Virus record (IMG/VR): IMGVR_UViG_3300045999_010033
Span: 124,001 to 188,000 of that record
Strand: one strand, 5' to 3'
Length of the DNA: 64,000 nucleotides
Shown: one piece after another, positions 1 to 64,000 of the stretch
Layout: every line of letters starts with the position of its first letter
Numbering within the stretch: position 1 is the stretch's first letter
Translations under genes and position numbers: made by a program
The notes under the pieces: model-generated
Seen by the model: the letters and a program-made list of their open reading frames with translations, nothing else
Databases searched by the model: none
What the model was told of the DNA's origin: nothing

Positions 1-1
1 C

Positions 2-328
2 ACTAAAATCGTTAAACCTGAAGGGAAGTCCCCATTCTTCAAAATATGCCCATTCGTAATCTATTCCACACGTTTGTAAGTAACGATTTCCATATACGAA
101 TGTATCTAACTTTACCCAATCTGAAATTTCAATCGAAAGACACGTATTGGCATCTATATGATTTTGGTTAATAATATATTCGTTACATTCAGTTCTAACG
201 TAGTAAAATGATATAGTTGTATTAAGTTCATGTTCAGTAGATGAAGACCATACTGGTACTATTAACTTTATTTTTTCTTTACTATCTGCTAACTGCTGCA
301 GCTGTGTATTTGATTCAATTAAAAACAT
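2..328 (-). CDS. 5' part of a gene running off the window edge; possibly the N-terminus of a family A DNA polymerase / 3'-5' exonuclease
   Basis: Not in the ORF track. Hand translation from ATG at 328 gives an open frame to the edge: MFLIESNTQLQQLADSKEKIKLIVPVWSSSTEHELNTTISFYYVRTECNEYIINQNHIDANTC... The product call is recalled similarity to PolA N-termini of related large phages and is weak. Confidence 0.45.
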   Translation of the reverse strand, partial: MFLIESNTQLQQLADSKEKIKLIVPVWSSSTEHELNTTISFYYVRTECNEYIINQNHIDANTCLSIEISDWVKLDTFVYGNRYLQTCGIDYEWAYFEEWGLPFRFNDFS

Positions 329-331
329 AAC

Positions 332-363
332 CAATTCTACAAAAAATTTTCGAATTTTCCAAA
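332..363 (-). promoter_or_regulatory. Bacteroidota-type -33/-7 promoter candidate
   Basis: Minus strand reads TTTG-N20-TAGAATTG, 3 nt before the ATG at 328; consensus is TTTG-N19-21-TAnnTTTG (one mismatch). Confidence 0.45.
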
Positions 364-738
364 TTACCCTTTGTGAAACTGTAAAAGGTTTGGCAAATAT
401 AAGGAAATATTTTTTAATTGAGAACTCGCTATCGATATTGATGATTTGTTTGATGCAATCACACCTCTATCCGATAATTCCCCATCTTTGTATATGGATT
501 CAGTTGGTCCGGATATTCTCCATTGTATTTGCAATACTTTCCAAAATGGATTTGTTTCATAAATTGTAAATTCATTTTCTGAAACTTCGAATATAAATGA
601 GTTTTCATCGTTTGCTTTTTGAATGAAAAAACGATTTATAAACCCAATAGAGTAATCATCATCGGTTGGATTTGGTACAATGGTTTTTGGTACTTTTAAA
701 GTAAAATTTTCAATATTTTTTGCTATATTTTTGTACAT
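364..738 (-). CDS. hypothetical protein (124 aa), probably baseplate-associated
   Basis: Tightly coupled ORF 1 nt after the hub gene stop; no recognisable motif. Confidence 0.75.
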   Translation of the reverse strand: MYKNIAKNIENFTLKVPKTIVPNPTDDDYSIGFINRFFIQKANDENSFIFEVSENEFTIYETNPFWKVLQIQWRISGPTESIYKDGELSDRGVIASNKSSISIASSQLKNISLYLPNLLQFHKG

Positions 739-739
739 A

Positions 740-3124
740 TTAATTTGTAATTAACCATTGTGCAGTTAGTTCTGTCGACCATCCATCCGATGATATATTG
801 TGCTTTATATTCGTTATTTGAAATACCCCATCTCTATTATATGTTTCGGGGACACCATCTATTTTAAAATACTCACCCGCCGTAAATCCACTAATTCCAT
901 CAATCGTAACCGTTACTTCTATCGGTGTTAAAAAACTTTTAGTACCGGTAATTTCGGTTTTTTGACTAATTAATCCTTCAATTTTAGATTTGTATAAATA
1001 AATTAATGATGCTAAATTTTTATCGGAAGGTTTTAATTTAAAATTAATTTGTTTTGATTTTATCAATTTTACAAATGGTGTTTGTTCTTCTTCTGATGAT
1101 TCTGTATTTTTGTTTTTGTTCGCTTCATTTCTCGCAATGCCTTCATTATAATCGCGAATTAGTTTTTCTTTATTTGCTTTTAATTTTTCAACATCTATAT
1201 GGTTTATAGAATACCATCCATCCGCAGTTGTGTATTGAGAAAAATCAACAGACAAGTATGTATTTTTTTCTAATTGATTAAACCACTCATTTGCTGTGGG
1301 TTGTTGTGGTTGATTGTTTGCGGTTGCTTTTGATGATTTACTATTTTTAGAATTAGTGGAAATAATGGCGTTTTTTATTAAAACATAATTATTAAATACG
1401 GATTGTCCCGCAACCAAATCATCAAGTTCTTGAGTAAACTTAAACTCCTTTACAATCGAAGCAACGCTAAATGGTTTGAATCTATAATCTTTTGCATTAC
1501 AATTTTCTTGTAATCTTTTTTCTTCTTTACTTCTAATTTTAAAATCTAATAATCCAATTGGCTTTCCTTCTTTTGAAGATGCATTATGCAATTCAAACAA
1601 ACCCAATGAATTATCGTTCAATAATGATTTAATTTGATTTATAAAATCCAATCTTGAAAATGTTCTATTCCAAATTTTTACAACTTCTTCATATAGAATA
1701 AATATATTTAATGCATTCCCTAATTTATAACCTTTATCTGTATCTTTTAATATAATTTCTACTTTTTCATTTTTCTCATTATATCTGTATACTTGTTTTG
1801 AATCATAAAAACTATATCCATTTATTGGATAATTTTCTATTTTTTTAAATATAATTTCATTCTTATCTTTATCAGAAACATCAAATGTAGGAACACTTCC
1901 GGGAAATATAACGGATTTGCTAGTAGAAATTAAATATTCGTGAGAACGTACCGGTATATATTCGATATCTTTACCATCAACATTGTATTTATCAACATTA
2001 TACTCTAAACCCGGCACCGCAGTTGTAGAATAGTTCATTAAAATTTTTACTATAAATCTTAATGAAACGTATCTATCCAACGATATCACTTCTCCTTTTT
2101 GTTCTTTGTTTTCCACTCCCCAATTAAAAAAATCATCTTTCCAATCAGGTTTACCATTTGGTAAAACTCCGGTTATTAACTTGTTAAATATATCAGGATT
2201 CAAATCTAAATCGGATATCATTTGATTTTTTGCTATGTTGAAGAAATCTTCGGCAGTTTTAGGAGGTGATTTGGTTTTACCTTTTTTTGGAATAGATGCT
2301 TGACTTTTTTGGGATGGTTTAAGTTTTGAGATTGCTAAATTATATTGATTTCCTTGAGATATTTCTAACATAACCGAATATACTCCACCTTCTTCGGACG
2401 TGAGTGAATAATCGGTTACCGTTCCTAAACTATTTTCATATGTTCCTAAACTTTTTTCTGCTTTTTCATAATAATTTTTAGTATAATTTTCTTCTCCAAT
2501 GGATGCACTAATATATGTTTGTGTAAAATTATCCCAAGATGTGTTGTTTGTAATTAGGGCCTGTTCGGGTTTACTAAAATATTTTGCGTTACCATCATTT
2601 ACTTTTTTTGAAAGTAAACTACTATCACCGAATTCAACTAATAAATGCATACCTGGTCTTAGGAAAAAAACCTCAAACATTTCTAATTGTTTTAAGGAAA
2701 AGCATTTTACATTTACTCTAGTTGTTTTAAGAGTATTATTTGCACCATCGGTATCAATTTCAATACTTTCTATTATAGGTGTACTAATTCTACGATTTAC
2801 TTCCCCGTCAATTGTTATAGGTTTACCTTCCAAATCATACCCCAATAGGGTTTCTCTTAATTGATAATTTTCTTTTATTGAAGTTTTATTGGATATTACA
2901 CATCCACGATATATTTCTTTGTTGTTAGTGTTACCTGCTATTAAAGATTCTAATTCCTTTACTCTATCTTCGTTTTTATCTTTACGTTCACCCTTTACAA
3001 CTACTGCAGTAGATACTAAAATTGCATAAGGCATTTTAAATGTAAGAAGATTTGGGTTTTTTTCTCTTTCTTCTAAAACATTAACTACCCAACATTTTAG
3101 TGGAGTTACATATGGAAATGGCAT
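740..3124 (-). CDS. baseplate hub protein (T4 gp27 / late control D-like)
   Basis: 794 aa; C-terminal PIEVTVTIDGISGFTAGEYFKIDGVP...GVFQITNIKHNISSDGWSTEL is typical of hub C-termini; follows tape measure, tube initiator and LysM genes. Confidence 0.6.
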   Translation of the reverse strand: MPFPYVTPLKCWVVNVLEEREKNPNLLTFKMPYAILVSTAVVVKGERKDKNEDRVKELESLIAGNTNNKEIYRGCVISNKTSIKENYQLRETLLGYDLEGKPITIDGEVNRRISTPIIESIEIDTDGANNTLKTTRVNVKCFSLKQLEMFEVFFLRPGMHLLVEFGDSSLLSKKVNDGNAKYFSKPEQALITNNTSWDNFTQTYISASIGEENYTKNYYEKAEKSLGTYENSLGTVTDYSLTSEEGGVYSVMLEISQGNQYNLAISKLKPSQKSQASIPKKGKTKSPPKTAEDFFNIAKNQMISDLDLNPDIFNKLITGVLPNGKPDWKDDFFNWGVENKEQKGEVISLDRYVSLRFIVKILMNYSTTAVPGLEYNVDKYNVDGKDIEYIPVRSHEYLISTSKSVIFPGSVPTFDVSDKDKNEIIFKKIENYPINGYSFYDSKQVYRYNEKNEKVEIILKDTDKGYKLGNALNIFILYEEVVKIWNRTFSRLDFINQIKSLLNDNSLGLFELHNASSKEGKPIGLLDFKIRSKEEKRLQENCNAKDYRFKPFSVASIVKEFKFTQELDDLVAGQSVFNNYVLIKNAIISTNSKNSKSSKATANNQPQQPTANEWFNQLEKNTYLSVDFSQYTTADGWYSINHIDVEKLKANKEKLIRDYNEGIARNEANKNKNTESSEEEQTPFVKLIKSKQINFKLKPSDKNLASLIYLYKSKIEGLISQKTEITGTKSFLTPIEVTVTIDGISGFTAGEYFKIDGVPETYNRDGVFQITNIKHNISSDGWSTELTAQWLITN

Positions 3125-3127
3125 AAA

Positions 3128-3430
3128 CTATTTATTAATTTTTTCTAAGTTATTTATAATCAAAGATGTATTTGTTGGTATTCTCAACTGCCTGCCCGGT
3201 TCTACTGCTAACGTTGCATCATTTAAGTTGTTAGCGTTTGCAATAATCCACCACATACGAGTATCACCATAATATTTGCTGGCGAGTAAATCTAATCGGT
3301 CTCCTTGTCCACTTATTATATAGATATCATCATCGGTTGGTAATACTTTAGGATAAATAGTTGATTCAAAATATTTAGTTTTTGTTTCTTTTTGCTCCTT
3401 TGAATTTGTGTATATGTATCTGCTGGCCAT
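3128..3430 (-). CDS. LysM-like baseplate protein (gp53 / tail protein X-like)
   Basis: GDRLDLLASKYYGDTRMWWIIANAN...GRQLRIP is the LysM-like signature of contractile-tail baseplate proteins. Confidence 0.8.
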   Translation of the reverse strand: MASRYIYTNSKEQKETKTKYFESTIYPKVLPTDDDIYIISGQGDRLDLLASKYYGDTRMWWIIANANNLNDATLAVEPGRQLRIPTNTSLIINNLEKINK

Positions 3431-3443
3431 TTATATTATTTTT

Positions 3444-4931
3444 TTATCTTGTTACAAATTCAGTTCTATTTGATGTTTGTGTTCTAAATGGTGCGTTCGG
3501 TTGCGAATTTTGAGAATTTGCCATTACATAATTTTTTTCAGAAGTTTTTTCTGTTTTTGCTTGGTTCACTTTGGGGTCAGGACGTGGGTAGTCTGATTCT
3601 ATTTCATCAATATTACCACCATTTGTAAAATTATAATTGTATCTATACACGTTTGGTGTACTTTGATCTTTTGTAATTCCAAAATTTGGAATAATTTTAA
3701 ATCCTAAGCTAACGTCAATTACAGTTGGATATGGTGCATCGTTATTTTTTTCAAAACTAGTGAATTCATCATTTTTTCTATCTCTATCATATTGCACTCC
3801 CCAACTGATATTATCATCTATTGTGAATGATAATTCTTCTATGTATGCAAAAAGATTATTGTACAATCCAGTTATTGTAAAATATACTAAATTTGGTGAA
3901 AATGCCAATGAATTAATTTGATTACCATAAGATACTGCAGATAATTCTTCATTAGGAAAGACCCACTGCCTTAAAGCATTTAAATTATCTATCATTGTGG
4001 ATTTACTTATTTGATCGGTATAGTATAATTTTAAATTAAATTTAACATTACGTTCTACACCTGTGTATCTATATACATTGAATGGAGAACCTACATATTT
4101 AAAATTTGTCCATTCGGGAGAAAAATCTTCAGATAATCCAGTAATTGTACCAGGTAAAACTATTTTTTTATCTTTGTTTCCATATTGAGTAATAATAACC
4201 CTTGTTATATTATTTAAATCTTCTCGTTCTCTATACGATAGAATATTTTGTATTATATTATTATTTGCAGTATCCCATGACGCATCATCTTCTCTCTTTT
4301 GAATTTTAGTTCGTGTATGATTAGGCGAACCTGATACTATTTCATAAATTGGAAAATATTCGGTAAACTTTATTGTTTCTTTTTTTGGAGGTTCAGTTCC
4401 TATTTGAGATAGTGTAGCTTGCGCACCATAAGTTGAGTTTTCATTTGGTTTATTTTTTAATGAATTTTTAAGTCTATTAAGTGATTTTGCGGTAGATAGT
4501 GGATTTCGTAAAGCATCTGCCGCAATATTTGCTGCAGTTTGCAATGGATTGCTAGTTCCTTGATTTACTCTTTGAATAAATGAAGCAGGATTTGGTGATT
4601 GTTTTACATAATAATTTTCTTCAGGATTAATTATATCTTTTATTTTTCCTTTTTCTATTGCAATACCGTTGGCTATTGTAATTGGTTTAGTGAATGGTTT
4701 ATTATTCTTAAAAATAGTGTCCGATGGGTGTGTTGCACTACCACCTAATAATCCGGCAACTTGTCCTCCTATTAAATCTGCGATTGAATTTGGAGATGAT
4801 GCTAGAAGTGCAATTTGTCTTGGTATGTTTATTACACCACGCGATTCAATAAAAACAGAACTTTTACCATATATTTCGTTTTCAAGTTTATTTTTAGTTG
4901 CGTTATTATATAAATCCATTATTGTTGCCAT
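3444..4931 (-). CDS. tail tube initiator-like baseplate protein (gp48/gp54-like C-terminal domain)
   Basis: 495 aa; ITGLSEDFSPEWTNFKYVGSPFNVYRYTGVERNVKFNL tube-fold motif; lies between tape measure and LysM genes. Confidence 0.55.
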   Translation of the reverse strand: MATIMDLYNNATKNKLENEIYGKSSVFIESRGVINIPRQIALLASSPNSIADLIGGQVAGLLGGSATHPSDTIFKNNKPFTKPITIANGIAIEKGKIKDIINPEENYYVKQSPNPASFIQRVNQGTSNPLQTAANIAADALRNPLSTAKSLNRLKNSLKNKPNENSTYGAQATLSQIGTEPPKKETIKFTEYFPIYEIVSGSPNHTRTKIQKREDDASWDTANNNIIQNILSYREREDLNNITRVIITQYGNKDKKIVLPGTITGLSEDFSPEWTNFKYVGSPFNVYRYTGVERNVKFNLKLYYTDQISKSTMIDNLNALRQWVFPNEELSAVSYGNQINSLAFSPNLVYFTITGLYNNLFAYIEELSFTIDDNISWGVQYDRDRKNDEFTSFEKNNDAPYPTVIDVSLGFKIIPNFGITKDQSTPNVYRYNYNFTNGGNIDEIESDYPRPDPKVNQAKTEKTSEKNYVMANSQNSQPNAPFRTQTSNRTEFVTR

Positions 4932-4950
4932 CTTTGTATATCTTTATAAA

Positions 4951-7900
4951 TTAACCTACAATTGTATCTACTGCAGTAACTTTATTTATATTTTTACTCA
5001 ATACCCTGCCATCTAATACAAGAGTTGGAGTTCCTCCTGCTTTTTCTACAAGTTGTCCAAGTAATTCAACCATTGCTTCTTGTAAAAATTTCATTTTGTT
5101 TTGCATTGTCAATTGTTGAGATGCTGCCAGCTTCATTTCATTGAGTGTGAATTTTCCTCTTAAATCATCATTTTTTGTTTGTAATTGCATTTCTTTAAAC
5201 ATAGCAATTCCACGCGCATGATCATTATTTTTAATTTCTGTCAAAATCGATTCGGCGGTTGGTATGACTACTTCACTTTTACCACCTTCTACTTTTGGAC
5301 CAGGAGAACCTGCGGCTCCGGCGCTAGGTGCACCACCGGTTGTAGTCCCACCGGTGGTAGTTCCCCCACTTGTTGTAGTTCCGCCGGATGTTGCCATTCC
5401 TGCACCAAAGGCATCATTTTTCATTAAAGAATTATAATCAAAATATATTTTGTTTATTTTTCCCTCTCTATCATATAACCTTTGCAATGATTCTTTATAA
5501 AGTTTTACTTGATTTTCACTACCCTGCTTTGTCCAATACTTTATTTGATCTAGCATATTTTGTTCATATATTTTCGAAGCTTCTGGTAATACTCTTTCTA
5601 CTTTTGTATATTTTCTTACCGATTCTACCTCACTTTTATCATATTTACTTAAATCTTTGTTATATGCTATATCTTGGCTTATTTTACTTAATCTATCATA
5701 TTGATCTTTATTATATTGAACCATTTGTGTGCCAAATTGGGTGTTCATGTACTCTTGCATTCTACCTTCTACACTTACGTTTTTTCCGGCTTTTTTCTCC
5801 TCGGATGCCTGTCTTATTACATCGAATAAACCTGTCATTGATAGAGCAGCGTCCGTGCCTTTTATTTTACCACTTTGTTGAAGCATATCAATACTGCGCA
5901 GCATACCCTCCATTTTGGCGTTTACTGCCGGGATTTCAGAACTGAGGCCGTATCCACTCATTATTTTTGATGTTTGGTTTTTAACATCAGAACCATAATA
6001 TGCGGTAAGGCTTGTTGCAGATTCAACCAATTTATTTGCAGCTTCTAACGCATCTTCTCTACTTTTTTCATACTCCATCGTCCATTTAATTCTCCACGCC
6101 TCTTGATATTTTATACTATCCAACTGCATTGCGTGCTCGGCCATCATCATTACTAGTCTTTGCTGCTGCTCAAATTCTAATAATTTTTTTCTTTGTTGTT
6201 GTTCTAATGCTAATTTTGCACCAGCATTTGCTATCTCTTGCTGTAAAGCGGCGTTTGCTATTGCTTTTCCTGCTTCTTTTTCTGCAGTCAATTCATCTTT
6301 TACTTCACCGGTTCCACCTTGCATTAAATTCATCAAAGATTTCATATCCATACCGGTGGCGTCAGTTAGGGCTTGTTTTTGAAACACGGTTAAAGATTGC
6401 ATATCAACTCCACCTAAAGCAGAGCGCAGTGCTTCGGCTGCCATATCGGTTTCTCCCATTGCAAGTCTTGCTCTAACTTCCGAAAGGTCGACTGATCTAC
6501 CCATTAGCGCTCCAAGACGCATTTCGGCTTTAATACTATCTTTATAGTTTAATACCATTGATTCGGTTGCCTTTAACATGGAAGACATTGACACTCCCAT
6601 CTTTGTCAAAGCAACCGCTTGTTTTACTAATGCCTTTGTTGTAAGATTAGTATATTTGTAGATATCTTCTCCAGATTCTTTTATTTGATTAAATACGGCC
6701 TGTGGGGCTACATCATTAAGATTGGCAAATTTAGTAATACCATTTACTAAATTTGATGCCATATCTGCAGATATATTACTCATTGATTTGAACAATCCAA
6801 CCATTTCCAAAACATCATCTGCACTTCCTCCTAATCTATATCCAACACCTGCAGCGTTTTGTGCTAATTTAAAACTATCTTTTGTAGTTGTACCTAATGC
6901 AATGCTAAACTTACCAACTGCCTCTATTATTTGTTTCGCAGAAGAACCAACCGCTCGTAACGCCCTTTCCGATAGAGTTAAATACTTACTTGCACCGTTT
7001 ATTCCTGCCGCAGATATAGCTTTTCTTCTATCAAGTTCGGCATCTAATGTTTCAGTTTGTTGATTTAATTCGAATTGCAGAGCATCTTTTCTTAGGTCTA
7101 ATTCATATTGTATTTGGTCTTTTACTAAACTTTGTTCGTATTCAAATAAATTAAGAGACCCTTGTTTTCTCCAATCAAATAACTCTTGCTCACGTTGTTG
7201 TTGTATTTGTAGCGGCTTTAGTATTGCATATTCTGCAGTACGTTTTCTAAATGATTCTGTACCTTCAAGCGATTTTTGCATTTCCGCAACACCACTTGGT
7301 CCAAAATCTTGCTTTCCAAATGTCGCCTTAAACGTCGCCAAATCTCTTGCAAAGTTGCCGGAGTTCCAATAGTCGTAAGCCATTTTCAATCCACTTATTA
7401 CTGCTCCAATTGGTCCTGCCAATCTTACAAGACTTCCTGCCATAGTACCCAACCCACCTAACGCCTTGCCCATCATGCCTGCCCCAAAACCACCACCTGC
7501 TCCTGCACCTGCACCTGCTCCTGATTTACCAATAAATCCCGCAAGCTTTGATTCAAATTTTTTTCCAAAAATACTTTGAAGTCCTTTCGTTGCCCTTGGT
7601 CCTAAAATATCTTTTATTTTTTCAACACCTTTGGCAGTTTCTTTTGCTTCTTTATTATTTTTACGTTGTTGCTCACCTATTTTTTTAAATTGCTCATATA
7701 ACTTGCGACCTGCTTCGGTTGATGTATCTATACTATCTATAAAACTCTGATAACCCTCTACGTTTGTTGAAATTATAGAAGAAAGTTGCTCCATTGTTAT
7801 ATTACCCTTTTCAAACTTTGCTTGCGCACTTGCAATGGATGTTTCCATAGCAGCGTATTGTTTCGCTGCTTGTTCGGATTGAGTTCTTAAACGATTATTA

Positions 7901-8271
7901 CCACTTACTAATTCGGATGATATACTTGCGGTTTCTTTTAAATTATCTATTACTCTTTCTTGAGCATTTTGTATTTTTTCGTATGCTTTTGATTGTGTAC
8001 CTAATTTATTACCAACACTTGTTAATAGTTCATCAAAATTACTTGCTTCTTGATTTATTCGGTTTTGTATTGTTTGAATGCGCTTTAATCCACGTTCTTG
8101 TTTTTCAAGTGCAGATATTTGCTTAACTAAACTTTGTAGTTGATCTTCTGATGCATTTATAGAATTATCAAATTCCTTCTTTAATTCTTTTATTTTAGCT
8201 CTTAATTCCCGTAATGATTTACTGGCATTTTCTATCTCATCTACCGATATTTTGGAATCTTTTTTAGGCAT
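4951..8271 (-). CDS. tail tape measure protein
   Basis: 1106 aa, long coiled-coil/helical Ala/Lys/Glu/Gln-rich protein with Gly-rich hydrophobic segments and terminal LVLDGRVL motif; follows tube and chaperone genes. Confidence 0.85.
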   Translation of the reverse strand: MPKKDSKISVDEIENASKSLRELRAKIKELKKEFDNSINASEDQLQSLVKQISALEKQERGLKRIQTIQNRINQEASNFDELLTSVGNKLGTQSKAYEKIQNAQERVIDNLKETASISSELVSGNNRLRTQSEQAAKQYAAMETSIASAQAKFEKGNITMEQLSSIISTNVEGYQSFIDSIDTSTEAGRKLYEQFKKIGEQQRKNNKEAKETAKGVEKIKDILGPRATKGLQSIFGKKFESKLAGFIGKSGAGAGAGAGGGFGAGMMGKALGGLGTMAGSLVRLAGPIGAVISGLKMAYDYWNSGNFARDLATFKATFGKQDFGPSGVAEMQKSLEGTESFRKRTAEYAILKPLQIQQQREQELFDWRKQGSLNLFEYEQSLVKDQIQYELDLRKDALQFELNQQTETLDAELDRRKAISAAGINGASKYLTLSERALRAVGSSAKQIIEAVGKFSIALGTTTKDSFKLAQNAAGVGYRLGGSADDVLEMVGLFKSMSNISADMASNLVNGITKFANLNDVAPQAVFNQIKESGEDIYKYTNLTTKALVKQAVALTKMGVSMSSMLKATESMVLNYKDSIKAEMRLGALMGRSVDLSEVRARLAMGETDMAAEALRSALGGVDMQSLTVFQKQALTDATGMDMKSLMNLMQGGTGEVKDELTAEKEAGKAIANAALQQEIANAGAKLALEQQQRKKLLEFEQQQRLVMMMAEHAMQLDSIKYQEAWRIKWTMEYEKSREDALEAANKLVESATSLTAYYGSDVKNQTSKIMSGYGLSSEIPAVNAKMEGMLRSIDMLQQSGKIKGTDAALSMTGLFDVIRQASEEKKAGKNVSVEGRMQEYMNTQFGTQMVQYNKDQYDRLSKISQDIAYNKDLSKYDKSEVESVRKYTKVERVLPEASKIYEQNMLDQIKYWTKQGSENQVKLYKESLQRLYDREGKINKIYFDYNSLMKNDAFGAGMATSGGTTTSGGTTTGGTTTGGAPSAGAAGSPGPKVEGGKSEVVIPTAESILTEIKNNDHARGIAMFKEMQLQTKNDDLRGKFTLNEMKLAASQQLTMQNKMKFLQEAMVELLGQLVEKAGGTPTLVLDGRVLSKNINKVTAVDTIVG

Positions 8272-8305
8272 TATTACTTTTTAAGAAAATTTGATATTTG
8301 TTTAT

Positions 8306-8313
8306 TATAAATA
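8306..8313 (-). promoter_or_regulatory. TATTTATA putative late promoter (tape measure)
   Basis: Exact motif 34 nt upstream of the ATG; one of 13 copies at gene junctions. Confidence 0.55.
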
Positions 8314-8481
8314 TCACCTCCTTCTTATTTTGGAAGATGAGCCCGATTTAGAAATACTTTCGTATTGCTTCTTTTCTTCCTCTTTTGCTTTAAGTAATTC
8401 CCTCCAATAAAACTCTCGCAATTTTGTGGGCATATAATATAAATCATGCCAGGTGAATCCACCATTGGCATTATACGTCAT
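8314..8481 (-). CDS. small tail-assembly chaperone-like ORF (gp51-like C-terminal part); possibly made only as a frameshift fusion to the upstream gene
   Basis: ATG start gives 55 aa (MTYNANGGFTWHDLYYMPTKLREFYWRELLKAKEEE); the frame stays open back through the T7 run at the end of the upstream gene. Confidence 0.6.
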   Translation of the reverse strand: MTYNANGGFTWHDLYYMPTKLREFYWRELLKAKEEEKKQYESISKSGSSSKIRRR

Positions 8482-8515
8482 TTGAAATATTTTTTGATGT
8501 AGAATTACACTATAA

Positions 8516-9340
8516 TCAATCGGTAGGATAAAAAAAGTCAATACCAAACGGTATCTTTAGTGCCTCCGTTTCACCGGTGAATGGGGATACGTAATCAAAT
8601 GTAAGATCTAAATCGGGAGTTATTTCGGCTACGTATTTTCTTATAGCTCTACTATCTGCCGCCCTTAATTGATTCATAACAAAATTACTGATATATCCAA
8701 TATCACGATTTCCATTAACTTCGGTGATTAAGTGTCTATACCTTGTTGTAATTTCGTTTGATTGTTTTGTTAATTTTTCGCTTGCTTCTATATCTTTGTT
8801 GATGGAGATTTCATCACCATGCGTCAATATTTTACATTTGATAGGTATGCCGGATTGTGGAAGAACAAAATCATATTCGTTTGACCTATTAAGAAGTTCA
8901 AAATTAATTTCTTTTATTTTAATTTTTGTAAGGTCTACTGATACTTCTACCGGCTCTTTTTCATATGGGTCAGTAACTGTAACACTATACTCGGGTCCAA
9001 ACGCTAATATTCTTGATGTAACAAGAATGGCATTTTTATCACCTATTACTAAATCATTAATGTTTACTCCCGGCTCAACTACAATCGATTCTAATAATTT
9101 ATCAAGTTGAATACCTTTCTTTATCAAATTAGTTGATGTTAGAATATCTTCCTCTTTCGCTGTCATTAATTTAATAGTAATTTCACCACTAGAAAGTGGA
9201 TTAGTTTCGGGATAGCACAACCCCTTTGAAGGCAATGAAATTACTTCAGTTGGAAAAGGAAAATCTCTTTTTTGAATTTGCTGCACTTGTGGTTTATTAA
9301 GACCTCTTGAAACTTGTTGCTCTACATTTTGTTCTTGCAT
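8516..9340 (-). CDS. tail assembly chaperone / baseplate hub assembly protein (gp26/gp51-like)
   Basis: 274 aa; FPTEVISLPSKG...MTAKEEDIL, two-lobed repeat, ends PFGIDFFYPTD; sits between tube and tape measure. Confidence 0.7.
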   Translation of the reverse strand: MQEQNVEQQVSRGLNKPQVQQIQKRDFPFPTEVISLPSKGLCYPETNPLSSGEITIKLMTAKEEDILTSTNLIKKGIQLDKLLESIVVEPGVNINDLVIGDKNAILVTSRILAFGPEYSVTVTDPYEKEPVEVSVDLTKIKIKEINFELLNRSNEYDFVLPQSGIPIKCKILTHGDEISINKDIEASEKLTKQSNEITTRYRHLITEVNGNRDIGYISNFVMNQLRAADSRAIRKYVAEITPDLDLTFDYVSPFTGETEALKIPFGIDFFYPTD

Positions 9341-9371
9341 ATAATAACTTTATTTTAGTTAACTATTTGTA

Positions 9372-9379
9372 TATAAATA
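9372..9379 (-). promoter_or_regulatory. TATTTATA putative late promoter (tail chaperone)
   Basis: Exact motif just downstream of the tube terminator. Confidence 0.6.
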
Positions 9380-9404
9380 TATAATACTTTAATTTTTAGA
9401 CAAT

Positions 9405-9434
9405 AAAAAACCCCAGCCTTACGGGGCTAGGGTT
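9405..9434 (-). terminator. rho-independent terminator after the tail tube gene
   Basis: Minus strand AACCCTAGCC-ccgtaa-GGCTGGGGTT followed by a T run. Confidence 0.85.
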
Positions 9435-9458
9435 AGTTTTAGGGTTTATAGATTATAA

Positions 9459-9947
9459 TTAATACTCAAGAATTGCGTAATCATAGGAAAGCGTCAATTC
9501 AATTGAAACCGGGTCGTTACCTGCCCAATCCATATCACCAAAGTTCGCTGATGATATAAACGCTCCTTTCAAAGTCCATTGTTCAATCTTATCACCAACT
9601 GGTCCAAGTGCGTAGAAGTTTACATCCTTTTTATAGAATGCAGCATATCCATCACGACCGGTTAGAGATTCATGCGATTGGCGAATCCAATCCATTACTT
9701 GCTGCGCTCCACTTGGAACGATGGGGTCGTAAAGTGTGATGTTCACATCATCCCATGTTGATTTTCCCTTTATCTTTCTTTTTACGTTAATGTGATCGAG
9801 TTCAACAACTTCGGATGTTAACGTTGGGCGAGCTGCGGTTTTAACAAGATAGGAATCAATTCCATTTATTTCCATAATGAACCTGTTTGTAAGCTTAGGT
9901 TCAAAATTTCTGAAAAACATCTTGTCGTATTCTAATATTTCTGGCAT
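9459..9947 (-). CDS. gp19: tail tube protein (T4 gp19-like)
   Basis: 162 aa; EPKLTNRF, GKSTWDDVNITLYD, EQWTLKGAFISSANFGDMDW, LTLSYDYA; directly after sheath. Confidence 0.9.
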   Translation of the reverse strand: MPEILEYDKMFFRNFEPKLTNRFIMEINGIDSYLVKTAARPTLTSEVVELDHINVKRKIKGKSTWDDVNITLYDPIVPSGAQQVMDWIRQSHESLTGRDGYAAFYKKDVNFYALGPVGDKIEQWTLKGAFISSANFGDMDWAGNDPVSIELTLSYDYAILEY

Positions 9948-9969
9948 CTTATTAAGTTTTTTACTTTAT

Positions 9970-9977
9970 TATAAATA
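9970..9977 (-). promoter_or_regulatory. TATTTATA putative late promoter (tube)
   Basis: Exact motif in the 44-nt sheath-tube gap. Confidence 0.6.
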
Positions 9978-9991
9978 TTCAGTTTTCAAAA

Positions 9992-12250
9992 TTATCCACT
10001 AAAACTTGCACCAGTCGGTAGAATGTTGAAGTCGATTTGAATAAATTCAGCCGTTTTAGTTGGTTGTAGATAGATAGACCCTTTAAGTATATTTCTATCA
10101 ATTACATCCGGTGTGTTATTACTCTCATCCATTACAACTCTGAACGCGTAAAGTCCTTGTCTTTGCTGGATGCCATCAAGGTATGGAGTAACTATATTGA
10201 TAAAGCGGTTTCTTGTTGTAGAAGTATTTTGTTCGAACACCAAATATCTTGAAGTCGAAGCGATATACTTTCTAACAGTCAACAACAATCTTCTAACGTT
10301 AATCCTATCAAGTGCGGATGGTTTATCTTGTAGTGTTTTCTGTCCGAATACTACGATACCTTGTCCAGGAAACTGAACGATTGGGTTTACCTTACCTTCG
10401 TATAGAGTATCTTTTTCAGATTGAGTAAGTCTATTAAGAACCGCAACTGCTCCTACAAGCCCTCCTCTGTTCAAACCAGCGGGCGCGAACCATTCAGCGG
10501 CAACTCTATCGTTTGCTGCGAATACACCTGGTAGAAGTACAGATGGTGGGATGGTTATTAATTTATTTGTATTTACATCTACGGTTTTAATCCAAGGATA
10601 GTAAGATGCCGCGTAGTTAGTATCAACTGCAGATGCATCATTGATTGCTTGTTGAACGGTATCGGTTGGACCTACACCATCATATATGTAGAAGCAATCA
10701 CTTCTTTGTTCAACCATATCAAGTACATCGGTTACAACGTTGGTGTGAAGTCTTCTCACAACACCCGGAGTAACTACCATATTGATATCGAAAAGGTCGC
10801 TTGAAAGGGCCGCTACAACTTTACCATACGCCACCGAGCCACTTGAAGTTGAAGTAGTTAGATCAAATCCTTGTGAGTTTCCAGCTGTCATATCCGAACC
10901 CTTATAGATTGGAGTATATGGAGCCATTCCATCAAATCCTTCTTGGAACGCTACAAGGAATTGTCTTTTTGCCAAATCAACTCCTGAAGATCCGGTTAGT
11001 GGGAGTCCACAAGTTGTATCCAACGAGAATACTGAATTTGAACCCGTCGTAGCTCCGGTTGGAATTGGTCTTAAATATGCTTTATTGGCTTCTTTTACTA
11101 AATTGGTATCCAAATCAATACCACTAAAGAATTTGGAATCGGCTACAGAACCAGTCGTTAGGGTAACTGCCGGAATCAATACTACATCGGCAGTTGAACC
11201 ACTAATGTATGATTTATATGCCGCGTGTGCGTAAGGTACTGCTTGAATTGGAATAAGATCTGCAGATTTAACACTTACTCTTACATATTTTGAATTATTA
11301 ACCCAATCACCTGCTTCGGTTACTTTTCCAAGATTATCAATTGTGATTTTTCTATCACCAATTACTCTTGCGATGTAGTTTGGTGAGTTAGGGTCAAGTG
11401 TTATATTTGCGTAAGTTTCTAATACTACTTTTTTATTATCAGTATCATCGAATCTTCTAACCAAAACTGTAAATGTACCATAATCCGAACCTGCCACCGA
11501 GCCTGCCGGCTTTACATTTGAAATGCCTATTTTTACTTTTGTATTTGCTGCATTTCCTGCTCCGATTGTTTCAAAACGGAAAAGGTCATATCTTTGTCCA
11601 CTTATATCTTGTGATTGAATCCAAGGAGTAAGTGCTTCTTGCGCATCGAATGTGAAGGATTGATCACCTAATTGTACTTTCGATATTGTAGAATCGTTAA
11701 CATCAAATGGTGCACTTTTAACAAACGAAACAACATATCCACCCTTACTACCGAGTGCGGAAGTTCCGAATATAGCCTCTATATTATTAGAATTTTCATA
11801 AACAAGTGAACCTGTGCCATTAAATCCTAATGCACTACCACTAATAATGAAAGAACCACTAATATCATCAGTTATAGTAGTGTCTGAAAGACCACCGGTT
11901 GCGTTTGAAGTTGAAAACAACACCGCAAGTGATGCTGATACTGAACCCGATATTGCTTTGATAAGGATTGGATTTTGTGCGGTATATCCACCAACACCCG
12001 CCACACGACAAATTGTTGCAGTTCCTGCTTCTCTTAAATAATTTTGAACCGCAAGACCGGTATAATATGTATCATCAACAACACCATAATACTCTTCAAA
12101 TTCTGCTTGAGAGTTTACGATGGTTGGAACAAGAGGACCTTCTTTGAATGGTCCAATAAATGCCGCACCTATTTCGGCTACACCTTGTTGTAAAAACGAA
12201 AGGTCGTTTTCTCTAGTAAAAACGCCAGGTGATACAAGTTTTTCTGCCAT
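9992..12250 (-). CDS. gp18: tail sheath protein (T4 gp18-like)
   Basis: 752 aa; N-terminal SPGVFTRENDLS, C-terminal WFAPAGLNRG, YEGKVNPI, FGQKTLQ, LDRINVRRLL, PTKTAEFI. Confidence 0.95.
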   Translation of the reverse strand: MAEKLVSPGVFTRENDLSFLQQGVAEIGAAFIGPFKEGPLVPTIVNSQAEFEEYYGVVDDTYYTGLAVQNYLREAGTATICRVAGVGGYTAQNPILIKAISGSVSASLAVLFSTSNATGGLSDTTITDDISGSFIISGSALGFNGTGSLVYENSNNIEAIFGTSALGSKGGYVVSFVKSAPFDVNDSTISKVQLGDQSFTFDAQEALTPWIQSQDISGQRYDLFRFETIGAGNAANTKVKIGISNVKPAGSVAGSDYGTFTVLVRRFDDTDNKKVVLETYANITLDPNSPNYIARVIGDRKITIDNLGKVTEAGDWVNNSKYVRVSVKSADLIPIQAVPYAHAAYKSYISGSTADVVLIPAVTLTTGSVADSKFFSGIDLDTNLVKEANKAYLRPIPTGATTGSNSVFSLDTTCGLPLTGSSGVDLAKRQFLVAFQEGFDGMAPYTPIYKGSDMTAGNSQGFDLTTSTSSGSVAYGKVVAALSSDLFDINMVVTPGVVRRLHTNVVTDVLDMVEQRSDCFYIYDGVGPTDTVQQAINDASAVDTNYAASYYPWIKTVDVNTNKLITIPPSVLLPGVFAANDRVAAEWFAPAGLNRGGLVGAVAVLNRLTQSEKDTLYEGKVNPIVQFPGQGIVVFGQKTLQDKPSALDRINVRRLLLTVRKYIASTSRYLVFEQNTSTTRNRFINIVTPYLDGIQQRQGLYAFRVVMDESNNTPDVIDRNILKGSIYLQPTKTAEFIQIDFNILPTGASFSG

Positions 12251-12284
12251 TTTATGTTTAATTTAATTGTTTTTGATTTCTTTG

Positions 12285-12292
12285 TATAAATA
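12285..12292 (-). promoter_or_regulatory. TATTTATA putative late promoter (sheath)
   Basis: Exact intergenic motif. Confidence 0.6.
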
Positions 12293-12330
12293 TGATTTTT
12301 TAATTCAAAACGAAAAAATAAATAAAGTAA

Positions 12331-12657
12331 TCAACAAGAGAAACTTGTATCAACTGATAAATATACGATATCATTATCCGACACCATTGTGTATGTATAA
12401 GAACATCCATATCCAGTAGATGGGCAAGTATCAGTTGCTCCTGCAATGTAAAAAAGTGAAGTATCTGTAAATTGTATTTGATCTCCTATTTCTAAATTTT
12501 GAATTGTAAAATAATAATCACACGACGTAGTGTTAACTGGTGTATTTAGACCCGATGGCACTGAATTAATACTATATGTAATTTCTGCAGGAGATGTCAC
12601 ATACTTTATATAAACTGTAAGTTTCGGAACTTTTCTTATCCAAACATTATATGCCAT
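12331..12657 (-). CDS. hypothetical virion protein (108 aa, beta-rich, 4 Cys)
   Basis: ORF fills the gap between fibre accessory and sheath genes; Thr/Tyr/Ser-rich. Confidence 0.7.
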   Translation of the reverse strand: MAYNVWIRKVPKLTVYIKYVTSPAEITYSINSVPSGLNTPVNTTSCDYYFTIQNLEIGDQIQFTDTSLFYIAGATDTCPSTGYGCSYTYTMVSDNDIVYLSVDTSFSC

Positions 12658-12668
12658 ATATTATTTTA

Positions 12669-13235
12669 TTATAAACATCCTGTTACGTAAACTACATATA
12701 AATATTGTCCAACATTAGAATCATAAGTATAATCGTATTGATATGTTGCATTTAAGCTGGTTATTCCAACACTAGATGTTACTAATGTAGAAATAGACGC
12801 GGTATATTGACTTCCATCGTTTTTCCACGGTTTACCATAGTATACTTCTAAATCTCCGGCAGTAGCAACACTACCTGATATATTAATATCAATTAAACCA
12901 TTTTCAGTTCCTAAATCAATAATTACCATTGTTTTTGAATAGCAGTAATCCGATATGTGATATAAAGATGCAGTATTTTGAGATAATGTGTAAGCGCTAT
13001 GGTCATAATCGTACCAATAAGACATTGAGTAATTGAGGCTGTTTGGAGAATTAAATTTTCCTTCGGGAAGTGATATTCCTCCTACGTTTATTGGTGCGTA
13101 TATGTTTGTAGCAGATAACGCCCAATTATTAAGTGCCAACAAAGAACCTTGCAACTCATAATTATTAACTAAACTTTGAGATGTTTCGGTTCTCACCATA
13201 CTCATAGAAATAGGACCACTAGACGGTAAAGCCAT
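12669..13235 (-). CDS. putative fibre-tip accessory protein (188 aa)
   Basis: N-terminus MALPSSGPISMSMVRTE resembles small proteins that follow S74-chaperone fibres; overlaps the fibre gene end by 17 nt. Confidence 0.6.
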   Translation of the reverse strand: MALPSSGPISMSMVRTETSQSLVNNYELQGSLLALNNWALSATNIYAPINVGGISLPEGKFNSPNSLNYSMSYWYDYDHSAYTLSQNTASLYHISDYCYSKTMVIIDLGTENGLIDINISGSVATAGDLEVYYGKPWKNDGSQYTASISTLVTSSVGITSLNATYQYDYTYDSNVGQYLYVVYVTGCL

Positions 13236-16200
13236 AATTTCTTAATTTTCTTTTTAAATCATGTATTTGAATCTGCTGCTCCTTAACTGCCTCAATCAAT
13301 AAAGGTATAATCTTTTCGTAACGCACTGAAAGATAACCGGTATCATTCTGTCTTATAGCTTCAGGTAATACCGATTGTATTTCTTGAGCAATCACACCAA
13401 CATCTACGCCATCGTATCCATGTATGGTTTTATATTCCGGCTTCCAATTAAATCGCACACCTGATAATGTATTTACTTTATCTAATGCGTTTTCAATCGG
13501 ACTTATTATATCTTTTAATCTTTCATCCGATGTAGAATATGCTACAATATCGTTACTTGCATCTATTCTACCATCAGTATCACTCGGACTTATATTTCCT
13601 CCAACTGCAAGAGAACCTGCTGTTATTTTAACATCTCCAGTAACAACATTTATTGCATCTCCGTTTGATGTACCAGTCACACTTAATGTGTTTCCATTGA
13701 ATGTCAAATTAGATTCAACTGTAGCGTTTGGTGCACTTCCATTTAATGTTATAACTCCATTATCAGTTGTGCCAGTTAGTGTTAAAGAGCCATTTGCCCC
13801 ACTACTTCCACTACTTCCACTACTACCGCTGCTTCCATTTTGTCCGCTCGTTCCGCTGCTGCCGCGCGTGCCACTAGTACCACTGCTTCCGGCGGTTCCG
13901 CTAGTCCCGCTACTACCTGCTGAACCGCTACTTCCTGCAGTTCCGCTGCTACCACTACTACCTGCAGTTCCGCTGCTTCCTGCAGATCCACTACTGCCAC
14001 TGCTGCCGGTTGAACCGCTACTTCCTGCAGTTCCGCTGCTTCCGCCGGTTCCACTTGTCCCGCTGCTACCGCGCGTACCGCTCGTGCCGCTACTGCCACT
14101 GCTACCCGTTGAACCGCTACTGCCACTACTTCCTGCAGTTCCACTACTACCGGTTGAACCGCTACTTCCGCTACTTCCATTTTGTCCACTGGTCCCGCTG
14201 CTTCCTGCTGTCCCGCTACTTCCGCTGCTACCGCGCGTTCCACTAGTTCCGCTGCTTCCGCTGCTTCCATTTTGTCCGCTGGTCCCGCTGCTTCCTGCAG
14301 TTCCGCTGCTGCCACTACTACCAGTTGAACCACTACTTCCGCTACTTCCGCTGCTTCCATTTTGTCCACTGGTCCCGCTGCTTCCTGCAGTTCCGCTGCT
14401 GCCACTGCTTCCTGCTGTCCCGCTACTTCCGCTGCTTCCGCGCGTTCCACTAGTTCCGCTGCTTCCTGCGGTTCCGCTACTACCACTACTACCGTTTTGT
14501 CCACTGGTCCCACTACTTCCGCTGCTTCCACTACTACCGCTGCTTCCATTTTGTCCGCTCGTTCCACTACTTCCTGCAGTTCCGCTGGTCCCGCTACTTC
14601 CTGCAGTTCCGCTGGTCCCGCTACTTCCTGCAGTTCCGCTGCTGCCGGTTGAACCACTACTTCCACTGCTACCTGCTGTCCCGCTGCTACCACTGCTGCC
14701 GGTTGAACCACTACTTCCGCTGCTGCCACTGCTTCCGGCAGTTCCGCTACTACCACTACTTCCGGCAGTTCCGGATGCACCTCTACGACCCGATATATTT
14801 ATATCCCAATTACTACGATTAGTAGTTACAGTATTAAATGTTATATTTAAAATTAATGTTGTTCCTGAGTAGGAAGTTATATTACCTTCCATGTATTCGT
14901 TAGCATCTAAACCATACGCTACAATTAAAGTTTGTCCATTAGTATATGATAATTCGGCAGATGCTACCGTAAAAGTTTTTGAACCGGTTCCAGTTCCGTG
15001 AGTAGTGGTCGATGTTGTTGCATATCTACCTCCTGAAATTCCTGATGATCCACTACTTCCACTACTTCCACTTGTTCCTGCACTACCGCTGCTTCCACTG
15101 CTTCCGCTACTTCCACTACTTCCTGCAGTTCCGCTCGTTCCGCTACTTCCATTTTGGCCGCTCGTTCCACTACTTCCGCTACTTCCTGCAGATCCACTAC
15201 TGCCGCTGCTACCAGTTGAACCGCTACTACCTGCCGAGCCAGACGTACCACTACTTCCACTACTTCCGGTTGACCCGCTGCTACCGCTCGTTCCACTACT
15301 GCCATTTTGTCCGCTCGTTCCACTGCTTCCGCTACTTCCATTTTGTCCACTCGTTCCACTGGTCCCGCTACTTCCGCTACTTCCGCTGCTTCCACTGCTA
15401 CCTGTCGTTCCGCTGCTTCCTGCGGTTCCGCTGCTTCCACTTATTCCGGCGGTGCCGCTACTTCCACTACTTCCACTGCTTCCATTTTGTCCACTCGTAC
15501 CACTGCTTCCGCTACTTCCACTACTTCCGGTCGTTCCGCTACTTCCTGCAGTTCCGCTACTTCCGCTTATTCCTGCAGTACCGCTGCTTCCGCTGCTTCC
15601 TGCGGTTCCGCTACTTCCGCTGCTTCCATTTTGTCCACTCGTGCCACTACTACCATTTTGTCCGCTGCTTCCGCTGCTTCCACTGGTCCCCGAAGAGCCC
15701 GCAGGACCCGTAGCTCCTCCTAAGTTTACATCCCAACCATCTACGGTGGCGGTACCACTTATAGAATCTACATTTATTGTTAATAAGTTTGCGGCATAGG
15801 TAATGACCGTACCTTCTATTTTGTTTCCCGGATTACCAATGTCTGCTATTAATACCGGTTGTCCGGTTGTATATGAAAGGCCCGGAGTATTAAGGGTAAA
15901 TGAAATATCATCATTTACATTTATTGCCGAAAGTGTAAATTCTGTGTATGATGTTGTTGAGTATTTATCACCACCACTTTGTCCACTAGTACCACTCGAT
16001 CCAGATGATCCTGCTGTCCCACTTTCTCCGCTTGTTCCGCTACTTCCACCCGCACCGCCAATACCCGAAGTTCCATAATAAAGTCTATTATCGGTATCTA
16101 TTACTATTGTTCGGGTAGCACTATTATTTTCAGTTATAGTTGGTAAATAAAACGCACCACTTATAATTATTTCATCGGTATTTGCAATAAATAGGTCACT

Positions 16201-17403
16201 TCTTGCTCCATCATTTGTACCGTCACCTATTATGAAAAGTCCAGTTGTGTTATTTTTTCTATTATATTTTCCTACTACAGTTTGATATGAACCGGATGCA
16301 ATTGTTCCAATGCCTTCTGCGTGAGATGCTTCACCAAGTGCAACCGTGTTTGAACCTTCGGCGTGGGAATATAATCCTCTTGCTTCGGTGTAGTATCCCT
16401 CCGCGTGTGATGCAGTTTGATATGTTTGTGTAGAATATCCTTCCGCATGAGATGCCACTCCGGTTGCGGTAGTTGAACGTCCTTGTGCTACGGAATATAT
16501 CGCAGTTGCATTTGATTGATATCCCATTGCTACTGATGCAGTTCCTGATGCAGTTGTACCTATACCTTGTTCAATTGATGCACTTACTTTTAATTTATTT
16601 TCATTAAATGTTAAGTTTATAGATGCTGTCGCAGCTAATGGATTTGTTCCATCTGCTACCAATACTCTATTAGTGTTTGGTGTATGTATTCCTGTGAAAG
16701 AAACCCCACTACTGCCACTACTACCTGCGGTTCCGCTACTTCCTGCAGTCCCACTGCTACCACTGCTACCCGCGGTTCCGCTACTACCACTGCTTCCGGC
16801 CGAACCACTACTTCCACTACTTCCTGCAGTTCCTGCTACTCCACTACTTCCGCTGCTACCACTTGAGCCGGTATTTCCGCTGGTCCCGCTCGTGCCGCTA
16901 CTTCCGCGCGTTCCGGACGTACCGCTACTTCCACTTGTACTGCTGGTTCCGCTGCTGCCACTACTGCCATCTTTTCCACTACTTCCGCTACTTCCTGCCG
17001 AACCGCTACTTCCACTAACACCACTACTTCCTGCCGAACCGCTACTACCATTTGTCCCACTATTTCCAGATGACCCGCTACTACCGGCCGAACCGCTACT
17101 ACCTGCAGTTCCGGATGTGCCGTTTACTGCAGAAACTGTTGTATATTGTAATAATCCGGTTGTTGTATCTACAACGACGTATGTTGCTATTGAATTGTTA
17201 ATTGTAACTCCGGTTGCATACAACTGAGTTCCTTTCACATTTCCAGTAATTAGAACATTACCGGTTGTTTGTACGTTTAATGGTAATAAAGAAATGGTTG
17301 AACTGCCATCATTTATTTTTAGTACACTACCATCTAAGTAAAATTCACCGTGCGATAGAGATGGTGTTGATCCACCACGTCTAATTTGAAAAATAGATGC
17401 CAT
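13219..17403 (-). CDS. tail fibre (1394 aa) with Gly-Ser/Thr triplet blocks, YadA/Hep_Hag-like head repeats and C-terminal peptidase S74 intramolecular chaperone
   Basis: N-terminal IFQIRRG anchor motif; 14-aa repeats xSHAEGxxT (~16290-16580); YSTSDERLKDIISPIENALDKV...VGVIAQEI...VRYEKIIPLLIEAVKE is S74-type. Confidence 0.85.
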   Translation of the reverse strand: MASIFQIRRGGSTPSLSHGEFYLDGSVLKINDGSSTISLLPLNVQTTGNVLITGNVKGTQLYATGVTINNSIATYVVVDTTTGLLQYTTVSAVNGTSGTAGSSGSAGSSGSSGNSGTNGSSGSAGSSGVSGSSGSAGSSGSSGKDGSSGSSGTSSTSGSSGTSGTRGSSGTSGTSGNTGSSGSSGSSGVAGTAGSSGSSGSAGSSGSSGTAGSSGSSGTAGSSGTAGSSGSSGVSFTGIHTPNTNRVLVADGTNPLAATASINLTFNENKLKVSASIEQGIGTTASGTASVAMGYQSNATAIYSVAQGRSTTATGVASHAEGYSTQTYQTASHAEGYYTEARGLYSHAEGSNTVALGEASHAEGIGTIASGSYQTVVGKYNRKNNTTGLFIIGDGTNDGARSDLFIANTDEIIISGAFYLPTITENNSATRTIVIDTDNRLYYGTSGIGGAGGSSGTSGESGTAGSSGSSGTSGQSGGDKYSTTSYTEFTLSAINVNDDISFTLNTPGLSYTTGQPVLIADIGNPGNKIEGTVITYAANLLTINVDSISGTATVDGWDVNLGGATGPAGSSGTSGSSGSSGQNGSSGTSGQNGSSGSSGTAGSSGSSGTAGISGSSGTAGSSGTTGSSGSSGSSGTSGQNGSSGSSGSSGTAGISGSSGTAGSSGTTGSSGSSGSSGSSGTSGTSGQNGSSGSSGTSGQNGSSGTSGSSGSTGSSGSSGTSGSAGSSGSTGSSGSSGSAGSSGSSGTSGQNGSSGTSGTAGSSGSSGSSGSSGSAGTSGSSGSSGSSGISGGRYATTSTTTHGTGTGSKTFTVASAELSYTNGQTLIVAYGLDANEYMEGNITSYSGTTLILNITFNTVTTNRSNWDINISGRRGASGTAGSSGSSGTAGSSGSSGSSGSTGSSGSSGTAGSSGSSGSTGSSGTAGSSGTSGTAGSSGTSGTAGSSGTSGQNGSSGSSGSSGSSGTSGQNGSSGSSGTAGSSGTSGTRGSSGSSGTAGSSGSSGTAGSSGTSGQNGSSGSSGSSGSTGSSGSSGTAGSSGTSGQNGSSGSSGTSGTRGSSGSSGTAGSSGTSGQNGSSGSSGSTGSSGTAGSSGSSGSTGSSGSSGTSGTRGSSGTSGTGGSSGTAGSSGSTGSSGSSGSAGSSGTAGSSGSSGTAGSSGSAGSSGTSGTAGSSGTSGTRGSSGTSGQNGSSGSSGSSGSSGANGSLTLTGTTDNGVITLNGSAPNATVESNLTFNGNTLSVTGTSNGDAINVVTGDVKITAGSLAVGGNISPSDTDGRIDASNDIVAYSTSDERLKDIISPIENALDKVNTLSGVRFNWKPEYKTIHGYDGVDVGVIAQEIQSVLPEAIRQNDTGYLSVRYEKIIPLLIEAVKEQQIQIHDLKRKLRNYGFTV
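13790..14790 (-). repeat. (Gly-X-Y)n block, X/Y = Ser/Thr/Ala, with GQN and GTR units
   Basis: GC-rich imperfect 9-nt tandem repeats; translation GTAGSSGSSGSTGSS...; boundaries approximate. Confidence 0.95.
15030..15718 (-). repeat. (Gly-X-Y)n Ser/Thr block
   Basis: Imperfect 9-nt tandem repeats, GSSGTSGQNGSS units; boundaries approximate. Confidence 0.95.
16705..17121 (-). repeat. (Gly-X-Y)n Ser/Thr block
   Basis: GTSGTAGSSGSAGSS...GSSGVS; 9-nt periodicity. Confidence 0.95.
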
Positions 17404-17443
17404 TTATAGTTAGGTTTTCTATAAATATTACCTAACTCATAAA
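17403..17443 (-). promoter_or_regulatory. hairpin enclosing a TATTTATA motif whose 3' arm covers the fibre translation start region
   Basis: Arms AGTTAGGT (17408-17415) and ACCTAACT (17430-17437), extended by 5 bp past a bulge to the start codon; motif at 17420-17427 lies in the loop. Confidence 0.6.
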
Positions 17444-17459
17444 GATGTCATAAATATTA

Positions 17460-19550
17460 TCAAATGTGCGATTTAAGAGAATCAATCACAATTTTTGCTG
17501 TAATTGATTTAGTGCATTCAAATTGTCGGTCAGTTCCTTTATGAATAGGACACCAATTCCAATCTCCCGCATCTAATCGGTGTGTGTTGAAACAATTTGA
17601 ACACTTATCTTGCGGTGCGGTTATTCTTATTGTGTTTGATTTAGTTTCTGTATAGTCTGCACTAAATCCTGATATTATACACATTCTGGTCCCCACTGCC
17701 CAACTTAACCAACTAAGTCCGCTACTTATTCCTATGAATAATTTTGATTTTTGCAATATTTCTATTACGTTATCAAATGAACTTTCTTCTAATTTTTCTA
17801 TACCGGGCGGATGCCAATTGCCCATGTATCCATTACCTTCTTTTGATAGTAAAACTACACGATATCCTGCCGATTTAAGGTAATCTACAACTTCTTGCCA
17901 ACCCGTTGGATTATTCCAATATTTGGCTTGAGCAGTTGAATGTATTGCTATTGAAACTATATTTTCTTTTTCTATATTTGGTTTTAATTTTATATTTGGT
18001 TTAATTTCTTTAAAATCGAGGCCAAGTATATCAGATGCAGTTTTTTGCAATTCTTGTGGTTTAAAATCTAATGGATTTTTATTATAATCAACATTTCCCT
18101 CTGCATTATAGTACCAACCAATTGTGTACATTGCATACAAATCGTTTACAACATCACCAGGATTTACAAATTCTATCTCAGGGTAGTTTTCCTTAAACAG
18201 ATTATTATGAAAAGTTGAACATATTACATTACAATCGTGCTTCTTTCTAAATTCATCTACATATGGAAACCATGCTAACGTATCTCCTATGGATTTAGAA
18301 TCTAACGCAATATAAACACGCTTACCTTTTAGTGATATTTCATATTTGTATCTCGTTTCACCATCATCTGCTATTACCATCCAATCTACATAATGAGATT
18401 TATTTGTTTTAATCCAACAATTACGGCCTATGATGCCTGAATGTTCTATTCTTCCAGTTTTTTTATCAATAAATTGTACGTTATATCTTTTATCCGGTCC
18501 ACCTTTTATTTCAAAAAACGCACTTTGTATAAAATTAATATTAAAAGATGGTCTTTCTTTTAAAGATGGTTTTGGATTTATTTTTGTAAGATTATAATTT
18601 TTTATTAAAATTTCTCGCATAGAATCTGAATTAATATAATATTTTATTAATTTTTTTGTTATGTTTTTCCAAGATAGTTCATTTGCCTGCGATAACGCAT
18701 CCGATTTATACTCTACGTATGTAAAATTATGCATTAAATATTCAATTGCTTGCACAATTAAATCTACATCACGTTCAACATACACCATACCCTTTATTGA
18801 GTTATCGGATTCAAATGTACCAATTACGGGTAATCCGCATGCCATTGCTTCCAATAGTGTAAGGTTTGGATGCCCTGCTTCTAATACCGATGGATGTAAG
18901 AATATAGTATGTTGCTTATATAAATCTCTCAACTCTTCTTCCGAAACGTCATATAATATTGTTAATTTATCATAATCACTTGGGTACTTTTGGAAATAAT
19001 TTTTGTTGTTTGATGGCCCTGCAATGGTTATTGGTAATCCCATTCGTTTTGCCGCTTCTATTGCAAATCCAAACCCTTTACGGTCTTCGGTTTGGTCAAA
19101 AGCAAACCCATTGTTGGCTACACAAAGTAATCGGTGTTCCGTTGTTTCACCCGGAGTAAACCAATCAGTATTAACACCATGTGAAAGGTATTCAGGTATT
19201 CCATCAAAGTATTCAATAAGGTATTTTGCAGGAACAAATGCACGTTTGGCATTACGAATAGCTTTTAGATTTTCCTTATACAATTCCGAATCCTTACCAT
19301 ATAAAAATGTATGGTGGTCATGTAATGTAAAGTAGTATGGGATACCACGTTCATACGCCATATTGGCCAAGTTTGCTACATGGATATGAACGATATCTTC
19401 ACTACCATCTATATCATCTAAATATTTTATTTGGGAATCGTATCCTAAATCCAATAGGTTATTATGAATTTCCCAAATTATTTTTTCAACAGCTCCCCAT
19501 CCATTTGGAGGTATTGGCAGTAACCCCGGAGTGACATTAACTATTTTCAT
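17460..19550 (-). CDS. bifunctional glycosyltransferase: N-terminal GT4 (GT-B) domain plus C-terminal Aah/TibC-like (autotransporter O-heptosyltransferase family) domain
   Basis: GT4: IPPNGWGAVEKII, EAGHPNLTLLEAMACGLP. C-terminal: KRVYIALDSKSIGDTLAWFPYV, FIGISSGLSWLSWA and the 4-Cys motif CSNCFN...WNWCPIHKGTDRQFECTKSIT. Confidence 0.8.
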   Translation of the reverse strand: MKIVNVTPGLLPIPPNGWGAVEKIIWEIHNNLLDLGYDSQIKYLDDIDGSEDIVHIHVANLANMAYERGIPYYFTLHDHHTFLYGKDSELYKENLKAIRNAKRAFVPAKYLIEYFDGIPEYLSHGVNTDWFTPGETTEHRLLCVANNGFAFDQTEDRKGFGFAIEAAKRMGLPITIAGPSNNKNYFQKYPSDYDKLTILYDVSEEELRDLYKQHTIFLHPSVLEAGHPNLTLLEAMACGLPVIGTFESDNSIKGMVYVERDVDLIVQAIEYLMHNFTYVEYKSDALSQANELSWKNITKKLIKYYINSDSMREILIKNYNLTKINPKPSLKERPSFNINFIQSAFFEIKGGPDKRYNVQFIDKKTGRIEHSGIIGRNCWIKTNKSHYVDWMVIADDGETRYKYEISLKGKRVYIALDSKSIGDTLAWFPYVDEFRKKHDCNVICSTFHNNLFKENYPEIEFVNPGDVVNDLYAMYTIGWYYNAEGNVDYNKNPLDFKPQELQKTASDILGLDFKEIKPNIKLKPNIEKENIVSIAIHSTAQAKYWNNPTGWQEVVDYLKSAGYRVVLLSKEGNGYMGNWHPPGIEKLEESSFDNVIEILQKSKLFIGISSGLSWLSWAVGTRMCIISGFSADYTETKSNTIRITAPQDKCSNCFNTHRLDAGDWNWCPIHKGTDRQFECTKSITAKIVIDSLKSHI

Positions 19551-20349
19551 TTATATAATTTAATATCTTTTCGTTTTCTAACTTATCTTTTGTACCATGA
19601 TAAAAATATACACGACTGGAATCTTCACATTGTTCGTACATATTTTCATCTATAAAACTTTTTTTAATATTATAGTTTTTTTCACACAATTTAAATGTAG
19701 TAAATTTATGCGTATTTACAAAAATTCTATCATATTTTTCATTTAAATTATTTTTCCATAATAAAACATTTGCAGCGGTTTCATCTCTAAATGGAAAATA
19801 TGATGTGTGATTTTTTAAAAGATATTTATTTTCACAAATAGATTTCCATTCTTCTAAAAAATCAATTGAGTGTTTATCAAACGTAAAAAAACAAGCCATA
19901 ACATAAAACATAGATCTGTCTACTACTCCAAAGTATTTCATTAATTTTGTTTCATCAAATAAAATTGTTTCAGTATCACTTTTCCAAAAAGTAAATGGAT
20001 ATTCTATAACTCCCTCCGAAAAGCAAGGATATCCTAAATTTGATTTTATTTGAAATTGATTAAATCTTTTAGAAAGTATTATATCAGAGTCAAAATAACA
20101 AAAATCACCGTCAGTTCTATTCAACGCATCTAAAGAAATGGATGGTTTATAAAAATCAAATTTAGGTAAATAATTAATTTTTGGCCAAGGTATTTTTATT
20201 AAATTTTTGTGCTGTAAATTCGAATTGTATCCAATTGTATAATAGAATATATTATCCGGCTCAAAATTCGCGTATTGAAACGATTTTAAAAGATTTGAGA
20301 CCTGATATTCATAATTTATATCCGATAATACTACTATATTCATTTCCAA
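19537..20349 (-). CDS. GT-A fold glycosyltransferase (DxD type)
   Basis: 270 aa; FYKP, CYFDSD (DxD), FRDETAANVLLW and FYHG motifs; overlaps both neighbours (translational coupling). Confidence 0.7.
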   Translation of the reverse strand: MEMNIVVLSDINYEYQVSNLLKSFQYANFEPDNIFYYTIGYNSNLQHKNLIKIPWPKINYLPKFDFYKPSISLDALNRTDGDFCYFDSDIILSKRFNQFQIKSNLGYPCFSEGVIEYPFTFWKSDTETILFDETKLMKYFGVVDRSMFYVMACFFTFDKHSIDFLEEWKSICENKYLLKNHTSYFPFRDETAANVLLWKNNLNEKYDRIFVNTHKFTTFKLCEKNYNIKKSFIDENMYEQCEDSSRVYFYHGTKDKLENEKILNYINENS

Positions 20350-23300
20350 AAATTATATATTCTAAGTGTTCCATCTCCTAAAAAAAGTTGAAATGTAGAA
20401 AACCCAGTCGATGTCATTCTATCCATTATATATTTTGAATCATCTTCATTTAATATATTTCCATGAAATTCCAAAGAAACTTTTTTAACTTTAGATAAAT
20501 TTTCATCCGATATTCCTTCTAATACTTTTCTTTCATAGCCTTCTACATCGATTTTTAGAAAATCAATTTTTTCAAAAACATTATTTTCAAATAATGAATC
20601 TAATGTAGTAACTGGTACAAATTCGGATATTTGTCCTTCATTTGCAAAAGTTCCACACATTGTATCATCCGTTGAGTTTAAAAATATATTTTCAAATCCA
20701 TTTTTATTTGAAACACCCATTTTAAATATTTCACTATTTATAGGCTTGTTTCTTATTAGGCATTCAAACGCAATTTTACTCGGTTCAAAACTATATATTT
20801 TAGAAGCACCCTTGTAATACGCTGAGTTTGAAAATACCCCAACATTTGCCCCCAAATCAACAACAATATCACCATCTTCTATTTTACAATCAAATCTTTC
20901 ATATATACATCCATTTGTATATTCATCATAAGTAAAATGCATTTCTTTAAACATATGGTTACTTCCATCCATAAGTCCTATCCACATTTTATCCCATGTA
21001 AAATCTTCACTAAAATTATACAAATCGTAAAGCTTTATTTGTTGGTTTTTATTTAACCAATAATTTTTTTTTATTTTTGATGCATAAATAAATTTAGTAT
21101 TTTTTACTGTAGATTGTTCAACCTTAAATCCTAATTCTTTTAATTTTTTAATCATATTTTCTACTTTACCCATACCATTTTCAAAGTAAAAATCATGATA
21201 TTCAATTAAAAAGCTATCTATTTTTTCTACAATTTCTTTTGAAAGAGTATCTATTATACCAAATTCTGCTCCTTCTACATCAATTTTTATTAAATCTATT
21301 TTTTCTTCGTTAGAATTTTTTATAGCTTCTTCTAATGTAATAGCACTTACATCATACGATGGAGAGTGACCGGATTCTGCTATAAGAGATGAAATCAAAG
21401 AGTTTTCTTCATTTATGTAAAATTTTAGTGATGCGTTTTCCTTGTAAATTGCTTTATCAATTATTGTTATATTTTTATCATTTTTTAATGATTTTTCTAA
21501 ATGAAGTAACGCTTTTTTATTTGGCTCAAAGCAATATACCTTTTTTGCATTTCTAGATAAAATGTATTTTGTCCAAAGTCCAACGTTTGCACCAATATCA
21601 AATACAACTTTACAATTATCTAAATCATATGAATCATATATTCCATCTATAAAAAATTCTTCATAATTTAGAAAAATAGGTTCAGTATTTGATATATTTA
21701 ATTCTGGTTTTTTTATGGGGATATCTTTTAATTTCAATTCCTTAAACTCCAATAGTTGTTCATTTTCATTGTAGTATTCTATTAAAAATCCTGAAAAATT
21801 TGGATGATTTTTAAAATCAATTACATGCTTTGGCAGTGGGATAGTCCAAAACCAAGCTCCAGAATTAGCAGGAGGTAAAGACATTGAGTATATGCATGCT
21901 TTCGAATCTACATCTTTAATACATAATTTTAAATGTTTATCTATGTTTTCTAAATATACTATATTGAATTTGTTTTCATTTTCATCAAATTTTAAATCTA
22001 TTGGTAATTTCATTTTTTCTTTGTTATCCCGATTATTAAATTTTATTTGTCCTGCGTTTGAATACAATTGGATATCATTAGAATTGTATTCAATTACTTT
22101 TGTTTCAAGTAAACTTTTATTTACAAATGTTTTAATTTTTATAGTGCAACTATCGTTTAATTTTACAATTTTATATTTTTTATTATTTTGATATAAAAAT
22201 GAATCAACTTTTTTATCTGAAAGTTGAATTTCAAAATCATATTCAATTAAATCATTTGTTGTAATTATAAGGTATGCAGTTTTTTCTTCATCTAAAAGTA
22301 TTTCATACTTAATACTCTGATATGATGATATATTTATTTGGCTATCAAAAAAATAATCTTTAACATAGTTTTTTATTAAAAGTACTTTATTTTGATTAAA
22401 ACACTTATAAAAAAAATACTCTAAACAATTAGGAAATTGTGAAGCAAAATTTTGATTATAAATTTCCAAATCAATCGGAAAATATGAATTAAATTGATTT
22501 AAAAATGATTCCGTCTTTCCAATAAAAAAGCTTGTTTCATAATATTGGCCAACGATATCGCCAAATACTGCTTTTGGTGGATAAAAGAAAACAAACTCTT
22601 TTTCTTCTTTAATCATTTCATTTTCTAATAATTGTATTTGTTCTATTCCTTTTTTCGAATATTTGTGATCAAACTCACAAAAATAGAAATGGTCATATCC
22701 TAAACTTTTAGCAGAATTTAATGCTAATCGCATAGAACGTATGATTGGAAATTCATGCGAATAATTTAAATTTTGTAAAATACTAAAATCTTCATTTATA
22801 TCATACGCGTAATTATGGCTAACGTTAAATCTATTATCCGAATCATATAAATGATAATCTACCGATGAAACTATATCTCCTGGCAATGTGCAATGTGATA
22901 CAATCATAATTGGGCATCGCATTGGTTTTATAGATTTTATACAATCTCTAAGAAGATTTAATTTAACATCAGTAGTTGCATATGTATCTATTATAAAAAT
23001 TTTATTTTTACTATTTGTTTCTATATTTTCATTTTTTTTTAATCCCAATATTTCTACAATCTTTTCCGAATTAACATCGGAATCGATATTGTTCAAATAC
23101 TGAATATTTTCATACTTATCAAAATATCCCAAATAAACATCTAAATTGTAAATTAAACTAGGTATGTTCCAACCAATTGCTTCTCTAATAACAAGTGGCA
23201 TGGTTTCTTTATCAGTAGAATGACCACGAGATGTAAACAAAAATAAATCTGCCATTTCATAAAACGTATCTACATCACTACGTTCTCCCCACCATTTACA

Positions 23301-24002
23301 ATTTGATGGAAAATCCCGCATAATCGGCTCCCAATAGTGCCTAAAATTATCCGCTTGGTTACCTATAAAGTGAAATTGAATTGGATATCCTTTTAACTTT
23401 CTTGCATATTCAATAACTTCTGCTTGATTTTTTCTTGGTGTAAAAAGACCCACATTTATAACGTGCCTAACATTCGGGTCTAAACCTAATCCGATTAGTA
23501 TTTCTTCCCTACTACGTGTTTTTGTTTTAGATTCAATTGGATATTCTACCAATTCAGTTGGAATACCCAATACTTTAAATTTATTTACCTGATAATCTGA
23601 AACCATTAAGAATCTATCAGGAAAATGCAATTTACCATTAATATCAAATCCGGAATCGTGAGATGTTTCTATAATTTTATACTTCCTATCTTCTTTATAA
23701 ATTCTGAGAGCAAGTTCGTATGGAATAAAATATTCGGGTAATTCTTGAAAATGAATTATATCGGGGTTTATACCAACTATTTCATTTAGTATCCAATTTT
23801 TATCTTCACCCAATGTAATCAATCGTTTTCCAAGTATAGATTCGATACGATTTCGTTGAACTACTAATTTTCCACCGGTATGATTATCCCATTCAATACA
23901 ATATATCTCATAATCATTTATGAGAGATTCTATTTGTTTATAAAGATATTGAGGTTGCCCACCGGTTGATAAATGTGGCGTTATAAAAAGTAACTTTTGC
24001 AT
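20340..24002 (-). CDS. multidomain protein: GT4 glycosyltransferase + putative GT-A-like domain + two FkbM-family SAM methyltransferases
   Basis: 1220 aa; FITPHLSTGGQPQYL, NVGLFTPRKNQ, ETMPLVIREA (EX7E); FkbM1 VFDIGANVG...EPN...IKIDVEGAE; FkbM2 VVDLGANVG...FEPS...LKIDVEGYE. Confidence 0.85.
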   Translation of the reverse strand: MQKLLFITPHLSTGGQPQYLYKQIESLINDYEIYCIEWDNHTGGKLVVQRNRIESILGKRLITLGEDKNWILNEIVGINPDIIHFQELPEYFIPYELALRIYKEDRKYKIIETSHDSGFDINGKLHFPDRFLMVSDYQVNKFKVLGIPTELVEYPIESKTKTRSREEILIGLGLDPNVRHVINVGLFTPRKNQAEVIEYARKLKGYPIQFHFIGNQADNFRHYWEPIMRDFPSNCKWWGERSDVDTFYEMADLFLFTSRGHSTDKETMPLVIREAIGWNIPSLIYNLDVYLGYFDKYENIQYLNNIDSDVNSEKIVEILGLKKNENIETNSKNKIFIIDTYATTDVKLNLLRDCIKSIKPMRCPIMIVSHCTLPGDIVSSVDYHLYDSDNRFNVSHNYAYDINEDFSILQNLNYSHEFPIIRSMRLALNSAKSLGYDHFYFCEFDHKYSKKGIEQIQLLENEMIKEEKEFVFFYPPKAVFGDIVGQYYETSFFIGKTESFLNQFNSYFPIDLEIYNQNFASQFPNCLEYFFYKCFNQNKVLLIKNYVKDYFFDSQINISSYQSIKYEILLDEEKTAYLIITTNDLIEYDFEIQLSDKKVDSFLYQNNKKYKIVKLNDSCTIKIKTFVNKSLLETKVIEYNSNDIQLYSNAGQIKFNNRDNKEKMKLPIDLKFDENENKFNIVYLENIDKHLKLCIKDVDSKACIYSMSLPPANSGAWFWTIPLPKHVIDFKNHPNFSGFLIEYYNENEQLLEFKELKLKDIPIKKPELNISNTEPIFLNYEEFFIDGIYDSYDLDNCKVVFDIGANVGLWTKYILSRNAKKVYCFEPNKKALLHLEKSLKNDKNITIIDKAIYKENASLKFYINEENSLISSLIAESGHSPSYDVSAITLEEAIKNSNEEKIDLIKIDVEGAEFGIIDTLSKEIVEKIDSFLIEYHDFYFENGMGKVENMIKKLKELGFKVEQSTVKNTKFIYASKIKKNYWLNKNQQIKLYDLYNFSEDFTWDKMWIGLMDGSNHMFKEMHFTYDEYTNGCIYERFDCKIEDGDIVVDLGANVGVFSNSAYYKGASKIYSFEPSKIAFECLIRNKPINSEIFKMGVSNKNGFENIFLNSTDDTMCGTFANEGQISEFVPVTTLDSLFENNVFEKIDFLKIDVEGYERKVLEGISDENLSKVKKVSLEFHGNILNEDDSKYIMDRMTSTGFSTFQLFLGDGTLRIYNFWK

Positions 24003-24023
24003 AACAATTTAAATTTATGTATT

Positions 24024-24055
24024 CAAATATACATATAATATTTTATTTTTTGAAA
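24024..24055 (-). promoter_or_regulatory. Bacteroidota-type -33/-7 promoter candidate for the glycosyltransferase operon
   Basis: Minus strand TTTC-N20-TATATTTG (perfect TAnnTTTG), 21 nt upstream of the ATG at 24002. Confidence 0.55.
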
Positions 24056-24083
24056 TAAAATAAAAATAATTATATTTAAAATT

Positions 24084-24335
24084 TTATACATATGGTGATG
24101 GTGGTTTCCACTCATCGGTTAATAGTATGTCAGATATCTCTTCTATTGTATATGGGCCTTCTTTAGTTTCCAACAAATCTAAAAACCAAGGTTCTATCTC
24201 AGTATTCCACTTTACAAAAGTTTTAGTTCCATTTATAGATTTTCTGATTGTGTATTGAGATTCTTCGCAGACTACACTAAAATCTACTTTAGGTAGTTCT
24301 TGCACATTAAATATTATATATTTTTTTAATTCCAT
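24084..24335 (-). CDS. small conserved protein (83 aa), paralogue of 32027..32284
   Basis: Start moved to MELKK. YIIFNVQELPKVDFSVV...TKTFVKW...TKEGPYT aligns with FIIFNVSELHKIDFSQV...TKTFIKW...TKEGPYT. Confidence 0.75.
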   Translation of the reverse strand: MELKKYIIFNVQELPKVDFSVVCEESQYTIRKSINGTKTFVKWNTEIEPWFLDLLETKEGPYTIEEISDILLTDEWKPPSPYV

Positions 24336-24339
24336 ATCT

Positions 24340-25098
24340 TTATAATCCAAATCTTGTTTTATCAGCATCGTAGTTTTGTGTCAACTCTGCATCTGTCAAT
24401 GCTCTATTATATACCCTAAATATGTACATATTTCCTTTAAAATATTCAGCGTCAGCAGGAATGGCTGCTAGAAGAACCGGATTAGCGTTTAAAGTCATTG
24501 TATTAGGTATATTAGTGTCAGCCGCTCTCTGTACTGAGTTTCTAATAATCTGTCTATAAGGGGATGTTCCTGTTCTTCTTCTAAATACAAAATATGCATT
24601 TTGATTTATCAACCCGCTATCTGTAAATTGTATCCTTTGGTTAACACTATCAAAATAATACGTGTCAAAATATGGAGTATGAGCAAATAAACCACGTATA
24701 TTTTCAGTTGCTGTAAATCTAAAACTAGTACCTCCTACCGCTTGTGTCGGTTTTATTACCATTTCTATTGTACAGTCTGCTGTTATACCAAATGTGTTTG
24801 AATTAGGTCCTGTAGCATGATCATTAGTACCATCAAAAACTATCGCTCCTCCACTCTCAGTACTGTAGGTAGGTCCATTTACAAGAGTAAAATTATTACC
24901 ATAACCACTTATATCAGTCCAAGTAGTTCCTGATCCGGGATAAGAAGATGCATTTCCTGCATCTAAATATAATCTAAGTCCATCTGTTACTATTGAAGAT
25001 ATTGGTGGTATGGGTAAACTGCCTAATCTACTTGTATCCGTTCTCGGATATAATCTATCTCCAAAACTTCCACTTTTTTCTTGAAACGCTCTAAACAT
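24340..25098 (-). CDS. LamG / concanavalin A-like lectin-fold virion protein (paralogue 7)
   Basis: IVTDGLRLYLDAGNASSYPGSGTTWTD...FRVYNRALTDAELTQNYDADKTRFGL. Confidence 0.8.
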   Translation of the reverse strand: MFRAFQEKSGSFGDRLYPRTDTSRLGSLPIPPISSIVTDGLRLYLDAGNASSYPGSGTTWTDISGYGNNFTLVNGPTYSTESGGAIVFDGTNDHATGPNSNTFGITADCTIEMVIKPTQAVGGTSFRFTATENIRGLFAHTPYFDTYYFDSVNQRIQFTDSGLINQNAYFVFRRRTGTSPYRQIIRNSVQRAADTNIPNTMTLNANPVLLAAIPADAEYFKGNMYIFRVYNRALTDAELTQNYDADKTRFGL

Positions 25099-25107
25099 AA
25101 GTATTTT

Positions 25108-25512
25108 TTAGAAATCTCCTTGCATTGCAAATACACTACAAGACACACTCGATGATAGTGCGGTTACACCTACTTGTACGCGTGAGCCCGAATTAATTTG
25201 AAAATCCGAATAAGATGTTACCACTCTATAAGAACCAGTAACTGCAGTTACGGTAAATACAGGAATTGGTATTTCATCGAATATTCTAGGGCTCGCTCCT
25301 GCGGTATTTGTTACAAACACCATTAACGATCCAGTAATTGTGTTTCCTGTAAATTTAACTCCTATTTGAGTAATCTTAGACCCGCTCGCTCCGGCTGTAA
25401 CTAAAGTTGTTAATCCTGCAGTAACTCCGGTTCTATCTGTATATGTACCCGAAAGATATGCTTGTGCCAAATTCGGTGTTAATGCAAAAATTGGTGATGT
25501 GTTTTGTGGCAT
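25108..25512 (-). CDS. hypothetical fibre-associated protein (134 aa)
   Basis: MPQNTSPIFALTP N-terminus, beta-rich; between fibre and LamG genes. Confidence 0.7.
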   Translation of the reverse strand: MPQNTSPIFALTPNLAQAYLSGTYTDRTGVTAGLTTLVTAGASGSKITQIGVKFTGNTITGSLMVFVTNTAGASPRIFDEIPIPVFTVTAVTGSYRVVTSYSDFQINSGSRVQVGVTALSSSVSCSVFAMQGDF

Positions 25513-25527
25513 AAAAATTGTGTTTTA

Positions 25528-25535
25528 TATAAATA
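25528..25535 (-). promoter_or_regulatory. TATTTATA putative late promoter
   Basis: Exact motif in a 27-nt gap. Confidence 0.55.
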
Positions 25536-25539
25536 TATA

Positions 25540-28218
25540 TTAATAATTGTAGAACATATATAGTTTTGCTCCTGCAGGTATAGGTTCTGCACCTATTATA
25601 CTACCAGTTATTGTCAGGCTCCCACTTATATCTAATTGGGAATTAAGTGCAGTTTCTTTTCCAATTCCAACACGAGATTGTGATACAAATAATGCACGTG
25701 TTCCGTATTGTCCGATTCGGACCGTATTATCGGAAAACGCTTCCATTATAGGAAGACCTGCTATTGTATTAACACTAAATAGAGATCCGGTAAAGCTATC
25801 ACTAACACTAAATAGTCTTCCCGAAACACCATCAACCGTCAATACATTAGAACCACTGCCTATAAATGCCGATGCGGTAGATGAGGCCGACACTATTAGA
25901 CTACCGGTTATAATCGCTCTACCAACATATGGAAATGTAGCCCCAGCACCACCCGGCGCCCAAGAGGCAGATACTGCAAATGATGCAGTACCGAACAATG
26001 AACCGGTTATGCTTCCACTTACACTTAAACTACCAGTTACGGTGTGTACGTCGGAAACTACATTACCTATTCTAACCCCGGTGTTAAGTACTTGGAGTTC
26101 AATTGAACTACCGGTAATAACAGTGAGTGAACCGGTGATGATTGTATTGCCGTTCACATCGAGTTTTGCGTTGGGAGATGTTGTTCCTATACCTAAGTTA
26201 CCTGTACTAGAAAAGATATAGTTAGCATTATTACTATTACCTGCTAGGAAATATAAAGGTATGCTAGTACCTATCGAACTTATATAGTTACTGGTTGGCC
26301 CGCCACCTCCTGCTAATAAAAGGCCGTAGCCAGAATCTGTTATTTTAATTGTTCTATTTCCTGCTGTGCTGACGCTTCCTATCTGCAAATTACTATCGGG
26401 TGATGTAGTTCCTATACCTACGTTTCCTTCTATAATCATACCGGATGTTGGTGGAGCAGTATCACCATAAACGGATCCCACTGAAACACTTGCCACCGAT
26501 AATCCGGTATATCCGTTGCCTGAGTTAAGCATTCCAAATCTGGAAAATCCGGTGGTACTATATTGTACTCTATTTTGTCCAGTATCTCCTCCGATAGAAA
26601 ACGCATTAGTACCTGTAAACCTGCCGATTCCTGCTACTTCTAGTTTTTGATTAGGAGTCGTTGTACCAATACCAACGTTTCCGCTTCCACTTATGAAAAA
26701 GTATTCAGCTCCAGCAGAACTTTGAACTCTCATTAAATTATCGGAAGCTACACTACCACTAATATGCAAAGAAGCAGTAGGAAATCTAGTACCAATGCCT
26801 ACTCTGGCAGACCCCACGGTTCCTCCTACTGAATCTATTGTTAATACCGCATCGGTAACTGCGGTAGCAGATGTGTTAGAATTATTATTTAATAAAATGT
26901 GTATCTTTCCACTAGCATTCGCTCCTTGTCCATGTCCATCCGTTCTTTCAAAAACAAGTGCAGATTTTCTATAATTGGAATTTGCAGGCTCAACGTACCC
27001 AAAAGATATTCCTGCTATTTGAGTGTTTGCTATTTGAGATCCAAAACTAGAGACTACCCCCGCAGCTCCTCCATTTACATCTAATTTATATTGAGGAGTT
27101 GTAGTGCTTATACCGACGTTTCCATTTGTTCTTAATATAGTCATTCTATCGGTCAAAGTCCCATCTCCTGTAGAAAAAACTAACCCCGAAATAGCAGAAG
27201 ACTCAGCAGTAATTGCTGCTTGTTTTACCGTGCCCCCAGTGCTCAATATAATATGAGGAGTTGCTGTTGTTGGATTTGTTGTATACGCAATCTCTAGCTT
27301 TGCCCCAGGACTTGTTGTACCGATACCAACATTACTACTTGAACTTATGAATATATTAGTCGCACCCGATGCACCTTGATCCTGAATAGATCCAGTTGCA
27401 ATTGTCGTTGTACTATTGAATTTAGAAACAAAGTTAGTTACACCTGTCGTAGATACCGATGTTCCACTACTGCCACTGCTGCCACTACTGCCGGTTGAAC
27501 CACTACTTCCACTACTTCCTGCTGTCCCGCTACTTCCTGCAGTTCCGCTGCTGCCGGTTGAACCGCTACTTCCGCTACTTCCTGCAGTTCCGCTGGTCCC
27601 GCTACTACCACGCGTGCCACTAGTTCCGCTACTTCCGCTGCTGCCGGTCGAACCACTGCTTCCGCTGCTTCCTGCAGTTCCACTGCTGCCGGTTGACCCG
27701 CTACTTCCACTACTTCCTGCAGTCCCGCTGCTGCCGCTACTGCCGGTTGAACCACTGCTTCCGCTGCTTCCTGCAGTTCCACTGCTGCCGGTTGACCCGC
27801 TACTTCCACTACTTCCTGCAGTTCCGCTACTGCCGCTACTGCCGGTTGAACCACTACTTCCGCTGCTACCTGCAGTTCCACTAGTACCGGATGTTGCGGC
27901 AGTATACGATGTTCCATTTATTATTAGTGAACCTGATATATTAACAGATCCGGTAAATTGGTGTGTATTGGATACTATTGTTCCAAACTTTGTAGAACCA
28001 CTTACATATTCAGTTGATGAACTTATTATTTGTGTTACGATAGTTTGCGCTGTGAGTGTTCCACGAACCGTAAAATTGTCCGCAGAAGATGCGGTTAACG
28101 CAACAGATGCAGTTCCTAAGAGAGAACCAGTAATACCCGCACTTACATTAAGAGAGCCGGTTATTTGTGAGCTATTAAGAGCTATTACACCATTTCTGGC
28201 TATAAATTCATTTGGCAT
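25540..28218 (-). CDS. tail fibre (892 aa) with a Gly-Ser/Thr block and repeated GNVGIGTTxP shaft motifs
   Basis: MPNEFIARNG start; several (N/R)(V/L)GI(G/S)T(T/R) repeats; C-terminal LFSV.D...GSLFSVN.I.GLPI.E.FSD module shared with the 2301-aa fibre. Confidence 0.8.
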   Translation of the reverse strand: MPNEFIARNGVIALNSSQITGSLNVSAGITGSLLGTASVALTASSADNFTVRGTLTAQTIVTQIISSSTEYVSGSTKFGTIVSNTHQFTGSVNISGSLIINGTSYTAATSGTSGTAGSSGSSGSTGSSGSSGTAGSSGSSGSTGSSGTAGSSGSSGSTGSSGSSGTAGSSGSSGSTGSSGTAGSSGSSGSTGSSGSSGTSGTRGSSGTSGTAGSSGSSGSTGSSGTAGSSGTAGSSGSSGSTGSSGSSGSSGTSVSTTGVTNFVSKFNSTTTIATGSIQDQGASGATNIFISSSSNVGIGTTSPGAKLEIAYTTNPTTATPHIILSTGGTVKQAAITAESSAISGLVFSTGDGTLTDRMTILRTNGNVGISTTTPQYKLDVNGGAAGVVSSFGSQIANTQIAGISFGYVEPANSNYRKSALVFERTDGHGQGANASGKIHILLNNNSNTSATAVTDAVLTIDSVGGTVGSARVGIGTRFPTASLHISGSVASDNLMRVQSSAGAEYFFISGSGNVGIGTTTPNQKLEVAGIGRFTGTNAFSIGGDTGQNRVQYSTTGFSRFGMLNSGNGYTGLSVASVSVGSVYGDTAPPTSGMIIEGNVGIGTTSPDSNLQIGSVSTAGNRTIKITDSGYGLLLAGGGGPTSNYISSIGTSIPLYFLAGNSNNANYIFSSTGNLGIGTTSPNAKLDVNGNTIITGSLTVITGSSIELQVLNTGVRIGNVVSDVHTVTGSLSVSGSITGSLFGTASFAVSASWAPGGAGATFPYVGRAIITGSLIVSASSTASAFIGSGSNVLTVDGVSGRLFSVSDSFTGSLFSVNTIAGLPIMEAFSDNTVRIGQYGTRALFVSQSRVGIGKETALNSQLDISGSLTITGSIIGAEPIPAGAKLYMFYNY
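27460..27890 (-). repeat. (Gly-X-Y)n Ser/Thr block
   Basis: GTAGSSGSSGSTGSS units; 9-nt periodicity; boundaries approximate. Confidence 0.95.
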
Positions 28219-28264
28219 ACGGGTATTATTTTAGTTCCACTATCCCTAAAAATAATGTGTCAGA

Positions 28265-28272
28265 TATAAATA
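28265..28272 (-). promoter_or_regulatory. TATTTATA putative late promoter (892-aa fibre)
   Basis: Exact intergenic motif. Confidence 0.55.
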
Positions 28273-28285
28273 TAAAATTCCGAAG

Positions 28286-28462
28286 TTAAACCTCTGCAAT
28301 ACGATATTTTCTGCCACTTGTATCTGCGGAATCTAATTCTTCCATTTTTTGTTGGGCTTCTTCTAAAGTATCAAATTCCCATATAGGGTCATTTATTTCT
28401 AATTTTTGAACCCAAATTTGCTCGTTGTCGGGAATGAATTGCATTTGTATTTGATAAATCAT
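28286..28462 (-). CDS. small hypothetical protein (58 aa) missing from the ORF track
   Basis: Hand translation: MIYQIQMQFIPDNEQIWVQKLEINDPIWEFDTLEEAQQKMEELDSADTSGRKYRIAEV*; fills the gap in operon orientation. Confidence 0.7.
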   Translation of the reverse strand: MIYQIQMQFIPDNEQIWVQKLEINDPIWEFDTLEEAQQKMEELDSADTSGRKYRIAEV

Positions 28463-28489
28463 ATTAGTTATTTTTTTCGTTTATAGATA

Positions 28490-29176
28490 TTATGATAGTC
28501 CGAATCGGGATTTTAGAGCGTTGTAGTTTTGAAGGATTTGTGATGCAGATAATCCTACATTATATAGTTTAACTATTGATATTCGTCCTGTGATATATGT
28601 GTGAAACCCTGCAAAACCAACAGTAATAGCTTCATTTGATGCTGTCCACGGTCCGGATGCAGTCGATGTTCCAATACTAATTGTATTTAGGTAAAGTGAG
28701 TGTGTCGTACCCGATGTGGTCGCACATATATGATTCCATCTATTTAATTCTAACAATGGAGTTGTTGGATATATTGATGGATCGGTTCCTCCATATCTTT
28801 GCCATAATAATCGTCTATCGGCTGCGTACCATAATCCGAACGTTCTGTTATTACCACCATTACCACCGGTGCCCACTATTCTAACCCAATCAGATGGACT
28901 TGAGGTAACATATATCCAAGATTCAACTGTTATGTCGGTTGTAAATTGAGAAGAAATTGATGTTGAGTTAATGTAATCGTTAGTTCCATCGAAAGAAATA
29001 CTGCCTCCATTTCCACTATCAAACGTAGGACCATTTATCAAAGTTCCATTATTTTGATTAATCGTTATATCATTCCAAATCGTATCTGTTCCGATATAAC
29101 TATTTTTATCCGCAGCATCAAGCGCCAAAACTAGTCCGTTTGTGATAACTTGTTCAGGTCCAGCTATTTTTCCCAT
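28490..29176 (-). CDS. LamG-like lectin-fold protein (paralogue 6)
   Basis: VITNGLVLALDAADKNSY...WNHICAT...LYNVGLSASQILQNYNALKSRFGL. Confidence 0.85.
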   Translation of the reverse strand: MGKIAGPEQVITNGLVLALDAADKNSYIGTDTIWNDITINQNNGTLINGPTFDSGNGGSISFDGTNDYINSTSISSQFTTDITVESWIYVTSSPSDWVRIVGTGGNGGNNRTFGLWYAADRRLLWQRYGGTDPSIYPTTPLLELNRWNHICATTSGTTHSLYLNTISIGTSTASGPWTASNEAITVGFAGFHTYITGRISIVKLYNVGLSASQILQNYNALKSRFGLS

Positions 29177-29186
29177 TTTTTATTTT

Positions 29187-29849
29187 TTAAGTTAATCCGA
29201 ATCGGGATTTTTGTGCATTATAGTTTTGTAAAACTTCGGCATCTGTTAATTGTCTATTATAAAATTGAATACATGATATTGAACCACCCATACCATTGCC
29301 TATATTGAACGTGCTTGCTTGTCCTGAAGGTGTACTTGTATTATTGGGACCATTGGCATTTCCATTTTCAATACCGTTTTTCCATATTGTTCGGTATCCA
29401 TTTGAATTTTTGAATCTAAATGCTAAATGTGTCCATCCTGTCCCCTCAATATTACCAGATCCATATGTATAATAATCATTAGCACCTGAATTTAAATATA
29501 AAAGTGGTGCAACATCAAAATAACTAGCAAAAAGACCCGAATTTAATCCATCAACTAAATACCCCGCACCACCTGCGTTTACACTTACATTAACCCAAGC
29601 AAGAACAGACCATTCTTGTGTTAAATTTGATTGATTTAGTGGATTCGATACTGATGCCAAATCATTTGTTGCATCAAAAACCATTGCATTATTTGAAAAA
29701 CTAGCACCATTAGTTAATGTTGCATTTTTACCATTACCACTCACATCAAACCAAGTAGTCCCACTACCAGGATAACTATTTCTATCGGCTGCATCTAAGT
29801 TCAACACTAATCCATTGGTTACTATTGTTGGTCCGTGATAAAAACTCAT
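29187..29849 (-). CDS. LamG-like lectin-fold protein (paralogue 5)
   Basis: IVTNGLVLNLDAADRNSYPGSG...WTHLAF...FYNRQLTDAEVLQNYNAQKSRFGL. Confidence 0.85.
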   Translation of the reverse strand: MSFYHGPTIVTNGLVLNLDAADRNSYPGSGTTWFDVSGNGKNATLTNGASFSNNAMVFDATNDLASVSNPLNQSNLTQEWSVLAWVNVSVNAGGAGYLVDGLNSGLFASYFDVAPLLYLNSGANDYYTYGSGNIEGTGWTHLAFRFKNSNGYRTIWKNGIENGNANGPNNTSTPSGQASTFNIGNGMGGSISCIQFYNRQLTDAEVLQNYNAQKSRFGLT

Positions 29850-30571
29850 AATCCAAATCTTGTTTTTTGTGCATTGTAATTTTGTAAAACTTCTGCAGCA
29901 GTTAATCCTTTTCCCTTATAAACCGATACGTTCGCAATCCATCCATTATTTGCTTCGGTGGCGTTATCACCATCTATTCCAATATTTAAGTTTCCAAGAG
30001 TTTGCCCCCAACTTCCAGAATCTGTAGCCGTTCCTAAACTAACACCATTAGCATATAGTGTTACGGTTGTACCTATCCTTGATACCGCAAAATTTATCCA
30101 AGTATCAGTAGGTAATCCCGTTGATGTGTTAAAGAAAAGCCATCCTGCACCGTATCCTACCCGATAAACATATATGCTGCTTGTACCTGTATTATTTGTA
30201 CTACCATCTGCTACCTGCCATTGTCCGGTTACCTCTGTGGCTCCAGTATAATAATCACCAATTATGTTGCCCGAAAATATTCCTGTATTAGGTCTTCTAA
30301 ACCATCCGGTTATAGTAAAGTTTCCAGTACCTAATTGATTTATTCCGGTTCCAATTCCTACATTAACGTAATCGTTGCTTCCATCAAACGCTATATATCC
30401 TCCAAAATTTGAATTGTAGGTTGGCCCATTTGTTAATGTTCCGTTGTATCCATTTCCGCTTATATCTCGCCAAGTAGTACCGGCACCCGCATAAGAATTT
30501 CTATCTGCCGCGTTTAACATGAAAACCAATCCATCAGTTACTACTCTTCCTGTTGCGTATTCTACTGCCAT
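29846..30571 (-). CDS. LamG-like lectin-fold protein (paralogue 4)
   Basis: VVTDGLVFMLNAADRNSY...LTAAEVLQNYNAQKTRFGL. Confidence 0.85.
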   Translation of the reverse strand: MAVEYATGRVVTDGLVFMLNAADRNSYAGAGTTWRDISGNGYNGTLTNGPTYNSNFGGYIAFDGSNDYVNVGIGTGINQLGTGNFTITGWFRRPNTGIFSGNIIGDYYTGATEVTGQWQVADGSTNNTGTSSIYVYRVGYGAGWLFFNTSTGLPTDTWINFAVSRIGTTVTLYANGVSLGTATDSGSWGQTLGNLNIGIDGDNATEANNGWIANVSVYKGKGLTAAEVLQNYNAQKTRFGL

Positions 30572-30602
30572 TTTTTGATAACTCCTTTTAATTTGTTATA
30601 GA

Positions 30603-30610
30603 TATAAATA
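30603..30610 (-). promoter_or_regulatory. TATTTATA putative late promoter (within the LamG array)
   Basis: Exact motif in a 42-nt gap. Confidence 0.55.
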
Positions 30611-30613
30611 TTT

Positions 30614-31324
30614 TTATAGTCCAAAACGTGATTTTTGCGCGTTGTAGTTTTGCAGAATTTCTGAATCGGATAATTCACGATTATAGCATTTAACTATTGA
30701 TATATCCGTATTCGTTGCGTATGCTTGAGGTGGTCCACCGGATGGAATGCCTCCTATATAAAAAGTATCCCCATATCCAAAAAAATCGTATGATGATTTA
30801 TTAAATGTACTTGTTGTTATATACTGTCCATTTGAATACGATTTAATAACACCATTTGAATTATATGTCATAACACTGTGATATATTGTATTGGTTACCA
30901 TCGTAACTACACCATAGTGAACCGCACCAACCCAACATTCATTTGTTTTAATTGCATGGTAAATACCATTATTTGAATATAAATAAATTCCACCATGACA
31001 ACCTGCCCTACCTATAACGATAGACTCATCTGATGATGGTATTGATATATATTTGAAAAATGTTTCTATTGTCCAACTTGTTGAGTCAGTTTTTAACACA
31101 CCCTCATTAAATGTGCACACAGCATGGCCAGATGTTGATGATGCTGCTCTAAATTGTATTGCACCATTTGAAAAAGTTGGTGAATTTATCAATGTTGCGT
31201 TATACCCTTTACCACTTAAATCATTCCAAATAGTGCCAGTACCTGAGTAACTATCTTTATTTCCCGCATCTAAGTATAATACTAATCCATCATTGATAAT
31301 ATTTGGTCCACTATTCCCTGCCAT
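30614..31324 (-). CDS. LamG-like lectin-fold protein (paralogue 3)
   Basis: IINDGLVLYLDAGNKDSY...YNRELSDSEILQNYNAQKSRFGL. Confidence 0.85.
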   Translation of the reverse strand: MAGNSGPNIINDGLVLYLDAGNKDSYSGTGTIWNDLSGKGYNATLINSPTFSNGAIQFRAASSTSGHAVCTFNEGVLKTDSTSWTIETFFKYISIPSSDESIVIGRAGCHGGIYLYSNNGIYHAIKTNECWVGAVHYGVVTMVTNTIYHSVMTYNSNGVIKSYSNGQYITTSTFNKSSYDFFGYGDTFYIGGIPSGGPPQAYATNTDISIVKCYNRELSDSEILQNYNAQKSRFGL

Positions 31325-31325
31325 A

Positions 31326-32030
31326 TCATAATAAATTAAAACGTGATTTTAGGGCATTGTAGTTTTGTAAAACTTCAGTTGCCGAAATTGCTCTATTATA
31401 TATTCTTACTACGCTTATATCGCCGGGGAAAAAATTAATACTATTGGTCGCAGATTCATCCCATCTTCGACCTATTCTAATTTCTCCACCCGATTGGGAT
31501 GTACCTGTATATGATAATTGTGTGTTTAATATTCCATTGTTATATTGTATAACTGTTGCACCATTGTATGTTCCAACAACGTGATACCACACATTCAAAG
31601 ATGGTGCAAACCCATCAGTATTTCTCCAAGCACCATTAAAAAACCCAACACAAATATTATACGAGGATGCGGCTCTATTTGTACCGATACTAAAATTTAA
31701 ATTAGATACTAAATCGTATTGCCCGCCCACAACCATTGTAACTTGACCAGTCAAAGATCCAGTAACTCTAAAAAACGCCTCAATACTCCAATTAGATAAA
31801 CTACCGGGATTAGTTGCGGTTGCGTATTCATATACGGTTTTATCAAAGTTAAAATAACCTGCATTTGCGGTATTATATGTTGGTGTATTGAATAGTGTTG
31901 CATTATTTTTACTTACACTTAAATCCGTCCAAGTTGCCCCAGTTCCGATATAACTTTTTTTGTTGGCAGTATCCAAATGCAATATCAATCCACTATTTAC
32001 AATATCCGGTCCGCCGTTTGTTGTACTCAT
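31326..32030 (-). CDS. LamG-like lectin-fold protein (paralogue 2)
   Basis: IVNSGLILHLDTANKKSY...WYHVVGTY...IYNRAISATEVLQNYNALKSRF. Confidence 0.85.
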   Translation of the reverse strand: MSTTNGGPDIVNSGLILHLDTANKKSYIGTGATWTDLSVSKNNATLFNTPTYNTANAGYFNFDKTVYEYATATNPGSLSNWSIEAFFRVTGSLTGQVTMVVGGQYDLVSNLNFSIGTNRAASSYNICVGFFNGAWRNTDGFAPSLNVWYHVVGTYNGATVIQYNNGILNTQLSYTGTSQSGGEIRIGRRWDESATNSINFFPGDISVVRIYNRAISATEVLQNYNALKSRFNLL

Positions 32031-32284
32031 GCTCCAGGCATTTGTAGTTCATGCGTCCATTCAGTTCCTGCAAGTATTTCAATCATTTCGGAATAAGTAT
32101 ACGGACCTTCTTTGGTCGTTAATTGAGATACACACATTGGTTCAACTCCGTCCCATTTGATAAAAGTTTTAGTTTCATCTACCGATTTTTTTACTGTCTC
32201 TACTGAAGTTTCAAGAACTTGAGAAAAATCTATTTTATGTAATTCTGATACATTAAAGATTATAAAATTTCTATTTTCGTACAT
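32027..32284 (-). CDS. small conserved protein (85 aa), paralogue of 24084..24335
   Basis: Aligns with 24084..24335; ATGA overlap with the next gene. Confidence 0.75.
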   Translation of the reverse strand: MYENRNFIIFNVSELHKIDFSQVLETSVETVKKSVDETKTFIKWDGVEPMCVSQLTTKEGPYTYSEMIEILAGTEWTHELQMPGA

Positions 32285-32304
32285 AGTTTTCGTTTTTATT
32301 TTAA

Positions 32305-33018
32305 TTAAATTCCAAATCTTGATTTTATGGCATTATAATTTTGTAATGCTTCTGTTGATGTTAATACTCTATTATATACCTTAGCCAAATAAATATTACC
32401 CGTAAATAACTCTCCAACTGGTGATGAACCAAATCCGGCACCAATTAATAATGGTTGCGTACCATATGTTATTGCTGTCCCTGTTGATGTACTGCTATTA
32501 ACAACATTACTCCCATTCAAGTAAAAAAAACACGCTCCTGTTGTTAAATTATATGTAACAATAATATGATATATTGTATTTGTTTGATAACTGAATGTAT
32601 GATTAACAAAACTATATGTGGAATCTCTATTAAATCCAAATTGTAACTCATTTGTTTGTACTCTCAACATATATGATAAAAATGGTGATGACCAAGGAGC
32701 ATTACTTGCGGGTTTACAAATTATAGTATTATATACGCCTTTTGTTGTCATTTTAAAACATGCTTCCAATGTTAATGTGGTTGCAGGTCTTAAACTTGTA
32801 CTATCAGATATTGACACGTAATCATTAGTACCATCAAAGACAATAGAACCCATATTATCATTCGTAAATGATGGTGAATTAACTAAAGTACCATTATTAT
32901 TTTGCTTACTTAAATCAATTAAAGATGTTCCACTGCCAATATAAGATTTTTTATTAGCACCATCATAATAAAATTGCAAGCCATCGGTTATTGTTTTTGG
33001 TGAATAATTAAATGCCAT
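32305..33018 (-). CDS. LamG-like lectin-fold protein (paralogue 1)
   Basis: ITDGLQFYYDGANKKSY...YHIIVTY...VYNRVLTSTEALQNYNAIKSRFGI. Confidence 0.85.
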   Translation of the reverse strand: MAFNYSPKTITDGLQFYYDGANKKSYIGSGTSLIDLSKQNNNGTLVNSPSFTNDNMGSIVFDGTNDYVSISDSTSLRPATTLTLEACFKMTTKGVYNTIICKPASNAPWSSPFLSYMLRVQTNELQFGFNRDSTYSFVNHTFSYQTNTIYHIIVTYNLTTGACFFYLNGSNVVNSSTSTGTAITYGTQPLLIGAGFGSSPVGELFTGNIYLAKVYNRVLTSTEALQNYNAIKSRFGI

Positions 33019-33019
33019 A

Positions 33020-36000
33020 TTATATTGTTCTAATTATGAATTTGCCAGTCCAAGTTCCTGCTGATGCAGAACCTGTCATTACCATATTTGACCCGGATAT
33101 TATTGATGTAAAGGCTACGCCTGATGTGTTTCCAAAATCAACCGTAGATACATCACTAACAACAGTTGATGCCCCAGACCACATCGCTATAAATTGTCCC
33201 ATTCTTGCATTAGAACCACTCCTAATTGTGTATTCAACAAACATTCCATCGTAAGAACCGGTACTCATACTATAAATTGTAGTTGAACCTGTTATAGATA
33301 CACGCTTAGTTGTATTCAATACGGGTGCAATACTATCTCCCATCAATACCGTATCATCCGAAAATACTTCCAATATCGGAAGACCCGAAATATCATTCAC
33401 AGAGAATAGTGAACCCGAAAGGTTATCAGTAACTGAAAATAGTTCACCTTGGCTGCCTAATACACTAAATATAGATTGAGAAGAACCTGAACCATGTATG
33501 ATTGCACGTTGTACTCCGGAGCCGGATACTAATAGTGTGGATGATGTAAGTGATGTTGCAATTACGCTACCCGTTACATTTAATACACTACCATTAAAAT
33601 TAAGATTTGCTTCCGCAACTGCACTATTTACACTACCATCCGATGTTAATACTCTATTATCTGCAGGTGTCGCTATTGTGGTAAATCCGGTACCACTTGT
33701 TCCTGCAGTTCCGCTGCTTCCTGCTGTCCCGCTGCTGCCACTACTGCCGGTTGAACCGCTACTTCCACTGCTTCCTGCTGTCCCGCTGCTGCCACTACTG
33801 CCGGTTGAACCGCTACTTCCACTGCTTCCTGCTGTCCCGCTGCTGCCACTACTGCCGGTTGAACCACTACTTCCACTGCTTCCTGCCGTGCCGCTGCTGC
33901 CACTACTTCCAGCGGTTCCGCTACTGCCGCTGCTACCGGTTGAACCACTACTGCCCGCACTACCACTGCTTCCTGCAGTTCCGCTGCTTCCGCTACTACC
34001 GCTTGTTCCCGAAGAACCTGCTGTCAATAGATTTGTTCCTACACCTGCTGCTGCTTCTGTTAAATCTATATATGCACCCCTTGCTGCACCTCCTTGTTCA
34101 AAAAATCTTAATTTATTTTGATAAGAATCGATAGTTATACCACTACCAGTGAGTGAGTTATTAGTAGCTGATTTATTTAGTAATATTTCACCACCCTCGT
34201 CACCCGATTGATATAATATACTTAATTTAGTACCATCAAATGTTAAAAGTGATTCTGCGTTCGCTTCCCCTTGAGTTCCCGTTGCGGTTAATATTCTATC
34301 ATTAGCATTGTTTAATATGTTTGCAACACCACTCGTACCGCTGCTTCCGCTGCTTCCTGCAGTTCCGCTGCTGCCACTACTGCCGGTTGAACCGCTACTT
34401 CCACTGCTTCCTGCAGTTCCGCTGCTGCCACTACTGCCGGTTGAACCGCTACTTCCACTGCTTCCTGCAGTTCCGCTGCTGCCACTACTGCCACTGCTTC
34501 CTGCTGTCCCGCTGCTGCCACTGCTGCCGGTTGAACCGCTACTTCCACTGCTTCCTGCAGTTCCGCTGCTGCCGCTACTGCCGGTTGAACCACTGCTTCC
34601 GCTACTTCCACTGCTTCCTGCCGTCCCCGATGTGCCCGAAGTTGCTGCAGTATAAGATGTACCGTTTATTATCAGTGAACCGGATATACTAACAGAGCCG
34701 GTAAATTGATGTGTATTTGATACCAATGTTCCGAATTGTGTGGAACCGGTAATCAATTCGGTCGAAGAAGTAATAATTTGCGAAACTATTCTTTGTGCAA
34801 CTAATGTATCTCTTACCGTAAAGTTATCCGCAGAAGATGCGGTTAGCGCCAGTACCGCGAGTGATGCGGTTTGTGCAAATGATGCGGATGTGGCATTAAG
34901 TGGTGTACCATTTATCCAAACCCCACCATTGTAAACTAATGCCTGTCCATTTGTAGGAGTTGTAATATTTACATCCGATAAATCATCCAGAGTTTGTGTT
35001 ATATTTGTAGCAGCTGAAGACCCACCCGATGTATTTCTAAAAGAACCCGCTTGTATAAAAATTGCTTGTGATGTATTTGTTAAATCACTAGCATTTCCCT
35101 GAACTAATAGGTATCCCGCAAAAATTAATGATTTAGCGGTAAACTCACCTTCTACAAAACTATCAGAAAGTAACGCAGATAAAGCGTTTGCTATTGATGT
35201 ATATGAATTATGTCCGTAGTATATTACTGCACGCTTAGATTCGGGACTATAAAATATTCTTTGAATAGTAACGTTAGGACCAGATACACTTGATAATCCA
35301 TTTCCGTTATCATATTTTGTAGGATCCACTACGGTGTAATAGTTGCCATTATTACTGTCCAAATATATTCCAGATCCAGTTCTATACGCCCTAGCCATAG
35401 ATGCAGTAAGAGCAGGTGTAGCAGTATAATGTGATGGACTATTAGGATTTTGTGAATAATATCCACCTAAAAAGAATCCCGTACCATCTCCTATATTGAT
35501 TCTTAGCGAACCACTTTGGCCCGATGGTGTGAATCCATTTACTTTTATCGGTCCGAATGACCTAATAAAATCATTTTGTTGTGTATCACTATTATATGTA
35601 GTTTGTACACTACTTGCGTATCCTGTTATACTTGAATAGTTTGGATGTGTAACTAATCCAAGAGGTATTGCCTCCTCGTATTGAGTTTCATCAAAATAAG
35701 AAGTTTGTTGGAAGATTACTCCTGTCCCATCAACGTATAAATAAGTCGTTTGTGATGAAGTTATGTATTGTGCAGATGCAGTATAATCATTCCAATTAAC
35801 GTAAGTAATAATAGGATTGATTTCCGACCCGCTGGTGGCATTCATATTATTAATGATACCACTACCTTTTTTAACATATATTACACTGCCACTAAAAGAA
35901 ATACCTCCACCATATAATATTCCCGAACTTAATCCACCTTCTAACCATTTGAATTTGGTTAAGTTACCATTTTGACGATAATATAAATCATATCCGGTAG

Positions 36001-39000
36001 CTGTGTTAGAAGCAGATGTAAATAAGTACGATGCAGTTATGTTATTGGGTCCTGGATCTTGACCTGGATCTAATCTTAAATGTCCTTGTAATGTAAAGTT
36101 AGCAGTTGCATTTAATGATCCAGATACATTAACACTACCCGATAGTACACTTATTCCTATTAAGGTATTAGACCCACTTGTTATTAAACTACCGGTAACT
36201 ATTTGGTTTCCTACACTAACTGATGTTCCTATAAATGTCTGAGACCCCGATACGTTTATGCTGCCGGTTATGGTTTGCGTTCCTATAATCGTACTTGAAC
36301 CCGTCAATCCATAAGAACCCGTTAATTGTTTAGAGTTTATCCAAACACTACCACTTCTAACTAAAAGGTCTCCCGATGTTATTCCATTAATTTTAACATC
36401 ATGCAGTTCATCTAATTCGTAACCATTATCTATTTTTACATATATCGAACCAACAGTCGCACTTACTCTTTCTACATATCCTAGTCTAACGGAATGTAGT
36501 GGCGCTTGTGGTGTGGTTTGTGTGTATTGTCCTGCCGAACTACTTAAATATACAAGTCCGCCGGCAGTTAATCCTAATGTGTTTAATTCATTGAGTGGAC
36601 CTTCGGTTTGTACGAATCCCTCCTCTCCCGAAAGTATTTGTTCTGCTACAAATCCTAATGTATTTGCCGAACCCAATTCAGCTGTCGCAGACGCACGTTT
36701 TACTGAAACACGATTTCCTTGTGAACCAAAAATATAAACTACAGTTCCTTTTGTTAATGTTGTCGCTTCTGCGTTAAATGCACGTATGAATAATTCTTCA
36801 CCAATTGCCAAGTTTACATTTCCACCTTTCAGTCCGAGATTCAATGTTCCGTATCCATCATCCCACCCCAATCTACCTTCTGCCTTTGGTTGGTCAGAAC
36901 CGGTAACAAAATTAATTACACTTGCGTTATTAATTGAGCCTGATATTTGAAGATTTTCAGAATACGATGCGGACACCGCTCGTAATGCCCAACTTGCAGT
37001 ACCATATAATGAGCTTGTAATATTTGTCGCATTTATAGACCCGGTTACATTTAAAACCGAACCATCAAATGTTAAGTTAGCTTCGGCATTAGCACTATTT
37101 GCACTACCATCCGATGTTAGTATTCGATTATCTAAAGGATTTGATATTGTATTAAATCCTGTACCGCTGGTGCCTGCACTTCCACTACTTCCTGCAGTTC
37201 CGCTGCTTCCTGCTGTCCCACTGCTTCCGCTGCTTCCACTGCTTCCTGCCGTTCCGCTGCTCCCTGCTGTCCCACTGCTTCCACTGCTTCCTGCCGTTCC
37301 GCTGCTTCCGCTGCTTCCATCGGTTCCGCTACTTCCACTGCTTCCTGCCGTTCCGCTGCTTCCGCTGCTTCCATCGGTTCCGCTACTTCCACTGCTTCCT
37401 GCCGTTCCACTGCTTCCGCTGCTTCCATCGGTTCCGCTGCTTCCACTGCTTCCACTGCTTCCATCGGTTCCGCTACTTCCACTGCTTCCTGCAGTTCCGC
37501 TGCTTCCACTGCTTCCTGCCGTTCCGCTGCTTCCGCTGCTTCCATCGGTTCCGCTGCTCCCTGCTGTTCCGCTGCTTCCACTGCTTCCTGCAGTTCCGCT
37601 ACTCCCTGCTGTCCCACTGCTTCCGCTGCTTCCGCTACTTCCATCGGTTCCGCTGCTTCCACTGCTTCCTGCCGTTCCGCTGCTCCCTGCTGTCCCACTG
37701 CTTCCGCTACTTCCATCGGTTCCGCTGCTTCCACTGCTTCCTGCCGTTCCGCTGCTTCCGCTGCTCCCTGCAGTTCCGCTGCTGCCGGTTGCTCCTACTG
37801 CTGCTATCCATTGAGTTCCATCCCAACGATATATGTCGGTATCGGATGTATTATAATATAAAGAGCCACTTTTGAATGAACCGGTCGGACTTGAACTATA
37901 ATTGGGTAATTTAAATTGCGTTTCTGCATCAATAGCAGATGCTGTCAAACTTCCTGAAAGTGAAAGTGAGCTTGTAAATATTATTGTATTTACATTTACA
38001 GAAAATTCAGCTCCACCCGATATAGATACTGATCCGGTAAATTGATGTAAATCACTCCCACTTACTCCGAATTTAGATGAACCCGTAACAAAACTGATAG
38101 ATGATGTAATAGTTTGGACATGTATTCTTTGAGCAACTATTGTATCACTAACATTTATCGAACCGGTTACCACTAATGTATTACCATCAAATGTTAAATT
38201 GGATTCGGCAACCGCAGTATTGGTAGTTCCATCCGATGTAAGTATTCTATTATTTGCTGGATTTGAAATTGTATTAAATCCTGTCCCACTCGTACCACTA
38301 CTTCCGCTGCTTCCGCTGCTTCCACTACTTCCTGCAGTTCCGCTGCTCCCTGCTGTCCCACTGCTTCCGCTGCTTCCATCGGTTCCGCTGCTTCCACTAC
38401 TTCCTGCAGTTCCGCTGCTTCCACTACTTCCTGCAGTTCCGCTGCTCCCTGCTGTCCCACTGCTTCCGCTGCTTCCTGCAGTTCCACTGCTTCCTGCAGT
38501 TCCGCTGCTTCCGCTGCTTCCTGCAGTTCCGCTGCTTCCTGCAGTTCCGCTGCTTCCTGCAGTTCCTGCCGCTGCTATCCATTGAGTTCCATTCCAACGA
38601 TATATGTTTGTATCACCTATATTATAATATAATGAACCGGTGCTAAATGATCCCGATGGGTTAGAGTTGTAAGTTGGTAAAGTAAATCCGGTTGCAGCAC
38701 CAATATAAGATGATGTGAAACTTCCACTAATTAACATTGAACCGGTAAAGGAAATACTATCAATATTTGCAGTGAACACATTCCCAACACTACCCGATAT
38801 ATTTATCGAACCAGTTACTTCGAGTCCTCCACTAATTTGAGTATTCGTGTTTACTTTGAATCCATATGCAGGGTCTACCGAGGCAGTAACACTGCCTGAT
38901 GATATTCTTGAAAGGTTTAATCCTACTACACTTGATGCGGATATGTTTGTTATTCCTGCACCATTTCCTATAAATGAACCAGAGAATGAACCACTAAATA

Positions 39001-39925
39001 TGCCATTACCGGTTTGCGCAAAAGATGCAGAATCGGACCAACTTGCAGTTCCATATACACGTTTGTTACTACTATCTACATATATGTCACCTCTAATATG
39101 GGTTTTAGTTATATTTGTGTTTCCAATTGTAGTCGTATTAGAACCTTTACCAATTGTGTTATATCCTATTACAATTTGATTGGTCTCCGAACTTGCGCTT
39201 GGTTTTGTATTTGCTCCAATAAAAACCGATTGATTAGAATCTATGTTGTTTCCTGCTTCAGCAGCCTTTCCGGCATTTACACCAACCGCGACGTTGTAAT
39301 CGCCCGTTTCCATAGCAATCAGTGCTTCAGACCCAATTGCTACATTGTAGTTTGTATAGCTAGATGAATGTAATGTATAAGACCCTATTGCAGTGTTACC
39401 ATCACCTGTGTTTTCATTTAATGCGTATGAGCCTATTGCTGTGTTTTGTTGTCCGGTATTTAGTGATAGTGCGTTATTACCAACTACGGTATTAGTTGTG
39501 AAACTTCCATCCCCACGGCCGATTCTGACACCATGTACATATATGTCGTTATTTGTAGTTAGTGAGCCAGAAACATCTACAGAACCACTAAATTGTGAAT
39601 TAAAATTTACCTTAAAGCCAAGTATAGAATCTACCGATGCGGTCACACTACCCGATGATATACTAGAAAGATTTAATCCAACTACACTCGATGCCGATAT
39701 ATTTGTTAATCCTGAACCGTTTCCAAAAAAGGAGCCGGAAAATGAGCCACTAAATGCAGATACCGTTGATCCAATCTCAATTATTTTTTCACCACTAGAA
39801 CCACTGGTTTTCATAAACAACTTACCATCGTAAGTGTTTATTGCCAATTCACCATAATCCAATGAAGATGTGGTTGGTACACGACCGGGTACTGCACTTC
39901 TACGCAGTTTTATTATTTGACTCAT
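33020..39925 (-). CDS. giant tail fibre (2301 aa) with four Gly-Ser/Thr blocks
   Basis: N-terminal IIKLRRSAVPGRVPTTSSLDYGELAINTYDGKLF fibre-anchor motif; NTAIG beta-helix-like repeats (~39280-39480); repeated shaft modules. Confidence 0.85.
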   Translation of the reverse strand: MSQIIKLRRSAVPGRVPTTSSLDYGELAINTYDGKLFMKTSGSSGEKIIEIGSTVSAFSGSFSGSFFGNGSGLTNISASSVVGLNLSSISSGSVTASVDSILGFKVNFNSQFSGSVDVSGSLTTNNDIYVHGVRIGRGDGSFTTNTVVGNNALSLNTGQQNTAIGSYALNENTGDGNTAIGSYTLHSSSYTNYNVAIGSEALIAMETGDYNVAVGVNAGKAAEAGNNIDSNQSVFIGANTKPSASSETNQIVIGYNTIGKGSNTTTIGNTNITKTHIRGDIYVDSSNKRVYGTASWSDSASFAQTGNGIFSGSFSGSFIGNGAGITNISASSVVGLNLSRISSGSVTASVDPAYGFKVNTNTQISGGLEVTGSINISGSVGNVFTANIDSISFTGSMLISGSFTSSYIGAATGFTLPTYNSNPSGSFSTGSLYYNIGDTNIYRWNGTQWIAAAGTAGSSGTAGSSGTAGSSGSSGTAGSSGTAGSSGSSGTAGSSGTAGSSGSSGTAGSSGSSGTDGSSGSSGTAGSSGTAGSSGSSGSSGSSGTSGTGFNTISNPANNRILTSDGTTNTAVAESNLTFDGNTLVVTGSINVSDTIVAQRIHVQTITSSISFVTGSSKFGVSGSDLHQFTGSVSISGGAEFSVNVNTIIFTSSLSLSGSLTASAIDAETQFKLPNYSSSPTGSFKSGSLYYNTSDTDIYRWDGTQWIAAVGATGSSGTAGSSGSSGTAGSSGSSGTDGSSGSSGTAGSSGTAGSSGSSGTDGSSGSSGSSGTAGSSGTAGSSGSSGTAGSSGTDGSSGSSGTAGSSGSSGTAGSSGSSGTDGSSGSSGSSGTDGSSGSSGTAGSSGSSGTDGSSGSSGTAGSSGSSGTDGSSGSSGTAGSSGSSGTAGSSGTAGSSGSSGSSGTAGSSGTAGSSGSAGTSGTGFNTISNPLDNRILTSDGSANSANAEANLTFDGSVLNVTGSINATNITSSLYGTASWALRAVSASYSENLQISGSINNASVINFVTGSDQPKAEGRLGWDDGYGTLNLGLKGGNVNLAIGEELFIRAFNAEATTLTKGTVVYIFGSQGNRVSVKRASATAELGSANTLGFVAEQILSGEEGFVQTEGPLNELNTLGLTAGGLVYLSSSAGQYTQTTPQAPLHSVRLGYVERVSATVGSIYVKIDNGYELDELHDVKINGITSGDLLVRSGSVWINSKQLTGSYGLTGSSTIIGTQTITGSINVSGSQTFIGTSVSVGNQIVTGSLITSGSNTLIGISVLSGSVNVSGSLNATANFTLQGHLRLDPGQDPGPNNITASYLFTSASNTATGYDLYYRQNGNLTKFKWLEGGLSSGILYGGGISFSGSVIYVKKGSGIINNMNATSGSEINPIITYVNWNDYTASAQYITSSQTTYLYVDGTGVIFQQTSYFDETQYEEAIPLGLVTHPNYSSITGYASSVQTTYNSDTQQNDFIRSFGPIKVNGFTPSGQSGSLRINIGDGTGFFLGGYYSQNPNSPSHYTATPALTASMARAYRTGSGIYLDSNNGNYYTVVDPTKYDNGNGLSSVSGPNVTIQRIFYSPESKRAVIYYGHNSYTSIANALSALLSDSFVEGEFTAKSLIFAGYLLVQGNASDLTNTSQAIFIQAGSFRNTSGGSSAATNITQTLDDLSDVNITTPTNGQALVYNGGVWINGTPLNATSASFAQTASLAVLALTASSADNFTVRDTLVAQRIVSQIITSSTELITGSTQFGTLVSNTHQFTGSVSISGSLIINGTSYTAATSGTSGTAGSSGSSGSSGSTGSSGSSGTAGSSGSSGSTGSSGSSGTAGSSGSSGSSGTAGSSGSSGSTGSSGSSGTAGSSGSSGSTGSSGSSGTAGSSGSSGTSGVANILNNANDRILTATGTQGEANAESLLTFDGTKLSILYQSGDEGGEILLNKSATNNSLTGSGITIDSYQNKLRFFEQGGAARGAYIDLTEAAAGVGTNLLTAGSSGTSGSSGSSGTAGSSGSAGSSGSTGSSGSSGTAGSSGSSGTAGSSGSSGSTGSSGSSGTAGSSGSSGSTGSSGSSGTAGSSGSSGSTGSSGSSGTAGSSGTAGTSGTGFTTIATPADNRVLTSDGSVNSAVAEANLNFNGSVLNVTGSVIATSLTSSTLLVSGSGVQRAIIHGSGSSQSIFSVLGSQGELFSVTDNLSGSLFSVNDISGLPILEVFSDDTVLMGDSIAPVLNTTKRVSITGSTTIYSMSTGSYDGMFVEYTIRSGSNARMGQFIAMWSGASTVVSDVSTVDFGNTSGVAFTSIISGSNMVMTGSASAGTWTGKFIIRTI
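33690..34020 (-). repeat. (Gly-X-Y)n Ser/Thr block
   Basis: 9-nt tandem repeats including near-exact longer units; boundaries approximate. Confidence 0.95.
34325..34640 (-). repeat. (Gly-X-Y)n Ser/Thr block
   Basis: GTAGSSGSSGSTGSSGSS units; boundaries approximate. Confidence 0.95.
37160..37798 (-). repeat. (Gly-X-Y)n Ser/Thr block with GTD units
   Basis: GTDGSSGSSGTAGSS units; boundaries approximate. Confidence 0.95.
38280..38570 (-). repeat. (Gly-X-Y)n Ser/Thr block
   Basis: GTAGSS units; boundaries approximate. Confidence 0.95.
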
Positions 39926-39985
39926 TTAGGTATATACCTTTAGTTAGTAATAGAATATGCTATATAGCACTTACTAACATAAATA

Positions 39986-40270
39986 TTAAAACTCCCCTAA
40001 ATCAATTACATTTCCATAAAGACTACCCGATATAATTGGGTCAGATGGTGCGTTTGAACCGGATTGCATCCATATCATAGCAGGAACTACTGAACCCGAT
40101 TCCGAATCCAAGCTAGCCGATATATCGTATGAGGTTGCATCTACAACCGCAATTGCACCACTAACAATAAGAGAATATTGGTCATCGGTTAAAGTGGTGA
40201 TAGTTACATTTTTAAGTGTGGCTCCATCCAAATCTAATTCAAGTTGTTTTGTTCTTATTCTTGTGGCCAT
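39986..40270 (-). CDS. hypothetical virion protein (94 aa)
   Basis: Coupled ORF ending VIDLGEF; between neck and fibre genes. Confidence 0.7.
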   Translation of the reverse strand: MATRIRTKQLELDLDGATLKNVTITTLTDDQYSLIVSGAIAVVDATSYDISASLDSESGSVVPAMIWMQSGSNAPSDPIISGSLYGNVIDLGEF

Positions 40271-40271
40271 T

Positions 40272-40925
40272 TTATACGGGTTTTATTTTTCCAAATATTT
40301 TAATATCTTGTGGTGGAACTCTATTATCTATTAACCAATAATCGTTAATTTTTATTTCAATATTAGAGCCACTTTGACTTATACTAAATATTCCCGGCAT
40401 ATGCAATCCATCAATAAATACTTCAAAGTTTTCAGGGCCGATGGTTTCCGTACCATAATCTAATGTTCTATTATTTATGATTAATCTATTTAATACGGAC
40501 TCATCTGCGGTGGCAGGTGTTTTATCTATCACACTTGCACTAACATAAATATATCTTGCACTATATTGTAGGATTTCTTTATGAAAGTCGTTTGTTATGT
40601 TATTGGTAAAAATATATGTAGTCGGCGATTCTGACACTTTTGTATTTGCCTGAAATGCTTTTGGTGCAGAAATCCCATCATTAATAATTTCTTGAATACT
40701 TCCGGTTGCCGAATTTAAATTAGGTACATTATTTATATTTACTTTTGAAACCGATTGTTTCAATTTTTTTGTATTGGCTTGAAAATTTTTTGGTGAAGCA
40801 ATGCCATCATTAATAATTTCTTGAATACTTGCAGTTGCAGAAAGTACATCTGGCAAATTATTAAAATTTATCTTTGATACAACTCGATTGAGTTTTTTTG
40901 TATTCGATGTGAATCGGTTAAGCAT
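40272..40925 (-). CDS. hypothetical protein (217 aa) with an internal ~41-aa tandem duplication
   Basis: NTKKL..VSK.N.NN.P...SAT.SIQEIINDGI..PK.FQANTK occurs twice. Confidence 0.75.
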   Translation of the reverse strand: MLNRFTSNTKKLNRVVSKINFNNLPDVLSATASIQEIINDGIASPKNFQANTKKLKQSVSKVNINNVPNLNSATGSIQEIINDGISAPKAFQANTKVSESPTTYIFTNNITNDFHKEILQYSARYIYVSASVIDKTPATADESVLNRLIINNRTLDYGTETIGPENFEVFIDGLHMPGIFSISQSGSNIEIKINDYWLIDNRVPPQDIKIFGKIKPV

Positions 40926-41247
40926 ATTTTTCTAAGTCTCCTCCAACTACAATTTCATCCAAAGTATCTAATGGATATTCAAATCTTGATTTAATAAATT
41001 TAACTAAAAGTCCATCCGATGCCATTTCAGTAATATAATCTCTTGGATTGATATTTTGTGTATTAATTCTTATTCTTAATCGGTCTTGCTTAGTACGATA
41101 TTCTACCTCTCGTAATATTGGTGCAAACCGCCAACCTTTTGCAATCCAAATCCAATATGTAGAATCATTTAAATTATATGGAGTTAGAATTACTCTTGGA
41201 ACATTTCGACTAATTACGTTTGTAATATCTAAAAGTGTTCGTTTCAT
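40918..41247 (-). CDS. hypothetical virion protein (109 aa)
   Basis: Overlap-coupled ORF in the neck operon. Confidence 0.7.
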   Translation of the reverse strand: MKRTLLDITNVISRNVPRVILTPYNLNDSTYWIWIAKGWRFAPILREVEYRTKQDRLRIRINTQNINPRDYITEMASDGLLVKFIKSRFEYPLDTLDEIVVGGDLEKYA

Positions 41248-42341
41248 ATCAATTCAATATATTTTCCGGTTATTGTTACTTCATCAGTATTTACAACATT
41301 CCATCCCAAAGTTATATTATTGAATGTAACCGTTAATGTACTTCCACTCATAGAATATGTATAATGTGTAGTTTCGTAATATCTGACACCATTTATGTAT
41401 ATTTTTATATCGTATTGCGTCGCTATTACCGATGAAAATGCTGCGGGTGTTTTTATTAATTTTACATTTGTCAAATTAAATATATTATCCGAAACATAAT
41501 TCATAAAATCCGAACTATTTAACGATAGATAATCCACAAGGTCTTTATTATCGTAGTATGGTGATTGTGTAGTGAGCATTGCTTCTAATCTGCCATCTGC
41601 TGTCAAATCCGTTTCAGATGTAACAACCACACGATTAATTGATTGAGATTTCCTCGTTGTATTTTCTGATGCGAATTTTTCAGGTAGAAGATATGCCTTT
41701 ACACTTAATGTAAACTCTAATCTATTTATGCGTTCTTGATTATCATTTACTTCATTTACTACATTGTAATCCGCAACACTGGCATAAAACTTAAATCGGG
41801 CCTTATCACCCCAATATTCATCTGATGCGAAGTTTAATGCCTCAATTACAACGTTCATATGTTCGGTAAAACTTGTCCATGCCATGCAATCGTAGTTTAC
41901 TTCGACATAATCCGGCATAGTTATATTATATAAATCATAAGCAGGAGTTATGCCATTTAGAATACTAAACCTGTCGTATCGGTTTCTTTTACTCCACTTT
42001 GTTACGGTTGAATATGATACGTGTCTATTAAGCATTGGTATTGCATCATTTTTGGCAACAGTTGTCCTTCGTATCATCATTATAGGTAGCTGTATTCTAC
42101 CTTTATTATCTCTATATATACCCTGACGTCTTGCTCCATTCCATCTTTCAGAATTACCATAAATTACTGGTATCTTTATATTTGTATTTTGTGAATCGGA
42201 TAGATTTGGCAATGCCACATCTTCTAAATATGACATGATGGCGTAATCTACATCATATAGAGTTACCGATGGGTTAATATCCCCACCTTCCCATTTTCTT
42301 TGAAGTATTCTATCTGATTGTCTTAGTGGATTCTCTGCCAT
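41244..42341 (-). CDS. tail terminator / sheath stabiliser (T4 gp15-like)
   Basis: IPVIYGNSERW, LPIMMIRR, MPDYVEVNYDCMAWT and FTLSVKAYLLP are gp15-like; follows neck genes. Confidence 0.65.
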   Translation of the reverse strand: MAENPLRQSDRILQRKWEGGDINPSVTLYDVDYAIMSYLEDVALPNLSDSQNTNIKIPVIYGNSERWNGARRQGIYRDNKGRIQLPIMMIRRTTVAKNDAIPMLNRHVSYSTVTKWSKRNRYDRFSILNGITPAYDLYNITMPDYVEVNYDCMAWTSFTEHMNVVIEALNFASDEYWGDKARFKFYASVADYNVVNEVNDNQERINRLEFTLSVKAYLLPEKFASENTTRKSQSINRVVVTSETDLTADGRLEAMLTTQSPYYDNKDLVDYLSLNSSDFMNYVSDNIFNLTNVKLIKTPAAFSSVIATQYDIKIYINGVRYYETTHYTYSMSGSTLTVTFNNITLGWNVVNTDEVTITGKYIELI

Positions 42342-42796
42342 TATTCAATTCTTTTTTCTATGTTAAGATCACTTATTCTACTCATAAATGCGGTACACAC
42401 AATACTGTAATTGTTATACTCCTGTCCTCCTATGAATTGAACTTCATTTGTATTATTGATTTCGTAATAAGATGTATCAAAATAAATGAAATCACCAACT
42501 TCGGGATATATTCCTTTTTCTTGACACCTTTCTCTATCCAACTTGAATGTTATGGTTTGTGTAGTATCTGGTCCAAATCCTTCGTATGTTCTTTCAATAC
42601 CATCTTTATCAATTAGGGCGTATATGGATACTCCACGATAGTATGTTTTATCAAGAGATTCACCATACAAGTTTACCTTTGATTGATAGATATTAAGTTT
42701 GTAGAGTATTATTTCAACTTGTATTACTTCATCTACCAACTCTCTAGCAATCCCTCTAAAAAATGTTACGTCACGTGGAGATATGAATTTTGGCAT
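42341..42796 (-). CDS. neck / head-closure protein (T4 gp14-like)
   Basis: 151 aa; NLYGES, YPEVGDFI; position after the adaptor gene. Confidence 0.6.
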   Translation of the reverse strand: MPKFISPRDVTFFRGIARELVDEVIQVEIILYKLNIYQSKVNLYGESLDKTYYRGVSIYALIDKDGIERTYEGFGPDTTQTITFKLDRERCQEKGIYPEVGDFIYFDTSYYEINNTNEVQFIGGQEYNNYSIVCTAFMSRISDLNIEKRIE

Positions 42797-42797
42797 T

Positions 42798-43985
42798 TCA
42801 ACCTATATAAATTGTGAGTGGAATTTTTTTCAACATCTCTTGATGGTAATCGGCTTCGTTCTTTTTATATTCAAATTGCTTTGTACGTCCGAGTTCATCT
42901 AAATTTTCGCGTAGTTGAGTGATTAGTGTATCCTTTTCGGTTTGAGCTTCGGAACGAAGTGCCGCACCATCAAGTGATACTTCACCATCGGGTATCGGAA
43001 TTGTACTATATTTTTCACGAATAGCACCAAGTAATTCTTTAGCAAGGGCTAATGTGTATTTTCGTATCCATTGTTTTCCAACATCGTTTATGGAATCATA
43101 TGAAATAAAATCATATTTAATATCCGAATAGTCCGATACCTTATTATCTTTTATAGTTATCGCGTTTTTATCAAATTCATTACTTGAAAAATATTCAAAA
43201 TAAATTCGTTTTGGGGTTCGAACCGTTGGGATTGGAAATACTTTTATTTTATCATTTACAATATTAAAAGTATATGCAGATTTACGAATTTGGTCGTTTA
43301 ACTCAATGTGTTGAATTCTAAGTGCATCCTCAAATAGTGGCATCAATAGGAATTGTGCCGCAGGTGAATACTGTCCAAATCCAAATTCATCCAATAAGTT
43401 TAGAGTACCTTGCGCACCAACTGAATATGGGTCAAAGAATCTTTGTATCGCAGGTGTTGATTCAAAAAATACTTTTGTAATTTCAAATTTAGATGCCGTG
43501 TTGAATAGAGTTGAAAACGATTGTGATGTGGCAGCATCCTTTGCCAATGAGGCGATATCGTATTCTTGCTTACCTACTTCCATATCAATATACGCCTTCT
43601 TAATATCCGTGTCACCACCAACATACGCAAGTGTTCCATATGCCTGCGACATTCTGAATATCGTAGGAACAAATGAGCCATCTACAAGTGTCTGACTAAA
43701 GTTTTTGTTTTCTGATTTCGGATAACCACGGAGTATATTTAGATTATTTCTTATATTAAATTGATTAACTTGTGCCGAATATTCCGAAACGGCTTCTTCA
43801 AAGCAGGCATAAAATTGTGTATCTATCATTTCGATATCAACTGTTGGATATCCAAGACGAGTTGCACACCAAACTGCAGTTCTGGGTCCATCGGTTTGAA
43901 AATCCGCATCTGCATCATACAATGCGTATGGGGTTGAACCTGATATTGCCGAACCTGAACCGGGCCATTTTACGTTAAGAGACAT
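42798..43985 (-). CDS. neck / head-tail adaptor protein (T4 gp13-like)
   Basis: RLGYPTVDIEMIDTQF...WIRKYTLALAKELLGAIREKY...SLDGAAL; directly after MCP. Confidence 0.75.
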   Translation of the reverse strand: MSLNVKWPGSGSAISGSTPYALYDADADFQTDGPRTAVWCATRLGYPTVDIEMIDTQFYACFEEAVSEYSAQVNQFNIRNNLNILRGYPKSENKNFSQTLVDGSFVPTIFRMSQAYGTLAYVGGDTDIKKAYIDMEVGKQEYDIASLAKDAATSQSFSTLFNTASKFEITKVFFESTPAIQRFFDPYSVGAQGTLNLLDEFGFGQYSPAAQFLLMPLFEDALRIQHIELNDQIRKSAYTFNIVNDKIKVFPIPTVRTPKRIYFEYFSSNEFDKNAITIKDNKVSDYSDIKYDFISYDSINDVGKQWIRKYTLALAKELLGAIREKYSTIPIPDGEVSLDGAALRSEAQTEKDTLITQLRENLDELGRTKQFEYKKNEADYHQEMLKKIPLTIYIG

Positions 43986-43999
43986 AGTTAGTTATTTAC

Positions 44000-44007
44000 T
44001 ATAAATA
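44000..44007 (-). promoter_or_regulatory. TATTTATA putative late promoter (neck operon)
   Basis: Exact motif right after the MCP terminator. Confidence 0.6.
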
Positions 44008-44014
44008 TAAAAAA

Positions 44015-44041
44015 TAAAAAAGGGGAGAATTAATCTCCCCT
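44015..44041 (-). terminator. rho-independent terminator after the major capsid gene
   Basis: AGGGGAGA-ttaat-TCTCCCCT followed by a T run on the minus strand. Confidence 0.85.
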
Positions 44042-44069
44042 AATTTATTTTTGGTTATCTAATCGGTGA

Positions 44070-45704
44070 TTAGAGAGTATGTAGACCCTCAACCACAATC
44101 TTGCCATAGAATTCCGGACGGACTATCTTCTTAGCGTATCTCGTCATAACTCCACGACGTGGTGTGAAGTTAGTCGGGTCATACACAAGCGGAGTCATAA
44201 TCAAAGGCACATATGGTGCGTAGACAGCTCCAGTTTCGAAGAAGTTAGAACCTTTGAAACCAAGAAGGATAACGTTCTCAGTCATGTATGGGTTTTTGTA
44301 AACATCATACCTGTTAGAGATTGAACCTACATTGGTTACACCAGCTGCAAATTGAAGAGCATCTTTACCAGGGTTAGCTGAGAAGCCATTCATTGATTCG
44401 AGGATAGTACATACATCCGGGCTAGCCACGATGAAGTTTGCACCACCACGCATTGTCAACTGATGGATTTTGTTTGATACCTTTTGAAGTTTGATACCAA
44501 GTGTTTGATACCAAGTGTTCTTTTGGTAAGCGTTTGCAGATATAGTAGCAGAATCAGGTGCGAAAAGACCGGTTGTTGAATTGTAGTCGTATCCTACTCT
44601 TGCAGACCAGTAATCAGTAGTCAATGCGTTAGCCTGAAGCATCTCAAGAATTTCCAAATCAATCTCAAGAGAGATGTATTCAGAAAGCATCTGAGTCAAT
44701 TCAGCTTCTGCGTCGATACTGTGGTATGCGTTAAGGTCTTGCGCCAATTCAGGAGTCCAAACTGCTTTCAACTTACGAGTTTTAGCAACGATTGGTTCTG
44801 ATTTGAGTTCAAGCTCAATTTCAGGAATACCAACATCAGCACCAGTTCTATCTTCAAAATCACCTCTTGAAGTAGCGGTTGGTTGTTTGTGATAAGATAC
44901 TGTTGCAGTTGCACCATCGGAAAGGAATGCAGCAGTAGATCCAGTTACAAAGAATTCAACAAAGTTTCCGTTGATATTTGTGTATTGTGGATATAGTGTG
45001 ACAGAGCCAGATGTAAGTACAAACGCTCTAACACCATTGAAATCCATTTCGGAAAGAATTGATGAAGATACTGCTACCTTCTTAATACCACCTGCTGCAA
45101 CGGATGCTGAAAGTGCGTTTGAATAATCGGTATCTGCCCAAGATGCACTTGTTACAGTTACTCCTGCACCTATACTTCCTGTACCGATTGTTACACTAAC
45201 ATCGTTGATGGAATATCCGAAACGACCAGGGCCATAAAGACCTTCTTCTGCTACTTGAGTAGAACCAAGTTTGTTACCTGCAGGTGAAAGAGAATCTTTA
45301 CCAACGGTACCACCTTTACCGAACATTGAAGAACCAGAGAATGCTGGCTTACCTGCTTGGTCGGTTGAATACTTGAAGTCCATGTAGAAGATAAGACCTG
45401 AAGGTAAGTTCATCGGCTGTACAGAAACGAATTCTTTTGCAGCGATGCTACCAAAGATACGTCTTACAAGCGGAAGAGCTACACCTGCCCATTCTTCAGA
45501 ACCAGCTGCGAAGCCAGTCTTTGTTGCTTCATCAAGAAGCTGCTTAGCTTGGTTTTCAAGCAATACTGCCATACCATGCTTTTGTGATTCAGAACCTGCT
45601 CCTTCAAGAAGGCCTGTTTTTTCCCATTTGGATTTCAAACCCCTAGTTTGCTCAAGCATAATGCTTTGCGGGTTTGCACCATTCATTAATTTTTTTAAGT
45701 CCAT
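44070..45704 (-). CDS. gp23: major capsid protein (T4 gp23-like), 544 aa
   Basis: Start moved to MDLKK (45704). ALPLVRR, FVSVQPMNLPSGLIFY, AKTRKLKAVWTPELAQDLNAYHSIDAEAEL, YAPYVPL, PRRGVMTRYA. Confidence 0.95.
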   Translation of the reverse strand: MDLKKLMNGANPQSIMLEQTRGLKSKWEKTGLLEGAGSESQKHGMAVLLENQAKQLLDEATKTGFAAGSEEWAGVALPLVRRIFGSIAAKEFVSVQPMNLPSGLIFYMDFKYSTDQAGKPAFSGSSMFGKGGTVGKDSLSPAGNKLGSTQVAEEGLYGPGRFGYSINDVSVTIGTGSIGAGVTVTSASWADTDYSNALSASVAAGGIKKVAVSSSILSEMDFNGVRAFVLTSGSVTLYPQYTNINGNFVEFFVTGSTAAFLSDGATATVSYHKQPTATSRGDFEDRTGADVGIPEIELELKSEPIVAKTRKLKAVWTPELAQDLNAYHSIDAEAELTQMLSEYISLEIDLEILEMLQANALTTDYWSARVGYDYNSTTGLFAPDSATISANAYQKNTWYQTLGIKLQKVSNKIHQLTMRGGANFIVASPDVCTILESMNGFSANPGKDALQFAAGVTNVGSISNRYDVYKNPYMTENVILLGFKGSNFFETGAVYAPYVPLIMTPLVYDPTNFTPRRGVMTRYAKKIVRPEFYGKIVVEGLHTL

Positions 45705-45723
45705 TTTGTTTTGTTTTGTTTTA

Positions 45724-46872
45724 TTACTTAATAATACCAGCCAACTTCTTAAATCTATTTGCGAAGTCAGCATTTTCAGAAATTACTTGCTTTTGTTGAG
45801 CAGCGGTAGGTTTTGTTGATTTAACCGCTCTACTTGCAATACCTTCAGCGATAGCCTTTTTAGCAACTTTAGATACTGATGTGTACTTAAAGTTTTCTGC
45901 CAATGTAGAATATACTAATTTGACTTCTCTAACTGATTTTGTTCTATCCAAAGTTTCGATAACTTTAACCTTTTGCTCGTTGGTCATGTTATGTGCTCTG
46001 AACAATTTGTTTGCGAAAAGAAGTTTAGCGTTTAGAAGATTTACTTCATTGATAGTGCCCTGAAGTGATTTGATTGCCTTGTATGCTTGGTTAAGTTCGG
46101 ATTTCAACTTTTTGTTTTCTTCCACTTTCTTTTCCATTTCATCATCATCTGCATCGGTCATATCAGCTTCCATTTCACGAAGAATTTCTTCTAAGTCAAT
46201 GGTATCATCATCTTTTGCAGTATCATCTTCATCTTCTTCACTAACAACTACTTTTGGGTCTTCACCTTTATCGGTGCCGGCCTCTTCACCATCGGCTAGG
46301 GATTCCATAGCCATCTGGTCATCATCTTCATCTTCAGTTGATTCTTCTTCTGCGAGTGATGATTCCAATTCTCTAATGATTGATTCAAGATCCATATCAT
46401 CTTCATCATCATACGCTTCTTCTTCATCTCCGGTGATTTCGTATTCCTCATCATTATCGGAATCAGTGTCATCGTCACCGAAATCCATATCATCGTCGCC
46501 GAAATCCATATCATCGGTATCATCTGTGTCTTCTTCTTCAGTAAGATCTTTTACTTTAGAATAGTCATCAAGTTCAGAACCGGGTTCGCCGGATTCGGTT
46601 TCAGTAGAACCACCTTCGAATTCGGTATCGGCATCATAACCCGAAGGTTCTTTCATGTCACCTGCACCGATTTCAGATGAATCTAATTCCTCGGTCTTCA
46701 TTTCTTCTTCATCATCGCTCATTTCGGCTTCTGCTCTCAATTTTTGAGATAGAATTGATTGGAGGCGTGGAGTGAAGGCTTCTTCAAGAGCGAGTTTAGC
46801 ATTTGCCAAAGCAGTTTCTTTAACGGCTTTAGCATCAGCAATTGCTTGCTTTAACAATTTTGAATTTGCCAT
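45724..46872 (-). CDS. prohead core scaffold protein (gp22-like)
   Basis: 382 aa, very acidic middle, coiled coil, ends RFKKLAGII; immediately upstream of MCP. Confidence 0.8.
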   Translation of the reverse strand: MANSKLLKQAIADAKAVKETALANAKLALEEAFTPRLQSILSQKLRAEAEMSDDEEEMKTEELDSSEIGAGDMKEPSGYDADTEFEGGSTETESGEPGSELDDYSKVKDLTEEEDTDDTDDMDFGDDDMDFGDDDTDSDNDEEYEITGDEEEAYDDEDDMDLESIIRELESSLAEEESTEDEDDDQMAMESLADGEEAGTDKGEDPKVVVSEEDEDDTAKDDDTIDLEEILREMEADMTDADDDEMEKKVEENKKLKSELNQAYKAIKSLQGTINEVNLLNAKLLFANKLFRAHNMTNEQKVKVIETLDRTKSVREVKLVYSTLAENFKYTSVSKVAKKAIAEGIASRAVKSTKPTAAQQKQVISENADFANRFKKLAGIIK

Positions 46873-47030
46873 AATTTTTTACTTTTTTGATTTGTGAAGT
46901 TATTGTAGGGGAACTTCAATAGAATTTAGTTAGTTGTTCGGTCACCACTTATAGGGAAGGGTATTCATTAACTAACGAAGTTTAATCACATAATAAAAAA
47001 TGTGATATTTGAGTATAAATATCACATTTT
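46873..47030 (-). promoter_or_regulatory. structured 5' leader / operator region of the scaffold-capsid operon
   Basis: Perfect 14-bp inverted repeat 46997-47030 overlapping TATTTATA (47014-47021); alternative ATCACAT/ATGTGAT pairing (46985-47006); stems GTTAGTT/AACTAAC (46929-46976) and TGAAGTT/AACTTCA (46895-46918). Confidence 0.55.
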
Positions 47031-47050
47031 ATAAAAAACATAAAATTAAT

Positions 47051-47485
47051 TTACCAATTTATATTATCTACTTTATTTTTTATAGTTGTTGCAACTCCAC
47101 GTTCTTTTGCTTCTTCGTTCATTGCCTTTGTTAACACCTTTCTTAACTCACGTATAAGTTCATCGTAATTTATATCAGTATTATTTTCGTAAGATGTAAG
47201 TTGTGCCTTTGTTTCTGGTAGTTCCATTATATAATCTATAAGGTGTGTTCCTGCACCATTTTTTTCAACATATTTATCAATTTTTTTTAAAAAACTATTT
47301 GTGTTACTAAAGTTTTTTAATATTTTTTTAAGTGCCCTTTGAACTTCAACACTTCTTCCGTTATAATATGCATCTATATTATCTGCAAGTTTACTAAACA
47401 AACCGGTTACCCAAGCTAGTATCAGTATTCCACCTAAAATAGCCACCAATGAAAATTCGTTCAATTGTTTTTTATTTGTTTTCAT
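47051..47485 (-). CDS. hypothetical protein with an N-terminal transmembrane helix
   Basis: Start moved to MKTNKKQLNE (1 nt after the ferritin stop); hydrophobic FSLVAILGGILILAWVTGLF. Confidence 0.7.
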   Translation of the reverse strand: MKTNKKQLNEFSLVAILGGILILAWVTGLFSKLADNIDAYYNGRSVEVQRALKKILKNFSNTNSFLKKIDKYVEKNGAGTHLIDYIMELPETKAQLTSYENNTDINYDELIRELRKVLTKAMNEEAKERGVATTIKNKVDNINW

Positions 47486-47486
47486 T

Positions 47487-48017
47487 TTATTTGAAATATA
47501 TTTCTTCAAAGTGAAGTATATCCAATAGGTTTGTTGGGTCTATTAATTGTGCCGCATTTAGAAGGTCTGAAAATTCTGTTATTGATTCGAATTGTCCTTT
47601 TCTAAATTCTTCTAGAAAATCAAACGTTGTAATATCTTTTTGCATAATCTCAACTGAATCCGCATTGTATTTTGTGAATAGGTCGTATTCCAATGCGTAA
47701 GATTTATTTACTATATCAATCAATCCTGTGAAATTAATGTTTGGTTTTACGGCCGGCATAGTTGGATTTATATTCCAATCTACAAGGTATTGTTGAAGTT
47801 TTTCGGCATGTCCCAATTCATTGGCTGCTTCTTTTTCAAAGAATGCTGCAGCATTGTTATATCCAACACCTTTGCACCAATTCGATGCAATACGATAAAA
47901 GAAGTGTGCAGTATATTCATCTACCAATCTATCGTTGATAATCTTTACCGATGCTGGGTTAAGCTCTTTTGGATTTAGAGCCTTTGCCATTGTCAATGCT
48001 TTGATATTTGTTGCCAT
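47487..48017 (-). CDS. ftnA: ferritin (FtnA-like)
   Basis: Start moved to MATNIK. Ferroxidase pattern DEYTAHFFY, FFEKEAANELGHAEKL, ALE, GQFES matches the E/Y/E..H/E/Q..E ligands. Confidence 0.85.
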   Translation of the reverse strand: MATNIKALTMAKALNPKELNPASVKIINDRLVDEYTAHFFYRIASNWCKGVGYNNAAAFFEKEAANELGHAEKLQQYLVDWNINPTMPAVKPNINFTGLIDIVNKSYALEYDLFTKYNADSVEIMQKDITTFDFLEEFRKGQFESITEFSDLLNAAQLIDPTNLLDILHFEEIYFK

Positions 48018-48021
48018 AAAC

Positions 48022-48270
48022 TTAATGTAATTTTTGTTTTTCTCCTTTAATATAAGAAATAAATGCATTCATTGATGATGAATCTCTAAATACTATTTGT
48101 TTCTTATCTTTATCGTAACTTTTTATATCTCTTTGAATTTGTGCCAACGCAGGATTTTGATACATTGTAGATAGTGTTTTCCATACTCTTTCCCATACTT
48201 GCGGGTTTTGAATTGTTAGTGTACTATCGGTTGCCCCATCATTTGCGTTATAATCAAATTCTTCTTTTAT
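48022..48270 (-). CDS. 82-codon start-less open frame continuing the upstream gene across an A10 run (programmed slippage or homopolymer error)
   Basis: IKEEFDYNANDGATDSTLTIQNPQVWERVWKTLSTMYQNPALAQIQRDIKSYDKDKKQIVFRDSSSMNAFISYIKGEKQKLH*; ends 4 nt before the ferritin ATG. Confidence 0.6.
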   Translation of the reverse strand: MKEEFDYNANDGATDSTLTIQNPQVWERVWKTLSTMYQNPALAQIQRDIKSYDKDKKQIVFRDSSSMNAFISYIKGEKQKLH

Positions 48271-48683
48271 TTTTTTTTTAGTCCAAGCCTTTCTTGCATT
48301 TGCTCATGTGAAATATCGGCGATTTCAAAATATCTTCCGAGAACGTGTCCCATATCTTCATATAGGGCTTCAAGTCTTTGTTCTTGCTGATGTGCTATAC
48401 TTGATTCTTTTTCAAACTTTTCTTGTAAGGATTTTAATTCTTTCATATTACGTTTGATAGTAACACGGTCAAACCAATCTCCACCCTCTCTCAATGTGTA
48501 TTCTTGTGCAGCATCTGCAATAGCACCAAGTGTTTCGGCAATTTGACGAATATCAGATTTACGATTAATACTTTCTCTATGTGTGCCGAATGTAGATATT
48601 ATTTCCAAAAAGTGTTTTTTAACTTCGGAAGGTAATTGTTGAAACTCTTCGGATTCTTTCAGTAAATCTTTTAATCGTATCAT
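48267..48683 (-). CDS. putative internal head protein with MIRLKDLLKE leader
   Basis: 138 aa; stop immediately follows the A10 run. Confidence 0.8.
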   Translation of the reverse strand: MIRLKDLLKESEEFQQLPSEVKKHFLEIISTFGTHRESINRKSDIRQIAETLGAIADAAQEYTLREGGDWFDRVTIKRNMKELKSLQEKFEKESSIAHQQEQRLEALYEDMGHVLGRYFEIADISHEQMQERLGLKKK

Positions 48684-48704
48684 TGTTTATATTTAATATA
48701 TTAA

Positions 48705-49259
48705 TTAAAACTCATCATTACCGTACGCCTTAATAAGTTGCATCAATCCATCGTAAGTTTTAGAAGAACCCTCTGGCTTATATTCACCATATCTACTATT
48801 AAACTTTACTTTGACGGAATCTTTATCAGGATGACTTAACCAAACATTTTGTGTTGTATTTGATGTTTTTACAACAACTCCATTTTTATATTTTTTTGTA
48901 TCAAACGCTTTCCACTCTCGGCCGGCTGGCTTTGGCTGTGATTTTGGTCTTTCAAATTTTTGGTATGGCTTATCACCCTTTCCGTACTCGCCGGCTGCAA
49001 ATTTATTAACAAGATTATTTAAACCGGTTACATCACCACGATATCCATCTGCGTTTGCAGGAGTTCTCCATCTATCAGTTGCTGCTCCATCTTTTTTGAA
49101 CTGCATAGTTCCATATTTTGGATGGCTTAAAGTTACATACTTATCGGCGGTTCTTACTGATACCCCATTTTTGAAATTTAATACACTTTCATTAATGGTG
49201 GAGATTTTTTTAATCTCCTCACGAATTATTTGTCTTAATTGTGATACTGTGATTTTCAT
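48705..49259 (-). CDS. putative internal head protein (184 aa, basic, two similar domains)
   Basis: Leader MKITVSQLRQIIREEIKKISTINE; motif FKNGVSVRT..K.V.LSHP repeated as YKNGVVVKT..N.WLSHP. Confidence 0.7.
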   Translation of the reverse strand: MKITVSQLRQIIREEIKKISTINESVLNFKNGVSVRTADKYVTLSHPKYGTMQFKKDGAATDRWRTPANADGYRGDVTGLNNLVNKFAAGEYGKGDKPYQKFERPKSQPKPAGREWKAFDTKKYKNGVVVKTSNTTQNVWLSHPDKDSVKVKFNSRYGEYKPEGSSKTYDGLMQLIKAYGNDEF

Positions 49260-49285
49260 TGTTTTTTTTTTTGATTAATAAAAAT

Positions 49286-49753
49286 TTATTTTTTATGAGA
49301 TTGGTATCCTTTATTTTTCATCCAATTAGTTAATGCGTATGGATTATCAATGCCCGGCTTATCTTTCATTGCTTTAACGGTTCCTTCCCATCCTTCGGGT
49401 GCCTTTTCGGAAATATTTTCTCCTCTAAATCCACTCATTCCATCTCCTTTCGTATTTCCTTGAAACCCAGCACCTACATCATTTTTTTTTTGACCGCCGA
49501 ATGCATCTGCTTGCTTAATCTTTTGGATAGCCCTCATTACTTCTTGCTTATCCATATTAAGGCCATCAATTATTTTTGCAATTACAAGTACTTCTTTTTT
49601 ACGAGGAAGATTGTAAGTTTTTAATTGAGATGTAAGTTTTTCTAAAAATCGGTTTACAGCCGTTGGAAGATTAACATCCAAATCATCAAGTGCTTCTTTT
49701 TGAATTGGTTTTTTATTTTCTTTTATAAGGCCTTTTAGTTTTATTGGTTTCAT
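49286..49753 (-). CDS. putative internal head protein (155 aa)
   Basis: Leader MKPIKLKGLIKE; C-terminal module after ISE (KAPEGWEGTVKAMK...NPYALTNWMK). Confidence 0.75.
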   Translation of the reverse strand: MKPIKLKGLIKENKKPIQKEALDDLDVNLPTAVNRFLEKLTSQLKTYNLPRKKEVLVIAKIIDGLNMDKQEVMRAIQKIKQADAFGGQKKNDVGAGFQGNTKGDGMSGFRGENISEKAPEGWEGTVKAMKDKPGIDNPYALTNWMKNKGYQSHKK

Positions 49754-49773
49754 ATTTTTTGATTATTATTTTA

Positions 49774-50046
49774 TTAGTTAACAACTATATCCCAATACTT
49801 AGAAGTTTCTTTTTTTGGCATTGATGTGTTTGTATATTTTGGACTAAGACTGTATATACGACGTCCTCCATTAATAGTACGAGAATATGTATAGTATTTC
49901 GGATTTGGTAGATCATTTGTTCCATCAACTTCAAGTGGTAGCATGCCTCGTTTACGTCTTTGCCTATGTAGCGGATTATGCTTTTCGGCTTCATTCAGTT
50001 TTTGTATTCTATTAGGAATGAGTTTCATTAATTGCATGCTAATCAT
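49774..50046 (-). CDS. hypothetical basic protein (~90 aa)
   Basis: ORF in operon orientation with KLNE motif; start uncertain. Confidence 0.6.
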   Translation of the reverse strand: MISMQLMKLIPNRIQKLNEAEKHNPLHRQRRKRGMLPLEVDGTNDLPNPKYYTYSRTINGGRRIYSLSPKYTNTSMPKKETSKYWDIVVN

Positions 50047-50065
50047 TTTATTTTTCTTTATATAG

Positions 50066-50073
50066 TATAAATA
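50066..50073 (-). promoter_or_regulatory. TATTTATA putative late promoter
   Basis: Exact motif in a 31-nt gap after the protease gene. Confidence 0.55.
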
Positions 50074-50077
50074 TACG

Positions 50078-50668
50078 TTAGTTCAATTCAACAATTATTT
50101 CACGCATTAGGTCTTGTGCTTTACACCACTTACCACATTCGTCTGCAATTTTCTGCCATTGCTTACTCTCATTCATTGGTGCCATAAATGCTCCATGCGT
50201 AGACGGGTTCGATACGAAGTCCCAGCCAACCAATTCGAAGTCGTCTTGCACCATTACCGTGCCATCCCTTTGCTCATTAACTGAACCAAGTCCACGTGAA
50301 CTAATACCAAGACGTATATTATTTTTAAGCAATTCTTTTAAGATATTGCCCGATGGTGTTGAAAGAATTTCTACCACTCCACAAACATCATCCCCTTCCC
50401 ACCATATTTCACGAATATTGTGTGATACATTTTTAAGCTCGATTACTGGAGAATCCGGATGGTCTAATTCACCAAGTGCACGTCTTTCCTTAATCAATTG
50501 CTTATATTTTTCACACTCACGCTCTAATATCTCTTTTGGATAACGGCGATTGTTTTGATTGGGTGCACCTGCTCTTTGCAAAACGCCTTTAACAAGAAAA
50601 GTACCATTAGATTCTTCTTTGAGTTTTGCTTCGAATAGGTGGGTTTCTATTAATAGTTTTTTATTCAT
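50078..50668 (-). CDS. gp21: prohead protease (T4 gp21-like)
   Basis: GVLQRAGAPNQNNRRYP, LGELDHPDS (His), GISSRGLGSV (Ser), DFVSNPST. Confidence 0.92.
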   Translation of the reverse strand: MNKKLLIETHLFEAKLKEESNGTFLVKGVLQRAGAPNQNNRRYPKEILERECEKYKQLIKERRALGELDHPDSPVIELKNVSHNIREIWWEGDDVCGVVEILSTPSGNILKELLKNNIRLGISSRGLGSVNEQRDGTVMVQDDFELVGWDFVSNPSTHGAFMAPMNESKQWQKIADECGKWCKAQDLMREIIVELN

Positions 50669-50669
50669 T

Positions 50670-50864
50670 TTACATTCTTAATCTACCTTCAGACTTTGCT
50701 TGATATGCTTTGTCTACGGCATTAAAAAATTTCTTTTTTTCTTCGTCACTCATTGAGTTAATATCTTTCCCAGTTTTATCAAGCATAGTTTTGAACAATT
50801 CTTGATAATCCTGCTCTTCTTTAATTACTTCTCTAACGAGTTCTTTTAGTTGTTGTAAGTTCAT
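50670..50864 (-). CDS. small prohead core-like protein (64 aa)
   Basis: MNLQQLKELVREVIKEE leader; positional equivalent of T4 gp67/gp68. Confidence 0.7.
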   Translation of the reverse strand: MNLQQLKELVREVIKEEQDYQELFKTMLDKTGKDINSMSDEEKKKFFNAVDKAYQAKSEGRLRM

Positions 50865-50876
50865 TTTATTGTGGTT

Positions 50877-51287
50877 TTATTCTGATATTTTTCTAATATG
50901 TTGTTCTAACTTAATCAACCTTTCTTTTATTTTCAAAATGTTTCCATTTGTACGTTTCCAAAATTGGTCATTAGATACTCCGTTTTCTTGCTTCAATTTA
51001 CCATACCAATTTAGAAATTTTTCCATTTCTGCCAATTGCTTATTGATGTTAGAAACGCCTTTACCGATTTTTCGGTGAGCAGGGATATCTTCATTTTTTA
51101 GTTCTAACCAACGATTTTCTTTTACAACGGTATACCCAGTTAGGTCAGCTTGTTGTTTCGCACTTTGCTTTGTATCTCCTCTTTTTTTGAATGCGTTTGG
51201 TGACTGGTATCCTTGAACGTTCCCTGTCACATTCATTTCTCTTACAACCTTTCTTATAAATTCTTTTAATTTACTTTTGTGTTGCAT
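50877..51287 (-). CDS. prohead core-like protein (136 aa)
   Basis: Between portal and protease; basic, coiled. Confidence 0.7.
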   Translation of the reverse strand: MQHKSKLKEFIRKVVREMNVTGNVQGYQSPNAFKKRGDTKQSAKQQADLTGYTVVKENRWLELKNEDIPAHRKIGKGVSNINKQLAEMEKFLNWYGKLKQENGVSNDQFWKRTNGNILKIKERLIKLEQHIRKISE

Positions 51288-52146
51288 TTTTCAATTCTTT
51301 TATTAGTTCGTATGCCATCATAAGCGCGGATACGTGTTGCTCTTTAACACGTTTATTCTGCTTTATTTTTTTTATCTGCCCTATCGTTTCTACTAATTTT
51401 ATTTTTGTAACTTTATCGGTAATCTTCTTTCCAATTTCATTTAGGGATTGTGTAATTTTATTTACTTCACTTTGAATGTGATTTGAAAAGCCGGAACTAT
51501 TAGTCATTCCATTAATATATTCTCGTAGTAAAACCTTTTGCTCATTACTTAGGTCTTTATACTTTGTATTAAAACTTTCTATTAAAATTTTATACGAAAG
51601 AGCCCTTACAGTTTCATCTTGTTTTTTGAATTGTTCCAATACGGCATCTTTTATTTTTGCATCTTTATTCTGTATTGATTTATTTATTATGTTTTCTGCA
51701 ATTGTAAATCTTGAAGATACCACATCGGTTGGATCTAAAATTTCGGATTCATTTATTGATTCAAAAATTTTATAAATTGATGCAAGAACTTTGTAGTTTG
51801 AAACCGATGATTTTAATAAATCTTCTATATTATACGATTCTCTTATTTTTTTTACTAAATTATATTTTTCTTTTGTCAATTTAGCTTCATCAAGACGTTT
51901 GCGTGCTTCACAAACGGTATCAATAAACTTTTCTGCTTTTGCTTCAGAATTATATTTTTCGTTTATAAGATACTGATATAATTTTAATTCTTTTGAAAGT
52001 TCTTTTTTAGAATTAAAAAATTCTTGTAGGATTTTTTCTGCTTTAGATTTATTTTCCGACATAATTTCGGAGGTGATTTGTCTAAGCAGTAATTCAAAAA
52101 TGAATCCTGTATTTTTGAACTTAGAATGTTTAATTTTTTTCATCAA
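51271..52146 (-). CDS. conserved head-morphogenesis protein (291 aa)
   Basis: KIKHSKFKNTGFIFELL start, helical; directly after portal. Confidence 0.75.
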   Translation of the reverse strand: MMKKIKHSKFKNTGFIFELLLRQITSEIMSENKSKAEKILQEFFNSKKELSKELKLYQYLINEKYNSEAKAEKFIDTVCEARKRLDEAKLTKEKYNLVKKIRESYNIEDLLKSSVSNYKVLASIYKIFESINESEILDPTDVVSSRFTIAENIINKSIQNKDAKIKDAVLEQFKKQDETVRALSYKILIESFNTKYKDLSNEQKVLLREYINGMTNSSGFSNHIQSEVNKITQSLNEIGKKITDKVTKIKLVETIGQIKKIKQNKRVKEQHVSALMMAYELIKELKNATQK

Positions 52147-52164
52147 AGGGATAATTTATCTCTT

Positions 52165-52172
52165 TATAAATA
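52165..52172 (-). promoter_or_regulatory. TATTTATA putative late promoter
   Basis: Exact motif in the gap after portal. Confidence 0.55.
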
Positions 52173-52182
52173 TATTTATTGA

Positions 52183-53931
52183 TTATTTAACAGCAGATTT
52201 GGTATCTGTTAGTATTATTTTTTTACCACCAAGCATATCTTTGTATATTTCTTTATAACTTACTTTACGTGGTTTGTATTTTACAGAACCTTCTTTTTGT
52301 TTTAGAGTTTTAATCCCAAGTGGGTCGCGACCAAGTGGATGATCATCTTTACCATATCTAACCGGGTCTTTTGGTCTTCCAACTTTTCCTTCTTCTTCTA
52401 ATTCATCTTTAATTTTTTGAATTTCTTCTTCAACATTGGTTGGTTCTTCTGTTCCGGTTTCTTTAGCAGGATCAGTTCCTTGTGTTTCAATTTGTGTCAA
52501 TCTGAACGCTTGCTTTGTATCTTCCAATACATCAATTGTCATGTCATCTTGTTCATCTTGCGCAAATTTCATAATATTTTCATACATCCACTTTTTAGAA
52601 AACAATTTTGTTTGTTGCATAGATTGTATAAGAGATACCTTTGATGTATATAATTCTATTTGCTCTTGCTCATATATTTTTGATGGAATAGTAAGTTCTA
52701 ATTGAAAATCCAAATCTGCCGCGTTATCCATACCCTGCGCATATAAATGAACTATTGCTATCTTTGTCAATTCGGAAATAAGAACTTTTTGTATTCTTTC
52801 GATGGTTTTGGCGAACCTTACATCTTGCGCTGCCAATGTTGCTTTTCCGTTTACATCTTCTTCATATCCCAAATGTGATTTTGGAATTTTAAGAGCTGCG
52901 AACATTTTTCCTTTTAGGTAGTTGATATCATCTATTGCCTGATATTCCATGCCCTTCAAAGTATCTATGCTCGTACCACTATCGCTACCGCGGACAGGAA
53001 GATAATAATCCTCAATAATATTTTGAATATTATATTTAAGATTGTAATCTCCGGTTTTTTCATCTACAAATGGTGTTTTTTTACTGCTGTTAATGATTCG
53101 TTGCATATAATTATCAACTTCAGTTGGTGGTATATTACCAACATCAACTTTGAATATACGTTTTTCGGGAGCACGCATAATACGATGTATTAACATAGCA
53201 TCCTCCATAAGAGTTAGTTGTTTCCAAACCCGTCTTGCACCTTCTATCATTGATTTTCCATAAGGAAGAAAATTAGAATCAGAATGCATTCTGAAATGCG
53301 CAATTTCATAATTTTCATATTCTTTTTTATTAGAAGCAGAAGACCCTCCGTATGGGTTTGTGTATGGTGCATATACAAACTTTACACGTTGTGGATTTTC
53401 TATATCAAAGTTTTCAACACGTGTAACTTCATATACCGATATGGGAATTACATTAACAATTCCAAGTTCAGGTGCTACTTCTAATTGTAAAAAGAAATCA
53501 CCATACTTTACCAAGTTTCTTGTCCAAGGCCAAAGTGTGAATTCTATGTTTACAATATCATAAAATAAGTTATGAAGAATTTGTTTTACATTTTCATCTG
53601 AACAATGTATTTTCAGTACATCTCCATGTTCATTTTTTGTTGTACTTTCATCTGCGTAAATATCTAATGCCGCAGCAAGAATAGGGTCATGATCCATTGA
53701 ATCATAATCTCTAAATAGGTCAGCACGAACTTGCTGATACGACATTGCCGATTCCAACATTCCACCACTATATTGTGGGGTCTTCAATTTCATAAAACGG
53801 TCTACAAGGTTAGTCGTCATTGATTGATATTCATCAGTATCAATGACCCTTACGCCCTTTTTAGTTCTACGAATAATTGTGTTTGTAGAAAATAGTTTTT
53901 GTAACCTTCCAAAAATGGTTTTATCTGCCAT
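52183..53931 (-). CDS. gp20: portal protein (T4 gp20-like)
   Basis: LEDAM-like QLTLMEDAMLIHRIMRAPEKRIFKVDVGNIP, EDYYLP.RG, IDTL.G, YAALK-like FAALKIPKS, DVRFAKTIERIQ. Confidence 0.93.
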   Translation of the reverse strand: MADKTIFGRLQKLFSTNTIIRRTKKGVRVIDTDEYQSMTTNLVDRFMKLKTPQYSGGMLESAMSYQQVRADLFRDYDSMDHDPILAAALDIYADESTTKNEHGDVLKIHCSDENVKQILHNLFYDIVNIEFTLWPWTRNLVKYGDFFLQLEVAPELGIVNVIPISVYEVTRVENFDIENPQRVKFVYAPYTNPYGGSSASNKKEYENYEIAHFRMHSDSNFLPYGKSMIEGARRVWKQLTLMEDAMLIHRIMRAPEKRIFKVDVGNIPPTEVDNYMQRIINSSKKTPFVDEKTGDYNLKYNIQNIIEDYYLPVRGSDSGTSIDTLKGMEYQAIDDINYLKGKMFAALKIPKSHLGYEEDVNGKATLAAQDVRFAKTIERIQKVLISELTKIAIVHLYAQGMDNAADLDFQLELTIPSKIYEQEQIELYTSKVSLIQSMQQTKLFSKKWMYENIMKFAQDEQDDMTIDVLEDTKQAFRLTQIETQGTDPAKETGTEEPTNVEEEIQKIKDELEEEGKVGRPKDPVRYGKDDHPLGRDPLGIKTLKQKEGSVKYKPRKVSYKEIYKDMLGGKKIILTDTKSAVK

Positions 53932-53960
53932 AGTTAATCTTTATTATATATATACTATTT

Positions 53961-55070
53961 TTACCACTTTCTGCATGACCAGTAACGCGCTTTCCATCTT
54001 GGGCCAGGATTATCACAGTTGTGTCTAGCTCTGAATGATTTGCGTCTTTCAGGATTTGATTTTTTAATACGCATATTTGGGTCTCCGAAGTTTACTTTAA
54101 CAACGTTACCTTTATCATTTTTAACGTACACTTTAAATTTTTTAACATCACCCTGCATTGGTTTGCCGAGCTTTACTTTTCTACCCTGATATTCTGCTTC
54201 AAAAACGCAACCGCATCCTGCTTCATTTAGTGTTCGGTTATATTCTCTCATAAAGACAATAAAGTCTTTGTAGTCATCATAGTTTTCAACATCGTATTCT
54301 ACGGGTTGAACTCTTCCGTAATTAATTTCGGAATCTTTATCTCTACGTTCGGGATGATCTGGATATTCTTCTTTCATAGCTTTTTGTTTTGATATTTCGA
54401 TAGCAGCCAATTGTTTTTGCGCTGCAGATTTACTTGAATGTGTTCCTAATCGGTCTCCACCTTTCTTTGGATATACTGCGTACTTATCTCCTACTTTCTT
54501 AATAGTTTCTTTAACCGGCTCATATCCTTTTCTCTGATTATCTTTTGTATCGGATTGATATCCTGGCTCTACTTCTCTATCATCATCAAAATCATATGTA
54601 TCTAATTCGGCAGGATATCCATAATCGGGTGTATATGAAGAACTCTTATGATGATGCAAAAAATTACCATCACCGGTCCCATGTGGTATGTGATTGCGGG
54701 AGTTAATTGCTTCAGAAACCGGTACACAATTTGGAACTTCTTTACCATTTTTGTCTTTCATTCCAACTTGCTTATATCCATCCCAGCATGGCCCTTCCAA
54801 TAACTCATCATCATCTTTATCTAATGGATTTTCGACTGGAATACGTCCACTTGGCTGTACCCATCCACCTGCGGAAGGGTCGTATCCTTCATTACAAGTA
54901 CGCCATCCACCACCCTTTGATTTATAGTTTTTTGCAGCCCATCCATTTGCATATGCACTTGGGTAAACATCAAATTTACGTTTTGCCGCAGCCTTTGATG
55001 CTGACCATTTTGCTGGGTCAGTCGGGCAATTCTTTTCTAAAAATAATTCTAATCTTTCTTCTATTGTCAT
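53961..55070 (-). CDS. modular basic protein (369 aa) built from small Cys/Trp/Lys-rich modules; putative head cargo polyprotein
   Basis: Modules: KRKFDVYPSAYANGWAAKNYK; GPCWDGYKQVGMK...VPNCVP; TIKKVGDKYAVY...QLAAIEISK; VNFGDPNMRIKKSNPERRKSFRARHNC...YWSCRKW. Confidence 0.8.
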   Translation of the reverse strand: MTIEERLELFLEKNCPTDPAKWSASKAAAKRKFDVYPSAYANGWAAKNYKSKGGGWRTCNEGYDPSAGGWVQPSGRIPVENPLDKDDDELLEGPCWDGYKQVGMKDKNGKEVPNCVPVSEAINSRNHIPHGTGDGNFLHHHKSSSYTPDYGYPAELDTYDFDDDREVEPGYQSDTKDNQRKGYEPVKETIKKVGDKYAVYPKKGGDRLGTHSSKSAAQKQLAAIEISKQKAMKEEYPDHPERRDKDSEINYGRVQPVEYDVENYDDYKDFIVFMREYNRTLNEAGCGCVFEAEYQGRKVKLGKPMQGDVKKFKVYVKNDKGNVVKVNFGDPNMRIKKSNPERRKSFRARHNCDNPGPRWKARYWSCRKW

Positions 55071-55071
55071 T

Positions 55072-55713
55072 TTAGTTTACGGATTTAGATTTAGTATCAC
55101 GACCCGCCTGTCGGGCTTTTCTACCTGCACAGTGTGCTTTTTGGCTGAATCCTTTGGGGTTATCGCAATCAATTGATTTTTTGTAGCCTTTTGTCCATTT
55201 TTCATTTAGTCGGTTTTCGTGCTTTATGATTAACTCACCCAATACTTCTATTAGTCCGACCAATCTTTGAAACCCGATTTGGTCCATTTGAACTTTACCA
55301 CCACATATTTCTTCCATATAACCATTAAATTCTTCACGAGCATCTTCTAAATTAAAACCGCCTTCGGCTGCTTTTTTATAGTGTGGAAGTTTTACAACAA
55401 AATGATGATAGGTAAGAATTGCTACTCCACCCTTTTCTTTTGCATCTTTAGTTATTTTAGTAGCACCTTCTAATCTTTTCTTTGCAAAATCTTCAAAACT
55501 TTCTATTTTTGGAGAGTTTGATTTAACTAGATTTGCGGAAGTTTTTTTCTTTTCATCACCATAGGATTTACCCATAGCCTGCCCAGCGGTAGTTTCTCTT
55601 CCAGCTATCGTCACTTTTGTAGATGGACGTATATCATGCTGCTTTGCATAAGCATCAAATTCGGCTTGAGATTTAAATTCTAATTCGTTCAATATATCTT
55701 TAAGTCTAATCAT
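55072..55713 (-). CDS. putative internal head protein with MIRLKDILNE leader (213 aa)
   Basis: Start moved to 55713 (1 nt after the upstream stop); C-terminal module after LNE (KWTKGYKKSIDCDNPKGFSQKAHCAGR). Confidence 0.8.
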   Translation of the reverse strand: MIRLKDILNELEFKSQAEFDAYAKQHDIRPSTKVTIAGRETTAGQAMGKSYGDEKKKTSANLVKSNSPKIESFEDFAKKRLEGATKITKDAKEKGGVAILTYHHFVVKLPHYKKAAEGGFNLEDAREEFNGYMEEICGGKVQMDQIGFQRLVGLIEVLGELIIKHENRLNEKWTKGYKKSIDCDNPKGFSQKAHCAGRKARQAGRDTKSKSVN

Positions 55714-55714
55714 T

Positions 55715-55954
55715 TTATTTAATGGCTTTACCAAACTCTTGTGAAAAGTCCGTATCTTGTGATAAATCAATTGTTTGAACTCGGCACTTTTTACATTCGT
55801 GTTTTTGTGTAAGTATTTCTATTACTTGTTTAGCTTCACTCATTGATTTAGCTTTTGTAAAAAGTATTTGTTCATCCTTTTTGCCAGGAGGAACACCCCA
55901 AATAATATATTCAGTTTTAGTGGTTTCTTTTAATATATCTTTAAGTCTAATCAT
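55715..55954 (-). CDS. putative internal head protein with MIRLKDILKE leader (79 aa)
   Basis: Shares the leader motif; first 23 nt identical to the start of the next gene. Confidence 0.75.
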   Translation of the reverse strand: MIRLKDILKETTKTEYIIWGVPPGKKDEQILFTKAKSMSEAKQVIEILTQKHECKKCRVQTIDLSQDTDFSQEFGKAIK

Positions 55955-56295
55955 GTCGGCGGATTATATTTTTTATCACTTCCCTTTTTATCCCAACTAA
56001 CTCTTACTGGCTTTTTACCTTTACTGCCATCACCTTTATCGCCACGTCCTGCTTTGTTTTGTTTTGCACGTTTACGTCTTACGAAACTTGCTCTACCTTT
56101 TTTTCCAAGCTTTTTTGCCGCTGCCGATGAAAGACATGCCGCATATGCTTCACCTTCTTCGCCGGCTCCACACTTTCCAACACGTTTACCACTGGAATCA
56201 TATCTATCCCAGCCACCACCTCCTTTACCTCCCCATTTGCCCTTTCCGAACCACTTACGGAGGTCTTCGTCTAAAAGGTCAAATAGTTTAATCAT
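55951..56295 (-). CDS. putative internal head protein with MIKLFDLLDE leader (114 aa, Gly/Lys/Arg-rich)
   Basis: EDLRKWF...GGGWDRY...KCG...ACL; strongly basic. Confidence 0.75.
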   Translation of the reverse strand: MIKLFDLLDEDLRKWFGKGKWGGKGGGGWDRYDSSGKRVGKCGAGEEGEAYAACLSSAAAKKLGKKGRASFVRRKRAKQNKAGRGDKGDGSKGKKPVRVSWDKKGSDKKYNPPT

Positions 56296-56618
56296 TAGAA
56301 TACGGAATTGATTTGAGATGAAACCTCTTTACCATACTTTGATTGACATTGTTTCATCAATTCATTATAGATATTTGTTCTCAAATCTATAAGCTCTTTT
56401 GGAGTATGTCCAAACTCTTTCTGCATATCCAACATACTATTCAAAATGTTTTCAAATGCTCCCATTTTCATAAATTTGGCGAACTCAAGTACCGCTTCGG
56501 TATGCGCATTTCTATCGGTTAATTTTTCTATCTTTTTAACGATAGGGTCTACATTGATCGCTTCTTTTAATCCGGTAACTACCTTTGTTTCTGATAGTAT
56601 ATTAGTTAGTTTAATCAT
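56295..56618 (-). CDS. putative internal head protein with MIKLTNILSE leader (107 aa)
   Basis: Shares the leader motif; preceded by TATTTATA at 56645-56652. Confidence 0.75.
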   Translation of the reverse strand: MIKLTNILSETKVVTGLKEAINVDPIVKKIEKLTDRNAHTEAVLEFAKFMKMGAFENILNSMLDMQKEFGHTPKELIDLRTNIYNELMKQCQSKYGKEVSSQINSVF

Positions 56619-56644
56619 GCTATTTTATTTTAAGTGTTTCAATC

Positions 56645-56652
56645 TATAAATA
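56645..56652 (-). promoter_or_regulatory. TATTTATA putative late promoter
   Basis: Exact motif in the gap after terminase. Confidence 0.55.
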
Positions 56653-56657
56653 TACAA

Positions 56658-58262
56658 TTATCCTAATAACCATCTTATATCTTCAATCTCTCCGTTATTT
56701 CCATAAGAAATTTCATATGGGTTATTTTGTAAGTGGTTTTTAGTATAAACACTTTCGTATTGTTGTATTTTAGCCGAACTTAACATAGACTTTGTAAGGT
56801 CTACTCCTTCATTTCTAAGCCTCAATGCAGTATTTCTAACCCACAGTCCTATCGCCATAGCCATTGTCAAGTCATCGTTGTAGCCCTTCATTGCTTCCGC
56901 TCTACCATTAAACCAAATAAATGTAAATAATTCTTCTATCATACGAGAAGACCGTATTAATATCTCTTTTTCTCTAAGATACGTATCTAATGCAGAAATA
57001 ATAAGTGGTCGCGTCCTTTGTGTTACCGAAAATCCAGCAACCATCTTGCGTTCCTCACGATAATATTTGTTGGTCATTTGCCTTTCTACATCAATGTATT
57101 TCAAGTCATTACTCATGTAAAATAGATTACCATATCCACGATTAATGATTTGTTGTATGGCGGCCCAACCTACGTTTGAGTTTTCCACAACTAATAGGGC
57201 ATTATTGTATTCGGTAGCAAGTGAAACTAATAGGTTTCCAAAATCTTTTGTATTGATTTTACCACGATATTCTGCAACTTGTGAGCAATTATCTAAATCT
57301 ATAACTTGTGCAGTTGAAAAGTCATTTGAATCACCACGTGAAACGTCCGCAGCAACCATATAGTTTCTTGTATAATCCGGATGTTCCCATCTCCATAGGT
57401 TTCCATCGAAACCAGTTTTTTCAATTGGATCGATTACCCAAGTTTGCTTATACCACATTAGAAGTTGTGGGTCTATCACAGTATCACCGGAACTTACAAA
57501 ATCACAATCACACTCTTGCGCAGCTCCTTTTACACCAAGAACACGTGTTTGATCATCTCTCCACGTTTGATTTCTTTCAGGGTGCTCTGTCCAATGAAGC
57601 ATTATATTATTGAATCCATTTATTCCACTTTCTCCATCTACCCACATTTTATGAAACCAATTACCAACACCATTTGGAGTTGATAGTACAATAGCAGAAC
57701 CACCAGTTGAAAGTGTAGATTGCGCCGATAGCCAAATTTCATCAATATCTCTAATGAACGCTGCCTCATCAATTACAAGCAATGATAGGGCTTCAGAACG
57801 TCCTGCATCAGGAGATGATGTGATTGCTTTAACTTGCGAACCATTTTTTAGTTTAAGAGATAATTTATTATCTTCAACTGATGCGGATGAGCCATCTCTC
57901 AACCAAATTGGCAAAAGATCGTGCATCACTCTTACTTTTTCTACAAGGTTTTTTGCAACTGTTACTTTTGTAGCAATAACAAGTGCGTTAAAATCCGCAT
58001 TGAATATCATTTTCCATAAAATAAATCCTGCGGATAACGTGGATAATCCAAGTTGTCTACTCTTTAAAATTATATTATAACGATTATCTTTAAAATCAGT
58101 AATACATTTTTCTTGAAATGGAAAAAGGTGAAATGGAATTTTACCACGAGTAGGGTGCTGAATGACACAATACTTTTTCATAAAGTATATTGGGTCTAAT
58201 GCACATTTTTTATACTCATCGGCAATTAGGTCTTTCAGGCTTCTATTTGGATTTATTGGCAT
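56658..58262 (-). CDS. gp17: terminase large subunit (T4 gp17-like)
   Basis: Walker A KSRQLGLST, Walker B LVIDEAAF, STPNG coupling motif, QECDCDF, nuclease DVSRG and YNDDLTMA. Confidence 0.95.
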   Translation of the reverse strand: MPINPNRSLKDLIADEYKKCALDPIYFMKKYCVIQHPTRGKIPFHLFPFQEKCITDFKDNRYNIILKSRQLGLSTLSAGFILWKMIFNADFNALVIATKVTVAKNLVEKVRVMHDLLPIWLRDGSSASVEDNKLSLKLKNGSQVKAITSSPDAGRSEALSLLVIDEAAFIRDIDEIWLSAQSTLSTGGSAIVLSTPNGVGNWFHKMWVDGESGINGFNNIMLHWTEHPERNQTWRDDQTRVLGVKGAAQECDCDFVSSGDTVIDPQLLMWYKQTWVIDPIEKTGFDGNLWRWEHPDYTRNYMVAADVSRGDSNDFSTAQVIDLDNCSQVAEYRGKINTKDFGNLLVSLATEYNNALLVVENSNVGWAAIQQIINRGYGNLFYMSNDLKYIDVERQMTNKYYREERKMVAGFSVTQRTRPLIISALDTYLREKEILIRSSRMIEELFTFIWFNGRAEAMKGYNDDLTMAMAIGLWVRNTALRLRNEGVDLTKSMLSSAKIQQYESVYTKNHLQNNPYEISYGNNGEIEDIRWLLG

Positions 58263-58918
58263 TATTTTTTCAATTTTATTTTCCAGTAAACTGAACCATT
58301 TACATATGGTGTGATTGTAGAGCCATTTTGTAATCCAACACCTAATCCAAATATTTTATTTTTTGGAGTTTGGTACATTAGACTTAATCCAATCGTATTT
58401 GGTAATTGGTTTTTTGTAAATCCACCATTTATTCCGAAATACAAAGTTGAAGTTGGTACCGGAGTTAACCACGTTGTATCGTGAATTTCTTTTTGATTGA
58501 TATTAGATAAATATGTTCTATACCAAATACGATTTTCTTTTATAGTATCAGTTAAAGTTACATATCCCAATGAATCTTTTAATTCAAGTGTATCAATAGA
58601 AACTTTCTTTGCAAAATAGTCTTTAAGAATTTCTGCGGTATCCACATTTTCATATTGAACCGCAGTATCGTATTCAACTATAAATGTGTATATTTGTTCT
58701 TTACTACGATATTCAGTAAAACGATTTGGAATGTATTTAGTACTTGTTGTTTTTTTATTTACTTTATAAAGTTCTCCATCAATTACAACCGTATTTGATT
58801 TATCATATTTAGATTGTTGACATTGCATAAATGTCAAAAAAATTAAGAATATAACAAGTAATACTCCTTTCCAATCGAGTAGTGATTTGAAATTAAAATT
58901 TAACGATGAGTTCGGCAT
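58262..58918 (-). CDS. membrane-anchored protein (218 aa); spanin-like candidate
   Basis: N-terminal TM helix GVLLVIFLIFLTFMQC; C-terminal amphipathic beta strands ending YVNGSVYWKIKLKK. Confidence 0.55.
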   Translation of the reverse strand: MPNSSLNFNFKSLLDWKGVLLVIFLIFLTFMQCQQSKYDKSNTVVIDGELYKVNKKTTSTKYIPNRFTEYRSKEQIYTFIVEYDTAVQYENVDTAEILKDYFAKKVSIDTLELKDSLGYVTLTDTIKENRIWYRTYLSNINQKEIHDTTWLTPVPTSTLYFGINGGFTKNQLPNTIGLSLMYQTPKNKIFGLGVGLQNGSTITPYVNGSVYWKIKLKK

Positions 58919-59570
58919 GATTTAGTTTAATAAATTCTTCTTCTAATAATCGTTTTCTTTCTATTAATAATTCTATCACTTCTCCCGCATCGGTTACTTC
59001 TTGCTCTAAATCTGCTTTTACTTTATTTATATCAATATCCCACGTCCATTTTTGTAAAGAACCATCTTCCATAACAATAGTAAAATCATCTTTTACTGAT
59101 GCCAATGCTTCTTCAAATCTTTGCTTCATTTCTTTTGAAAACGCTAATTTATTACGAGTTAGTTTGTAATCAACATATAAATCATAAACACCATCAATTC
59201 TCAATTGTGTTTCAAATTCAGCAAGGCAATTAATACATTTGCCAGTTTTCCTCAATACCTTTTTATCGGCATGGGAATACTTAATTGTTTTACAACTTTC
59301 GTTTGAGCAAGTGTTTAGTTTTTGTAGATATTGTCTTACATCATCAAAATCCGAAACTGATTCTTTGAATCCATCTTGTTGCTTCCATGTCTTTCCATCC
59401 TTATCGGTCCAAACTTCTCCAACTTCTCTTTTTACAATTTCTTCTTTTTCTCCATCATAACCAAATACTCTTTTTGTATTATCTTCTCTACCGAAAACGG
59501 TATCAATTATTTTTTTACGAGATTTGTGAATGTACTTGTTTTTTTCATCCCAACTTTTCCTTTTTTGCAT
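58893..59570 (-). CDS. hypothetical protein with Cx4C-x16-Cx2C zinc-finger-like motif (225 aa)
   Basis: CSNESC...CINC; KREVGEVWTDKDGKTWKQ motif; upstream of terminase. Confidence 0.75.
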   Translation of the reverse strand: MQKRKSWDEKNKYIHKSRKKIIDTVFGREDNTKRVFGYDGEKEEIVKREVGEVWTDKDGKTWKQQDGFKESVSDFDDVRQYLQKLNTCSNESCKTIKYSHADKKVLRKTGKCINCLAEFETQLRIDGVYDLYVDYKLTRNKLAFSKEMKQRFEEALASVKDDFTIVMEDGSLQKWTWDIDINKVKADLEQEVTDAGEVIELLIERKRLLEEEFIKLNHAELIVKF

Positions 59571-59599
59571 AGTTTGTTTTTTTGTAACTGTTAATAAAA

Positions 59600-62500
59600 T
59601 TATTCATAAAATATTCCTAAAAGCTGATTTAATGGAGCGAATGTGCCTGTAAGTTTATAAGTCTTTCCGTTATAAACAAATACAATACCTTCTGCTGCTA
59701 CTATTTTATCTACCCCACCCAATGAGTTTAATCTTTCTAATTCGTTTTTGAATTTTTTAATTATAGATGTGTCTCCGGTTTGTTTTACTTTTTGTGCAAC
59801 TGAATCCAATTTCGTTTTCATAGCACGAATGGCAGTATCGGGGTGCACAGTTATTACTGATGTTACAAATTGTAAAACTTCAGAACCTACTCCCAAAAAT
59901 ATTTCTTCAAACGGTTTTATATTATCACGTTGTTGTTTTGGAACATTTATCTTATCGTGCTCTATTGTCCAATTTTGCAATGTTTTATCTGATATTGTAT
60001 TTAACCTAAAAGATTTTTCTCCAAATCCCCATCTGCGGATTAGTGCTTCTTTTGTAAGTTTATCGGGCTTAACGGGTGATTGCTTATCTATAAAATCTGC
60101 CCACCATGCGTAGTGATAATCCGAAACGGAAGCAGAATCAGAAAGTCCAAATTTAGATTGTAGTTTGTTTAATTTTCCAAACCAATATCCTTGCTTCGAT
60201 GAAAGCTCTTTACTTTTTGGAAGTTCTAAAACCGGAGGACCTGCTATCGTATATTTGGATTGCACATTTGCGTTGATTTGTTTTATCATGCCTGCCAATA
60301 CTCTTGCGCTAGATTGGTCGGCGCTTATTGCCTTACCCGCATCATCATAACACACCGTTCCATGAAATACTAATAATGCCTGTCCGTATGGTATTACGTT
60401 TACTGATTCTGGCCATATAACTTCAAGATTCATAAAACATTTCCCATTATTAAATATCTTTTCTTTTTGTTTTTCTGAAAGCCCACCTATTGCGGCGTTA
60501 AGGTCTTTCATTGCAAAATTATACGCATCGGTTAATCCACCACGACCTGCAAATTTAGATGCTACATCTTCTATACCCATTGCGTTTGCTCCTGCATTTG
60601 CAAGATGTCCTTTGTTACGTGCGGCAATCAATCTTCCATTCTTCCAACTTATTGCCAAAGCCTGTCCGTCGGTTTTTTCACGAGCCAATTCCAAACGACC
60701 ACTTAGTGCGCCAGATATAATACGTTTAAGGTCACCAAACGTAAGCCCCATATCATCAAATGGATGTGACATGTGTCCATACGCACCACCTTCTTGTAAT
60801 AGAGAAACTATACGATGCTCATATCCTCTTTCACGAATTACATCAACCGGTCTAATTGCCTTTGGTTTTACATATACATCTGGATAAGAGTATGGGTTTG
60901 GTCTTGAATTAAATGGATACATTTCCCATTTATCTGCTTTATCTTTTGCATATGCATCTCCTTTAGATGGATGAATTGTACGTTTAGCAGGTCCGTTTTC
61001 CTCTCTTGGATTATTAACCGGTATATTTTTTGCTGCCTTTTTAGCATCACGTTTTGAACTATATTCTAATACATCATATCCTACTATTTCAGCGTGCTTT
61101 TTTCCATATTTATCGTGCTTTTCCCAATCAGGAGAATATGGAGATCTGAAACTTTCCCCATTACTTGTCCCATCTACTACGGCTTCATTTACAAAATTCT
61201 TTTTATTGAATTTAGTTGGTTTAAAATCAGTACGTGGTAAGTTCTTAACACGCCAAATTACATATGGTTGGTCTTGCTCATCATCACCGAATATAGTATC
61301 CGCAGTTGGGAAATCAATTTGAATATATCCGCCATTAGTAAACCACTCATCGGATTTATTTATACCATCATTGTTACCCAATTTTCTTTTATATCCTTTT
61401 GGTAAAAACATACCATCGGGTTGGTCATCATTAAATGCACCCTGAATACTTGTTGCTTCGTTTATAATTCCCTCTTGGAATATCTTTTTATTAATCTTAC
61501 CATATTCACGCATTAGTATTCCGGCCACCGCATGGGCTTTATTTTCAACAGAAGAGCCAGTCTTACCATCCTCTGCCCTATCTTTAATAATGCCCATTTC
61601 ATCTTGCTTACGATGTACCATTTCATGCGCAATCGTTCTTAAAATATCGGCAGTTAGGCGACCTTCGGTTGAAACGAATATTTCTTTTGTATTATCATCG
61701 TATCCACCAAGAGATGTTTGTGATTCTGCGAACTCACCACCACCTACTAAATTGATTTTAGGTCTTTCATTTAGTTTCAATCGCTTTGTAGCATATTCAA
61801 CGAAATGATTTATTGATTCGGTTTTACTATCCAATGCATCTTCGGTTTCTCCGGTTTCGGGATTGTGATGTGAAAACGTTTTGTGCCAAATTTTAGATTT
61901 TTCTATTGCCCTTGCAGGATTAAGTTTATCTATTTTTTGTTGTGGTGATAATCTTCTATTAAACATTCCGGTAGCAGGAACATAATGTTCTTCATTCAAT
62001 AAATCTGCTGCGTTTCTTTTTGGTTCTTCTTTTTTATAACTTTTTATAGATTGTAATAATTGCGCATCGGTTAATTTGTATGTTTCTACACGTTTAATAA
62101 CTTTTTCTAAAAAGTTTATTATAAATTTATTGTTACCATCTTGGGTTGATGAAATTTCGAACAAACCCATTGTTGCAGTAGATAGTGCCGCACCACCACC
62201 CGCTGCTTGCGCACCACCAAATCCCAATGTTTCAAGTGCAGCATGCTTCACAATATCTTTTCCCAAATGAATACCAAACCCACCAAATCCATGTGTAAAA
62301 ACACCAACTGAACCTTGTGCTGCTGCACTTGCAACTCCTAACGCACCTTGACCAGCGCTAACCGCTTTGGCCGCCGCTACACCTGCGCCACCTAACATCA
62401 TAGACCCCATTAACAATCCAACATCAATTGCAAAATGTTTGACATGATGTAATTGTTCTTTTCGTTTTTCATCGGAATAATCCCACTTTCCGGTTTGCTT

Positions 62501-63895
62501 ATTTTTTACAGAACCAATCTTTTGTCCATTAGCCAATGCTTTAACTGCATCAACAGTTCCACCAATCATTTCTTTTTTGTGATGCGCCCACTTTTTTATT
62601 CCTTTACCAAAACCTTTAATGGCAGATTTTAATCTGGTCATCATTCCTTTTCTCTCCGGTGATTGTGGATTATTTATTTGTTCTATTGTTTTAGTTTCTT
62701 CATCAGATAACTTACTTTTTTCCGAATCCAATTGAGTTTTAATTTCTTCTTTTTCTTTTTCTGATTCCGGCTTTTCGGCATTTGTTTTAAAATCAGAACC
62801 TGATAGTTTATTAGGGTCTTCAGTTGGCTCTTCTGCTCCTGTCGTTTTTGGCTCTGAATCACTTGTGGGCTTTTCTGAAGCCGGTTTCTTTTCTTGATTG
62901 GTAGAGGCAGATGGTTCTTCTTTTGATGATGTCTTTTTATCTTTGCCAGTAAGCTTTTCTGCCTCTACGTGAGCTGGATGATCTTTGGCTAATCTAAGAG
63001 CTGCTCTTACTTTTATTTTTTTCTTTTCTCCTGCGGCGTTTGTATATTCAATTTCTTTATCCATTATAGGATTTTCCGATTCTGCCTCACCTAAATAATT
63101 TGAAATAAAATCATTAAATATATCTTCGGCGGCAGCTCTTTCTATAATTGAAAAAATTGGATTGTATAATTCTGTCTCATCAATTGTTCTAAATGTAGTT
63201 GCCTGCTTTCCGTTTATGGTTGGCATTCCATGAGAATCTGATGATATATCTTTTACTTTCACCTTTTTGTTTTTGAATTTACCCATAAGAACGTTATCTC
63301 CGACATCAACTCCTACTTTAATATTTTCACCGATTAATCGTTTTCTAATTAGGTCAAAAATACCTTTATCAAATTTTGAATATACTTTTTTAAAGTATTC
63401 TATGGCAGTTTTTTCATCTGCGCCACCAATATTTTTTCTTACATCAGTTCCACTAATTGCTTCTGCTTGTGGCGGCACTAAATACGTGTATCCAATTTCT
63501 TTATAACCATAGCCCGCTTTACCACGATATGGTTTAAAATATGAACCACCTAATCTTTCTGCATCTTTTTCTCCAACTGCTGCAACGTATTGTGTAGTAT
63601 CGGCATCAAACTTACTTAATATTTCAACTGGATTGTATGGATTTTTAACCATAACAAATCTATTAGCTGGAATATCAAACATTGTAGTTGCTATCTTTTT
63701 CTTTTCTTTAAAGTTAAAAGGAGATTTAGGTTGGGAAGTCGTATTTGAAGACCCAATGAAAACGTTACCAGCACCAAACTTACTAACTAAATTTTTATAT
63801 GCTGCATAATGCCCTTTGTGGAATGGTTGAAATCTACCACTATATACTACTATTGTTTTTTTTACTTTTGGTTTATCTACTTCTGTTATATTCAT
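59600..63895 (-). CDS. 1431-aa multidomain protein: HIGH-motif nucleotidyltransferase, Gly/Ala-rich hydrophobic region, HEXXH metallopeptidase, C-terminal KxDG ligase-like domain
   Basis: YSGRFQPFHKGH and ISGTDVR; IAHEMVHRKQ; EGGAYGHMSHPFDD, EKTDG, EGIV, YKLTG. Confidence 0.8.
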   Translation of the reverse strand: MNITEVDKPKVKKTIVVYSGRFQPFHKGHYAAYKNLVSKFGAGNVFIGSSNTTSQPKSPFNFKEKKKIATTMFDIPANRFVMVKNPYNPVEILSKFDADTTQYVAAVGEKDAERLGGSYFKPYRGKAGYGYKEIGYTYLVPPQAEAISGTDVRKNIGGADEKTAIEYFKKVYSKFDKGIFDLIRKRLIGENIKVGVDVGDNVLMGKFKNKKVKVKDISSDSHGMPTINGKQATTFRTIDETELYNPIFSIIERAAAEDIFNDFISNYLGEAESENPIMDKEIEYTNAAGEKKKIKVRAALRLAKDHPAHVEAEKLTGKDKKTSSKEEPSASTNQEKKPASEKPTSDSEPKTTGAEEPTEDPNKLSGSDFKTNAEKPESEKEKEEIKTQLDSEKSKLSDEETKTIEQINNPQSPERKGMMTRLKSAIKGFGKGIKKWAHHKKEMIGGTVDAVKALANGQKIGSVKNKQTGKWDYSDEKRKEQLHHVKHFAIDVGLLMGSMMLGGAGVAAAKAVSAGQGALGVASAAAQGSVGVFTHGFGGFGIHLGKDIVKHAALETLGFGGAQAAGGGAALSTATMGLFEISSTQDGNNKFIINFLEKVIKRVETYKLTDAQLLQSIKSYKKEEPKRNAADLLNEEHYVPATGMFNRRLSPQQKIDKLNPARAIEKSKIWHKTFSHHNPETGETEDALDSKTESINHFVEYATKRLKLNERPKINLVGGGEFAESQTSLGGYDDNTKEIFVSTEGRLTADILRTIAHEMVHRKQDEMGIIKDRAEDGKTGSSVENKAHAVAGILMREYGKINKKIFQEGIINEATSIQGAFNDDQPDGMFLPKGYKRKLGNNDGINKSDEWFTNGGYIQIDFPTADTIFGDDEQDQPYVIWRVKNLPRTDFKPTKFNKKNFVNEAVVDGTSNGESFRSPYSPDWEKHDKYGKKHAEIVGYDVLEYSSKRDAKKAAKNIPVNNPREENGPAKRTIHPSKGDAYAKDKADKWEMYPFNSRPNPYSYPDVYVKPKAIRPVDVIRERGYEHRIVSLLQEGGAYGHMSHPFDDMGLTFGDLKRIISGALSGRLELAREKTDGQALAISWKNGRLIAARNKGHLANAGANAMGIEDVASKFAGRGGLTDAYNFAMKDLNAAIGGLSEKQKEKIFNNGKCFMNLEVIWPESVNVIPYGQALLVFHGTVCYDDAGKAISADQSSARVLAGMIKQINANVQSKYTIAGPPVLELPKSKELSSKQGYWFGKLNKLQSKFGLSDSASVSDYHYAWWADFIDKQSPVKPDKLTKEALIRRWGFGEKSFRLNTISDKTLQNWTIEHDKINVPKQQRDNIKPFEEIFLGVGSEVLQFVTSVITVHPDTAIRAMKTKLDSVAQKVKQTGDTSIIKKFKNELERLNSLGGVDKIVAAEGIVFVYNGKTYKLTGTFAPLNQLLGIFYE

Positions 63896-63946
63896 ATTAA
63901 TAAATATCTTTTTTTATTGAAATATTATTATTACTATTTTTTTAAT

Positions 63947-63978
63947 CGAACATACGAAATTTTTTTCTAATTACCAAT
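63947..63978 (-). promoter_or_regulatory. Bacteroidota-type -33/-7 promoter candidate
   Basis: Minus strand ATTG-N20-TATGTTCG upstream of the 1431-aa gene. Confidence 0.45.
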
Positions 63979-64000
63979 TTTATTTTGTAACTCTTCTACT

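What the first reader, a model, noticed from the sequence alone, without database searches (positions are those of the whole stretch)
13219..39925. Candidate phage-encoded O-glycosylation system for Ser/Thr-rich collagen-like fibres
Seen: three coupled genes (17460-24002) encode about five glycosyltransferase domains (two GT4, one DxD GT-A, one further GT-A-like, one Aah/TibC-like) plus two FkbM methyltransferases. They sit between fibre genes carrying about 4.2 kb (estimated from coordinates) of Gly-Ser/Thr repeats. Established: streptococcal and staphylococcal serine-rich repeat adhesins are encoded beside GT4 (GtfA/B) and accessory GTs that O-glycosylate them; Aah/TibC heptosylate Ser in autotransporter adhesins; glycosylated Thr stabilises the hydroxyproline-poor cuticle collagen of Riftia. 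Inference: the phage builds a methylated glycan coat on its fibres for triple-helix stability, shielding, or receptor/EPS interaction. No nucleotide-sugar synthesis genes are in the window, so donors would come from the host or elsewhere in the genome.
Basis: partly seen in the sequence, partly recalled or inferred. Interest (0 to 1): 0.88.

Follow-up and report, generated by a model that had tools for sequence, protein, structure and literature searches.

The report
Phage glycosylation genes beside Ser-rich collagen fibres
A large aquatic phage carries, inside its tail-fibre genes, sugar-adding and methylating enzymes whose key member belongs to a protein-serine glycosyltransferase family, and the same enzyme sits next to Gly-Ser/Thr collagen-like proteins in unrelated bacteria, so these fibres are probably sugar-coated.

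Summary
Three overlapping minus-strand genes (17460-24002) encode two GT4 domains, an Aah/TibC-type domain, two GT-A-fold domains and two FkbM methyltransferases. They lie between three fibre genes with 1410 residues (4230 nt) of proline-free Gly-Ser/Thr-Ser/Ala triplets.

The TibC-like domain scores 286 bits against TIGR04414 (cutoff 200). It keeps the catalytic Asp, three of four donor-binding residues and all four iron-finger Cys. It lacks the adenine-reading Arg, so the donor sugar is uncertain.

The GT pair is conserved in the structural module of a widespread aquatic myovirus lineage (74 of 82 loci).

The strongest new evidence comes from bacteria. In two clades, the gene next to a standalone TibC-like gene encodes a secreted protein or lipoprotein with G-S/T-S/T repeats (9 of 11 loci, 38-773 nt away).

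In phages, such repeats lie within 10 kb of the GT in 32 of 80 loci. That is only a modest enrichment over a same-lineage control.

The most likely function is cytoplasmic O-glycosylation of the fibres' repeats, followed by glycan extension and methylation. No modified fibre peptide has been observed, and no paper in the library links this enzyme family to collagen-like proteins. I rate it a new variant of a known kind.

The parts
13219..17403 (-). fibA, 1394-aa fibre. It has five Gly-X-Y blocks (aa 95-235, 444-479, 563-793, 872-1207; nt about 16699-17121, 15967-16074, 15025-15717, 13783-14790) and a C-terminal Peptidase_S74 intramolecular chaperone (aa 1292-1350, nt 13354-13530). Candidate acceptor.
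   Evidence: Pfam Collagen E 5.5e-97; Peptidase_S74 E 1.1e-14; 741 residues in GXY, no Pro.
17472..18497 (-). GT1 C-terminal domain (aa 352-693), an Aah/TibC-type (BAHT) GT-B protein O-glycosyltransferase. Proposed priming enzyme acting on Ser/Thr.
   Evidence: TIGR04414 286 bits (cutoff 200). PDB TibC 4rap/4rb4, E 2e-55. D423, T539, K543, W614 and Cys650/653/667/679 conserved; V595 in place of TibC Arg286.
18621..19550 (-). GT1 N-terminal GT4 (GT-B) domain fused to the TibC-like domain. Proposed to add the second sugar.
   Evidence: PF13692 47 bits, PF00534 38 bits; the fusion of about 693 aa is common among the top metagenomic homologues.
19537..20349 (-). ORF270, a GT-A fold glycosyltransferase with an invariant DxD motif (D85, D87 counted from the ATG at 20343). 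No Pfam family.
   Evidence: no family hit; invariant DxD, DET, H249; pLDDT 87; Foldseek PDB: GT6 enzymes BoGT6a and ABO GTA/GTB, and CpsY; prob 1.0, TM 0.5-0.6.
22998..24002 (-). GT3 N-terminal GT4 domain (aa 1-335) with an E-X7-E motif at E266-E274.
   Evidence: PF00534 44.5 bits; motif; homologue present in 71 of 82 GT1-containing loci.
22008..22997 (-). GT3 middle region (aa 336-665): GT-A-like nucleotide-binding fold with a conserved E-x-D motif, plus a C-terminal beta-sandwich. A stand-alone protein of about 325 aa in many relatives.
   Evidence: pLDDT 84; Foldseek: KdsB, alpha-1,3-GalT, PBCV-1 A64R, glycogenin; TM to target about 0.5. The assignment as a transferase rather than a nucleotidyltransferase is not certain.
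20343..21662 (-). GT3 C-terminal half (aa 781-1220): two FkbM-family SAM methyltransferase domains.
   Evidence: PF05050 120 bits (2 stretches); TIGR01444 190.6 bits (cutoff 37.7).
25540..28218 (-). fibB, 892-aa fibre with one 48-triplet GXY block (aa 111-254, nt 27457-27888). Candidate acceptor.
33020..39925 (-). fibC, 2301-aa fibre with four GXY blocks (aa 454-549, 711-923, 1764-1868, 1970-2080). It follows the neck/adaptor-like genes. Candidate acceptor.
   Evidence: Collagen E 2.4e-67.
24340..33018 (-). Seven paralogous proteins of about 230 aa with a Laminin_G_3 / concanavalin-A-like lectin fold (24340-25098 and six between 28490 and 33018), interleaved with the fibres (fibB lies inside this span). 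Their relation to the glycan is unknown.

Best explanation
The three coupled genes form a soluble, cytoplasmic protein O-glycosylation line for the phage's own fibres.

Proposed steps, all inferred rather than shown:
1. The TibC-like domain of GT1 attaches a first sugar to Ser/Thr hydroxyls in the Gly-Ser/Thr-Ser/Ala repeats of fibA, fibB and fibC, before or during fibre assembly.
2. The fused GT4 domain, the GT4 domain of GT3 and the two GT-A-fold domains extend this sugar to a short oligosaccharide.
3. The two FkbM domains O-methylate it.
4. Nucleotide-sugar donors come from the host or from genes outside the window.

Shown here: domain identities, conservation of catalytic residues, gene order, conservation of the module across relatives, and the recurrent neighbourhood of this enzyme subfamily with G-S/T-S/T repeat proteins.

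Inferred: the acceptor, the order of the steps, the sugar identities, methylation of the glycan, and any benefit such as stabilising a proline-free triple helix or shielding.
For: 1. Family membership. GT1 aa 352-693 scores 286 bits on TIGR04414 (cutoff 200) and aligns to TibC structures at E 2e-55. The catalytic Asp110 (as D423), Thr226, Lys230, Trp305 and the four iron-finger Cys are conserved, and they are invariant in 12 homologues. According to PMC4358343, this family is described only as cytoplasmic protein-Ser O-glycosyltransferases.

2. Independent neighbourhood evidence.
- 17 bacterial or MAG loci carry a stand-alone TibC-like gene. Of these, 14 have S/T-rich GXY runs within 8 kb and 10 have them within 1 kb.
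- In the Methylobacter luteus chromosome, a 287-aa signal-peptide protein with GTAGTSGTS repeats lies directly upstream of the gene, between mfd and glcE/glcF.
- In Arenicellales, two lipoproteins with GSS repeats flank the gene.
- These neighbours hit Pfam Collagen, and the enzymes pass the TIGR04414 cutoff.
- The repeat is the only feature shared by the bacterial neighbours and the phage fibres.

3. Phage relatives.
- GT1 and GT3 co-occur in 74 of 82 loci, in the structural module next to sheath or terminase genes.
- Domains are shuffled and fused among relatives: ORF270+GT3mid, ORF270+GT1, and FkbM+GT4+TibC in Mel-JY01.
- S/T-rich, Pro-free GXY runs lie within 10 kb in 32 of 80 loci, and in 28 of 47 dereplicated tree rows.
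- In the 735-kb phage LR756501 and in Microcystis phage Mel-JY01, the module abuts GSS/GTS collagen-like genes.
- Four GT-bearing contigs have GSS repeats elsewhere on the same contig. Three of them had no local GXY.
- The closest isolate lacking the module, Flavobacterium phage immuto (160 kb), has no GXY run of 8 or more triplets.

4. No membrane segments (maximum KD19 of 1.2), no flippase, polymerase or lipid-carrier genes, and no minus-strand terminator between 12 and 29 kb.
Against: - There is no direct evidence of modification.
- 48 of 80 phage loci have no GXY run within 10 kb. One whole clade places the module between replication genes and the sheath gene.
- Against a same-lineage control, local enrichment is significant overall (29/79 against 2/53, p = 5e-6). 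It is weak for loci of at least 10 kb (p = 0.015) and not significant for loci of at least 15 kb.
- Of 120 GSS-repeat loci sampled from IMG/VR, only 2 carried a GT homologue in the fetched stretch.
- The adenine-contacting Arg286 of TibC is Val here, and Ile in Methylobacter, so heptosylation from ADP-heptose is not assured.
- The fibres also hold long Ser-rich non-collagen segments that could be the acceptor.
- Some MAG loci with low G+C may be phage contigs rather than bacterial DNA.
Confidence: 0.6

Rival explanations
1. The module glycosylates other virion proteins (capsid, sheath, tube, or Ser-rich beta-structured parts of the fibres), as in mycobacteriophages. Its proximity to collagen-like repeats would then be a by-product of sitting in the structural module.
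For: The module is conserved next to the sheath gene in 41 loci and next to the terminase gene in 27, whether or not a GXY gene is near. 48 of 80 loci lack local GXY. Known TibC substrates are beta-helical repeats, not collagen (PMC4358343). The fibres hold long Ser-rich non-collagen stretches.
Against: The bacterial two-gene cassettes pair the enzyme with small proteins whose only shared feature is the G-S/T-S/T repeat. One of these is little more than lipobox, repeat and poly-Asp tail.
Confidence: 0.2
2. The glycosyltransferases remodel the host envelope (LPS or exopolysaccharide) during infection, for example to block superinfection. This is the usual reading for glycosyltransferases in fibre regions of aquatic myophages.
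For: A paper on pelagimyophages interprets glycosyltransferases in the hypervariable fibre region this way (PMC7029224). GT4, GT2 and FkbM domains are common in O-antigen clusters. Accessory genes in relatives include a DegT aminotransferase and GT2.
Against: The signature domain is a protein O-glycosyltransferase family member that scores above its curated cutoff. There are no membrane segments, no Wzx/Wzy, and no initiating lipid-carrier transferase. The genes lie in the late structural operon. The bacterial neighbourhood points to protein acceptors.
Confidence: 0.1
3. The enzymes glycosylate phage DNA (base hypermodification) to evade restriction.
For: Phage glycosyltransferases often act on DNA; reviews cited in PMC12619734 say so. 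The relative immuto encodes 7-deazaguanine DNA modification genes.
Against: No hydroxymethyl-pyrimidine or other base-modification genes lie beside the cluster in the window. The family assignment is to protein O-glycosylation. The genes sit among fibre genes, not replication genes, in this phage.
Confidence: 0.04

Closest known systems
Aah/TibC bacterial autotransporter heptosyltransferases (BAHT; TIGR04414; PDB 4rap/4rb4)
   Same: Homologous catalytic domain at full score. The catalytic Asp, the beta-phosphate-binding and sugar-binding Thr/Lys/Trp, the four-Cys iron finger and a hydrophobic thumb tip (Y575-M576 against F265-V266) are conserved. The protein is cytoplasmic and soluble, and the gene lies next to the gene of a repetitive Ser-rich surface protein.
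   Different: The neighbouring candidate acceptor is a Gly-Ser/Thr collagen-like repeat, not an autotransporter beta-helix. In phages the domain is fused to a GT4 domain and accompanied by further GT and methyltransferase domains, which implies an oligosaccharide rather than single heptoses. The adenine-reading Arg286 is not conserved. The first 36 or so residues of the TibC beta-barrel are not matched.
Mycobacteriophage virion glycosylation (Freeman et al. 2023, cited in PMC12619734)
   Same: Phage-encoded glycosyltransferases O-glycosylate the phage's own structural proteins in the cytoplasm.
   Different: There the acceptors are C-terminal tails of capsid and tail-tube subunits. Here the enzymes include a BAHT member and FkbM methyltransferases, and the candidate acceptors are fibres. 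Homology between the two enzyme sets was not tested.
Glycosylated collagen-like proteins: Bacillus exosporium BclA, Riftia cuticle collagen, Mimivirus fibrils (from my own knowledge; not checked with the tools)
   Same: Gly-X-Y repeats rich in Thr carry O-linked glycans. In Riftia, glycosylated Thr stabilises a hydroxyproline-poor triple helix. In BclA and giant-virus glycans the sugars are methylated or otherwise unusual.
   Different: Different enzyme families. BclA repeats contain proline, whereas the repeats here have none and are Ser-dominated. None of these systems is known to use a BAHT-family enzyme.
Serine-rich repeat adhesin glycosylation (GtfA/GtfB with accessory Sec) of streptococci and staphylococci (from my own knowledge)
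   Same: A GT4 enzyme primes Ser/Thr-rich repeats in the cytoplasm, accessory glycosyltransferases extend the glycan, and the genes are clustered with the substrate gene.
   Different: No GtfB-like partner and no SecA2/SecY2 genes were found in the window. The priming candidate here is the TibC-like domain.
Chlorovirus PBCV-1 capsid glycosylation (A64R and partners)
   Same: Virus-encoded soluble GT-A enzymes build a methylated glycan on a structural protein. A64R appears among the fold matches of the GT3 middle domain.
   Different: The fold match is weak (TM about 0.5, 8% identity). The PBCV-1 glycans are N-linked and the virus infects a eukaryote.

Membership tests
BAHT / Aah-TibC protein O-heptosyltransferases (TIGR04414) | Whole-domain profile score above the curated cutoff | tested here: met
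   286.2 bits against a cutoff of 200, aa 352-693. Homologues in L010, L001, L002, L209 and L218 score 293-333 bits.
BAHT / Aah-TibC protein O-heptosyltransferases (TIGR04414) | Catalytic base Asp110 and donor-binding Thr226, Lys230, Trp305 | tested here: met
   Aligned to D423, T539, K543 and W614. All are invariant in alignment A1.
BAHT / Aah-TibC protein O-heptosyltransferases (TIGR04414) | Arg286 contacting adenine N1 (basis of ADP-sugar specificity) | tested here: not met
   Aligned residue is V595. The Methylobacter homologue has Ile there. The mapping was done by hand from the printed HMMER alignment.
BAHT / Aah-TibC protein O-heptosyltransferases (TIGR04414) | Four-Cys iron finger (Cys339/342/358/370) | tested here: met
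   C650, C653, C667 and C679 are aligned and invariant.
BAHT / Aah-TibC protein O-heptosyltransferases (TIGR04414) | Ring dodecamer; transfer of heptose from ADP-heptose to Ser | not testable with these tools
   Only the hydrophobic thumb tip (Y575-M576) is seen to be conserved.
BAHT / Aah-TibC protein O-heptosyltransferases (TIGR04414) | Acceptor is an autotransporter passenger encoded nearby | tested here: not met
   No autotransporter family hit on any window protein scanned. The neighbours are collagen-like fibres.
GT4 glycosyltransferases (Pfam Glycos_transf_1 / Glyco_trans_1_4) | Profile score above gathering threshold; E-X7-E motif | tested here: met
   GT1: 47.2 and 38.3 bits. GT3: 44.5 and 31.1 bits. 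GT3 has E266-X7-E274. GT1 has a variant spacing, E224...E234, which is invariant in A1.
GT-A fold DxD glycosyltransferases | GT-A fold and a conserved DxD (or ExD) motif | tested here: met
   ORF270: pLDDT 87; Foldseek matches to GT6 enzymes at prob 1.0 and TM 0.5-0.6; D85/D87 invariant. GT3 middle region: a weaker match that also resembles nucleotidyltransferases, so inconclusive for that domain. Neither belongs to a curated Pfam or NCBIfam family.
FkbM methyltransferases (PF05050 / TIGR01444) | Profile score above cutoff | tested here: met
   119.7 bits (PF05050) and 190.6 bits (TIGR01444), two stretches each. The substrate (sugar or protein) was not tested.
Collagen triple-helix repeat proteins (PF01391) | Uninterrupted Gly-X-Y periodicity; imino-acid or charge content typical of stable triple helices; trimerisation module | tested here: inconclusive
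   Periodicity is met: runs of up to 112 triplets, E 5.5e-97. Proline content is zero and charged residues are rare. fibA has a Peptidase_S74 chaperone typical of trimeric fibres. Triple-helix formation cannot be tested with these tools.
Serine-rich repeat adhesin GtfA/GtfB-aSec systems | GtfA-GtfB pair and accessory Sec genes beside the substrate | tested here: not met
   No such families among the Pfam, NCBIfam or PHROG hits of the window proteins.

The most novel reading that the evidence does not exclude
A branch of the Aah/TibC family may be a dedicated glycosyltransferase for collagen-like repeats, shared by aquatic phages and free-living bacteria. On this reading:
- Its iron-finger ring oligomer would decorate rod-like Gly-Ser/Thr repeats along their length.
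- In phages, the fused and neighbouring GT and FkbM domains would elaborate the sugar into a methylated oligosaccharide.
- That oligosaccharide would take the place of hydroxyproline in stabilising or protecting proline-free triple-helical fibres.

This would be a new substrate class for the family and the first glycosylated tail or whisker fibres in phages.
Probability: 0.3. Interest if true: 0.85.

Novelty: new variant of a known kind. Interest (0 to 1): 0.72.

Why it matters
Glycosylation of phage particles has so far been shown only for mycobacteriophage capsids and tail tubes. If fibres of a widespread aquatic myovirus lineage are glycosylated by their own enzymes, this would bear on three questions:
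- how host recognition works;
- how long the particles survive in water;
- how antibodies or lectins bind them.

The lineage is large: more than 200 IMG/VR contigs and thousands of metagenomic proteins carry the enzyme.

It would also widen the Aah/TibC family beyond autotransporter adhesins of pathogens to collagen-like proteins.

Finally, it offers a testable answer to how triple helices with no proline or hydroxyproline could be stable. The bacterial two-gene cassettes, for example in culturable Methylobacter luteus, give a simple experimental entry point.

Tried and rejected
- **Reverse local test.** I scanned IMG/VR for a GSSGSSGSSG-coding DNA pattern. I rejected it as a test because the stretches are short (1-15 kb) and fibres occupy several loci per genome. 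It did show GSS repeats on four GT-bearing contigs.
- **Same-lineage control.** Loci fetched with the neck-region protein 41244-42341 turned out mostly short. The length-matched comparison therefore has little power.
- **blastn of fibA repeat DNA against 50,697 phage records.** It found only LR756501/3, which also carry GT1. The low-complexity filter and codon differences make this insensitive; Mel-JY01 was missed.
- **The 1431-aa protein as a sugar-activating enzyme.** Rejected. Its best hits are NMN adenylyltransferases at low score. It is conserved next to the terminase gene in 17 relatives' loci, and the GT-less phage immuto carries an annotated NMN adenylyltransferase, gp088, at a similar position upstream of its terminase; I did not test whether gp088 is a homologue.
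- **Promoter and terminator scan.** Uninformative: promoter-like sites are at the chance level, and there are no minus-strand terminators.
- **LR756504.** Its TibC-like domain is 33% identical, and there is no GXY run within 15 kb.
- **Literature.** Six searches (among them) found no paper that links BAHT enzymes to collagen-like proteins or describes glycosylated phage fibres. A search for Mel-JY01 found nothing.


Full report
**What the window is.** All genes of at least 150 aa that belong to the annotation lie on the minus strand. PHROG and Pfam scans identify:
- large terminase, 56658-58262
- portal, 52183-53931
- major head protein, 44070-45773
- adaptor-like protein, 42798-43985
- tail sheath, 9992-12250
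- tail tube, 9459-9947
- baseplate hub, 8516-9340

The window is therefore the structural module of a myovirus. A 100% identical locus places it on IMG/VR contig IMGVR_UViG_3300045999_010033 (221,095 bp). By my arithmetic, it covers positions 124001-188000. The head protein is closest to Microcystis phage Mel-JY01 (54%), the 484-kb uncultured phage LR756508, and Flavobacterium phage immuto (53%).

- fibA (13219-17403), fibB (25540-28218) and fibC (33020-39925) contain 741, 144 and 525 residues in Gly-X-Y runs. That is 1410 residues or 4230 nt.
- X is Ser or Thr and Y is Ser or Ala. There is no proline at all.
- Pfam Collagen E-values are as low as 5.5e-97, and fibA ends in a Peptidase_S74 intramolecular chaperone, a hallmark of trimeric phage fibres.
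- Between fibA and fibB lie GT1 (17460-19550), ORF270 (19537-20349) and GT3 (20340-24002), overlapping by 14 and 10 nt.

**Domain content.**
- GT1 is a GT4 domain fused to a domain that scores 286 bits on TIGR04414, the Aah/TibC model (cutoff 200).
- GT3 has an N-terminal GT4 domain and two FkbM methyltransferase domains.
- ORF270 has no family hit. A model from ten homologues (pLDDT 87) matches GT-A fold GT6 enzymes, and D85-x-D87 is invariant.
- GT3 residues 336-665 model (pLDDT 84) as a GT-A-like nucleotide-binding fold plus a beta-sandwich. The fold also resembles sugar nucleotidyltransferases, so the transferase assignment is less secure.
- None of the three proteins has a membrane segment. 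No minus-strand terminator-like site lies between 12 and 29 kb.

**Is the TibC-like domain a real family member?** It aligns to the TibC crystal-structure sequences at E 2e-55. I mapped the residues named in PMC4358343 onto that alignment:

| TibC residue | Role | Residue in GT1 |
|---|---|---|
| Asp110 | catalytic base | D423 |
| Thr226 | donor binding | T539 |
| Lys230 | donor binding | K543 |
| Trp305 | donor binding | W614 |
| Cys339/342/358/370 | iron finger | C650/C653/C667/C679 |
| Phe265-Val266 | thumb tip | Y575-M576 |
| Arg286 | reads the adenine of ADP-heptose | V595 (not conserved) |
| Pro300 | stereoselectivity | S609, as in Aah |

All the conserved positions in the table except the thumb tip (Y575 is conserved in at least 90% of sequences) are invariant in 12 homologues. 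The mapping was done by hand from the printed alignment. I therefore file the domain in the family but leave the donor sugar open.

**Distribution in phages.**
- More than 6400 metagenomic proteins match the domain at E ≤ 1e-10, and among the 120 best most are fusions of about 693 aa with GT4.
- In IMG/VR, 202 stretches encode relatives; 80 loci were fetched.
- A GT3 homologue accompanies GT1 in 74 of 82 loci. The sheath gene is within 10 kb in 41 loci and the terminase gene in 27.
- The domains occur in other fusions elsewhere: ORF270 with the GT3 middle domain, ORF270 with GT1, and FkbM with GT4 and the TibC-like domain in Mel-JY01. This argues for one pathway.
- A different phage lineage carries a stand-alone TibC-like gene, again with GT4-methyltransferase, GT4-FkbM and GT2 genes.

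**Co-occurrence with Gly-Ser/Thr repeats in phages.**
- Runs of at least 8 triplets lie within 10 kb of GT1 in 32 of 80 loci. With two exceptions they are 60-96% Ser/Thr and 0-4% Pro.
- After dereplication, 28 of 47 IMG/VR tree rows are positive. The negatives cluster in one clade, where the module sits between an SbcCD-like nuclease or primase and the sheath gene.
- For three contigs with no local GXY, and for a fourth that already had local runs, a separate DNA-pattern scan happened to find GSS repeats elsewhere on the same contig.
- In LR756501 and in Mel-JY01 the module adjoins GSS/GTS genes.
- The GT-less isolate immuto has no GXY run of 8 or more triplets in 160 kb.
- Against same-lineage control loci, the excess is 29/79 against 2/53 (p = 5e-6). 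It falls to p = 0.015 for loci of at least 10 kb and is not significant at 15 kb or more, where there are only 9 controls.
- The phage data alone are therefore suggestive, not decisive.

**The bacterial evidence.**
- A scan of one genome per species returned 17 loci with a stand-alone TibC-like gene.
- Fourteen have S/T-rich GXY runs within 8 kb, and ten have them within 1 kb.
- A maximum-likelihood tree shows two well-supported bacterial clades: Methylococcales with Betaproteobacteria, and Arenicellales with other Gammaproteobacteria. Both are nested among phage sequences.
- In these clades, 9 of 11 loci have the repeat gene 38-773 nt from the enzyme gene. One exception is a contig that ends at the enzyme gene.
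- In Methylobacter luteus the pair lies between mfd and glcE/glcF/miaB, so it is not a prophage. The neighbour there is a 287-aa signal-peptide protein with GTAGTSGTS repeats.
- In Arenicellales, two lipoproteins with GSS repeats and poly-Asp tails flank the enzyme gene.
- These neighbours hit Pfam Collagen, and the enzymes pass the TIGR04414 cutoff.
- Six low-G+C 'MAG' loci may be phage contigs, and I do not count them as bacterial.
- The G-S/T-S/T repeat is the only feature common to all these neighbours and the phage fibres. That is why I take the repeat to be the acceptor.

**Mechanism and rivals.** The best-supported reading is cytoplasmic priming of Ser/Thr in the repeats by the TibC-like domain, extension by the GT4 and GT-A domains, and methylation by FkbM (confidence 0.6). 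The steps after priming are inference from domain content alone.
- Glycosylation of other virion proteins remains possible (0.2).
- Host LPS/EPS remodelling is the reading given for pelagimyophage glycosyltransferases in PMC7029224. It fits poorly with a protein-directed family, the absence of membrane components and the bacterial neighbourhoods (0.1).
- DNA glycosylation has nothing in its favour here (0.04).

**Novelty.** Searches of the paper library found the TibC structural work, the mycobacteriophage virion-glycosylation reference, and papers that note glycosylation genes in aquatic phages. None connects Aah/TibC enzymes with collagen-like proteins or reports glycosylated phage fibres. 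I rate this a new variant of a known kind: protein O-glycosylation of a virus's own structural proteins, with a new enzyme-substrate pairing.

Noticed in passing
window 59600-63895 (-): A 1431-aa protein with an N-terminal HxGH nucleotidyltransferase domain (weak, NMNAT-like), an HExxH motif and a C-terminal KxDG ligase-like motif. It lies next to the terminase gene. Homologues lie in 17 relatives' loci. Mel-JY01 has an annotated 'cytidylyltransferase like protein', and immuto gp088 is annotated as NMN adenylyltransferase, at comparable positions; their homology to this protein was not tested. Function unknown, and probably not sugar activation.
   Followed up: partly
window 24340-25098 and 28490-33018 (-): Seven paralogous proteins of about 230 aa with a Laminin_G_3 / concanavalin-A-like fold (27-36% identical) are interleaved with the fibre genes. 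The same cassette (LamG protein, small 85-94 aa protein, GSS fibre) recurs in loci L132, L151, L171 and L197. They could be receptor-binding tips or lectins for the phage's own glycan.
   Followed up: partly
L209 6923-9125; L218 6477-9859; also L210-L212, L216, L219, L220, L224: A bacterial two-gene cassette: a secreted protein or lipoprotein with G-S/T-S/T collagen-like repeats next to a stand-alone Aah/TibC-family gene. It occurs in Methylococcales, Betaproteobacteria and Arenicellales chromosomes. As far as my searches show, it has not been described.
   Followed up: yes
L002 (PP395634.1) 14-2176: In Microcystis phage Mel-JY01, the first two annotated CDS (1-651 and 739-2298, minus strand) overlap a plus-strand frame holding up to 149 uninterrupted GSS/GTS triplets. 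The collagen-like gene is probably annotated on the wrong strand and may wrap around the record ends.
   Followed up: partly
L010 445-3296 and relatives L007, L016: In relatives without local collagen genes, the glycosylation island is preceded by three paralogous PF13759 2OG-Fe(II) oxygenases and a 318-aa protein of unknown family, and it contains an extra GT2. The role of the oxygenases is unknown.
   Followed up: partly
window 17460-24002: The GT cluster has lower G+C (0.28; GC3 0.16-0.22) than the window as a whole (0.355) and than the sheath, head and terminase genes (GC3 0.24-0.31). This may reflect separate origin or lower expression.
   Followed up: no
L204/L205 (NC_055915.1 49172-59988): Flavobacterium phage immuto lacks the TibC-like module and lacks GXY fibres. 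It does carry an unrelated 11-kb sugar cluster, as annotated: several glycosyltransferases, WecE-type aminotransferases, an epimerase, a methyltransferase and a 'pilin glycosylation protein'. The cluster lies outside its structural module.
   Followed up: no
window 13424-14872 (+), 15005-15799 (+), 37170-37814 (+) and others: Long open frames on the plus strand overlap the collagen-coding stretches. They are shadows of the GGN-AGY-AGY repeat and should not be annotated as genes.
   Followed up: no
window fibA aa about 290-400 and fibC aa about 140-270: Both fibres contain short repeated motifs of the type ...N/S-T-A-I/V-G..., reminiscent of trimeric-autotransporter head repeats. No Pfam hit at E ≤ 0.01, so this is only a visual impression.
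   Followed up: no

What the first reader, a model, noticed from the sequence alone, without database searches (positions are those of the whole stretch)
13790..38570. Nine proline-free (Gly-X-Y)n blocks with X/Y almost only Ser, Thr or Ala
Seen: Gly every third residue for about 30 to 330 residues per block, across three fibres, with gene-specific dialects (GQN and GTR in the 1394-aa fibre, GTD in the 2301-aa fibre, GST throughout). Established: bacterial and phage collagen-like domains are usually rich in Pro or charged residues; Gly-X-X repeats can also form polyglycine-II bundles (snow flea antifreeze protein). Inference: either an unusual collagen needing glycosylation, a PGII bundle, or a flexible hydrated spacer. 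At about 0.29 nm per residue, a 330-residue triple helix would span about 95 nm.
Basis: partly seen in the sequence, partly recalled or inferred. Interest (0 to 1): 0.62.

Follow-up and report, generated by a model that had tools for sequence, protein, structure and literature searches.

The report
Sugar-coated collagen-like phage fibres
Three fibre genes of a 221-kb T4-like phage carry long proline-free Gly-Ser/Thr-Ser/Ala collagen-like stretches, and the gene just upstream encodes a TibC-type enzyme that puts heptose sugars on serines, so these are probably sugar-stabilised collagen shafts of a common but unstudied kind.

Summary
There are 470 Gly-X-Y triplets in nine blocks (36 to 336 residues) in three minus-strand fibre ORFs. 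S+T+A make up 93% of X/Y, with one Pro and 21 charged residues. The window is the structural module of a complete 221-kb T4-like phage.

The composition is not unique. A word search found more than 1,000 similar proteins, and viral contigs hold uninterrupted runs of up to 753 triplets.

The new point is genetic. The gene directly upstream of the 1394-aa fibre encodes a GT4 domain fused to a TibC/Aah-family protein-serine O-heptosyltransferase (NCBIfam equivalog 286 bits against a cut-off of 200; PDB TibC E 6e-56). The catalytic Asp and all four iron-binding Cys are kept. The next large gene adds a GT1 domain and two FkbM methyltransferase domains.

Of 35 dereplicated viral loci with this enzyme, 20 have Pro-poor, S/T-rich GXY runs within 10 kb. 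Only 1 of 39 control loci around capsid genes does (p = 1e-7). The pairing recurs in the cultured Microcystis phage Mel-JY01 and in bacterial two-gene cassettes. It is absent beside classical autotransporter-type homologues.

A trimer model supports the knot between two blocks (0.87 against a best control of 0.00) but is not confident about the GXY arms.

Best reading: O-glycosylated collagen-like shafts. A glycosylated spacer that is not triple-helical is not excluded.

The parts
13219..17403 (-). Fibre ORF of 1394 aa (P0001), 53% of it in GXY blocks, with a C-terminal intramolecular chaperone domain
   Evidence: Pfam Collagen E 5.5e-97, Peptidase_S74 at aa 1292-1350, and several PHROG tail-fibre families
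16699..17121 (-). GXY block 1 of P0001 (aa 95-235): 46 Gly-phased triplets plus one in-register Gly-to-Ser triplet
15967..16074 (-). GXY block 2 of P0001 (aa 444-479, 12 triplets)
15025..15717 (-). GXY block 3 of P0001 (aa 563-793, 77 triplets; holds the only Pro)
13783..14790 (-). GXY block 4 of P0001 (aa 872-1207, 112 triplets, 336 residues, the longest)
13354..13530 (-). Peptidase_S74 (endosialidase-type intramolecular chaperone) domain of P0001, with an SDERLK motif at its start
   Evidence: 54.9 bits, cut-off 22; the motif is read
17472..18497 (-). TibC/Aah-family protein O-heptosyltransferase domain (aa 352-693 of the 696-aa P0124), in the gene immediately upstream of P0001
   Evidence: TIGR04414 286 bits, cut-off 200. 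PDB 4RB4/4RAP E 6e-56. D423, T539, K543, W614 and C650/653/667/679 kept; V595 replaces Arg-286
18621..19550 (-). N-terminal GT4/GT1-type glycosyltransferase domain of P0124
   Evidence: Glyco_trans_1_4 E 3.5e-12, Glycos_transf_1 E 1.2e-9
20340..24002 (-). 1220-aa P0125: GT1 domain (aa 3-331), unassigned middle part, and two FkbM-type methyltransferase domains (aa about 799-961 and 1036-1200); GC 0.26
   Evidence: Its N-terminal domain is 41% identical to the fused glycosyltransferase beside another collagen+S74 fibre
25540..28218 (-). Fibre ORF of 892 aa (P0003)
27457..27888 (-). GXY block of P0003 (aa 111-254, 48 triplets)
33020..39925 (-). Fibre ORF of 2301 aa (P0002)
38279..38566 (-). GXY block 1 of P0002 (aa 454-549, 32 triplets)
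37157..37795 (-). GXY block 2 of P0002 (aa 711-923, 71 triplets)
34322..34636 (-). GXY block 3 of P0002 (aa 1764-1868, 35 triplets)
34016..34330 (-). Domain between blocks 3 and 4 of P0002 (aa 1866-1970), predicted to be a trimeric knot; it begins with the roughly 35-aa cap motif that follows 6 of the 9 blocks
   Evidence: ipSAE 0.87 against a best control of 0.00, with confident contacts at 1866-1970. One search shows the motif
33686..34018 (-). GXY block 4 of P0002 (aa 1970-2080, 37 triplets)

Best explanation
The nine blocks are collagen-like shaft segments of three trimeric fibres of a T4-like jumbo phage. Their G-[S/T]-[S/A] composition marks them as substrates of a phage-encoded protein O-glycosylation system.

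Shown here:
- Gly sits at every third residue for up to 112 triplets, while X and Y vary.
- The blocks sit between fibre domains, and one of these domains is predicted to be trimeric.
- One fibre ends in a Peptidase_S74 domain, which in known fibres acts as a trimerising chaperone.
- The gene directly upstream of that fibre encodes a TibC/Aah-family serine O-heptosyltransferase with its catalytic Asp and iron-binding Cys residues intact, fused to a GT4 domain.
- The next large gene carries a GT1 domain and two FkbM methyltransferase domains.
- This heptosyltransferase clade is found beside Pro-free Ser/Thr-rich GXY runs across many viral and some bacterial lineages.

Inferred:
- In the infected cell the enzyme loads heptose onto Ser, probably the dominant Y-position Ser. 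The donor would be an NDP-heptose from the host or from the phage's own rfaE-like genes.
- The other domains extend and methylate the sugar.
- The dense glycan and its bound water then do the stabilising job that Pro/Hyp or Lys-Asp/Glu salt bridges do in characterised collagens.
- The trimeric knots between blocks and the S74 chaperone set the chain register.
- The result would be thin glycosylated rods, about 41, 150 and 212 nm of helix in total per fibre, that set reach and shield the fibre.
For: Periodicity and composition. Selection on Gly: all 470 Gly codons keep GG, while their third base has 1.58 bits of entropy. Roughly 40% of X and Y codons differ from the commonest Ser codons. The blocks end at recognisable domains, not in decayed repeats.

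Position grammar: Thr and Ile/Leu/Val at X, and Ser/Asn/Asp/Ala at Y, recur in 23 separate viral lineages.

Trimer context: Peptidase_S74. Homotrimer model of P0002 aa 1815-2020: median ipSAE 0.87, best of 3 controls 0.00, partner pLDDT at least 60, runs agreeing in at least 61% of contacts; in calibration the mark was reached by 21 of 30 solved pairs and 0 of 23 single chains.

Enzyme: TIGR04414 286 bits against a cut-off of 200; TibC PDB E 6e-56; residue mapping, using the residue roles given in PMC4358343.

Association: 46 of 80 viral loci with the enzyme (21 of 35 clusters) have GXY runs of at least 10 triplets within 10 kb. Of these, 44 loci (20 clusters) are Pro-poor and S/T-rich, against 1 of 80 loci (1 of 39 clusters) around capsid homologues. 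Fisher p = 1.3e-7 on clusters. Of 14 enzyme-bearing records with no run within 10 kb, 8 have Collagen matches elsewhere in the record. Among 5 capsid relatives, the enzyme and Collagen are both present in the same 2 and both absent (over cut-off) in the other 3. In the reverse test, 4 of 10 loci with S/T-GXY have the enzyme and 0 of 69 without it do.

Other lineages: an unrelated collagen+S74 fibre has both glycosyltransferase domains fused next to it, plus a methyltransferase. The cultured phage Mel-JY01 has the same cluster. In bacterial genomes, 18 of 26 close homologues sit beside short S/T GXY runs, against 0 of 18 classical homologues. A quick tree separates the two groups.

Sugar supply: rfaE-domain-I-like and -II-like genes and other sugar-modifying genes lie elsewhere in the genome.

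Precedent: glycosylated Thr can turn a non-helical Gly-Pro-Thr peptide into a triple helix (cited in PMC11923368).
Against: No glycan, trimer or triple helix has been measured.

The trimer model places confident contacts only in the knot between blocks (aa 1866-1970). The GXY arms are low-confidence.

Ser- and Gly-rich sequence is the classic flexible linker. From memory of host-guest peptide scales, Ser and Thr rank low for triple-helix propensity.

Arg-286 of TibC, which contacts adenine, is Val here, so the donor nucleotide is uncertain. No gmhA was found in the genome, and the rfaE-like hits are below the equivalog cut-offs.

In bacteria the paired proteins have only 10-60 triplets. This suggests the repeat may be an acceptor motif in its own right.

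Glycosyltransferases in phage fibre regions have been read by others as host O-antigen modifiers (PMC7029224).

A subclade of 10 viral homologues has no GXY run within 10 kb.
Confidence: 0.55

Rival explanations
1. Glycosylated but not triple-helical. The G-[TS]-[SNA] period is the acceptor motif of the heptosyltransferase, and the blocks are mucin-like, sugar-stiffened extended spacers. Three of them lie side by side in each trimeric fibre.
For: The same association data fit this reading. Bacterial partners have only 10-60 triplets in small secreted proteins. The GXY arms of the trimer model are low-confidence. There is no Pro and almost no charge. Dense O-glycosylation alone can give extended PPII-like chains (PMC12262190, abstract only).
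Against: An acceptor motif would not need unbroken Gly phase over 112 to 753 triplets. The blocks are clamped at both ends by fibre domains, which holds three chains in parallel and in register, the condition under which GXY chains form a helix. The Pfam Collagen scores are very strong.
Confidence: 0.22
2. An ordinary unglycosylated collagen-like triple helix. The neighbouring glycosyltransferase and methyltransferase genes act on something else, such as host surface polysaccharide or another virion protein.
For: Glycosyltransferases are common in fibre hypervariable regions of marine myophages and have been read as host O-chain modifiers (PMC7029224). The glycosyltransferase genes have lower GC (0.26) than their neighbours, suggesting separate acquisition.
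Against: The enzyme belongs to a family whose known members glycosylate protein serines, not lipopolysaccharide (PMC4358343). Its clade tracks S/T-rich GXY runs across viral lineages and bacterial two-gene cassettes, and the two are lost together in relatives.
Confidence: 0.12
3. Unmodified flexible Gly/Ser linkers that simply tether the fibre domains. The Gly period would be a by-product of expansion of a 9-nt DNA unit.
For: The DNA arrays have periods of 9/18/27/54 nt, some 97-98% identical. 91% of Ser codons in the blocks are AGY, against 32% outside them, which fits expansion from a simple unit.
Against: Many arrays are only 55-75% identical, yet no Gly codon has changed, while about 40% of X/Y codons differ from the commonest Ser codons. 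The X-versus-Y grammar is conserved across lineages with different DNA repeats. The link to the glycosyltransferase would be unexplained.
Confidence: 0.06
4. Polyglycine-II bundles of the snow-flea antifreeze or phage S16 gp38 type.
For: Gly at every third residue with small side chains is compatible with PGII helices. This rests on recall and no tool result supports it.
Against: Known PGII bundles are built from short strands joined by turns. Here the runs are uninterrupted for up to 336 residues (753 triplets in relatives) with no turn signals. Each block joins two separate domains, and the DNA super-periods differ from block to block.
Confidence: 0.03

Closest known systems
Collagen-like phage tail fibres (Pfam PF01391 with Peptidase_S74; PHROG 6320, 5073, 8745, 1806; E. 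coli prophage EPclA; P-SSM2 orf28)
   Same: GXY runs inside trimeric fibre proteins, some with the C-terminal chaperone domain. Strong matches to these families. Cyanophage P-SSM2 orf28 is reported with X/Y often Pro, Ser or Thr (PMC1079782).
   Different: The characterised examples rely on Pro at X and about 22% charged residues (PMC11923368 on EPclA). Here there is 1 Pro and 21 charged residues among 940 X/Y positions, the blocks reach 336 residues, and a glycosylation cluster is linked.
TibC / Aah autotransporter O-heptosyltransferases (BAHT family, TIGR04414, PDB 4RAP/4RB4)
   Same: P0124 aa 352-693 scores above the equivalog cut-off. It keeps the catalytic Asp, Thr-226, Lys-230, Trp-305 and the four iron-binding Cys. 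It has Ser at the position that lets Aah accept both heptose epimers (PMC4358343).
   Different: It is encoded by a phage and fused to a GT4 domain. Arg-286 is replaced by Val. It lies in a separate clade. Its neighbours are GXY-repeat proteins, not strand-loop-strand beta-helix autotransporters.
BclA of the Bacillus exosporium and vent-worm cuticle collagen (glycosylated Thr collagens)
   Same: Collagen-like helices that lack Hyp, in which O-glycosylated hydroxy-amino acids are thought or shown to stabilise the helix (PMC8968730, PMC11923368).
   Different: Those use Gly-Pro-Thr, with Thr at Y and Pro at X. Here Thr is at X (30%, against 6% at Y), Ser dominates Y, there is no Pro, and the predicted sugar is heptose, not rhamnose-anthrose or galactose.
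Mycobacteriophage virion glycosylation
   Same: Phage-encoded glycosyltransferases that decorate structural proteins (cited in PMC12619734).
   Different: There the glycans sit at the C-termini of capsid and tail-tube subunits. Here the inferred target is a long repeat within fibres, and the enzyme family is different.
Mimivirus collagen-like fibril proteins
   Same: A virus-encoded collagen together with virus-encoded modifying enzymes (PMC8968730, PMC9614988).
   Different: Mimivirus uses lysyl hydroxylation followed by glucosylation in a eukaryotic host. Here the GXY blocks contain a single Lys and the enzyme is a serine heptosyltransferase type.

Membership tests
Collagen triple-helix repeat (PF01391) | Gly at every third residue over many consecutive triplets; score above the Pfam gathering threshold | tested here: met
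   470 triplets, with runs of up to 112. 318, 223 and 73 bits against a cut-off of 27.2.
Collagen triple-helix repeat (PF01391) | Known sequence stabilisers: Pro/Hyp in X/Y, or Lys-Gly-Asp/Glu salt-bridge triplets | tested here: not met
   1 Pro and 21 charged residues among 940 X/Y positions. Viral collagen-like proteins in UniProt are reported with KGD as 13% of triplets (PMC11923368).
Collagen triple-helix repeat (PF01391) | Three parallel chains in a supercoiled PPII helix | tested here: inconclusive
   The trimer model passes (0.87 against 0.00), but confident contacts are confined to the knot at aa 1866-1970 and the arms are low-confidence. CD and EM are needed.
Fibre with a C-terminal intramolecular chaperone (Peptidase_S74) | S74 domain at the C-terminus, with a Ser...Lys pair at its start | tested here: met
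   P0001 aa 1292-1350, 54.9 bits against a cut-off of 22. An SDERLK motif is read. That this Ser/Lys pair is the cleavage dyad is from recall. Only P0001 has the domain.
BAHT (TibC/Aah) protein O-heptosyltransferase | Equivalog-level sequence match over the whole enzyme | tested here: met
   TIGR04414 286 bits, cut-off 200, profile positions 25-372 of 374. PDB 4RB4 E 5.7e-56.
BAHT (TibC/Aah) protein O-heptosyltransferase | Catalytic base Asp-110; sugar and phosphate contacts Thr-226, Lys-230, Trp-305; adenine contact Arg-286 | tested here: inconclusive
   D423, T539, K543 and W614 are kept. Arg-286 is V595. TibC R286A abolished or largely diminished activity (PMC4358343), so the donor nucleotide may differ.
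BAHT (TibC/Aah) protein O-heptosyltransferase | Iron-finger: four Cys (339, 342, 358, 370) | tested here: met
   C650, C653, C667 and C679.
BAHT (TibC/Aah) protein O-heptosyltransferase | Substrate is an autotransporter passenger with strand-loop-strand repeats | tested here: not met
   Neighbours in the window, in 20 of 35 viral clusters and in 18 of 26 close bacterial homologues are G-[ST]-[SNA] repeat proteins. The classical homologues (33-39% identity) have none. It probably works like a BAHT but on a different substrate class.
BAHT (TibC/Aah) protein O-heptosyltransferase | Dodecameric ring; measured heptosyl transfer | not testable with these tools
   Needs biochemistry.
Polyglycine-II bundle (snow-flea antifreeze, S16 gp38) | Short PGII strands joined by turns into a compact bundle | tested here: not met
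   There are no interruptions over as many as 336 residues, and each block joins two separate domains. The fold itself is not testable here.
BclA-type glycosylated collagen | Gly-Pro-Thr repeats with Thr at Y | tested here: not met
   Thr is 30% at X and 6% at Y, and Pro is absent. The same bias holds in 23 other lineages.

The most novel reading that the evidence does not exclude
A distinct clade of TibC-like enzymes and G-[Thr/Ser]-[Ser/Asn/Ala] repeats form a widespread, undescribed enzyme-substrate system. It would make heptose-coated collagen whose triple helix is held by sugar and not by proline or salt bridges. Phages would use it to build fibre shafts from about 40 nm to more than 600 nm long (runs of over 750 triplets), and some bacteria would use it on small secreted proteins.
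Probability: 0.42. Interest if true: 0.85.

Novelty: new variant of a known kind. Interest (0 to 1): 0.7.

Why it matters
It is unresolved how collagen-like helices stay folded without hydroxyproline. The characterised answers are proline, charge pairs and, in a few cases, glycosylated threonine. These fibres have none of the first two, and they come with a specific, testable candidate for the third: a phage-encoded serine heptosyltransferase with helper sugar enzymes.

If confirmed, this would be:
- the first protein O-heptosylation system of a virus;
- a new substrate class for the BAHT family, so far known from autotransporter substrates (PMC4358343);
- a likely explanation for many similar proteins in environmental viromes;
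- a reason to reconsider the usual reading of glycosyltransferases in phage fibre regions as host-surface modifiers.

Proline-free, enzyme-glycosylated collagen rods of programmable length would also interest biomaterials research. The cultured Microcystis phage Mel-JY01 carries the same gene cluster, so the idea can be tested directly.

Tried and rejected
- Megablast of 10 kb of the window against GenBank phages found nothing. The closest capsid genes are only 53-54% identical.
- The nearest fibre-domain relative among isolates, Flavobacterium phage immuto, has no GXY block.
- A PDB sequence search with the central 840 aa of the 2301-aa fibre gave no match.
- The roughly 35-aa cap motif after 6 of the 9 blocks is not a general collagen-capping motif. 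A loose pattern for it follows only 6 of 328 blocks, in 4 of 120 similar proteins.
- The 1431-aa protein with a cytidylyltransferase-like N-terminus is NMN-adenylyltransferase-like, not sugar-activating. It was dropped from the model.
- No gmhA was found in the genome.
- The careful tree search did not finish, so only the quick tree with SH-aLRT support is cited.
- Monomer structure prediction, fold searches and the large profile search were left unused. A single chain of a trimeric fibre is uninformative, and the word search and family scans had already settled the identities.
- Only genetic code 11 was used, and no contig looked human.

Full report
**What the window is.** All long ORFs lie on the minus strand and GC is about 0.30-0.35. 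Family scans find a T4-type portal, a gp23-like major head protein, a tail sheath, a T4 baseplate protein and a large terminase. The window is bases 124001-188000 of a 221,095-bp IMG/VR virus record rated 100% complete. The nearest capsid genes among isolates belong to Microcystis phage Mel-JY01 (54%) and Flavobacterium immuto phages (53%). Viral contigs hold capsid relatives at 62-80% identity.

**The observation.** The 1394-aa, 892-aa and 2301-aa ORFs contain 470 triplets with Gly at every third residue. They form nine blocks of 36 to 336 residues. One block has a single in-register Gly-to-Ser triplet.
- S+T+A make up 92.8% of X/Y, with one Pro and 21 charged residues.
- Pfam Collagen scores are very high, and the 1394-aa protein ends in a Peptidase_S74 chaperone domain.
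- Many PHROG tail-fibre families match.

**Repeat history and constraint.** The DNA shows tandem periods of 9, 18, 27, 45, 54 nt and longer. Matches range from 55% to 98%, so some arrays are recent and others are old.
- 91% of Ser codons in the blocks are AGY (AGC 50%), against 32% (AGC 4%) in the rest of the same genes. Block GC is about 0.52. This fits growth from a simple GGN-AGY-AGY unit.
- Despite this divergence, every one of the 470 Gly codons keeps GG, while the third base is nearly random (1.58 bits). About 40% of X and Y codons differ from the commonest Ser codons.
- Blocks end at recognisable domains, not in decayed repeats.
- X and Y are not interchangeable. Thr sits at X (30% against 6%), and Ala, Asn and Asp sit at Y.
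- The same grammar (Thr and Ile/Leu/Val at X; Ser, Asn, Asp at Y) recurs in 23 separate viral lineages.

These points argue for a structural or enzymatic constraint, not a free linker.

**Architecture.** Six of the nine blocks are followed by a conserved motif of about 35 residues. This motif is rare outside this phage's near kin. Two blocks of the 1394-aa fibre are separated by repeated domains of about 80 aa (30% identity).

The fibres share modules. The 79 residues before the 892-aa fibre's block are 84% identical to those before block 3 of the 2301-aa fibre. The C-terminal parts are 46% identical.

A homotrimer model of the 2301-aa fibre, aa 1815-2020, covered half a block, the 101-aa domain and half of the next block.
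- It scored a median ipSAE of 0.87 against 0.00 for the best of three controls.
- Partner pLDDT was at least 60, and the runs agreed in at least 61% of contacts.
- In calibration the mark was reached by 21 of 30 solved pairs and 0 of 23 single chains.
- The tool notes that the calibration used two copies, not three.
- Confident contacts lie at aa 1866-1970, which is the knot between the blocks. The GXY arms are not confident.

So the blocks are probably clamped between trimeric knots. The triple helix itself is inferred, not shown.

**How unusual the composition is.** A word search with the 892-aa fibre's block returned 1,059 proteins at E <= 0.001 from a capped candidate list.
- Among the best 120, 105 have under 2% Pro in X/Y.
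- 31 have over 85% S+T+A (29 have both properties).
- Runs reach 136 triplets, and many carry Peptidase_S74.

Viral contigs contain uninterrupted runs of 315, 557, 573 and 753 triplets.

The literature treats viral collagen-like proteins as rich in charge pairs, with KGD at 13% of triplets, and names glycosylated Thr as an alternative stabiliser (PMC11923368). Reviews give Pro at X and Thr at Y as the bacterial norm (PMC8968730). The Pro-free, uncharged, Ser-rich type is therefore common in nature but lies outside the characterised regimes.

**The linked enzymes.** Between the fibre genes lie two large enzyme genes.

P0124 (696 aa, window 17460-19550) is immediately upstream of the 1394-aa fibre. 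It has a GT4/GT1 domain and a C-terminal half that is a TibC/Aah-family autotransporter O-heptosyltransferase.
- It scores 286 bits on NCBIfam TIGR04414 (cut-off 200) and E 6e-56 against TibC in the PDB.
- Using the residue roles in PMC4358343, the catalytic Asp-110, Thr-226, Lys-230, Trp-305 and all four iron-binding Cys are kept.
- Pro-300 is Ser, as in Aah.
- Arg-286, the adenine contact, is Val.

P0125 (1220 aa) has a GT1 domain and two FkbM methyltransferase domains.

Elsewhere the genome encodes rfaE-domain-I-like and -II-like proteins whose best matches are the heptose kinase and adenylyltransferase, although both are below the equivalog cut-offs. It also encodes RmlC-like and RfbH/PseC-like enzymes, an SAH nucleosidase and two more GT4-type genes. 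No gmhA was found.

**Association test.** IMG/VR holds 346 loci with a homologue of the TibC-like domain. The best 80 (49-63% identity) were scanned.
- 46 of the 80 have GXY runs of at least 10 triplets within 10 kb. This is 21 of 35 clusters after dereplication at 90% identity.
- 44 of those loci (20 clusters) have under 2% Pro and over 50% S+T. They hold 10,811 triplets in 1.38 Mb. Often the run starts about 170-500 nt from the enzyme gene.
- The control was 80 loci around capsid homologues of the same phage group. It gave 1 of 80 loci (1 of 39 clusters), with 13 triplets in 1.02 Mb. Fisher p = 1.3e-7 on clusters.
- Of 14 enzyme-bearing records with no run within 10 kb, 8 have Collagen matches elsewhere in the record. 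These include the only complete one, with 79 matches.
- Among five capsid relatives searched whole, the enzyme and Collagen (over cut-off) are present in the same two and absent from the other three.
- In fibre-domain loci, 4 of 10 with S/T-GXY have the enzyme, against 0 of 69 without.
- An unrelated collagen+S74 fibre is followed by a single 1001-aa protein. It fuses homologues of P0125's GT1 domain (41% identity) and P0124's TibC-like domain (39% identity), and a methyltransferase gene lies beside it.

**Cultured phage and bacteria.** Only four GenBank phage records carry the enzyme: three huge metagenomic phages and the isolate Microcystis phage Mel-JY01. In Mel-JY01 there is a plus-strand frame of at least 1016 aa full of GTS/GSS/GTR/GTD triplets. 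It is followed by a structural protein and a 1227-aa GT4 plus TibC-like fusion.

In bacterial genomes the result splits by similarity.
- Homologues at 44-54% identity (Methylobacter, Methylococcales, Polaromonas and others): 18 of 26 have short Pro-free S/T GXY runs, mostly right beside the gene.
- Homologues at 33-39% identity (Burkholderia, Paraburkholderia, Selenomonadaceae): none of 18 has one.

In Methylobacter luteus a 287-aa protein with a signal peptide and GTA/GTS runs directly precedes a stand-alone enzyme gene, between housekeeping genes. A quick maximum-likelihood tree separates the 18 classical bacterial enzymes from a 61-member clade (SH-aLRT 98). That clade holds all the viral (bar one long-branch row) and GXY-linked bacterial ones, and 39 of its members have a run within 10 kb.

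No paper in the searchable library combines heptosyltransferase, tail fibre and collagen-like.

**Interpretation.** The best-supported model is that these are collagen-like shafts of trimeric fibres that are O-glycosylated on Ser by the linked TibC-like enzyme.
- The enzyme would probably add heptose first. The other domains would then extend and methylate the sugar.
- The glycan shell would replace proline and salt bridges as the stabiliser.
- I put about 0.7 on the blocks being the enzyme's substrate and about 0.65 on a true triple helix. The joint estimate is about 0.55.

The main rival is that the repeat is an acceptor motif and the product is a mucin-like rod without a triple helix. The short bacterial partners and the low-confidence arms keep this alive. 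An unglycosylated helix, a plain flexible linker and a PGII bundle are less likely, for the reasons given under the rival explanations.

If the blocks are helical, the helix length per fibre totals about 212, 150 and 41 nm at 0.286 nm per residue.

**Limits.**
- Everything about sugar, trimer state and helix is inferred from sequence, gene context and one model.
- The GXY scans used six-frame translation, not gene calls.
- Many viral records are fragments.
- The tree is a quick search.
- Read-level data could not be obtained.

Noticed in passing
window 24340-25098 and 28490-33018 (minus strand): An array of about seven paralogous genes of 220-250 aa sits between the fibre genes. The four that were scanned match Laminin_G_3 (concanavalin-like lectin/glucanase). 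They may be interchangeable receptor-binding tips or fibre accessories.
   Followed up: partly
window 13783-17121, 27457-27888, 33686-38566: Ser codons inside the blocks are 91% AGY (AGC 50%), against 32% AGY (AGC 4%) in the rest of the same genes. Block GC is about 0.52 in a genome of about 0.33.
   Followed up: yes
L243 (Microcystis phage Mel-JY01, PP395634.1) 1-3052: The deposited CDSs at 1-651 and 739-2298 on the minus strand look like mirror-frame miscalls of a plus-strand collagen-like ORF of at least 1016 aa that runs across the record start. A second small GXY gene at 9152-9986 appears split into two overlapping frames.
   Followed up: partly
L100 6-6782, L098 9-6758, L119 15923-21079, L102 1-5013: These viral contigs hold uninterrupted Pro-free GXY runs of 753, 750, 573 and 557 triplets next to TibC-like genes. 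Several are cut by the locus end, so the true lengths are greater.
   Followed up: partly
L248 8923-11125 (Methylobacter luteus chromosome): A two-gene cassette lies between mfd and glycolate oxidase genes. It consists of a 287-aa signal-peptide protein with two GTA/GTS runs, followed by a stand-alone 432-aa TibC-like enzyme.
   Followed up: partly
G000:C1:79409-80176, 90841-91209 and neighbours (L161, L162; outside the window): The same phage genome has a sugar-nucleotide gene set: rfaE-domain-I-like and -II-like genes, RmlC-like, an RfbH/PseC-like aminotransferase, SAH nucleosidase, adenine phosphoribosyltransferase and two GT4-type genes. No gmhA was found.
   Followed up: partly
window 59600-63895 (minus strand): A 1431-aa ORF whose first 150 residues or so resemble NMN adenylyltransferase; the rest is unassigned. 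Flavobacterium phage immuto has a large NadR-like gene in a comparable place.
   Followed up: no
window 25540-28218 and 33020-39925: The fibres share modules. The 79 residues before the GXY block are 84% identical between the 892-aa fibre and block 3 of the 2301-aa fibre, and the C-terminal parts are 46% identical. This suggests recombination between fibre genes.
   Followed up: yes
window 13424-14872, 15005-15799, 27416-28234, 37170-37814 (plus strand): Long plus-strand ORFs overlap the blocks. They are mirror frames of the repeats and are unlikely to be genes.
   Followed up: partly
window 20001-24000: The GT1 plus FkbM gene has GC of 0.26-0.27, lower than the genes around it. This fits separate acquisition.
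   Followed up: no

What the first reader, a model, noticed from the sequence alone, without database searches (positions are those of the whole stretch)
17460..18330. Aah/TibC-like protein heptosyltransferase domain with an intact four-cysteine iron-finger motif in a phage
Seen: SIGDTLAWFPY, FIGISSGLSWLSW and CxxC...CP...C (CSNCFN...WCPIHKGTDRQFEC, ~17510-17605), fused behind a GT4 domain. Established: the bacterial autotransporter heptosyltransferases TibC and Aah use ADP-heptose, modify Ser, and need a Cys4-bound ferric iron. Inference: this could be the priming protein-O-glycosyltransferase. If the host is a Bacteroidota member, whose LPS often lacks heptose, the donor may be a different sugar.
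Basis: partly seen in the sequence, partly recalled or inferred. Interest (0 to 1): 0.72.

Follow-up and report, generated by a model that had tools for sequence, protein, structure and literature searches.

The report
Phage TibC-like glycosyltransferase beside serine-rich collagen fibres
A 221-kb lake-water phage encodes a two-domain sugar-adding enzyme whose second half is a clear relative of the iron-containing TibC/Aah protein heptosyltransferases. It sits next to proline-free, serine-rich collagen-like tail-fibre genes, which comparative genomics points to as its likely targets.

Summary
ORF 17460-19550 (-), 696 aa, is a GT4 domain fused to a TibC/Aah-family domain (aa 352-693). That domain scores 286 bits on TIGR04414 (cut-off 200), and the best fold match is TibC (TM 0.84 by target).

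Conserved with TibC: all four iron-binding Cys, the catalytic Asp, both beta-phosphate residues and the heptose-contacting Trp. Not conserved: the adenine-contacting Arg-286, which is Val here and non-Arg in nearly all close relatives.

The gene lies in the structural module of a complete myovirus genome. It overlaps two further glycan genes and ends 56 nt upstream of a 1394-aa collagen-like fibre gene (245 G-x-y triplets, 127 of them GSS, one Pro).

The new point is the likely acceptor:
- 21 of 34 dereplicated viral loci have such fibres within 10 kb.
- 12 of 44 contigs with G-[ST]-[ST] repeats carry the domain, against 0 of 46 contigs with other collagens.
- In bacterial contigs, 19 of 26 close homologues have a G-[ST]-[ST]-repeat ORF, mostly within about 350 bp. 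Among classical autotransporter-type loci the count is 0 of 18.

Donor, iron binding, oligomer state and activity are untested. I rate it a new variant of a known kind.

The parts
17460..19550 (-). Whole gene: 696-aa bifunctional glycosyltransferase (GT4 domain + TibC/Aah-like domain), intact ORF
18621..19550 (-). N-terminal GT4-type (retaining GT-B) domain, about aa 1-310
   Evidence: Pfam Glyco_trans_1_4/Glycos_transf_1. Fold matches MshA, BshA, PimA and the methylmannose mannosyltransferase 7qsg.
17472..18497 (-). TIGR04414 (Aah/TibC) match, aa 352-693. The predicted beta-barrel is aa 335-404 and the GT-B catalytic core starts at aa 411.
18282..18284 (-). Asp-423, equivalent of the TibC catalytic base Asp-110 (in SIGDTLAWFPY)
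   Evidence: Alignment (the 4rb4 chain is the D110A mutant; 4rap has D); paper. D in 119 of 120 homologues.
17514..17603 (-). Iron-finger motif: Cys-650, 653, 667, 679, equivalent to TibC Cys-339, 342, 358, 370
   Evidence: Each Cys is conserved in 118 of 120 homologues.
17766..17768 (-). Val-595 at the position of TibC Arg-286 (adenine N1 contact): the one donor-site residue not conserved
19537..20349 (-). 270-aa ORF overlapping the GT gene start by 14 nt. Virus-only family with a probable GT-A-like fold. The same module is found fused to GT9/TibC-like, methyltransferase and GT1 domains in other phages.
   Evidence: No Pfam or NCBIfam hit; atlas features and structure
20340..24002 (-). 1220-aa multidomain protein: GT1-type domain (aa about 167-331) plus two FkbM-family methyltransferase domains. 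Overlaps the 270-aa ORF by 10 nt.
13219..17403 (-). 1394-aa collagen-like tail fibre starting 56 nt downstream of the GT gene. It has 245 G-x-y triplets in five runs (GSS 127, GTS 33, GTA 28), 314 Ser and 1 Pro in the runs, and a C-terminal Peptidase_S74 intramolecular chaperone. Proposed acceptor.
25540..28218 (-). 892-aa collagen-like tail fibre (48 triplets, GSS 28, no Pro). Possible further acceptor.
33020..39925 (-). 2301-aa collagen-like fibre (175 triplets in four runs, GSS 107, no Pro). Possible further acceptor.

Best explanation
The gene encodes a cytoplasmic, late-expressed, two-headed protein glycosyltransferase that decorates the phage's own collagen-like fibres. The C-terminal TibC/Aah-like domain has a beta-barrel, a GT-B core with catalytic Asp-423, and a Cys4 metal finger. 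I propose that it primes by transferring a nucleotide-activated sugar, most likely an NDP-heptose, onto Ser (possibly Thr) hydroxyls of the proline-free (G-S/T-S/T)n stalks of the three fibres. The fused GT4 domain, the overlapping 270-aa GT-A-like protein and the 1220-aa GT1 plus 2x FkbM protein would then extend and O-methylate the glycan. Shown here: family membership by sequence and fold, conservation of the catalytic, phosphate, heptose and Cys4 residues, gene order, and the statistical and syntenic coupling to G-[ST]-[ST] repeat proteins. Inferred: enzymatic activity, acceptor, donor, order of action, iron binding, ring assembly, and any role of the sugars in stabilising or shielding the fibre.
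For: Family and fold:
- TIGR04414 scores 286 bits against a cut-off of 200; TibC PDB chains give E 2e-55; Foldseek's top 21 hits are all TibC chains, TM 0.81-0.84 by target.
- The equivalents of Asp-110, Thr-226, Lys-230, Trp-305, Phe-368 and Cys-339/342/358/370 are present and near-invariant in 120 homologues.

Context:
- The three glycan genes overlap by 14 and 10 nt, and the fibre gene starts 56 nt downstream.
- All three collagen-like genes of the 221-kb genome lie within about 22 kb of the GT gene.

Coupling to G-[ST]-[ST] repeat proteins:
- 44 of 80 viral loci, or 21 of 34 clusters at 85% identity, have a Ser/Thr-rich, Pro-poor collagen-like ORF within 10 kb; in 13 clusters it is within 2 kb.
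- Another 11 of 35 contigs have collagen elsewhere on the contig.
- In the reverse test, 12 of 44 contigs chosen only for a (G[ST][ST])x8 DNA pattern carry the domain, against 0 of 46 contigs with other collagen repeats. Fisher p = 8e-5; 2.4 versus 2.1 Mb searched.
- Outside phages, 19 of 26 bacterial or MAG contigs holding close homologues have a G-[ST]-[ST]-repeat ORF, mostly within about 350 bp. Among classical BAHT loci the count is 0 of 18.
- In a 2.67-Mb Methylococcales contig and in the Methylobacter luteus isolate, the neighbour is a signal-peptide protein with (GTS)n or GTA/GTS repeats, flanked by housekeeping genes, so it is not a prophage.
- The cultured Microcystis phage Mel-JY01 has a collagen-like frame of at least 1016 aa (GTS 77, GSS 57) 1.7 kb upstream of its GT4-FkbM-TibC-like gene.

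Donor:
- The phage encodes a kinase closest to heptose-7-P kinase (139 bits; the next family scores 42) and a nucleotidyltransferase closest to heptose-1-P adenylyltransferase (94 bits).
- One jumbo-phage lineage with the domain has GmhA-like, HldA-like and HldC-like genes.
- The Methylococcales genomes carrying the cassette have a bona fide HldE.
Against: - There is no biochemical evidence for activity, acceptor, donor or metal.
- Arg-286, whose mutation abolished or largely diminished TibC activity, is Val here. It is non-Arg in 119 of 120 close homologues and in 112 of 150 wider representatives, so nucleotide recognition differs or has moved.
- The HldA-like and HldC-like proteins score below their family cut-offs (345 and 181.5 bits), and GmhA and GmhB are absent from the phage.
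- 13 of 34 viral clusters, mostly the stand-alone proteins of about 386 aa, show no Ser/Thr collagen within 10 kb. A 133-kb contig rated 70% complete has none at all.
- The co-occurrence counts are not corrected for phylogeny.
- TibC recognises a folded beta-helix strand-loop-strand motif (my recollection of Lu et al. 2014; the TIGR04414 family name says 'strand-loop-strand'), which a collagen helix is not.
- The homodimer prediction gave no answer.
Confidence: 0.55

Rival explanations
1. Same enzyme family and virion target, but the acceptor is not the collagen triple-helix repeat. It would be beta-structured segments (strand-loop-strand, as in autotransporters), for example the repetitive '...SHAEG...' segment at aa 280-370 of the 1394-aa fibre, or other structural proteins such as the capsid, sheath or ConA-like proteins.
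For: Classical BAHTs read a beta-helix motif (TIGR04414 family name). The 1394-aa fibre has a short-period repeat between collagen runs that resembles trimeric-autotransporter head repeats; this is my reading of the sequence, with no Pfam hit. 13 of 34 viral clusters lack a nearby Ser/Thr collagen.
Against: What bacterial cassettes, a cyanophage and the jumbo phages share is the G-[ST]-[ST] repeat itself. The bacterial partners are small proteins: signal peptide, repeat, then a short C-terminal domain, with no such beta-repeat.
Confidence: 0.2
2. Acceptor as proposed, but the donor is not ADP-heptose. It would be another NDP-sugar: GDP-heptose, or a product of the phage's large deoxy/branched-sugar gene cluster.
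For: The adenine-reading Arg-286 is replaced by Val. There is no phage GmhA or GmhB. Outside the window the phage carries RmlC-like, RfbH/DegT-like, TPP-dependent, B12-radical-SAM and SDR sugar-modifying genes next to the kinase. A Bacteroidota host is hinted at.
Against: The heptose-O4 Trp and the beta-phosphate Thr/Lys are invariant. Position 300 is Ser as in AAH, which accepts both ADP-heptose epimers. The phage kinase and nucleotidyltransferase are each closest to the heptose enzymes. Bacteria with the same Arg-less subtype make ADP-heptose.
Confidence: 0.3
3. The enzyme acts on the host rather than the virion, modifying host LPS, surface proteins or autotransporters to block superinfection or remodel the envelope.
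For: Phage glycosyltransferases that alter host surface antigens are well known (general knowledge; mentioned in PMC12619734). Pfam also reports a weak GT9 match (27.6 bits).
Against: The gene sits inside the late structural module between fibre genes and overlaps its neighbours. LPS heptosyltransferase models score far below their cut-offs. The fold is TibC with the iron finger. The coupling to repeat-protein genes is tight in many genomes.
Confidence: 0.07
4. The TibC-like domain is catalytically silent and serves as a fibre assembly or scaffolding factor. Only the GT4 domain would be an enzyme.
For: Loss of Arg-286, whose alanine mutant abolished or largely diminished TibC activity. The iron finger in TibC is a structural and substrate-gripping element.
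Against: The catalytic Asp, Thr-226, Lys-230 and Trp-305 equivalents are essentially invariant across hundreds of diverged sequences, as expected under selection for catalysis.
Confidence: 0.05

Closest known systems
TibC (ETEC) and Aah (DAEC): bacterial autotransporter heptosyltransferases (BAHT family, TIGR04414; PDB 4RAP/4RB4; PMC4358343)
   Same: Same fold: beta-barrel, GT-B core, beta-hairpin thumb and Cys4 iron finger. The same catalytic Asp, beta-phosphate Thr/Lys, heptose-contacting Trp and Phe-368. A cytoplasmic enzyme encoded next to its presumed hyper-modified, Ser-rich repetitive substrate gene.
   Different: About 31% identity. Fused behind a GT4 domain. Encoded by a phage. No autotransporter nearby; the neighbour is a collagen-like fibre. 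The adenine-contact Arg-286 is Val. The thumb is 3 residues shorter, with Tyr-Met instead of Phe-Val at the tip. It falls in a separate clade from the E. coli, Citrobacter, Burkholderia and Selenomonadaceae BAHTs (SH-aLRT 100).
Chromosomal two-gene cassettes in Methylococcales and Polaromonas genomes and MAGs: stand-alone TibC-like GT plus a secreted (GTS)n protein. I found no description of them.
   Same: Same subfamily: 48-55% identity, a non-Arg residue at position 286, Cys4 intact. The same kind of neighbour, a G-[ST]-[ST] repeat protein.
   Different: Stand-alone proteins of about 370-440 aa without the GT4 fusion. The partner is a small signal-peptide protein, not a phage fibre. The flanking genes are housekeeping genes.
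BclA-type collagen-like glycoproteins of Bacillus and C. difficile spores, with their glycosyltransferases (e.g. SgtA on BclA3; PMC7157674)
   Same: A bacterial-world collagen-like (G-x-y)n filament protein that is heavily O-glycosylated on hydroxy amino acids within the repeat by a dedicated enzyme encoded nearby. This is the closest functional analogy.
   Different: An unrelated glycosyltransferase family. The repeats are GPT-type (with Pro, and Thr as acceptor). The setting is a spore surface, not a virion. This comparison rests on the abstract seen and on my own knowledge.
Virion glycosylation in mycobacteriophages (Freeman et al. 2023, cited in PMC12619734)
   Same: Phage-encoded glycosyltransferases that modify the phage's own structural proteins.
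   Different: The targets there are the C-termini of capsid and tail-tube subunits. The enzymes are not BAHT-like and no collagen-like acceptor is involved.
LPS core heptosyltransferases WaaC/WaaF/WaaQ (GT9)
   Same: A distant GT-B/GT9 superfamily relationship (Pfam PF01075, 27.6 bits).
   Different: Family models score 17-18 bits against cut-offs of 185-467. Per the TibC paper, the iron finger and thumb are modules unique to TibC. The acceptor is a lipid-linked sugar, not a protein.

Membership tests
BAHT (TibC/Aah; TIGR04414) | Sequence profile score above the curated equivalog cut-off | tested here: met
   286.2 bits against a cut-off of 200, aa 352-693 covering profile positions 25-372 of 374; 288 bits on the genome
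BAHT (TibC/Aah; TIGR04414) | Protomer fold: N-terminal beta-barrel, GT-B catalytic domain, beta-hairpin thumb, C-terminal finger module | tested here: met
   AF2 model pLDDT 86, strands at aa 335-404 followed by a Rossmann-like core. Foldseek's top 21 hits are TibC chains, E down to 5e-28, TM 0.81-0.84 by target over about 385 columns.
BAHT (TibC/Aah; TIGR04414) | Four conserved Cys that coordinate ferric iron (TibC C339, C342, C358, C370) | tested here: met
   C650, C653, C667 and C679 align exactly. Each is conserved in 118 of 120 homologues and 142-144 of 150 representatives.
BAHT (TibC/Aah; TIGR04414) | Iron is actually bound (coloured protein, 1Fe-0S centre) | not testable with these tools
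   Needs ICP-MS or UV-vis on purified protein. Sequence cannot tell Fe from Zn.
BAHT (TibC/Aah; TIGR04414) | Catalytic base Asp-110 | tested here: met
   Asp-423 in SIGDTLAWFPY; D in 119 of 120 and 148 of 150
BAHT (TibC/Aah; TIGR04414) | Donor contacts Thr-226 and Lys-230 (beta-phosphate) and Trp-305 (heptose O4) | tested here: met
   Thr-539, Lys-543 and Trp-614. Essentially invariant: T 120/120, K 119/120, W 120/120; W 150/150.
BAHT (TibC/Aah; TIGR04414) | Arg-286 hydrogen-bonding adenine N1 (the stated basis of ADP specificity) | tested here: not met
   Val-595. V/T/I/A/L in 119 of 120 close homologues, while E. coli and C. rodentium BAHTs have R. All close bacterial homologues covering that column have I/V/L/T, and all 26 classical ones have R. 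Among 150 wider representatives, 38 have R and 112 do not.
BAHT (TibC/Aah; TIGR04414) | Residue 300 sets heptose C6 stereoselectivity (Pro in TibC, Ser in AAH) | tested here: inconclusive
   Ser-609, the AAH state, which tolerates both ADP-D,D- and ADP-L,D-heptose. This is informative only if the donor is a heptose.
BAHT (TibC/Aah; TIGR04414) | Dodecameric ring built from iron-finger back-to-back dimers and hydrophobic thumb tips (Phe-265/Val-266, Phe-368) | tested here: inconclusive
   The thumb tip is Tyr-575/Met-576 (hydrophobic; Y 105/120, M 117/120) and Phe-677 is kept, but the thumb is 3 residues shorter. 33 of 150 representatives lack the tip. The homodimer prediction returned 'no answer'.
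BAHT (TibC/Aah; TIGR04414) | Encoded next to its autotransporter substrate (AIDA-I/TibA-type passenger repeats) | tested here: not met
   There is no autotransporter in the window; the neighbour is a collagen-like fibre. The C. rodentium control locus does show an adjacent AIDA-repeat protein. 0 of 18 classical loci, against 19 of 26 close-homologue loci, have G-[ST]-[ST] repeat ORFs.
BAHT (TibC/Aah; TIGR04414) | Transfers heptose from ADP-heptose to Ser of a protein | not testable with these tools
   Indirect evidence only: HldA-like (139 bits, cut-off 345) and HldC-like (94 bits, cut-off 181.5) genes in the phage; no GmhA or GmhB.
LPS heptosyltransferases (GT9: WaaC, WaaF, WaaQ) | Family profile above cut-off | tested here: not met
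   TIGR02193 18.2 bits (cut-off 185.3); RfaQ 17.1 bits (cut-off 467). Only the broad Pfam PF01075 passes (27.6 bits against 22).
GT4 retaining glycosyltransferases (N-terminal domain) | Pfam group-1 glycosyltransferase profile and GT-B fold | tested here: met
   PF13692 47.2 bits (cut-off 27) and PF00534 38.3 bits (cut-off 26.4). Fold hits to MshA, BshA, PimA and 7qsg at E 1e-12 to 1e-10.
Collagen-like phage tail fibre with intramolecular chaperone (the proposed acceptor, 13219-17403) | Collagen triple-helix repeats plus a C-terminal Peptidase_S74 chaperone domain | tested here: met
   PF01391 318 bits; PF13884 54.9 bits at aa 1292-1350. Composition is unusual: 245 triplets, 314 Ser, 82 Thr, 1 Pro, 10 charged residues.

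The most novel reading that the evidence does not exclude
A large, mostly viral branch of the TibC/Aah family is a previously unrecognised class of collagen O-glycosyltransferases. These enzymes would hyper-glycosylate proline-free (Gly-Ser/Thr-Ser/Thr)n stalks of phage fibres, and of small secreted proteins in Methylococcales and Polaromonas. The sugar coat, rather than proline or hydroxyproline, would then give the triple helix its stability and protease or antibody shielding. Because part of the branch has lost the adenine-reading Arg, some members may use a nucleotide-sugar other than ADP-heptose.
Probability: 0.35. Interest if true: 0.8.

Novelty: new variant of a known kind. Interest (0 to 1): 0.64.

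Why it matters
BAHTs are known only as virulence-associated enzymes that heptosylate autotransporter adhesins of enteric and Burkholderia pathogens.

Here the same iron-finger enzyme design turns up in abundant lake phages. The gene is found in lake and freshwater metagenomes from 15 studies. The domain occurs in at least 346 viral contig stretches. The family has 1,459 clusters at 50% identity, and at least 150 of them are closer to this protein than TibC is.

It is wired to a different kind of substrate. If confirmed, this would:
- extend protein heptosylation, or a related O-glycosylation, to viruses;
- explain how proline-free Ser-rich 'collagens' can exist;
- identify a glycan layer on phage receptor-binding fibres that could affect host range and stability.

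Two culturable systems, Microcystis phage Mel-JY01 and Methylobacter luteus IMV-B-3098, make this directly testable.

Tried and rejected
- LPS-type heptosyltransferase reading: rejected. Family models score 17-18 bits and the fold is TibC.
- Arg-286 loss as a clean marker of the whole phage-like clade: rejected. It holds for 119 of 120 close homologues and for all close bacterial homologues covering that column, but 38 of 150 wider representatives keep Arg.
- Complete phage-encoded ADP-heptose pathway: not found. GmhA and GmhB are absent.
- Homodimer prediction of aa 330-696: 'no answer', so it is not used as evidence.
- Sigma-70 promoter and terminator scan of 12.5-28.6 kb: uninformative in this AT-rich DNA. 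Promoter-like sites barely exceed the shuffles, and no minus-strand terminator was found.
- Megablast of 20 kb of the window against GenBank phages: no match.
- tRNA scan of the window: none.
- PHROGs gave nothing for several large ORFs.
- Literature searches for phage plus TibC/heptosyltransferase, and for collagen-like plus heptosyltransferase, found nothing relevant.
- The 'moraphage' paper mentions only generic glycosyltransferases.
- Long + strand and out-of-frame ORFs over 13.4-17.2 kb were dismissed as shadows of the GSS-repeat gene.
- I did not run an enzyme-peptide complex prediction, because a low score would not have been informative.
Full report
**1. The observation**

ORF 17460-19550 on the minus strand is intact and encodes 696 aa.
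- SIGDTLAWFPY at aa 420-430.
- FIGISSGLSWLSW at aa 605-617.
- Four cysteines at aa 650, 653, 667 and 679 (nt 17514-17603).

NCBIfam TIGR04414 ('autotransporter strand-loop-strand O-heptosyltransferase', Aah/TibC) matches aa 352-693 with 286.2 bits against a curated cut-off of 200, E 3.6e-85 (288 bits). phmmer against PDB sequences finds only TibC (4RB4/4RAP) for this half, at E 2e-55. The N-terminal 310 aa are a GT4-type domain (Pfam PF13692, 47 bits).

The stated coordinates (17460-18330) cover only the last 290 residues. The TibC-like unit starts about 170-220 nt further upstream.

**2. It is a phage**

The window is positions 124001-188000 of a 221,095-bp virus record rated 100% complete, with 35% G+C. 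The window holds tail sheath, major head, portal and large terminase genes, all on the minus strand. The gene itself is found in lake-water and freshwater metagenomes from 15 different studies.

**3. Residue-level comparison with TibC**

The TibC structure paper (PMC4358343) defines the following:
- the iron ligands Cys-339/342/358/370;
- the catalytic base Asp-110;
- the beta-phosphate contacts Thr-226 and Lys-230;
- the adenine contact Arg-286;
- the heptose-O4 contact Trp-305;
- the stereoselectivity residue Pro-300 (Ser in AAH);
- the thumb tip Phe-265/Val-266, and Phe-368.

From the HMMER alignment, the equivalents here are Cys-650/653/667/679, Asp-423, Thr-539, Lys-543, Val-595, Trp-614, Ser-609, Tyr-575/Met-576 and Phe-677. 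Everything is conserved except the Arg.

In 120 metagenomic homologues the same picture holds. At that position 119 of 120 have Val, Thr, Ile, Ala or Leu and one has Arg, whereas the E. coli and C. rodentium enzymes have Arg.

**4. Fold**

An AlphaFold2 model built on 41 sequences (mean pLDDT 86) shows a beta-barrel at aa 335-404 followed by the GT-B core. Foldseek against the PDB returns TibC chains as the top 21 hits (E down to 5e-28; TM 0.81-0.84 normalised by TibC; about 385 aligned columns). After these come GT4 enzymes (MshA, BshA, PimA, the mannosyltransferase 7qsg) for the N-terminal half. LPS heptosyltransferase profiles score 17-18 bits.

**5. Neighbourhood**

Transcription runs from high to low coordinates. 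The gene order is:
- a 1220-aa protein with a GT1 domain and two FkbM methyltransferase domains (20340-24002);
- a 270-aa virus-only protein (19537-20349) overlapping it by 10 nt, probably GT-A-like, whose fold recurs fused to GT9/TibC-like, methyltransferase and GT1 domains in other phages;
- the GT4-TibC gene, overlapping by 14 nt;
- 56 nt later, a 1394-aa fibre gene (13219-17403) with Pfam Collagen (318 bits) and a C-terminal Peptidase_S74 chaperone.

The fibre has 245 G-x-y triplets: GSS 127, GTS 33 and GTA 28. Its collagen runs contain 314 Ser, 82 Thr, one Pro and ten charged residues.

Two more fibres of the same kind lie at 25540-28218 (48 triplets) and 33020-39925 (175 triplets). These three are the only collagen-like genes in the genome.

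**6. Is the link to Ser/Thr collagen more than local coincidence?**

(a) Viral neighbourhoods. Of 80 viral loci holding relatives of the domain (of 346 confirmed stretches, only the best 80 are kept), 44 have a Ser/Thr-rich (50-96% of X/Y positions), Pro-poor collagen-like ORF within 10 kb. After clustering the domains at 85% identity this is 21 of 34 clusters, 13 of them within 2 kb. Eleven of the remaining 35 contigs have collagen further away. The only complete one has five such ORFs.

(b) Reverse test. A DNA pattern for eight consecutive G-[ST]-[ST] codon triplets pulled an arbitrary sample of viral contigs, and 12 of the 44 searchable ones carry a TIGR04414 match. A generic collagen pattern gave mostly Pro/Gln/Thr/Ala/Asp/Lys-type collagens, and 0 of 46 of those contigs carry the domain. 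Fisher p = 8e-5, with similar amounts of DNA searched (about 2.4 versus 2.1 Mb).

(c) Bacterial genomes. A tree splits the family with SH-aLRT 100. One side is a classical clade: the E. coli Aah-like enzyme, the C. rodentium enzyme next to an AIDA-repeat protein, Burkholderia and Selenomonadaceae. The other side is a clade holding the viral sequences plus chromosomal genes of Methylococcales, Polaromonas and others.
- In the second clade, 19 of 26 loci have a G-[ST]-[ST]-repeat ORF, mostly within about 350 bp of the GT gene. In the classical clade the count is 0 of 18.
- In a 2.67-Mb Methylococcales contig the partner is a 293-aa signal-peptide protein with about 39 GTS triplets, flanked by housekeeping-type genes (I read the flanks as lgt, thyA, ppa and lpxC from the translations, without a tool check).
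- In the isolate Methylobacter luteus IMV-B-3098 a 287-aa signal-peptide protein with GTA/GTS repeats lies directly upstream. These loci are not prophages.

(d) A cultured phage. Microcystis phage Mel-JY01 carries a 1226-aa GT4-FkbM-TibC-like protein (TIGR04414, 317 bits). It also has, 1.7 kb upstream, an open frame of at least 1016 aa with 199 triplets (GTS 77, GSS 57). GenBank annotates this region as minus-strand hypothetical proteins.

These counts are not phylogenetically corrected. Still, the same pairing recurs in three very different settings: jumbo myoviruses, a cyanophage, and proteobacterial chromosomes. That argues for a functional enzyme-substrate pair, analogous to Aah/AIDA-I and TibC/TibA.

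**7. Donor**

The conserved Trp (heptose O4), Thr/Lys (beta-phosphate) and the AAH-like Ser at position 300 fit a heptose donor. Outside the window the phage has a PfkB kinase closest to heptose-7-phosphate kinase (139 bits; the next family scores 42; cut-off 345). It also has a small nucleotidyltransferase closest to heptose-1-phosphate adenylyltransferase (94 bits; glycerol-3-P cytidylyltransferase scores 69; cut-off 181.5). Both sit in a large sugar-modification cluster.

GmhA and GmhB are absent. Among 26 long viral contigs with the domain, six have HldE-like parts. One 343-373-kb lineage has GmhA-like (188 bits), HldA-like (218 bits) and HldC-like genes. The Methylococcales genomes with the cassette have a bona fide HldE.

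Against a simple ADP-heptose reading stands the loss of Arg-286. In the wider family (150 representatives at 50% identity, all closer to the query than TibC is), 38 keep Arg and 112 do not. So this residue varies within the phage-like branch. I rate an NDP-heptose as the most likely donor, at about even odds, with the nucleotide uncertain.

**8. Scale and architecture**

The exhaustive search finds 1,459 clusters at 50% identity (738 at E <= 1e-30). More than 6,479 sequences at 90% clustering passed E <= 1e-3.

The GT4-TibC fusion of about 692-699 aa is the commonest form among the closest relatives. Other forms are stand-alone proteins of about 382 aa, and fusions to FkbM, GT-A-like and other modules of up to 2,033 aa. 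JGI's pipeline already labels many of these as O-heptosyltransferases, so the homology is visible to annotation pipelines. I found no paper that discusses phage members or the collagen link.

**9. Mechanism proposed**

Shown: family, fold, intact catalytic and metal-site residues, operon-like arrangement, and the coupling to G-[ST]-[ST] proteins.

Inferred: during late infection the TibC-like domain primes Ser (and possibly Thr) of the fibre stalks in the cytoplasm. The GT4 domain and the two upstream proteins then extend and methylate the glycan. A dense sugar coat on up to about 300 Ser per chain may stabilise or protect a collagen helix that lacks proline. The closest analogy is glycosylated BclA-type collagen-like spore proteins (plus my own knowledge).

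Iron binding and ring assembly could not be tested. The dimer prediction gave no answer.

**10. Host**

There are only hints:
- lake water as the source;
- 35% G+C;
- a phage-encoded CarboxypepD_reg plus outer-membrane beta-barrel protein;
- close relatives binned into Bacteroidota MAGs.

I do not assign a host.

**11. Verdict**

What is new is the likely acceptor, Ser/Thr-rich collagen-like proteins, and the recognition of a large phage-centred branch that mostly lacks the adenine-reading Arg. I rate it a new variant of a known kind, testable in two culturable systems.

Noticed in passing
window 28490-33018 (-) and 24340-25098 (-): Seven paralogous ORFs of about 220-250 aa, six of them in tandem. 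All have a Laminin_G_3/ConA-like lectin domain and lie between the collagen-like fibre genes. They may be interchangeable fibre-tip or receptor-binding modules.
   Followed up: partly
window 13424-17227 (+ strand and other frames): Several long ORFs (for example 13424-14872 +, 482 aa, 'PLLPLLP...') are antisense or out-of-frame shadows of the GSS-repeat gene, not genes. The same effect seems to have misled the GenBank annotation of Mel-JY01.
   Followed up: partly
L088 (GenBank PP395634.1, Microcystis phage Mel-JY01) nt 2-3050 (+): An open frame of at least 1016 aa with 199 G-x-y triplets (GTS 77, GSS 57) runs to the record start. It is annotated instead as two minus-strand hypothetical proteins plus a short + strand one. 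It lies 1.7 kb upstream of the 1226-aa GT4-FkbM-TibC-like gene.
   Followed up: yes
L084 (G000 76001-95000), outside the window: A large sugar-nucleotide and glycan gene cluster. It holds an HldA-like kinase, an HldC-like nucleotidyltransferase, RmlC-like, RfbH/DegT-like, a split PDH-E1-like TPP enzyme, a B12-radical-SAM enzyme, an SDR, an MTA/SAH-type nucleosidase next to adenine phosphoribosyltransferase, GT2, GT4s, a GT10-like protein and methyltransferases.
   Followed up: partly
L394 2474-5749 (-) (G000 72474-75749), outside the window: A phage-encoded 1091-aa protein with a signal-peptide-like N-terminus, a CarboxypepD_reg domain and an outer-membrane beta-barrel (TonB-dependent-receptor-like). 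This is unusual cargo and a weak hint of a Bacteroidota-type host.
   Followed up: partly
L370 7869-9936 and L351 6869-9071 (Methylococcales chromosomes): Two-gene cassettes of a stand-alone TibC-like glycosyltransferase and a signal-peptide (GTS)n or GTA/GTS-repeat protein, set among housekeeping genes. The same arrangement recurs in Polaromonas and Burkholderiales MAGs.
   Followed up: yes
window 13219-17403 (-), aa about 280-370 of the fibre: Between collagen runs there is a short-period repeat ('...SHAEG...' about every 14 residues) that looks like trimeric-autotransporter head repeats. No Pfam model matched it.
   Followed up: no
window 20340-24002 (-): The 1220-aa protein has an unassigned region of about 440 aa (aa about 340-780) between its GT1 domain and the two FkbM methyltransferase domains. 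It may hold a further transferase module.
   Followed up: no
window 4951-8271 (-), 740-3124 (-), 59600-63895 (-): Large ORFs of 1106, 794 and 1431 aa. The first two had no PHROG match; the third was not examined.
   Followed up: no
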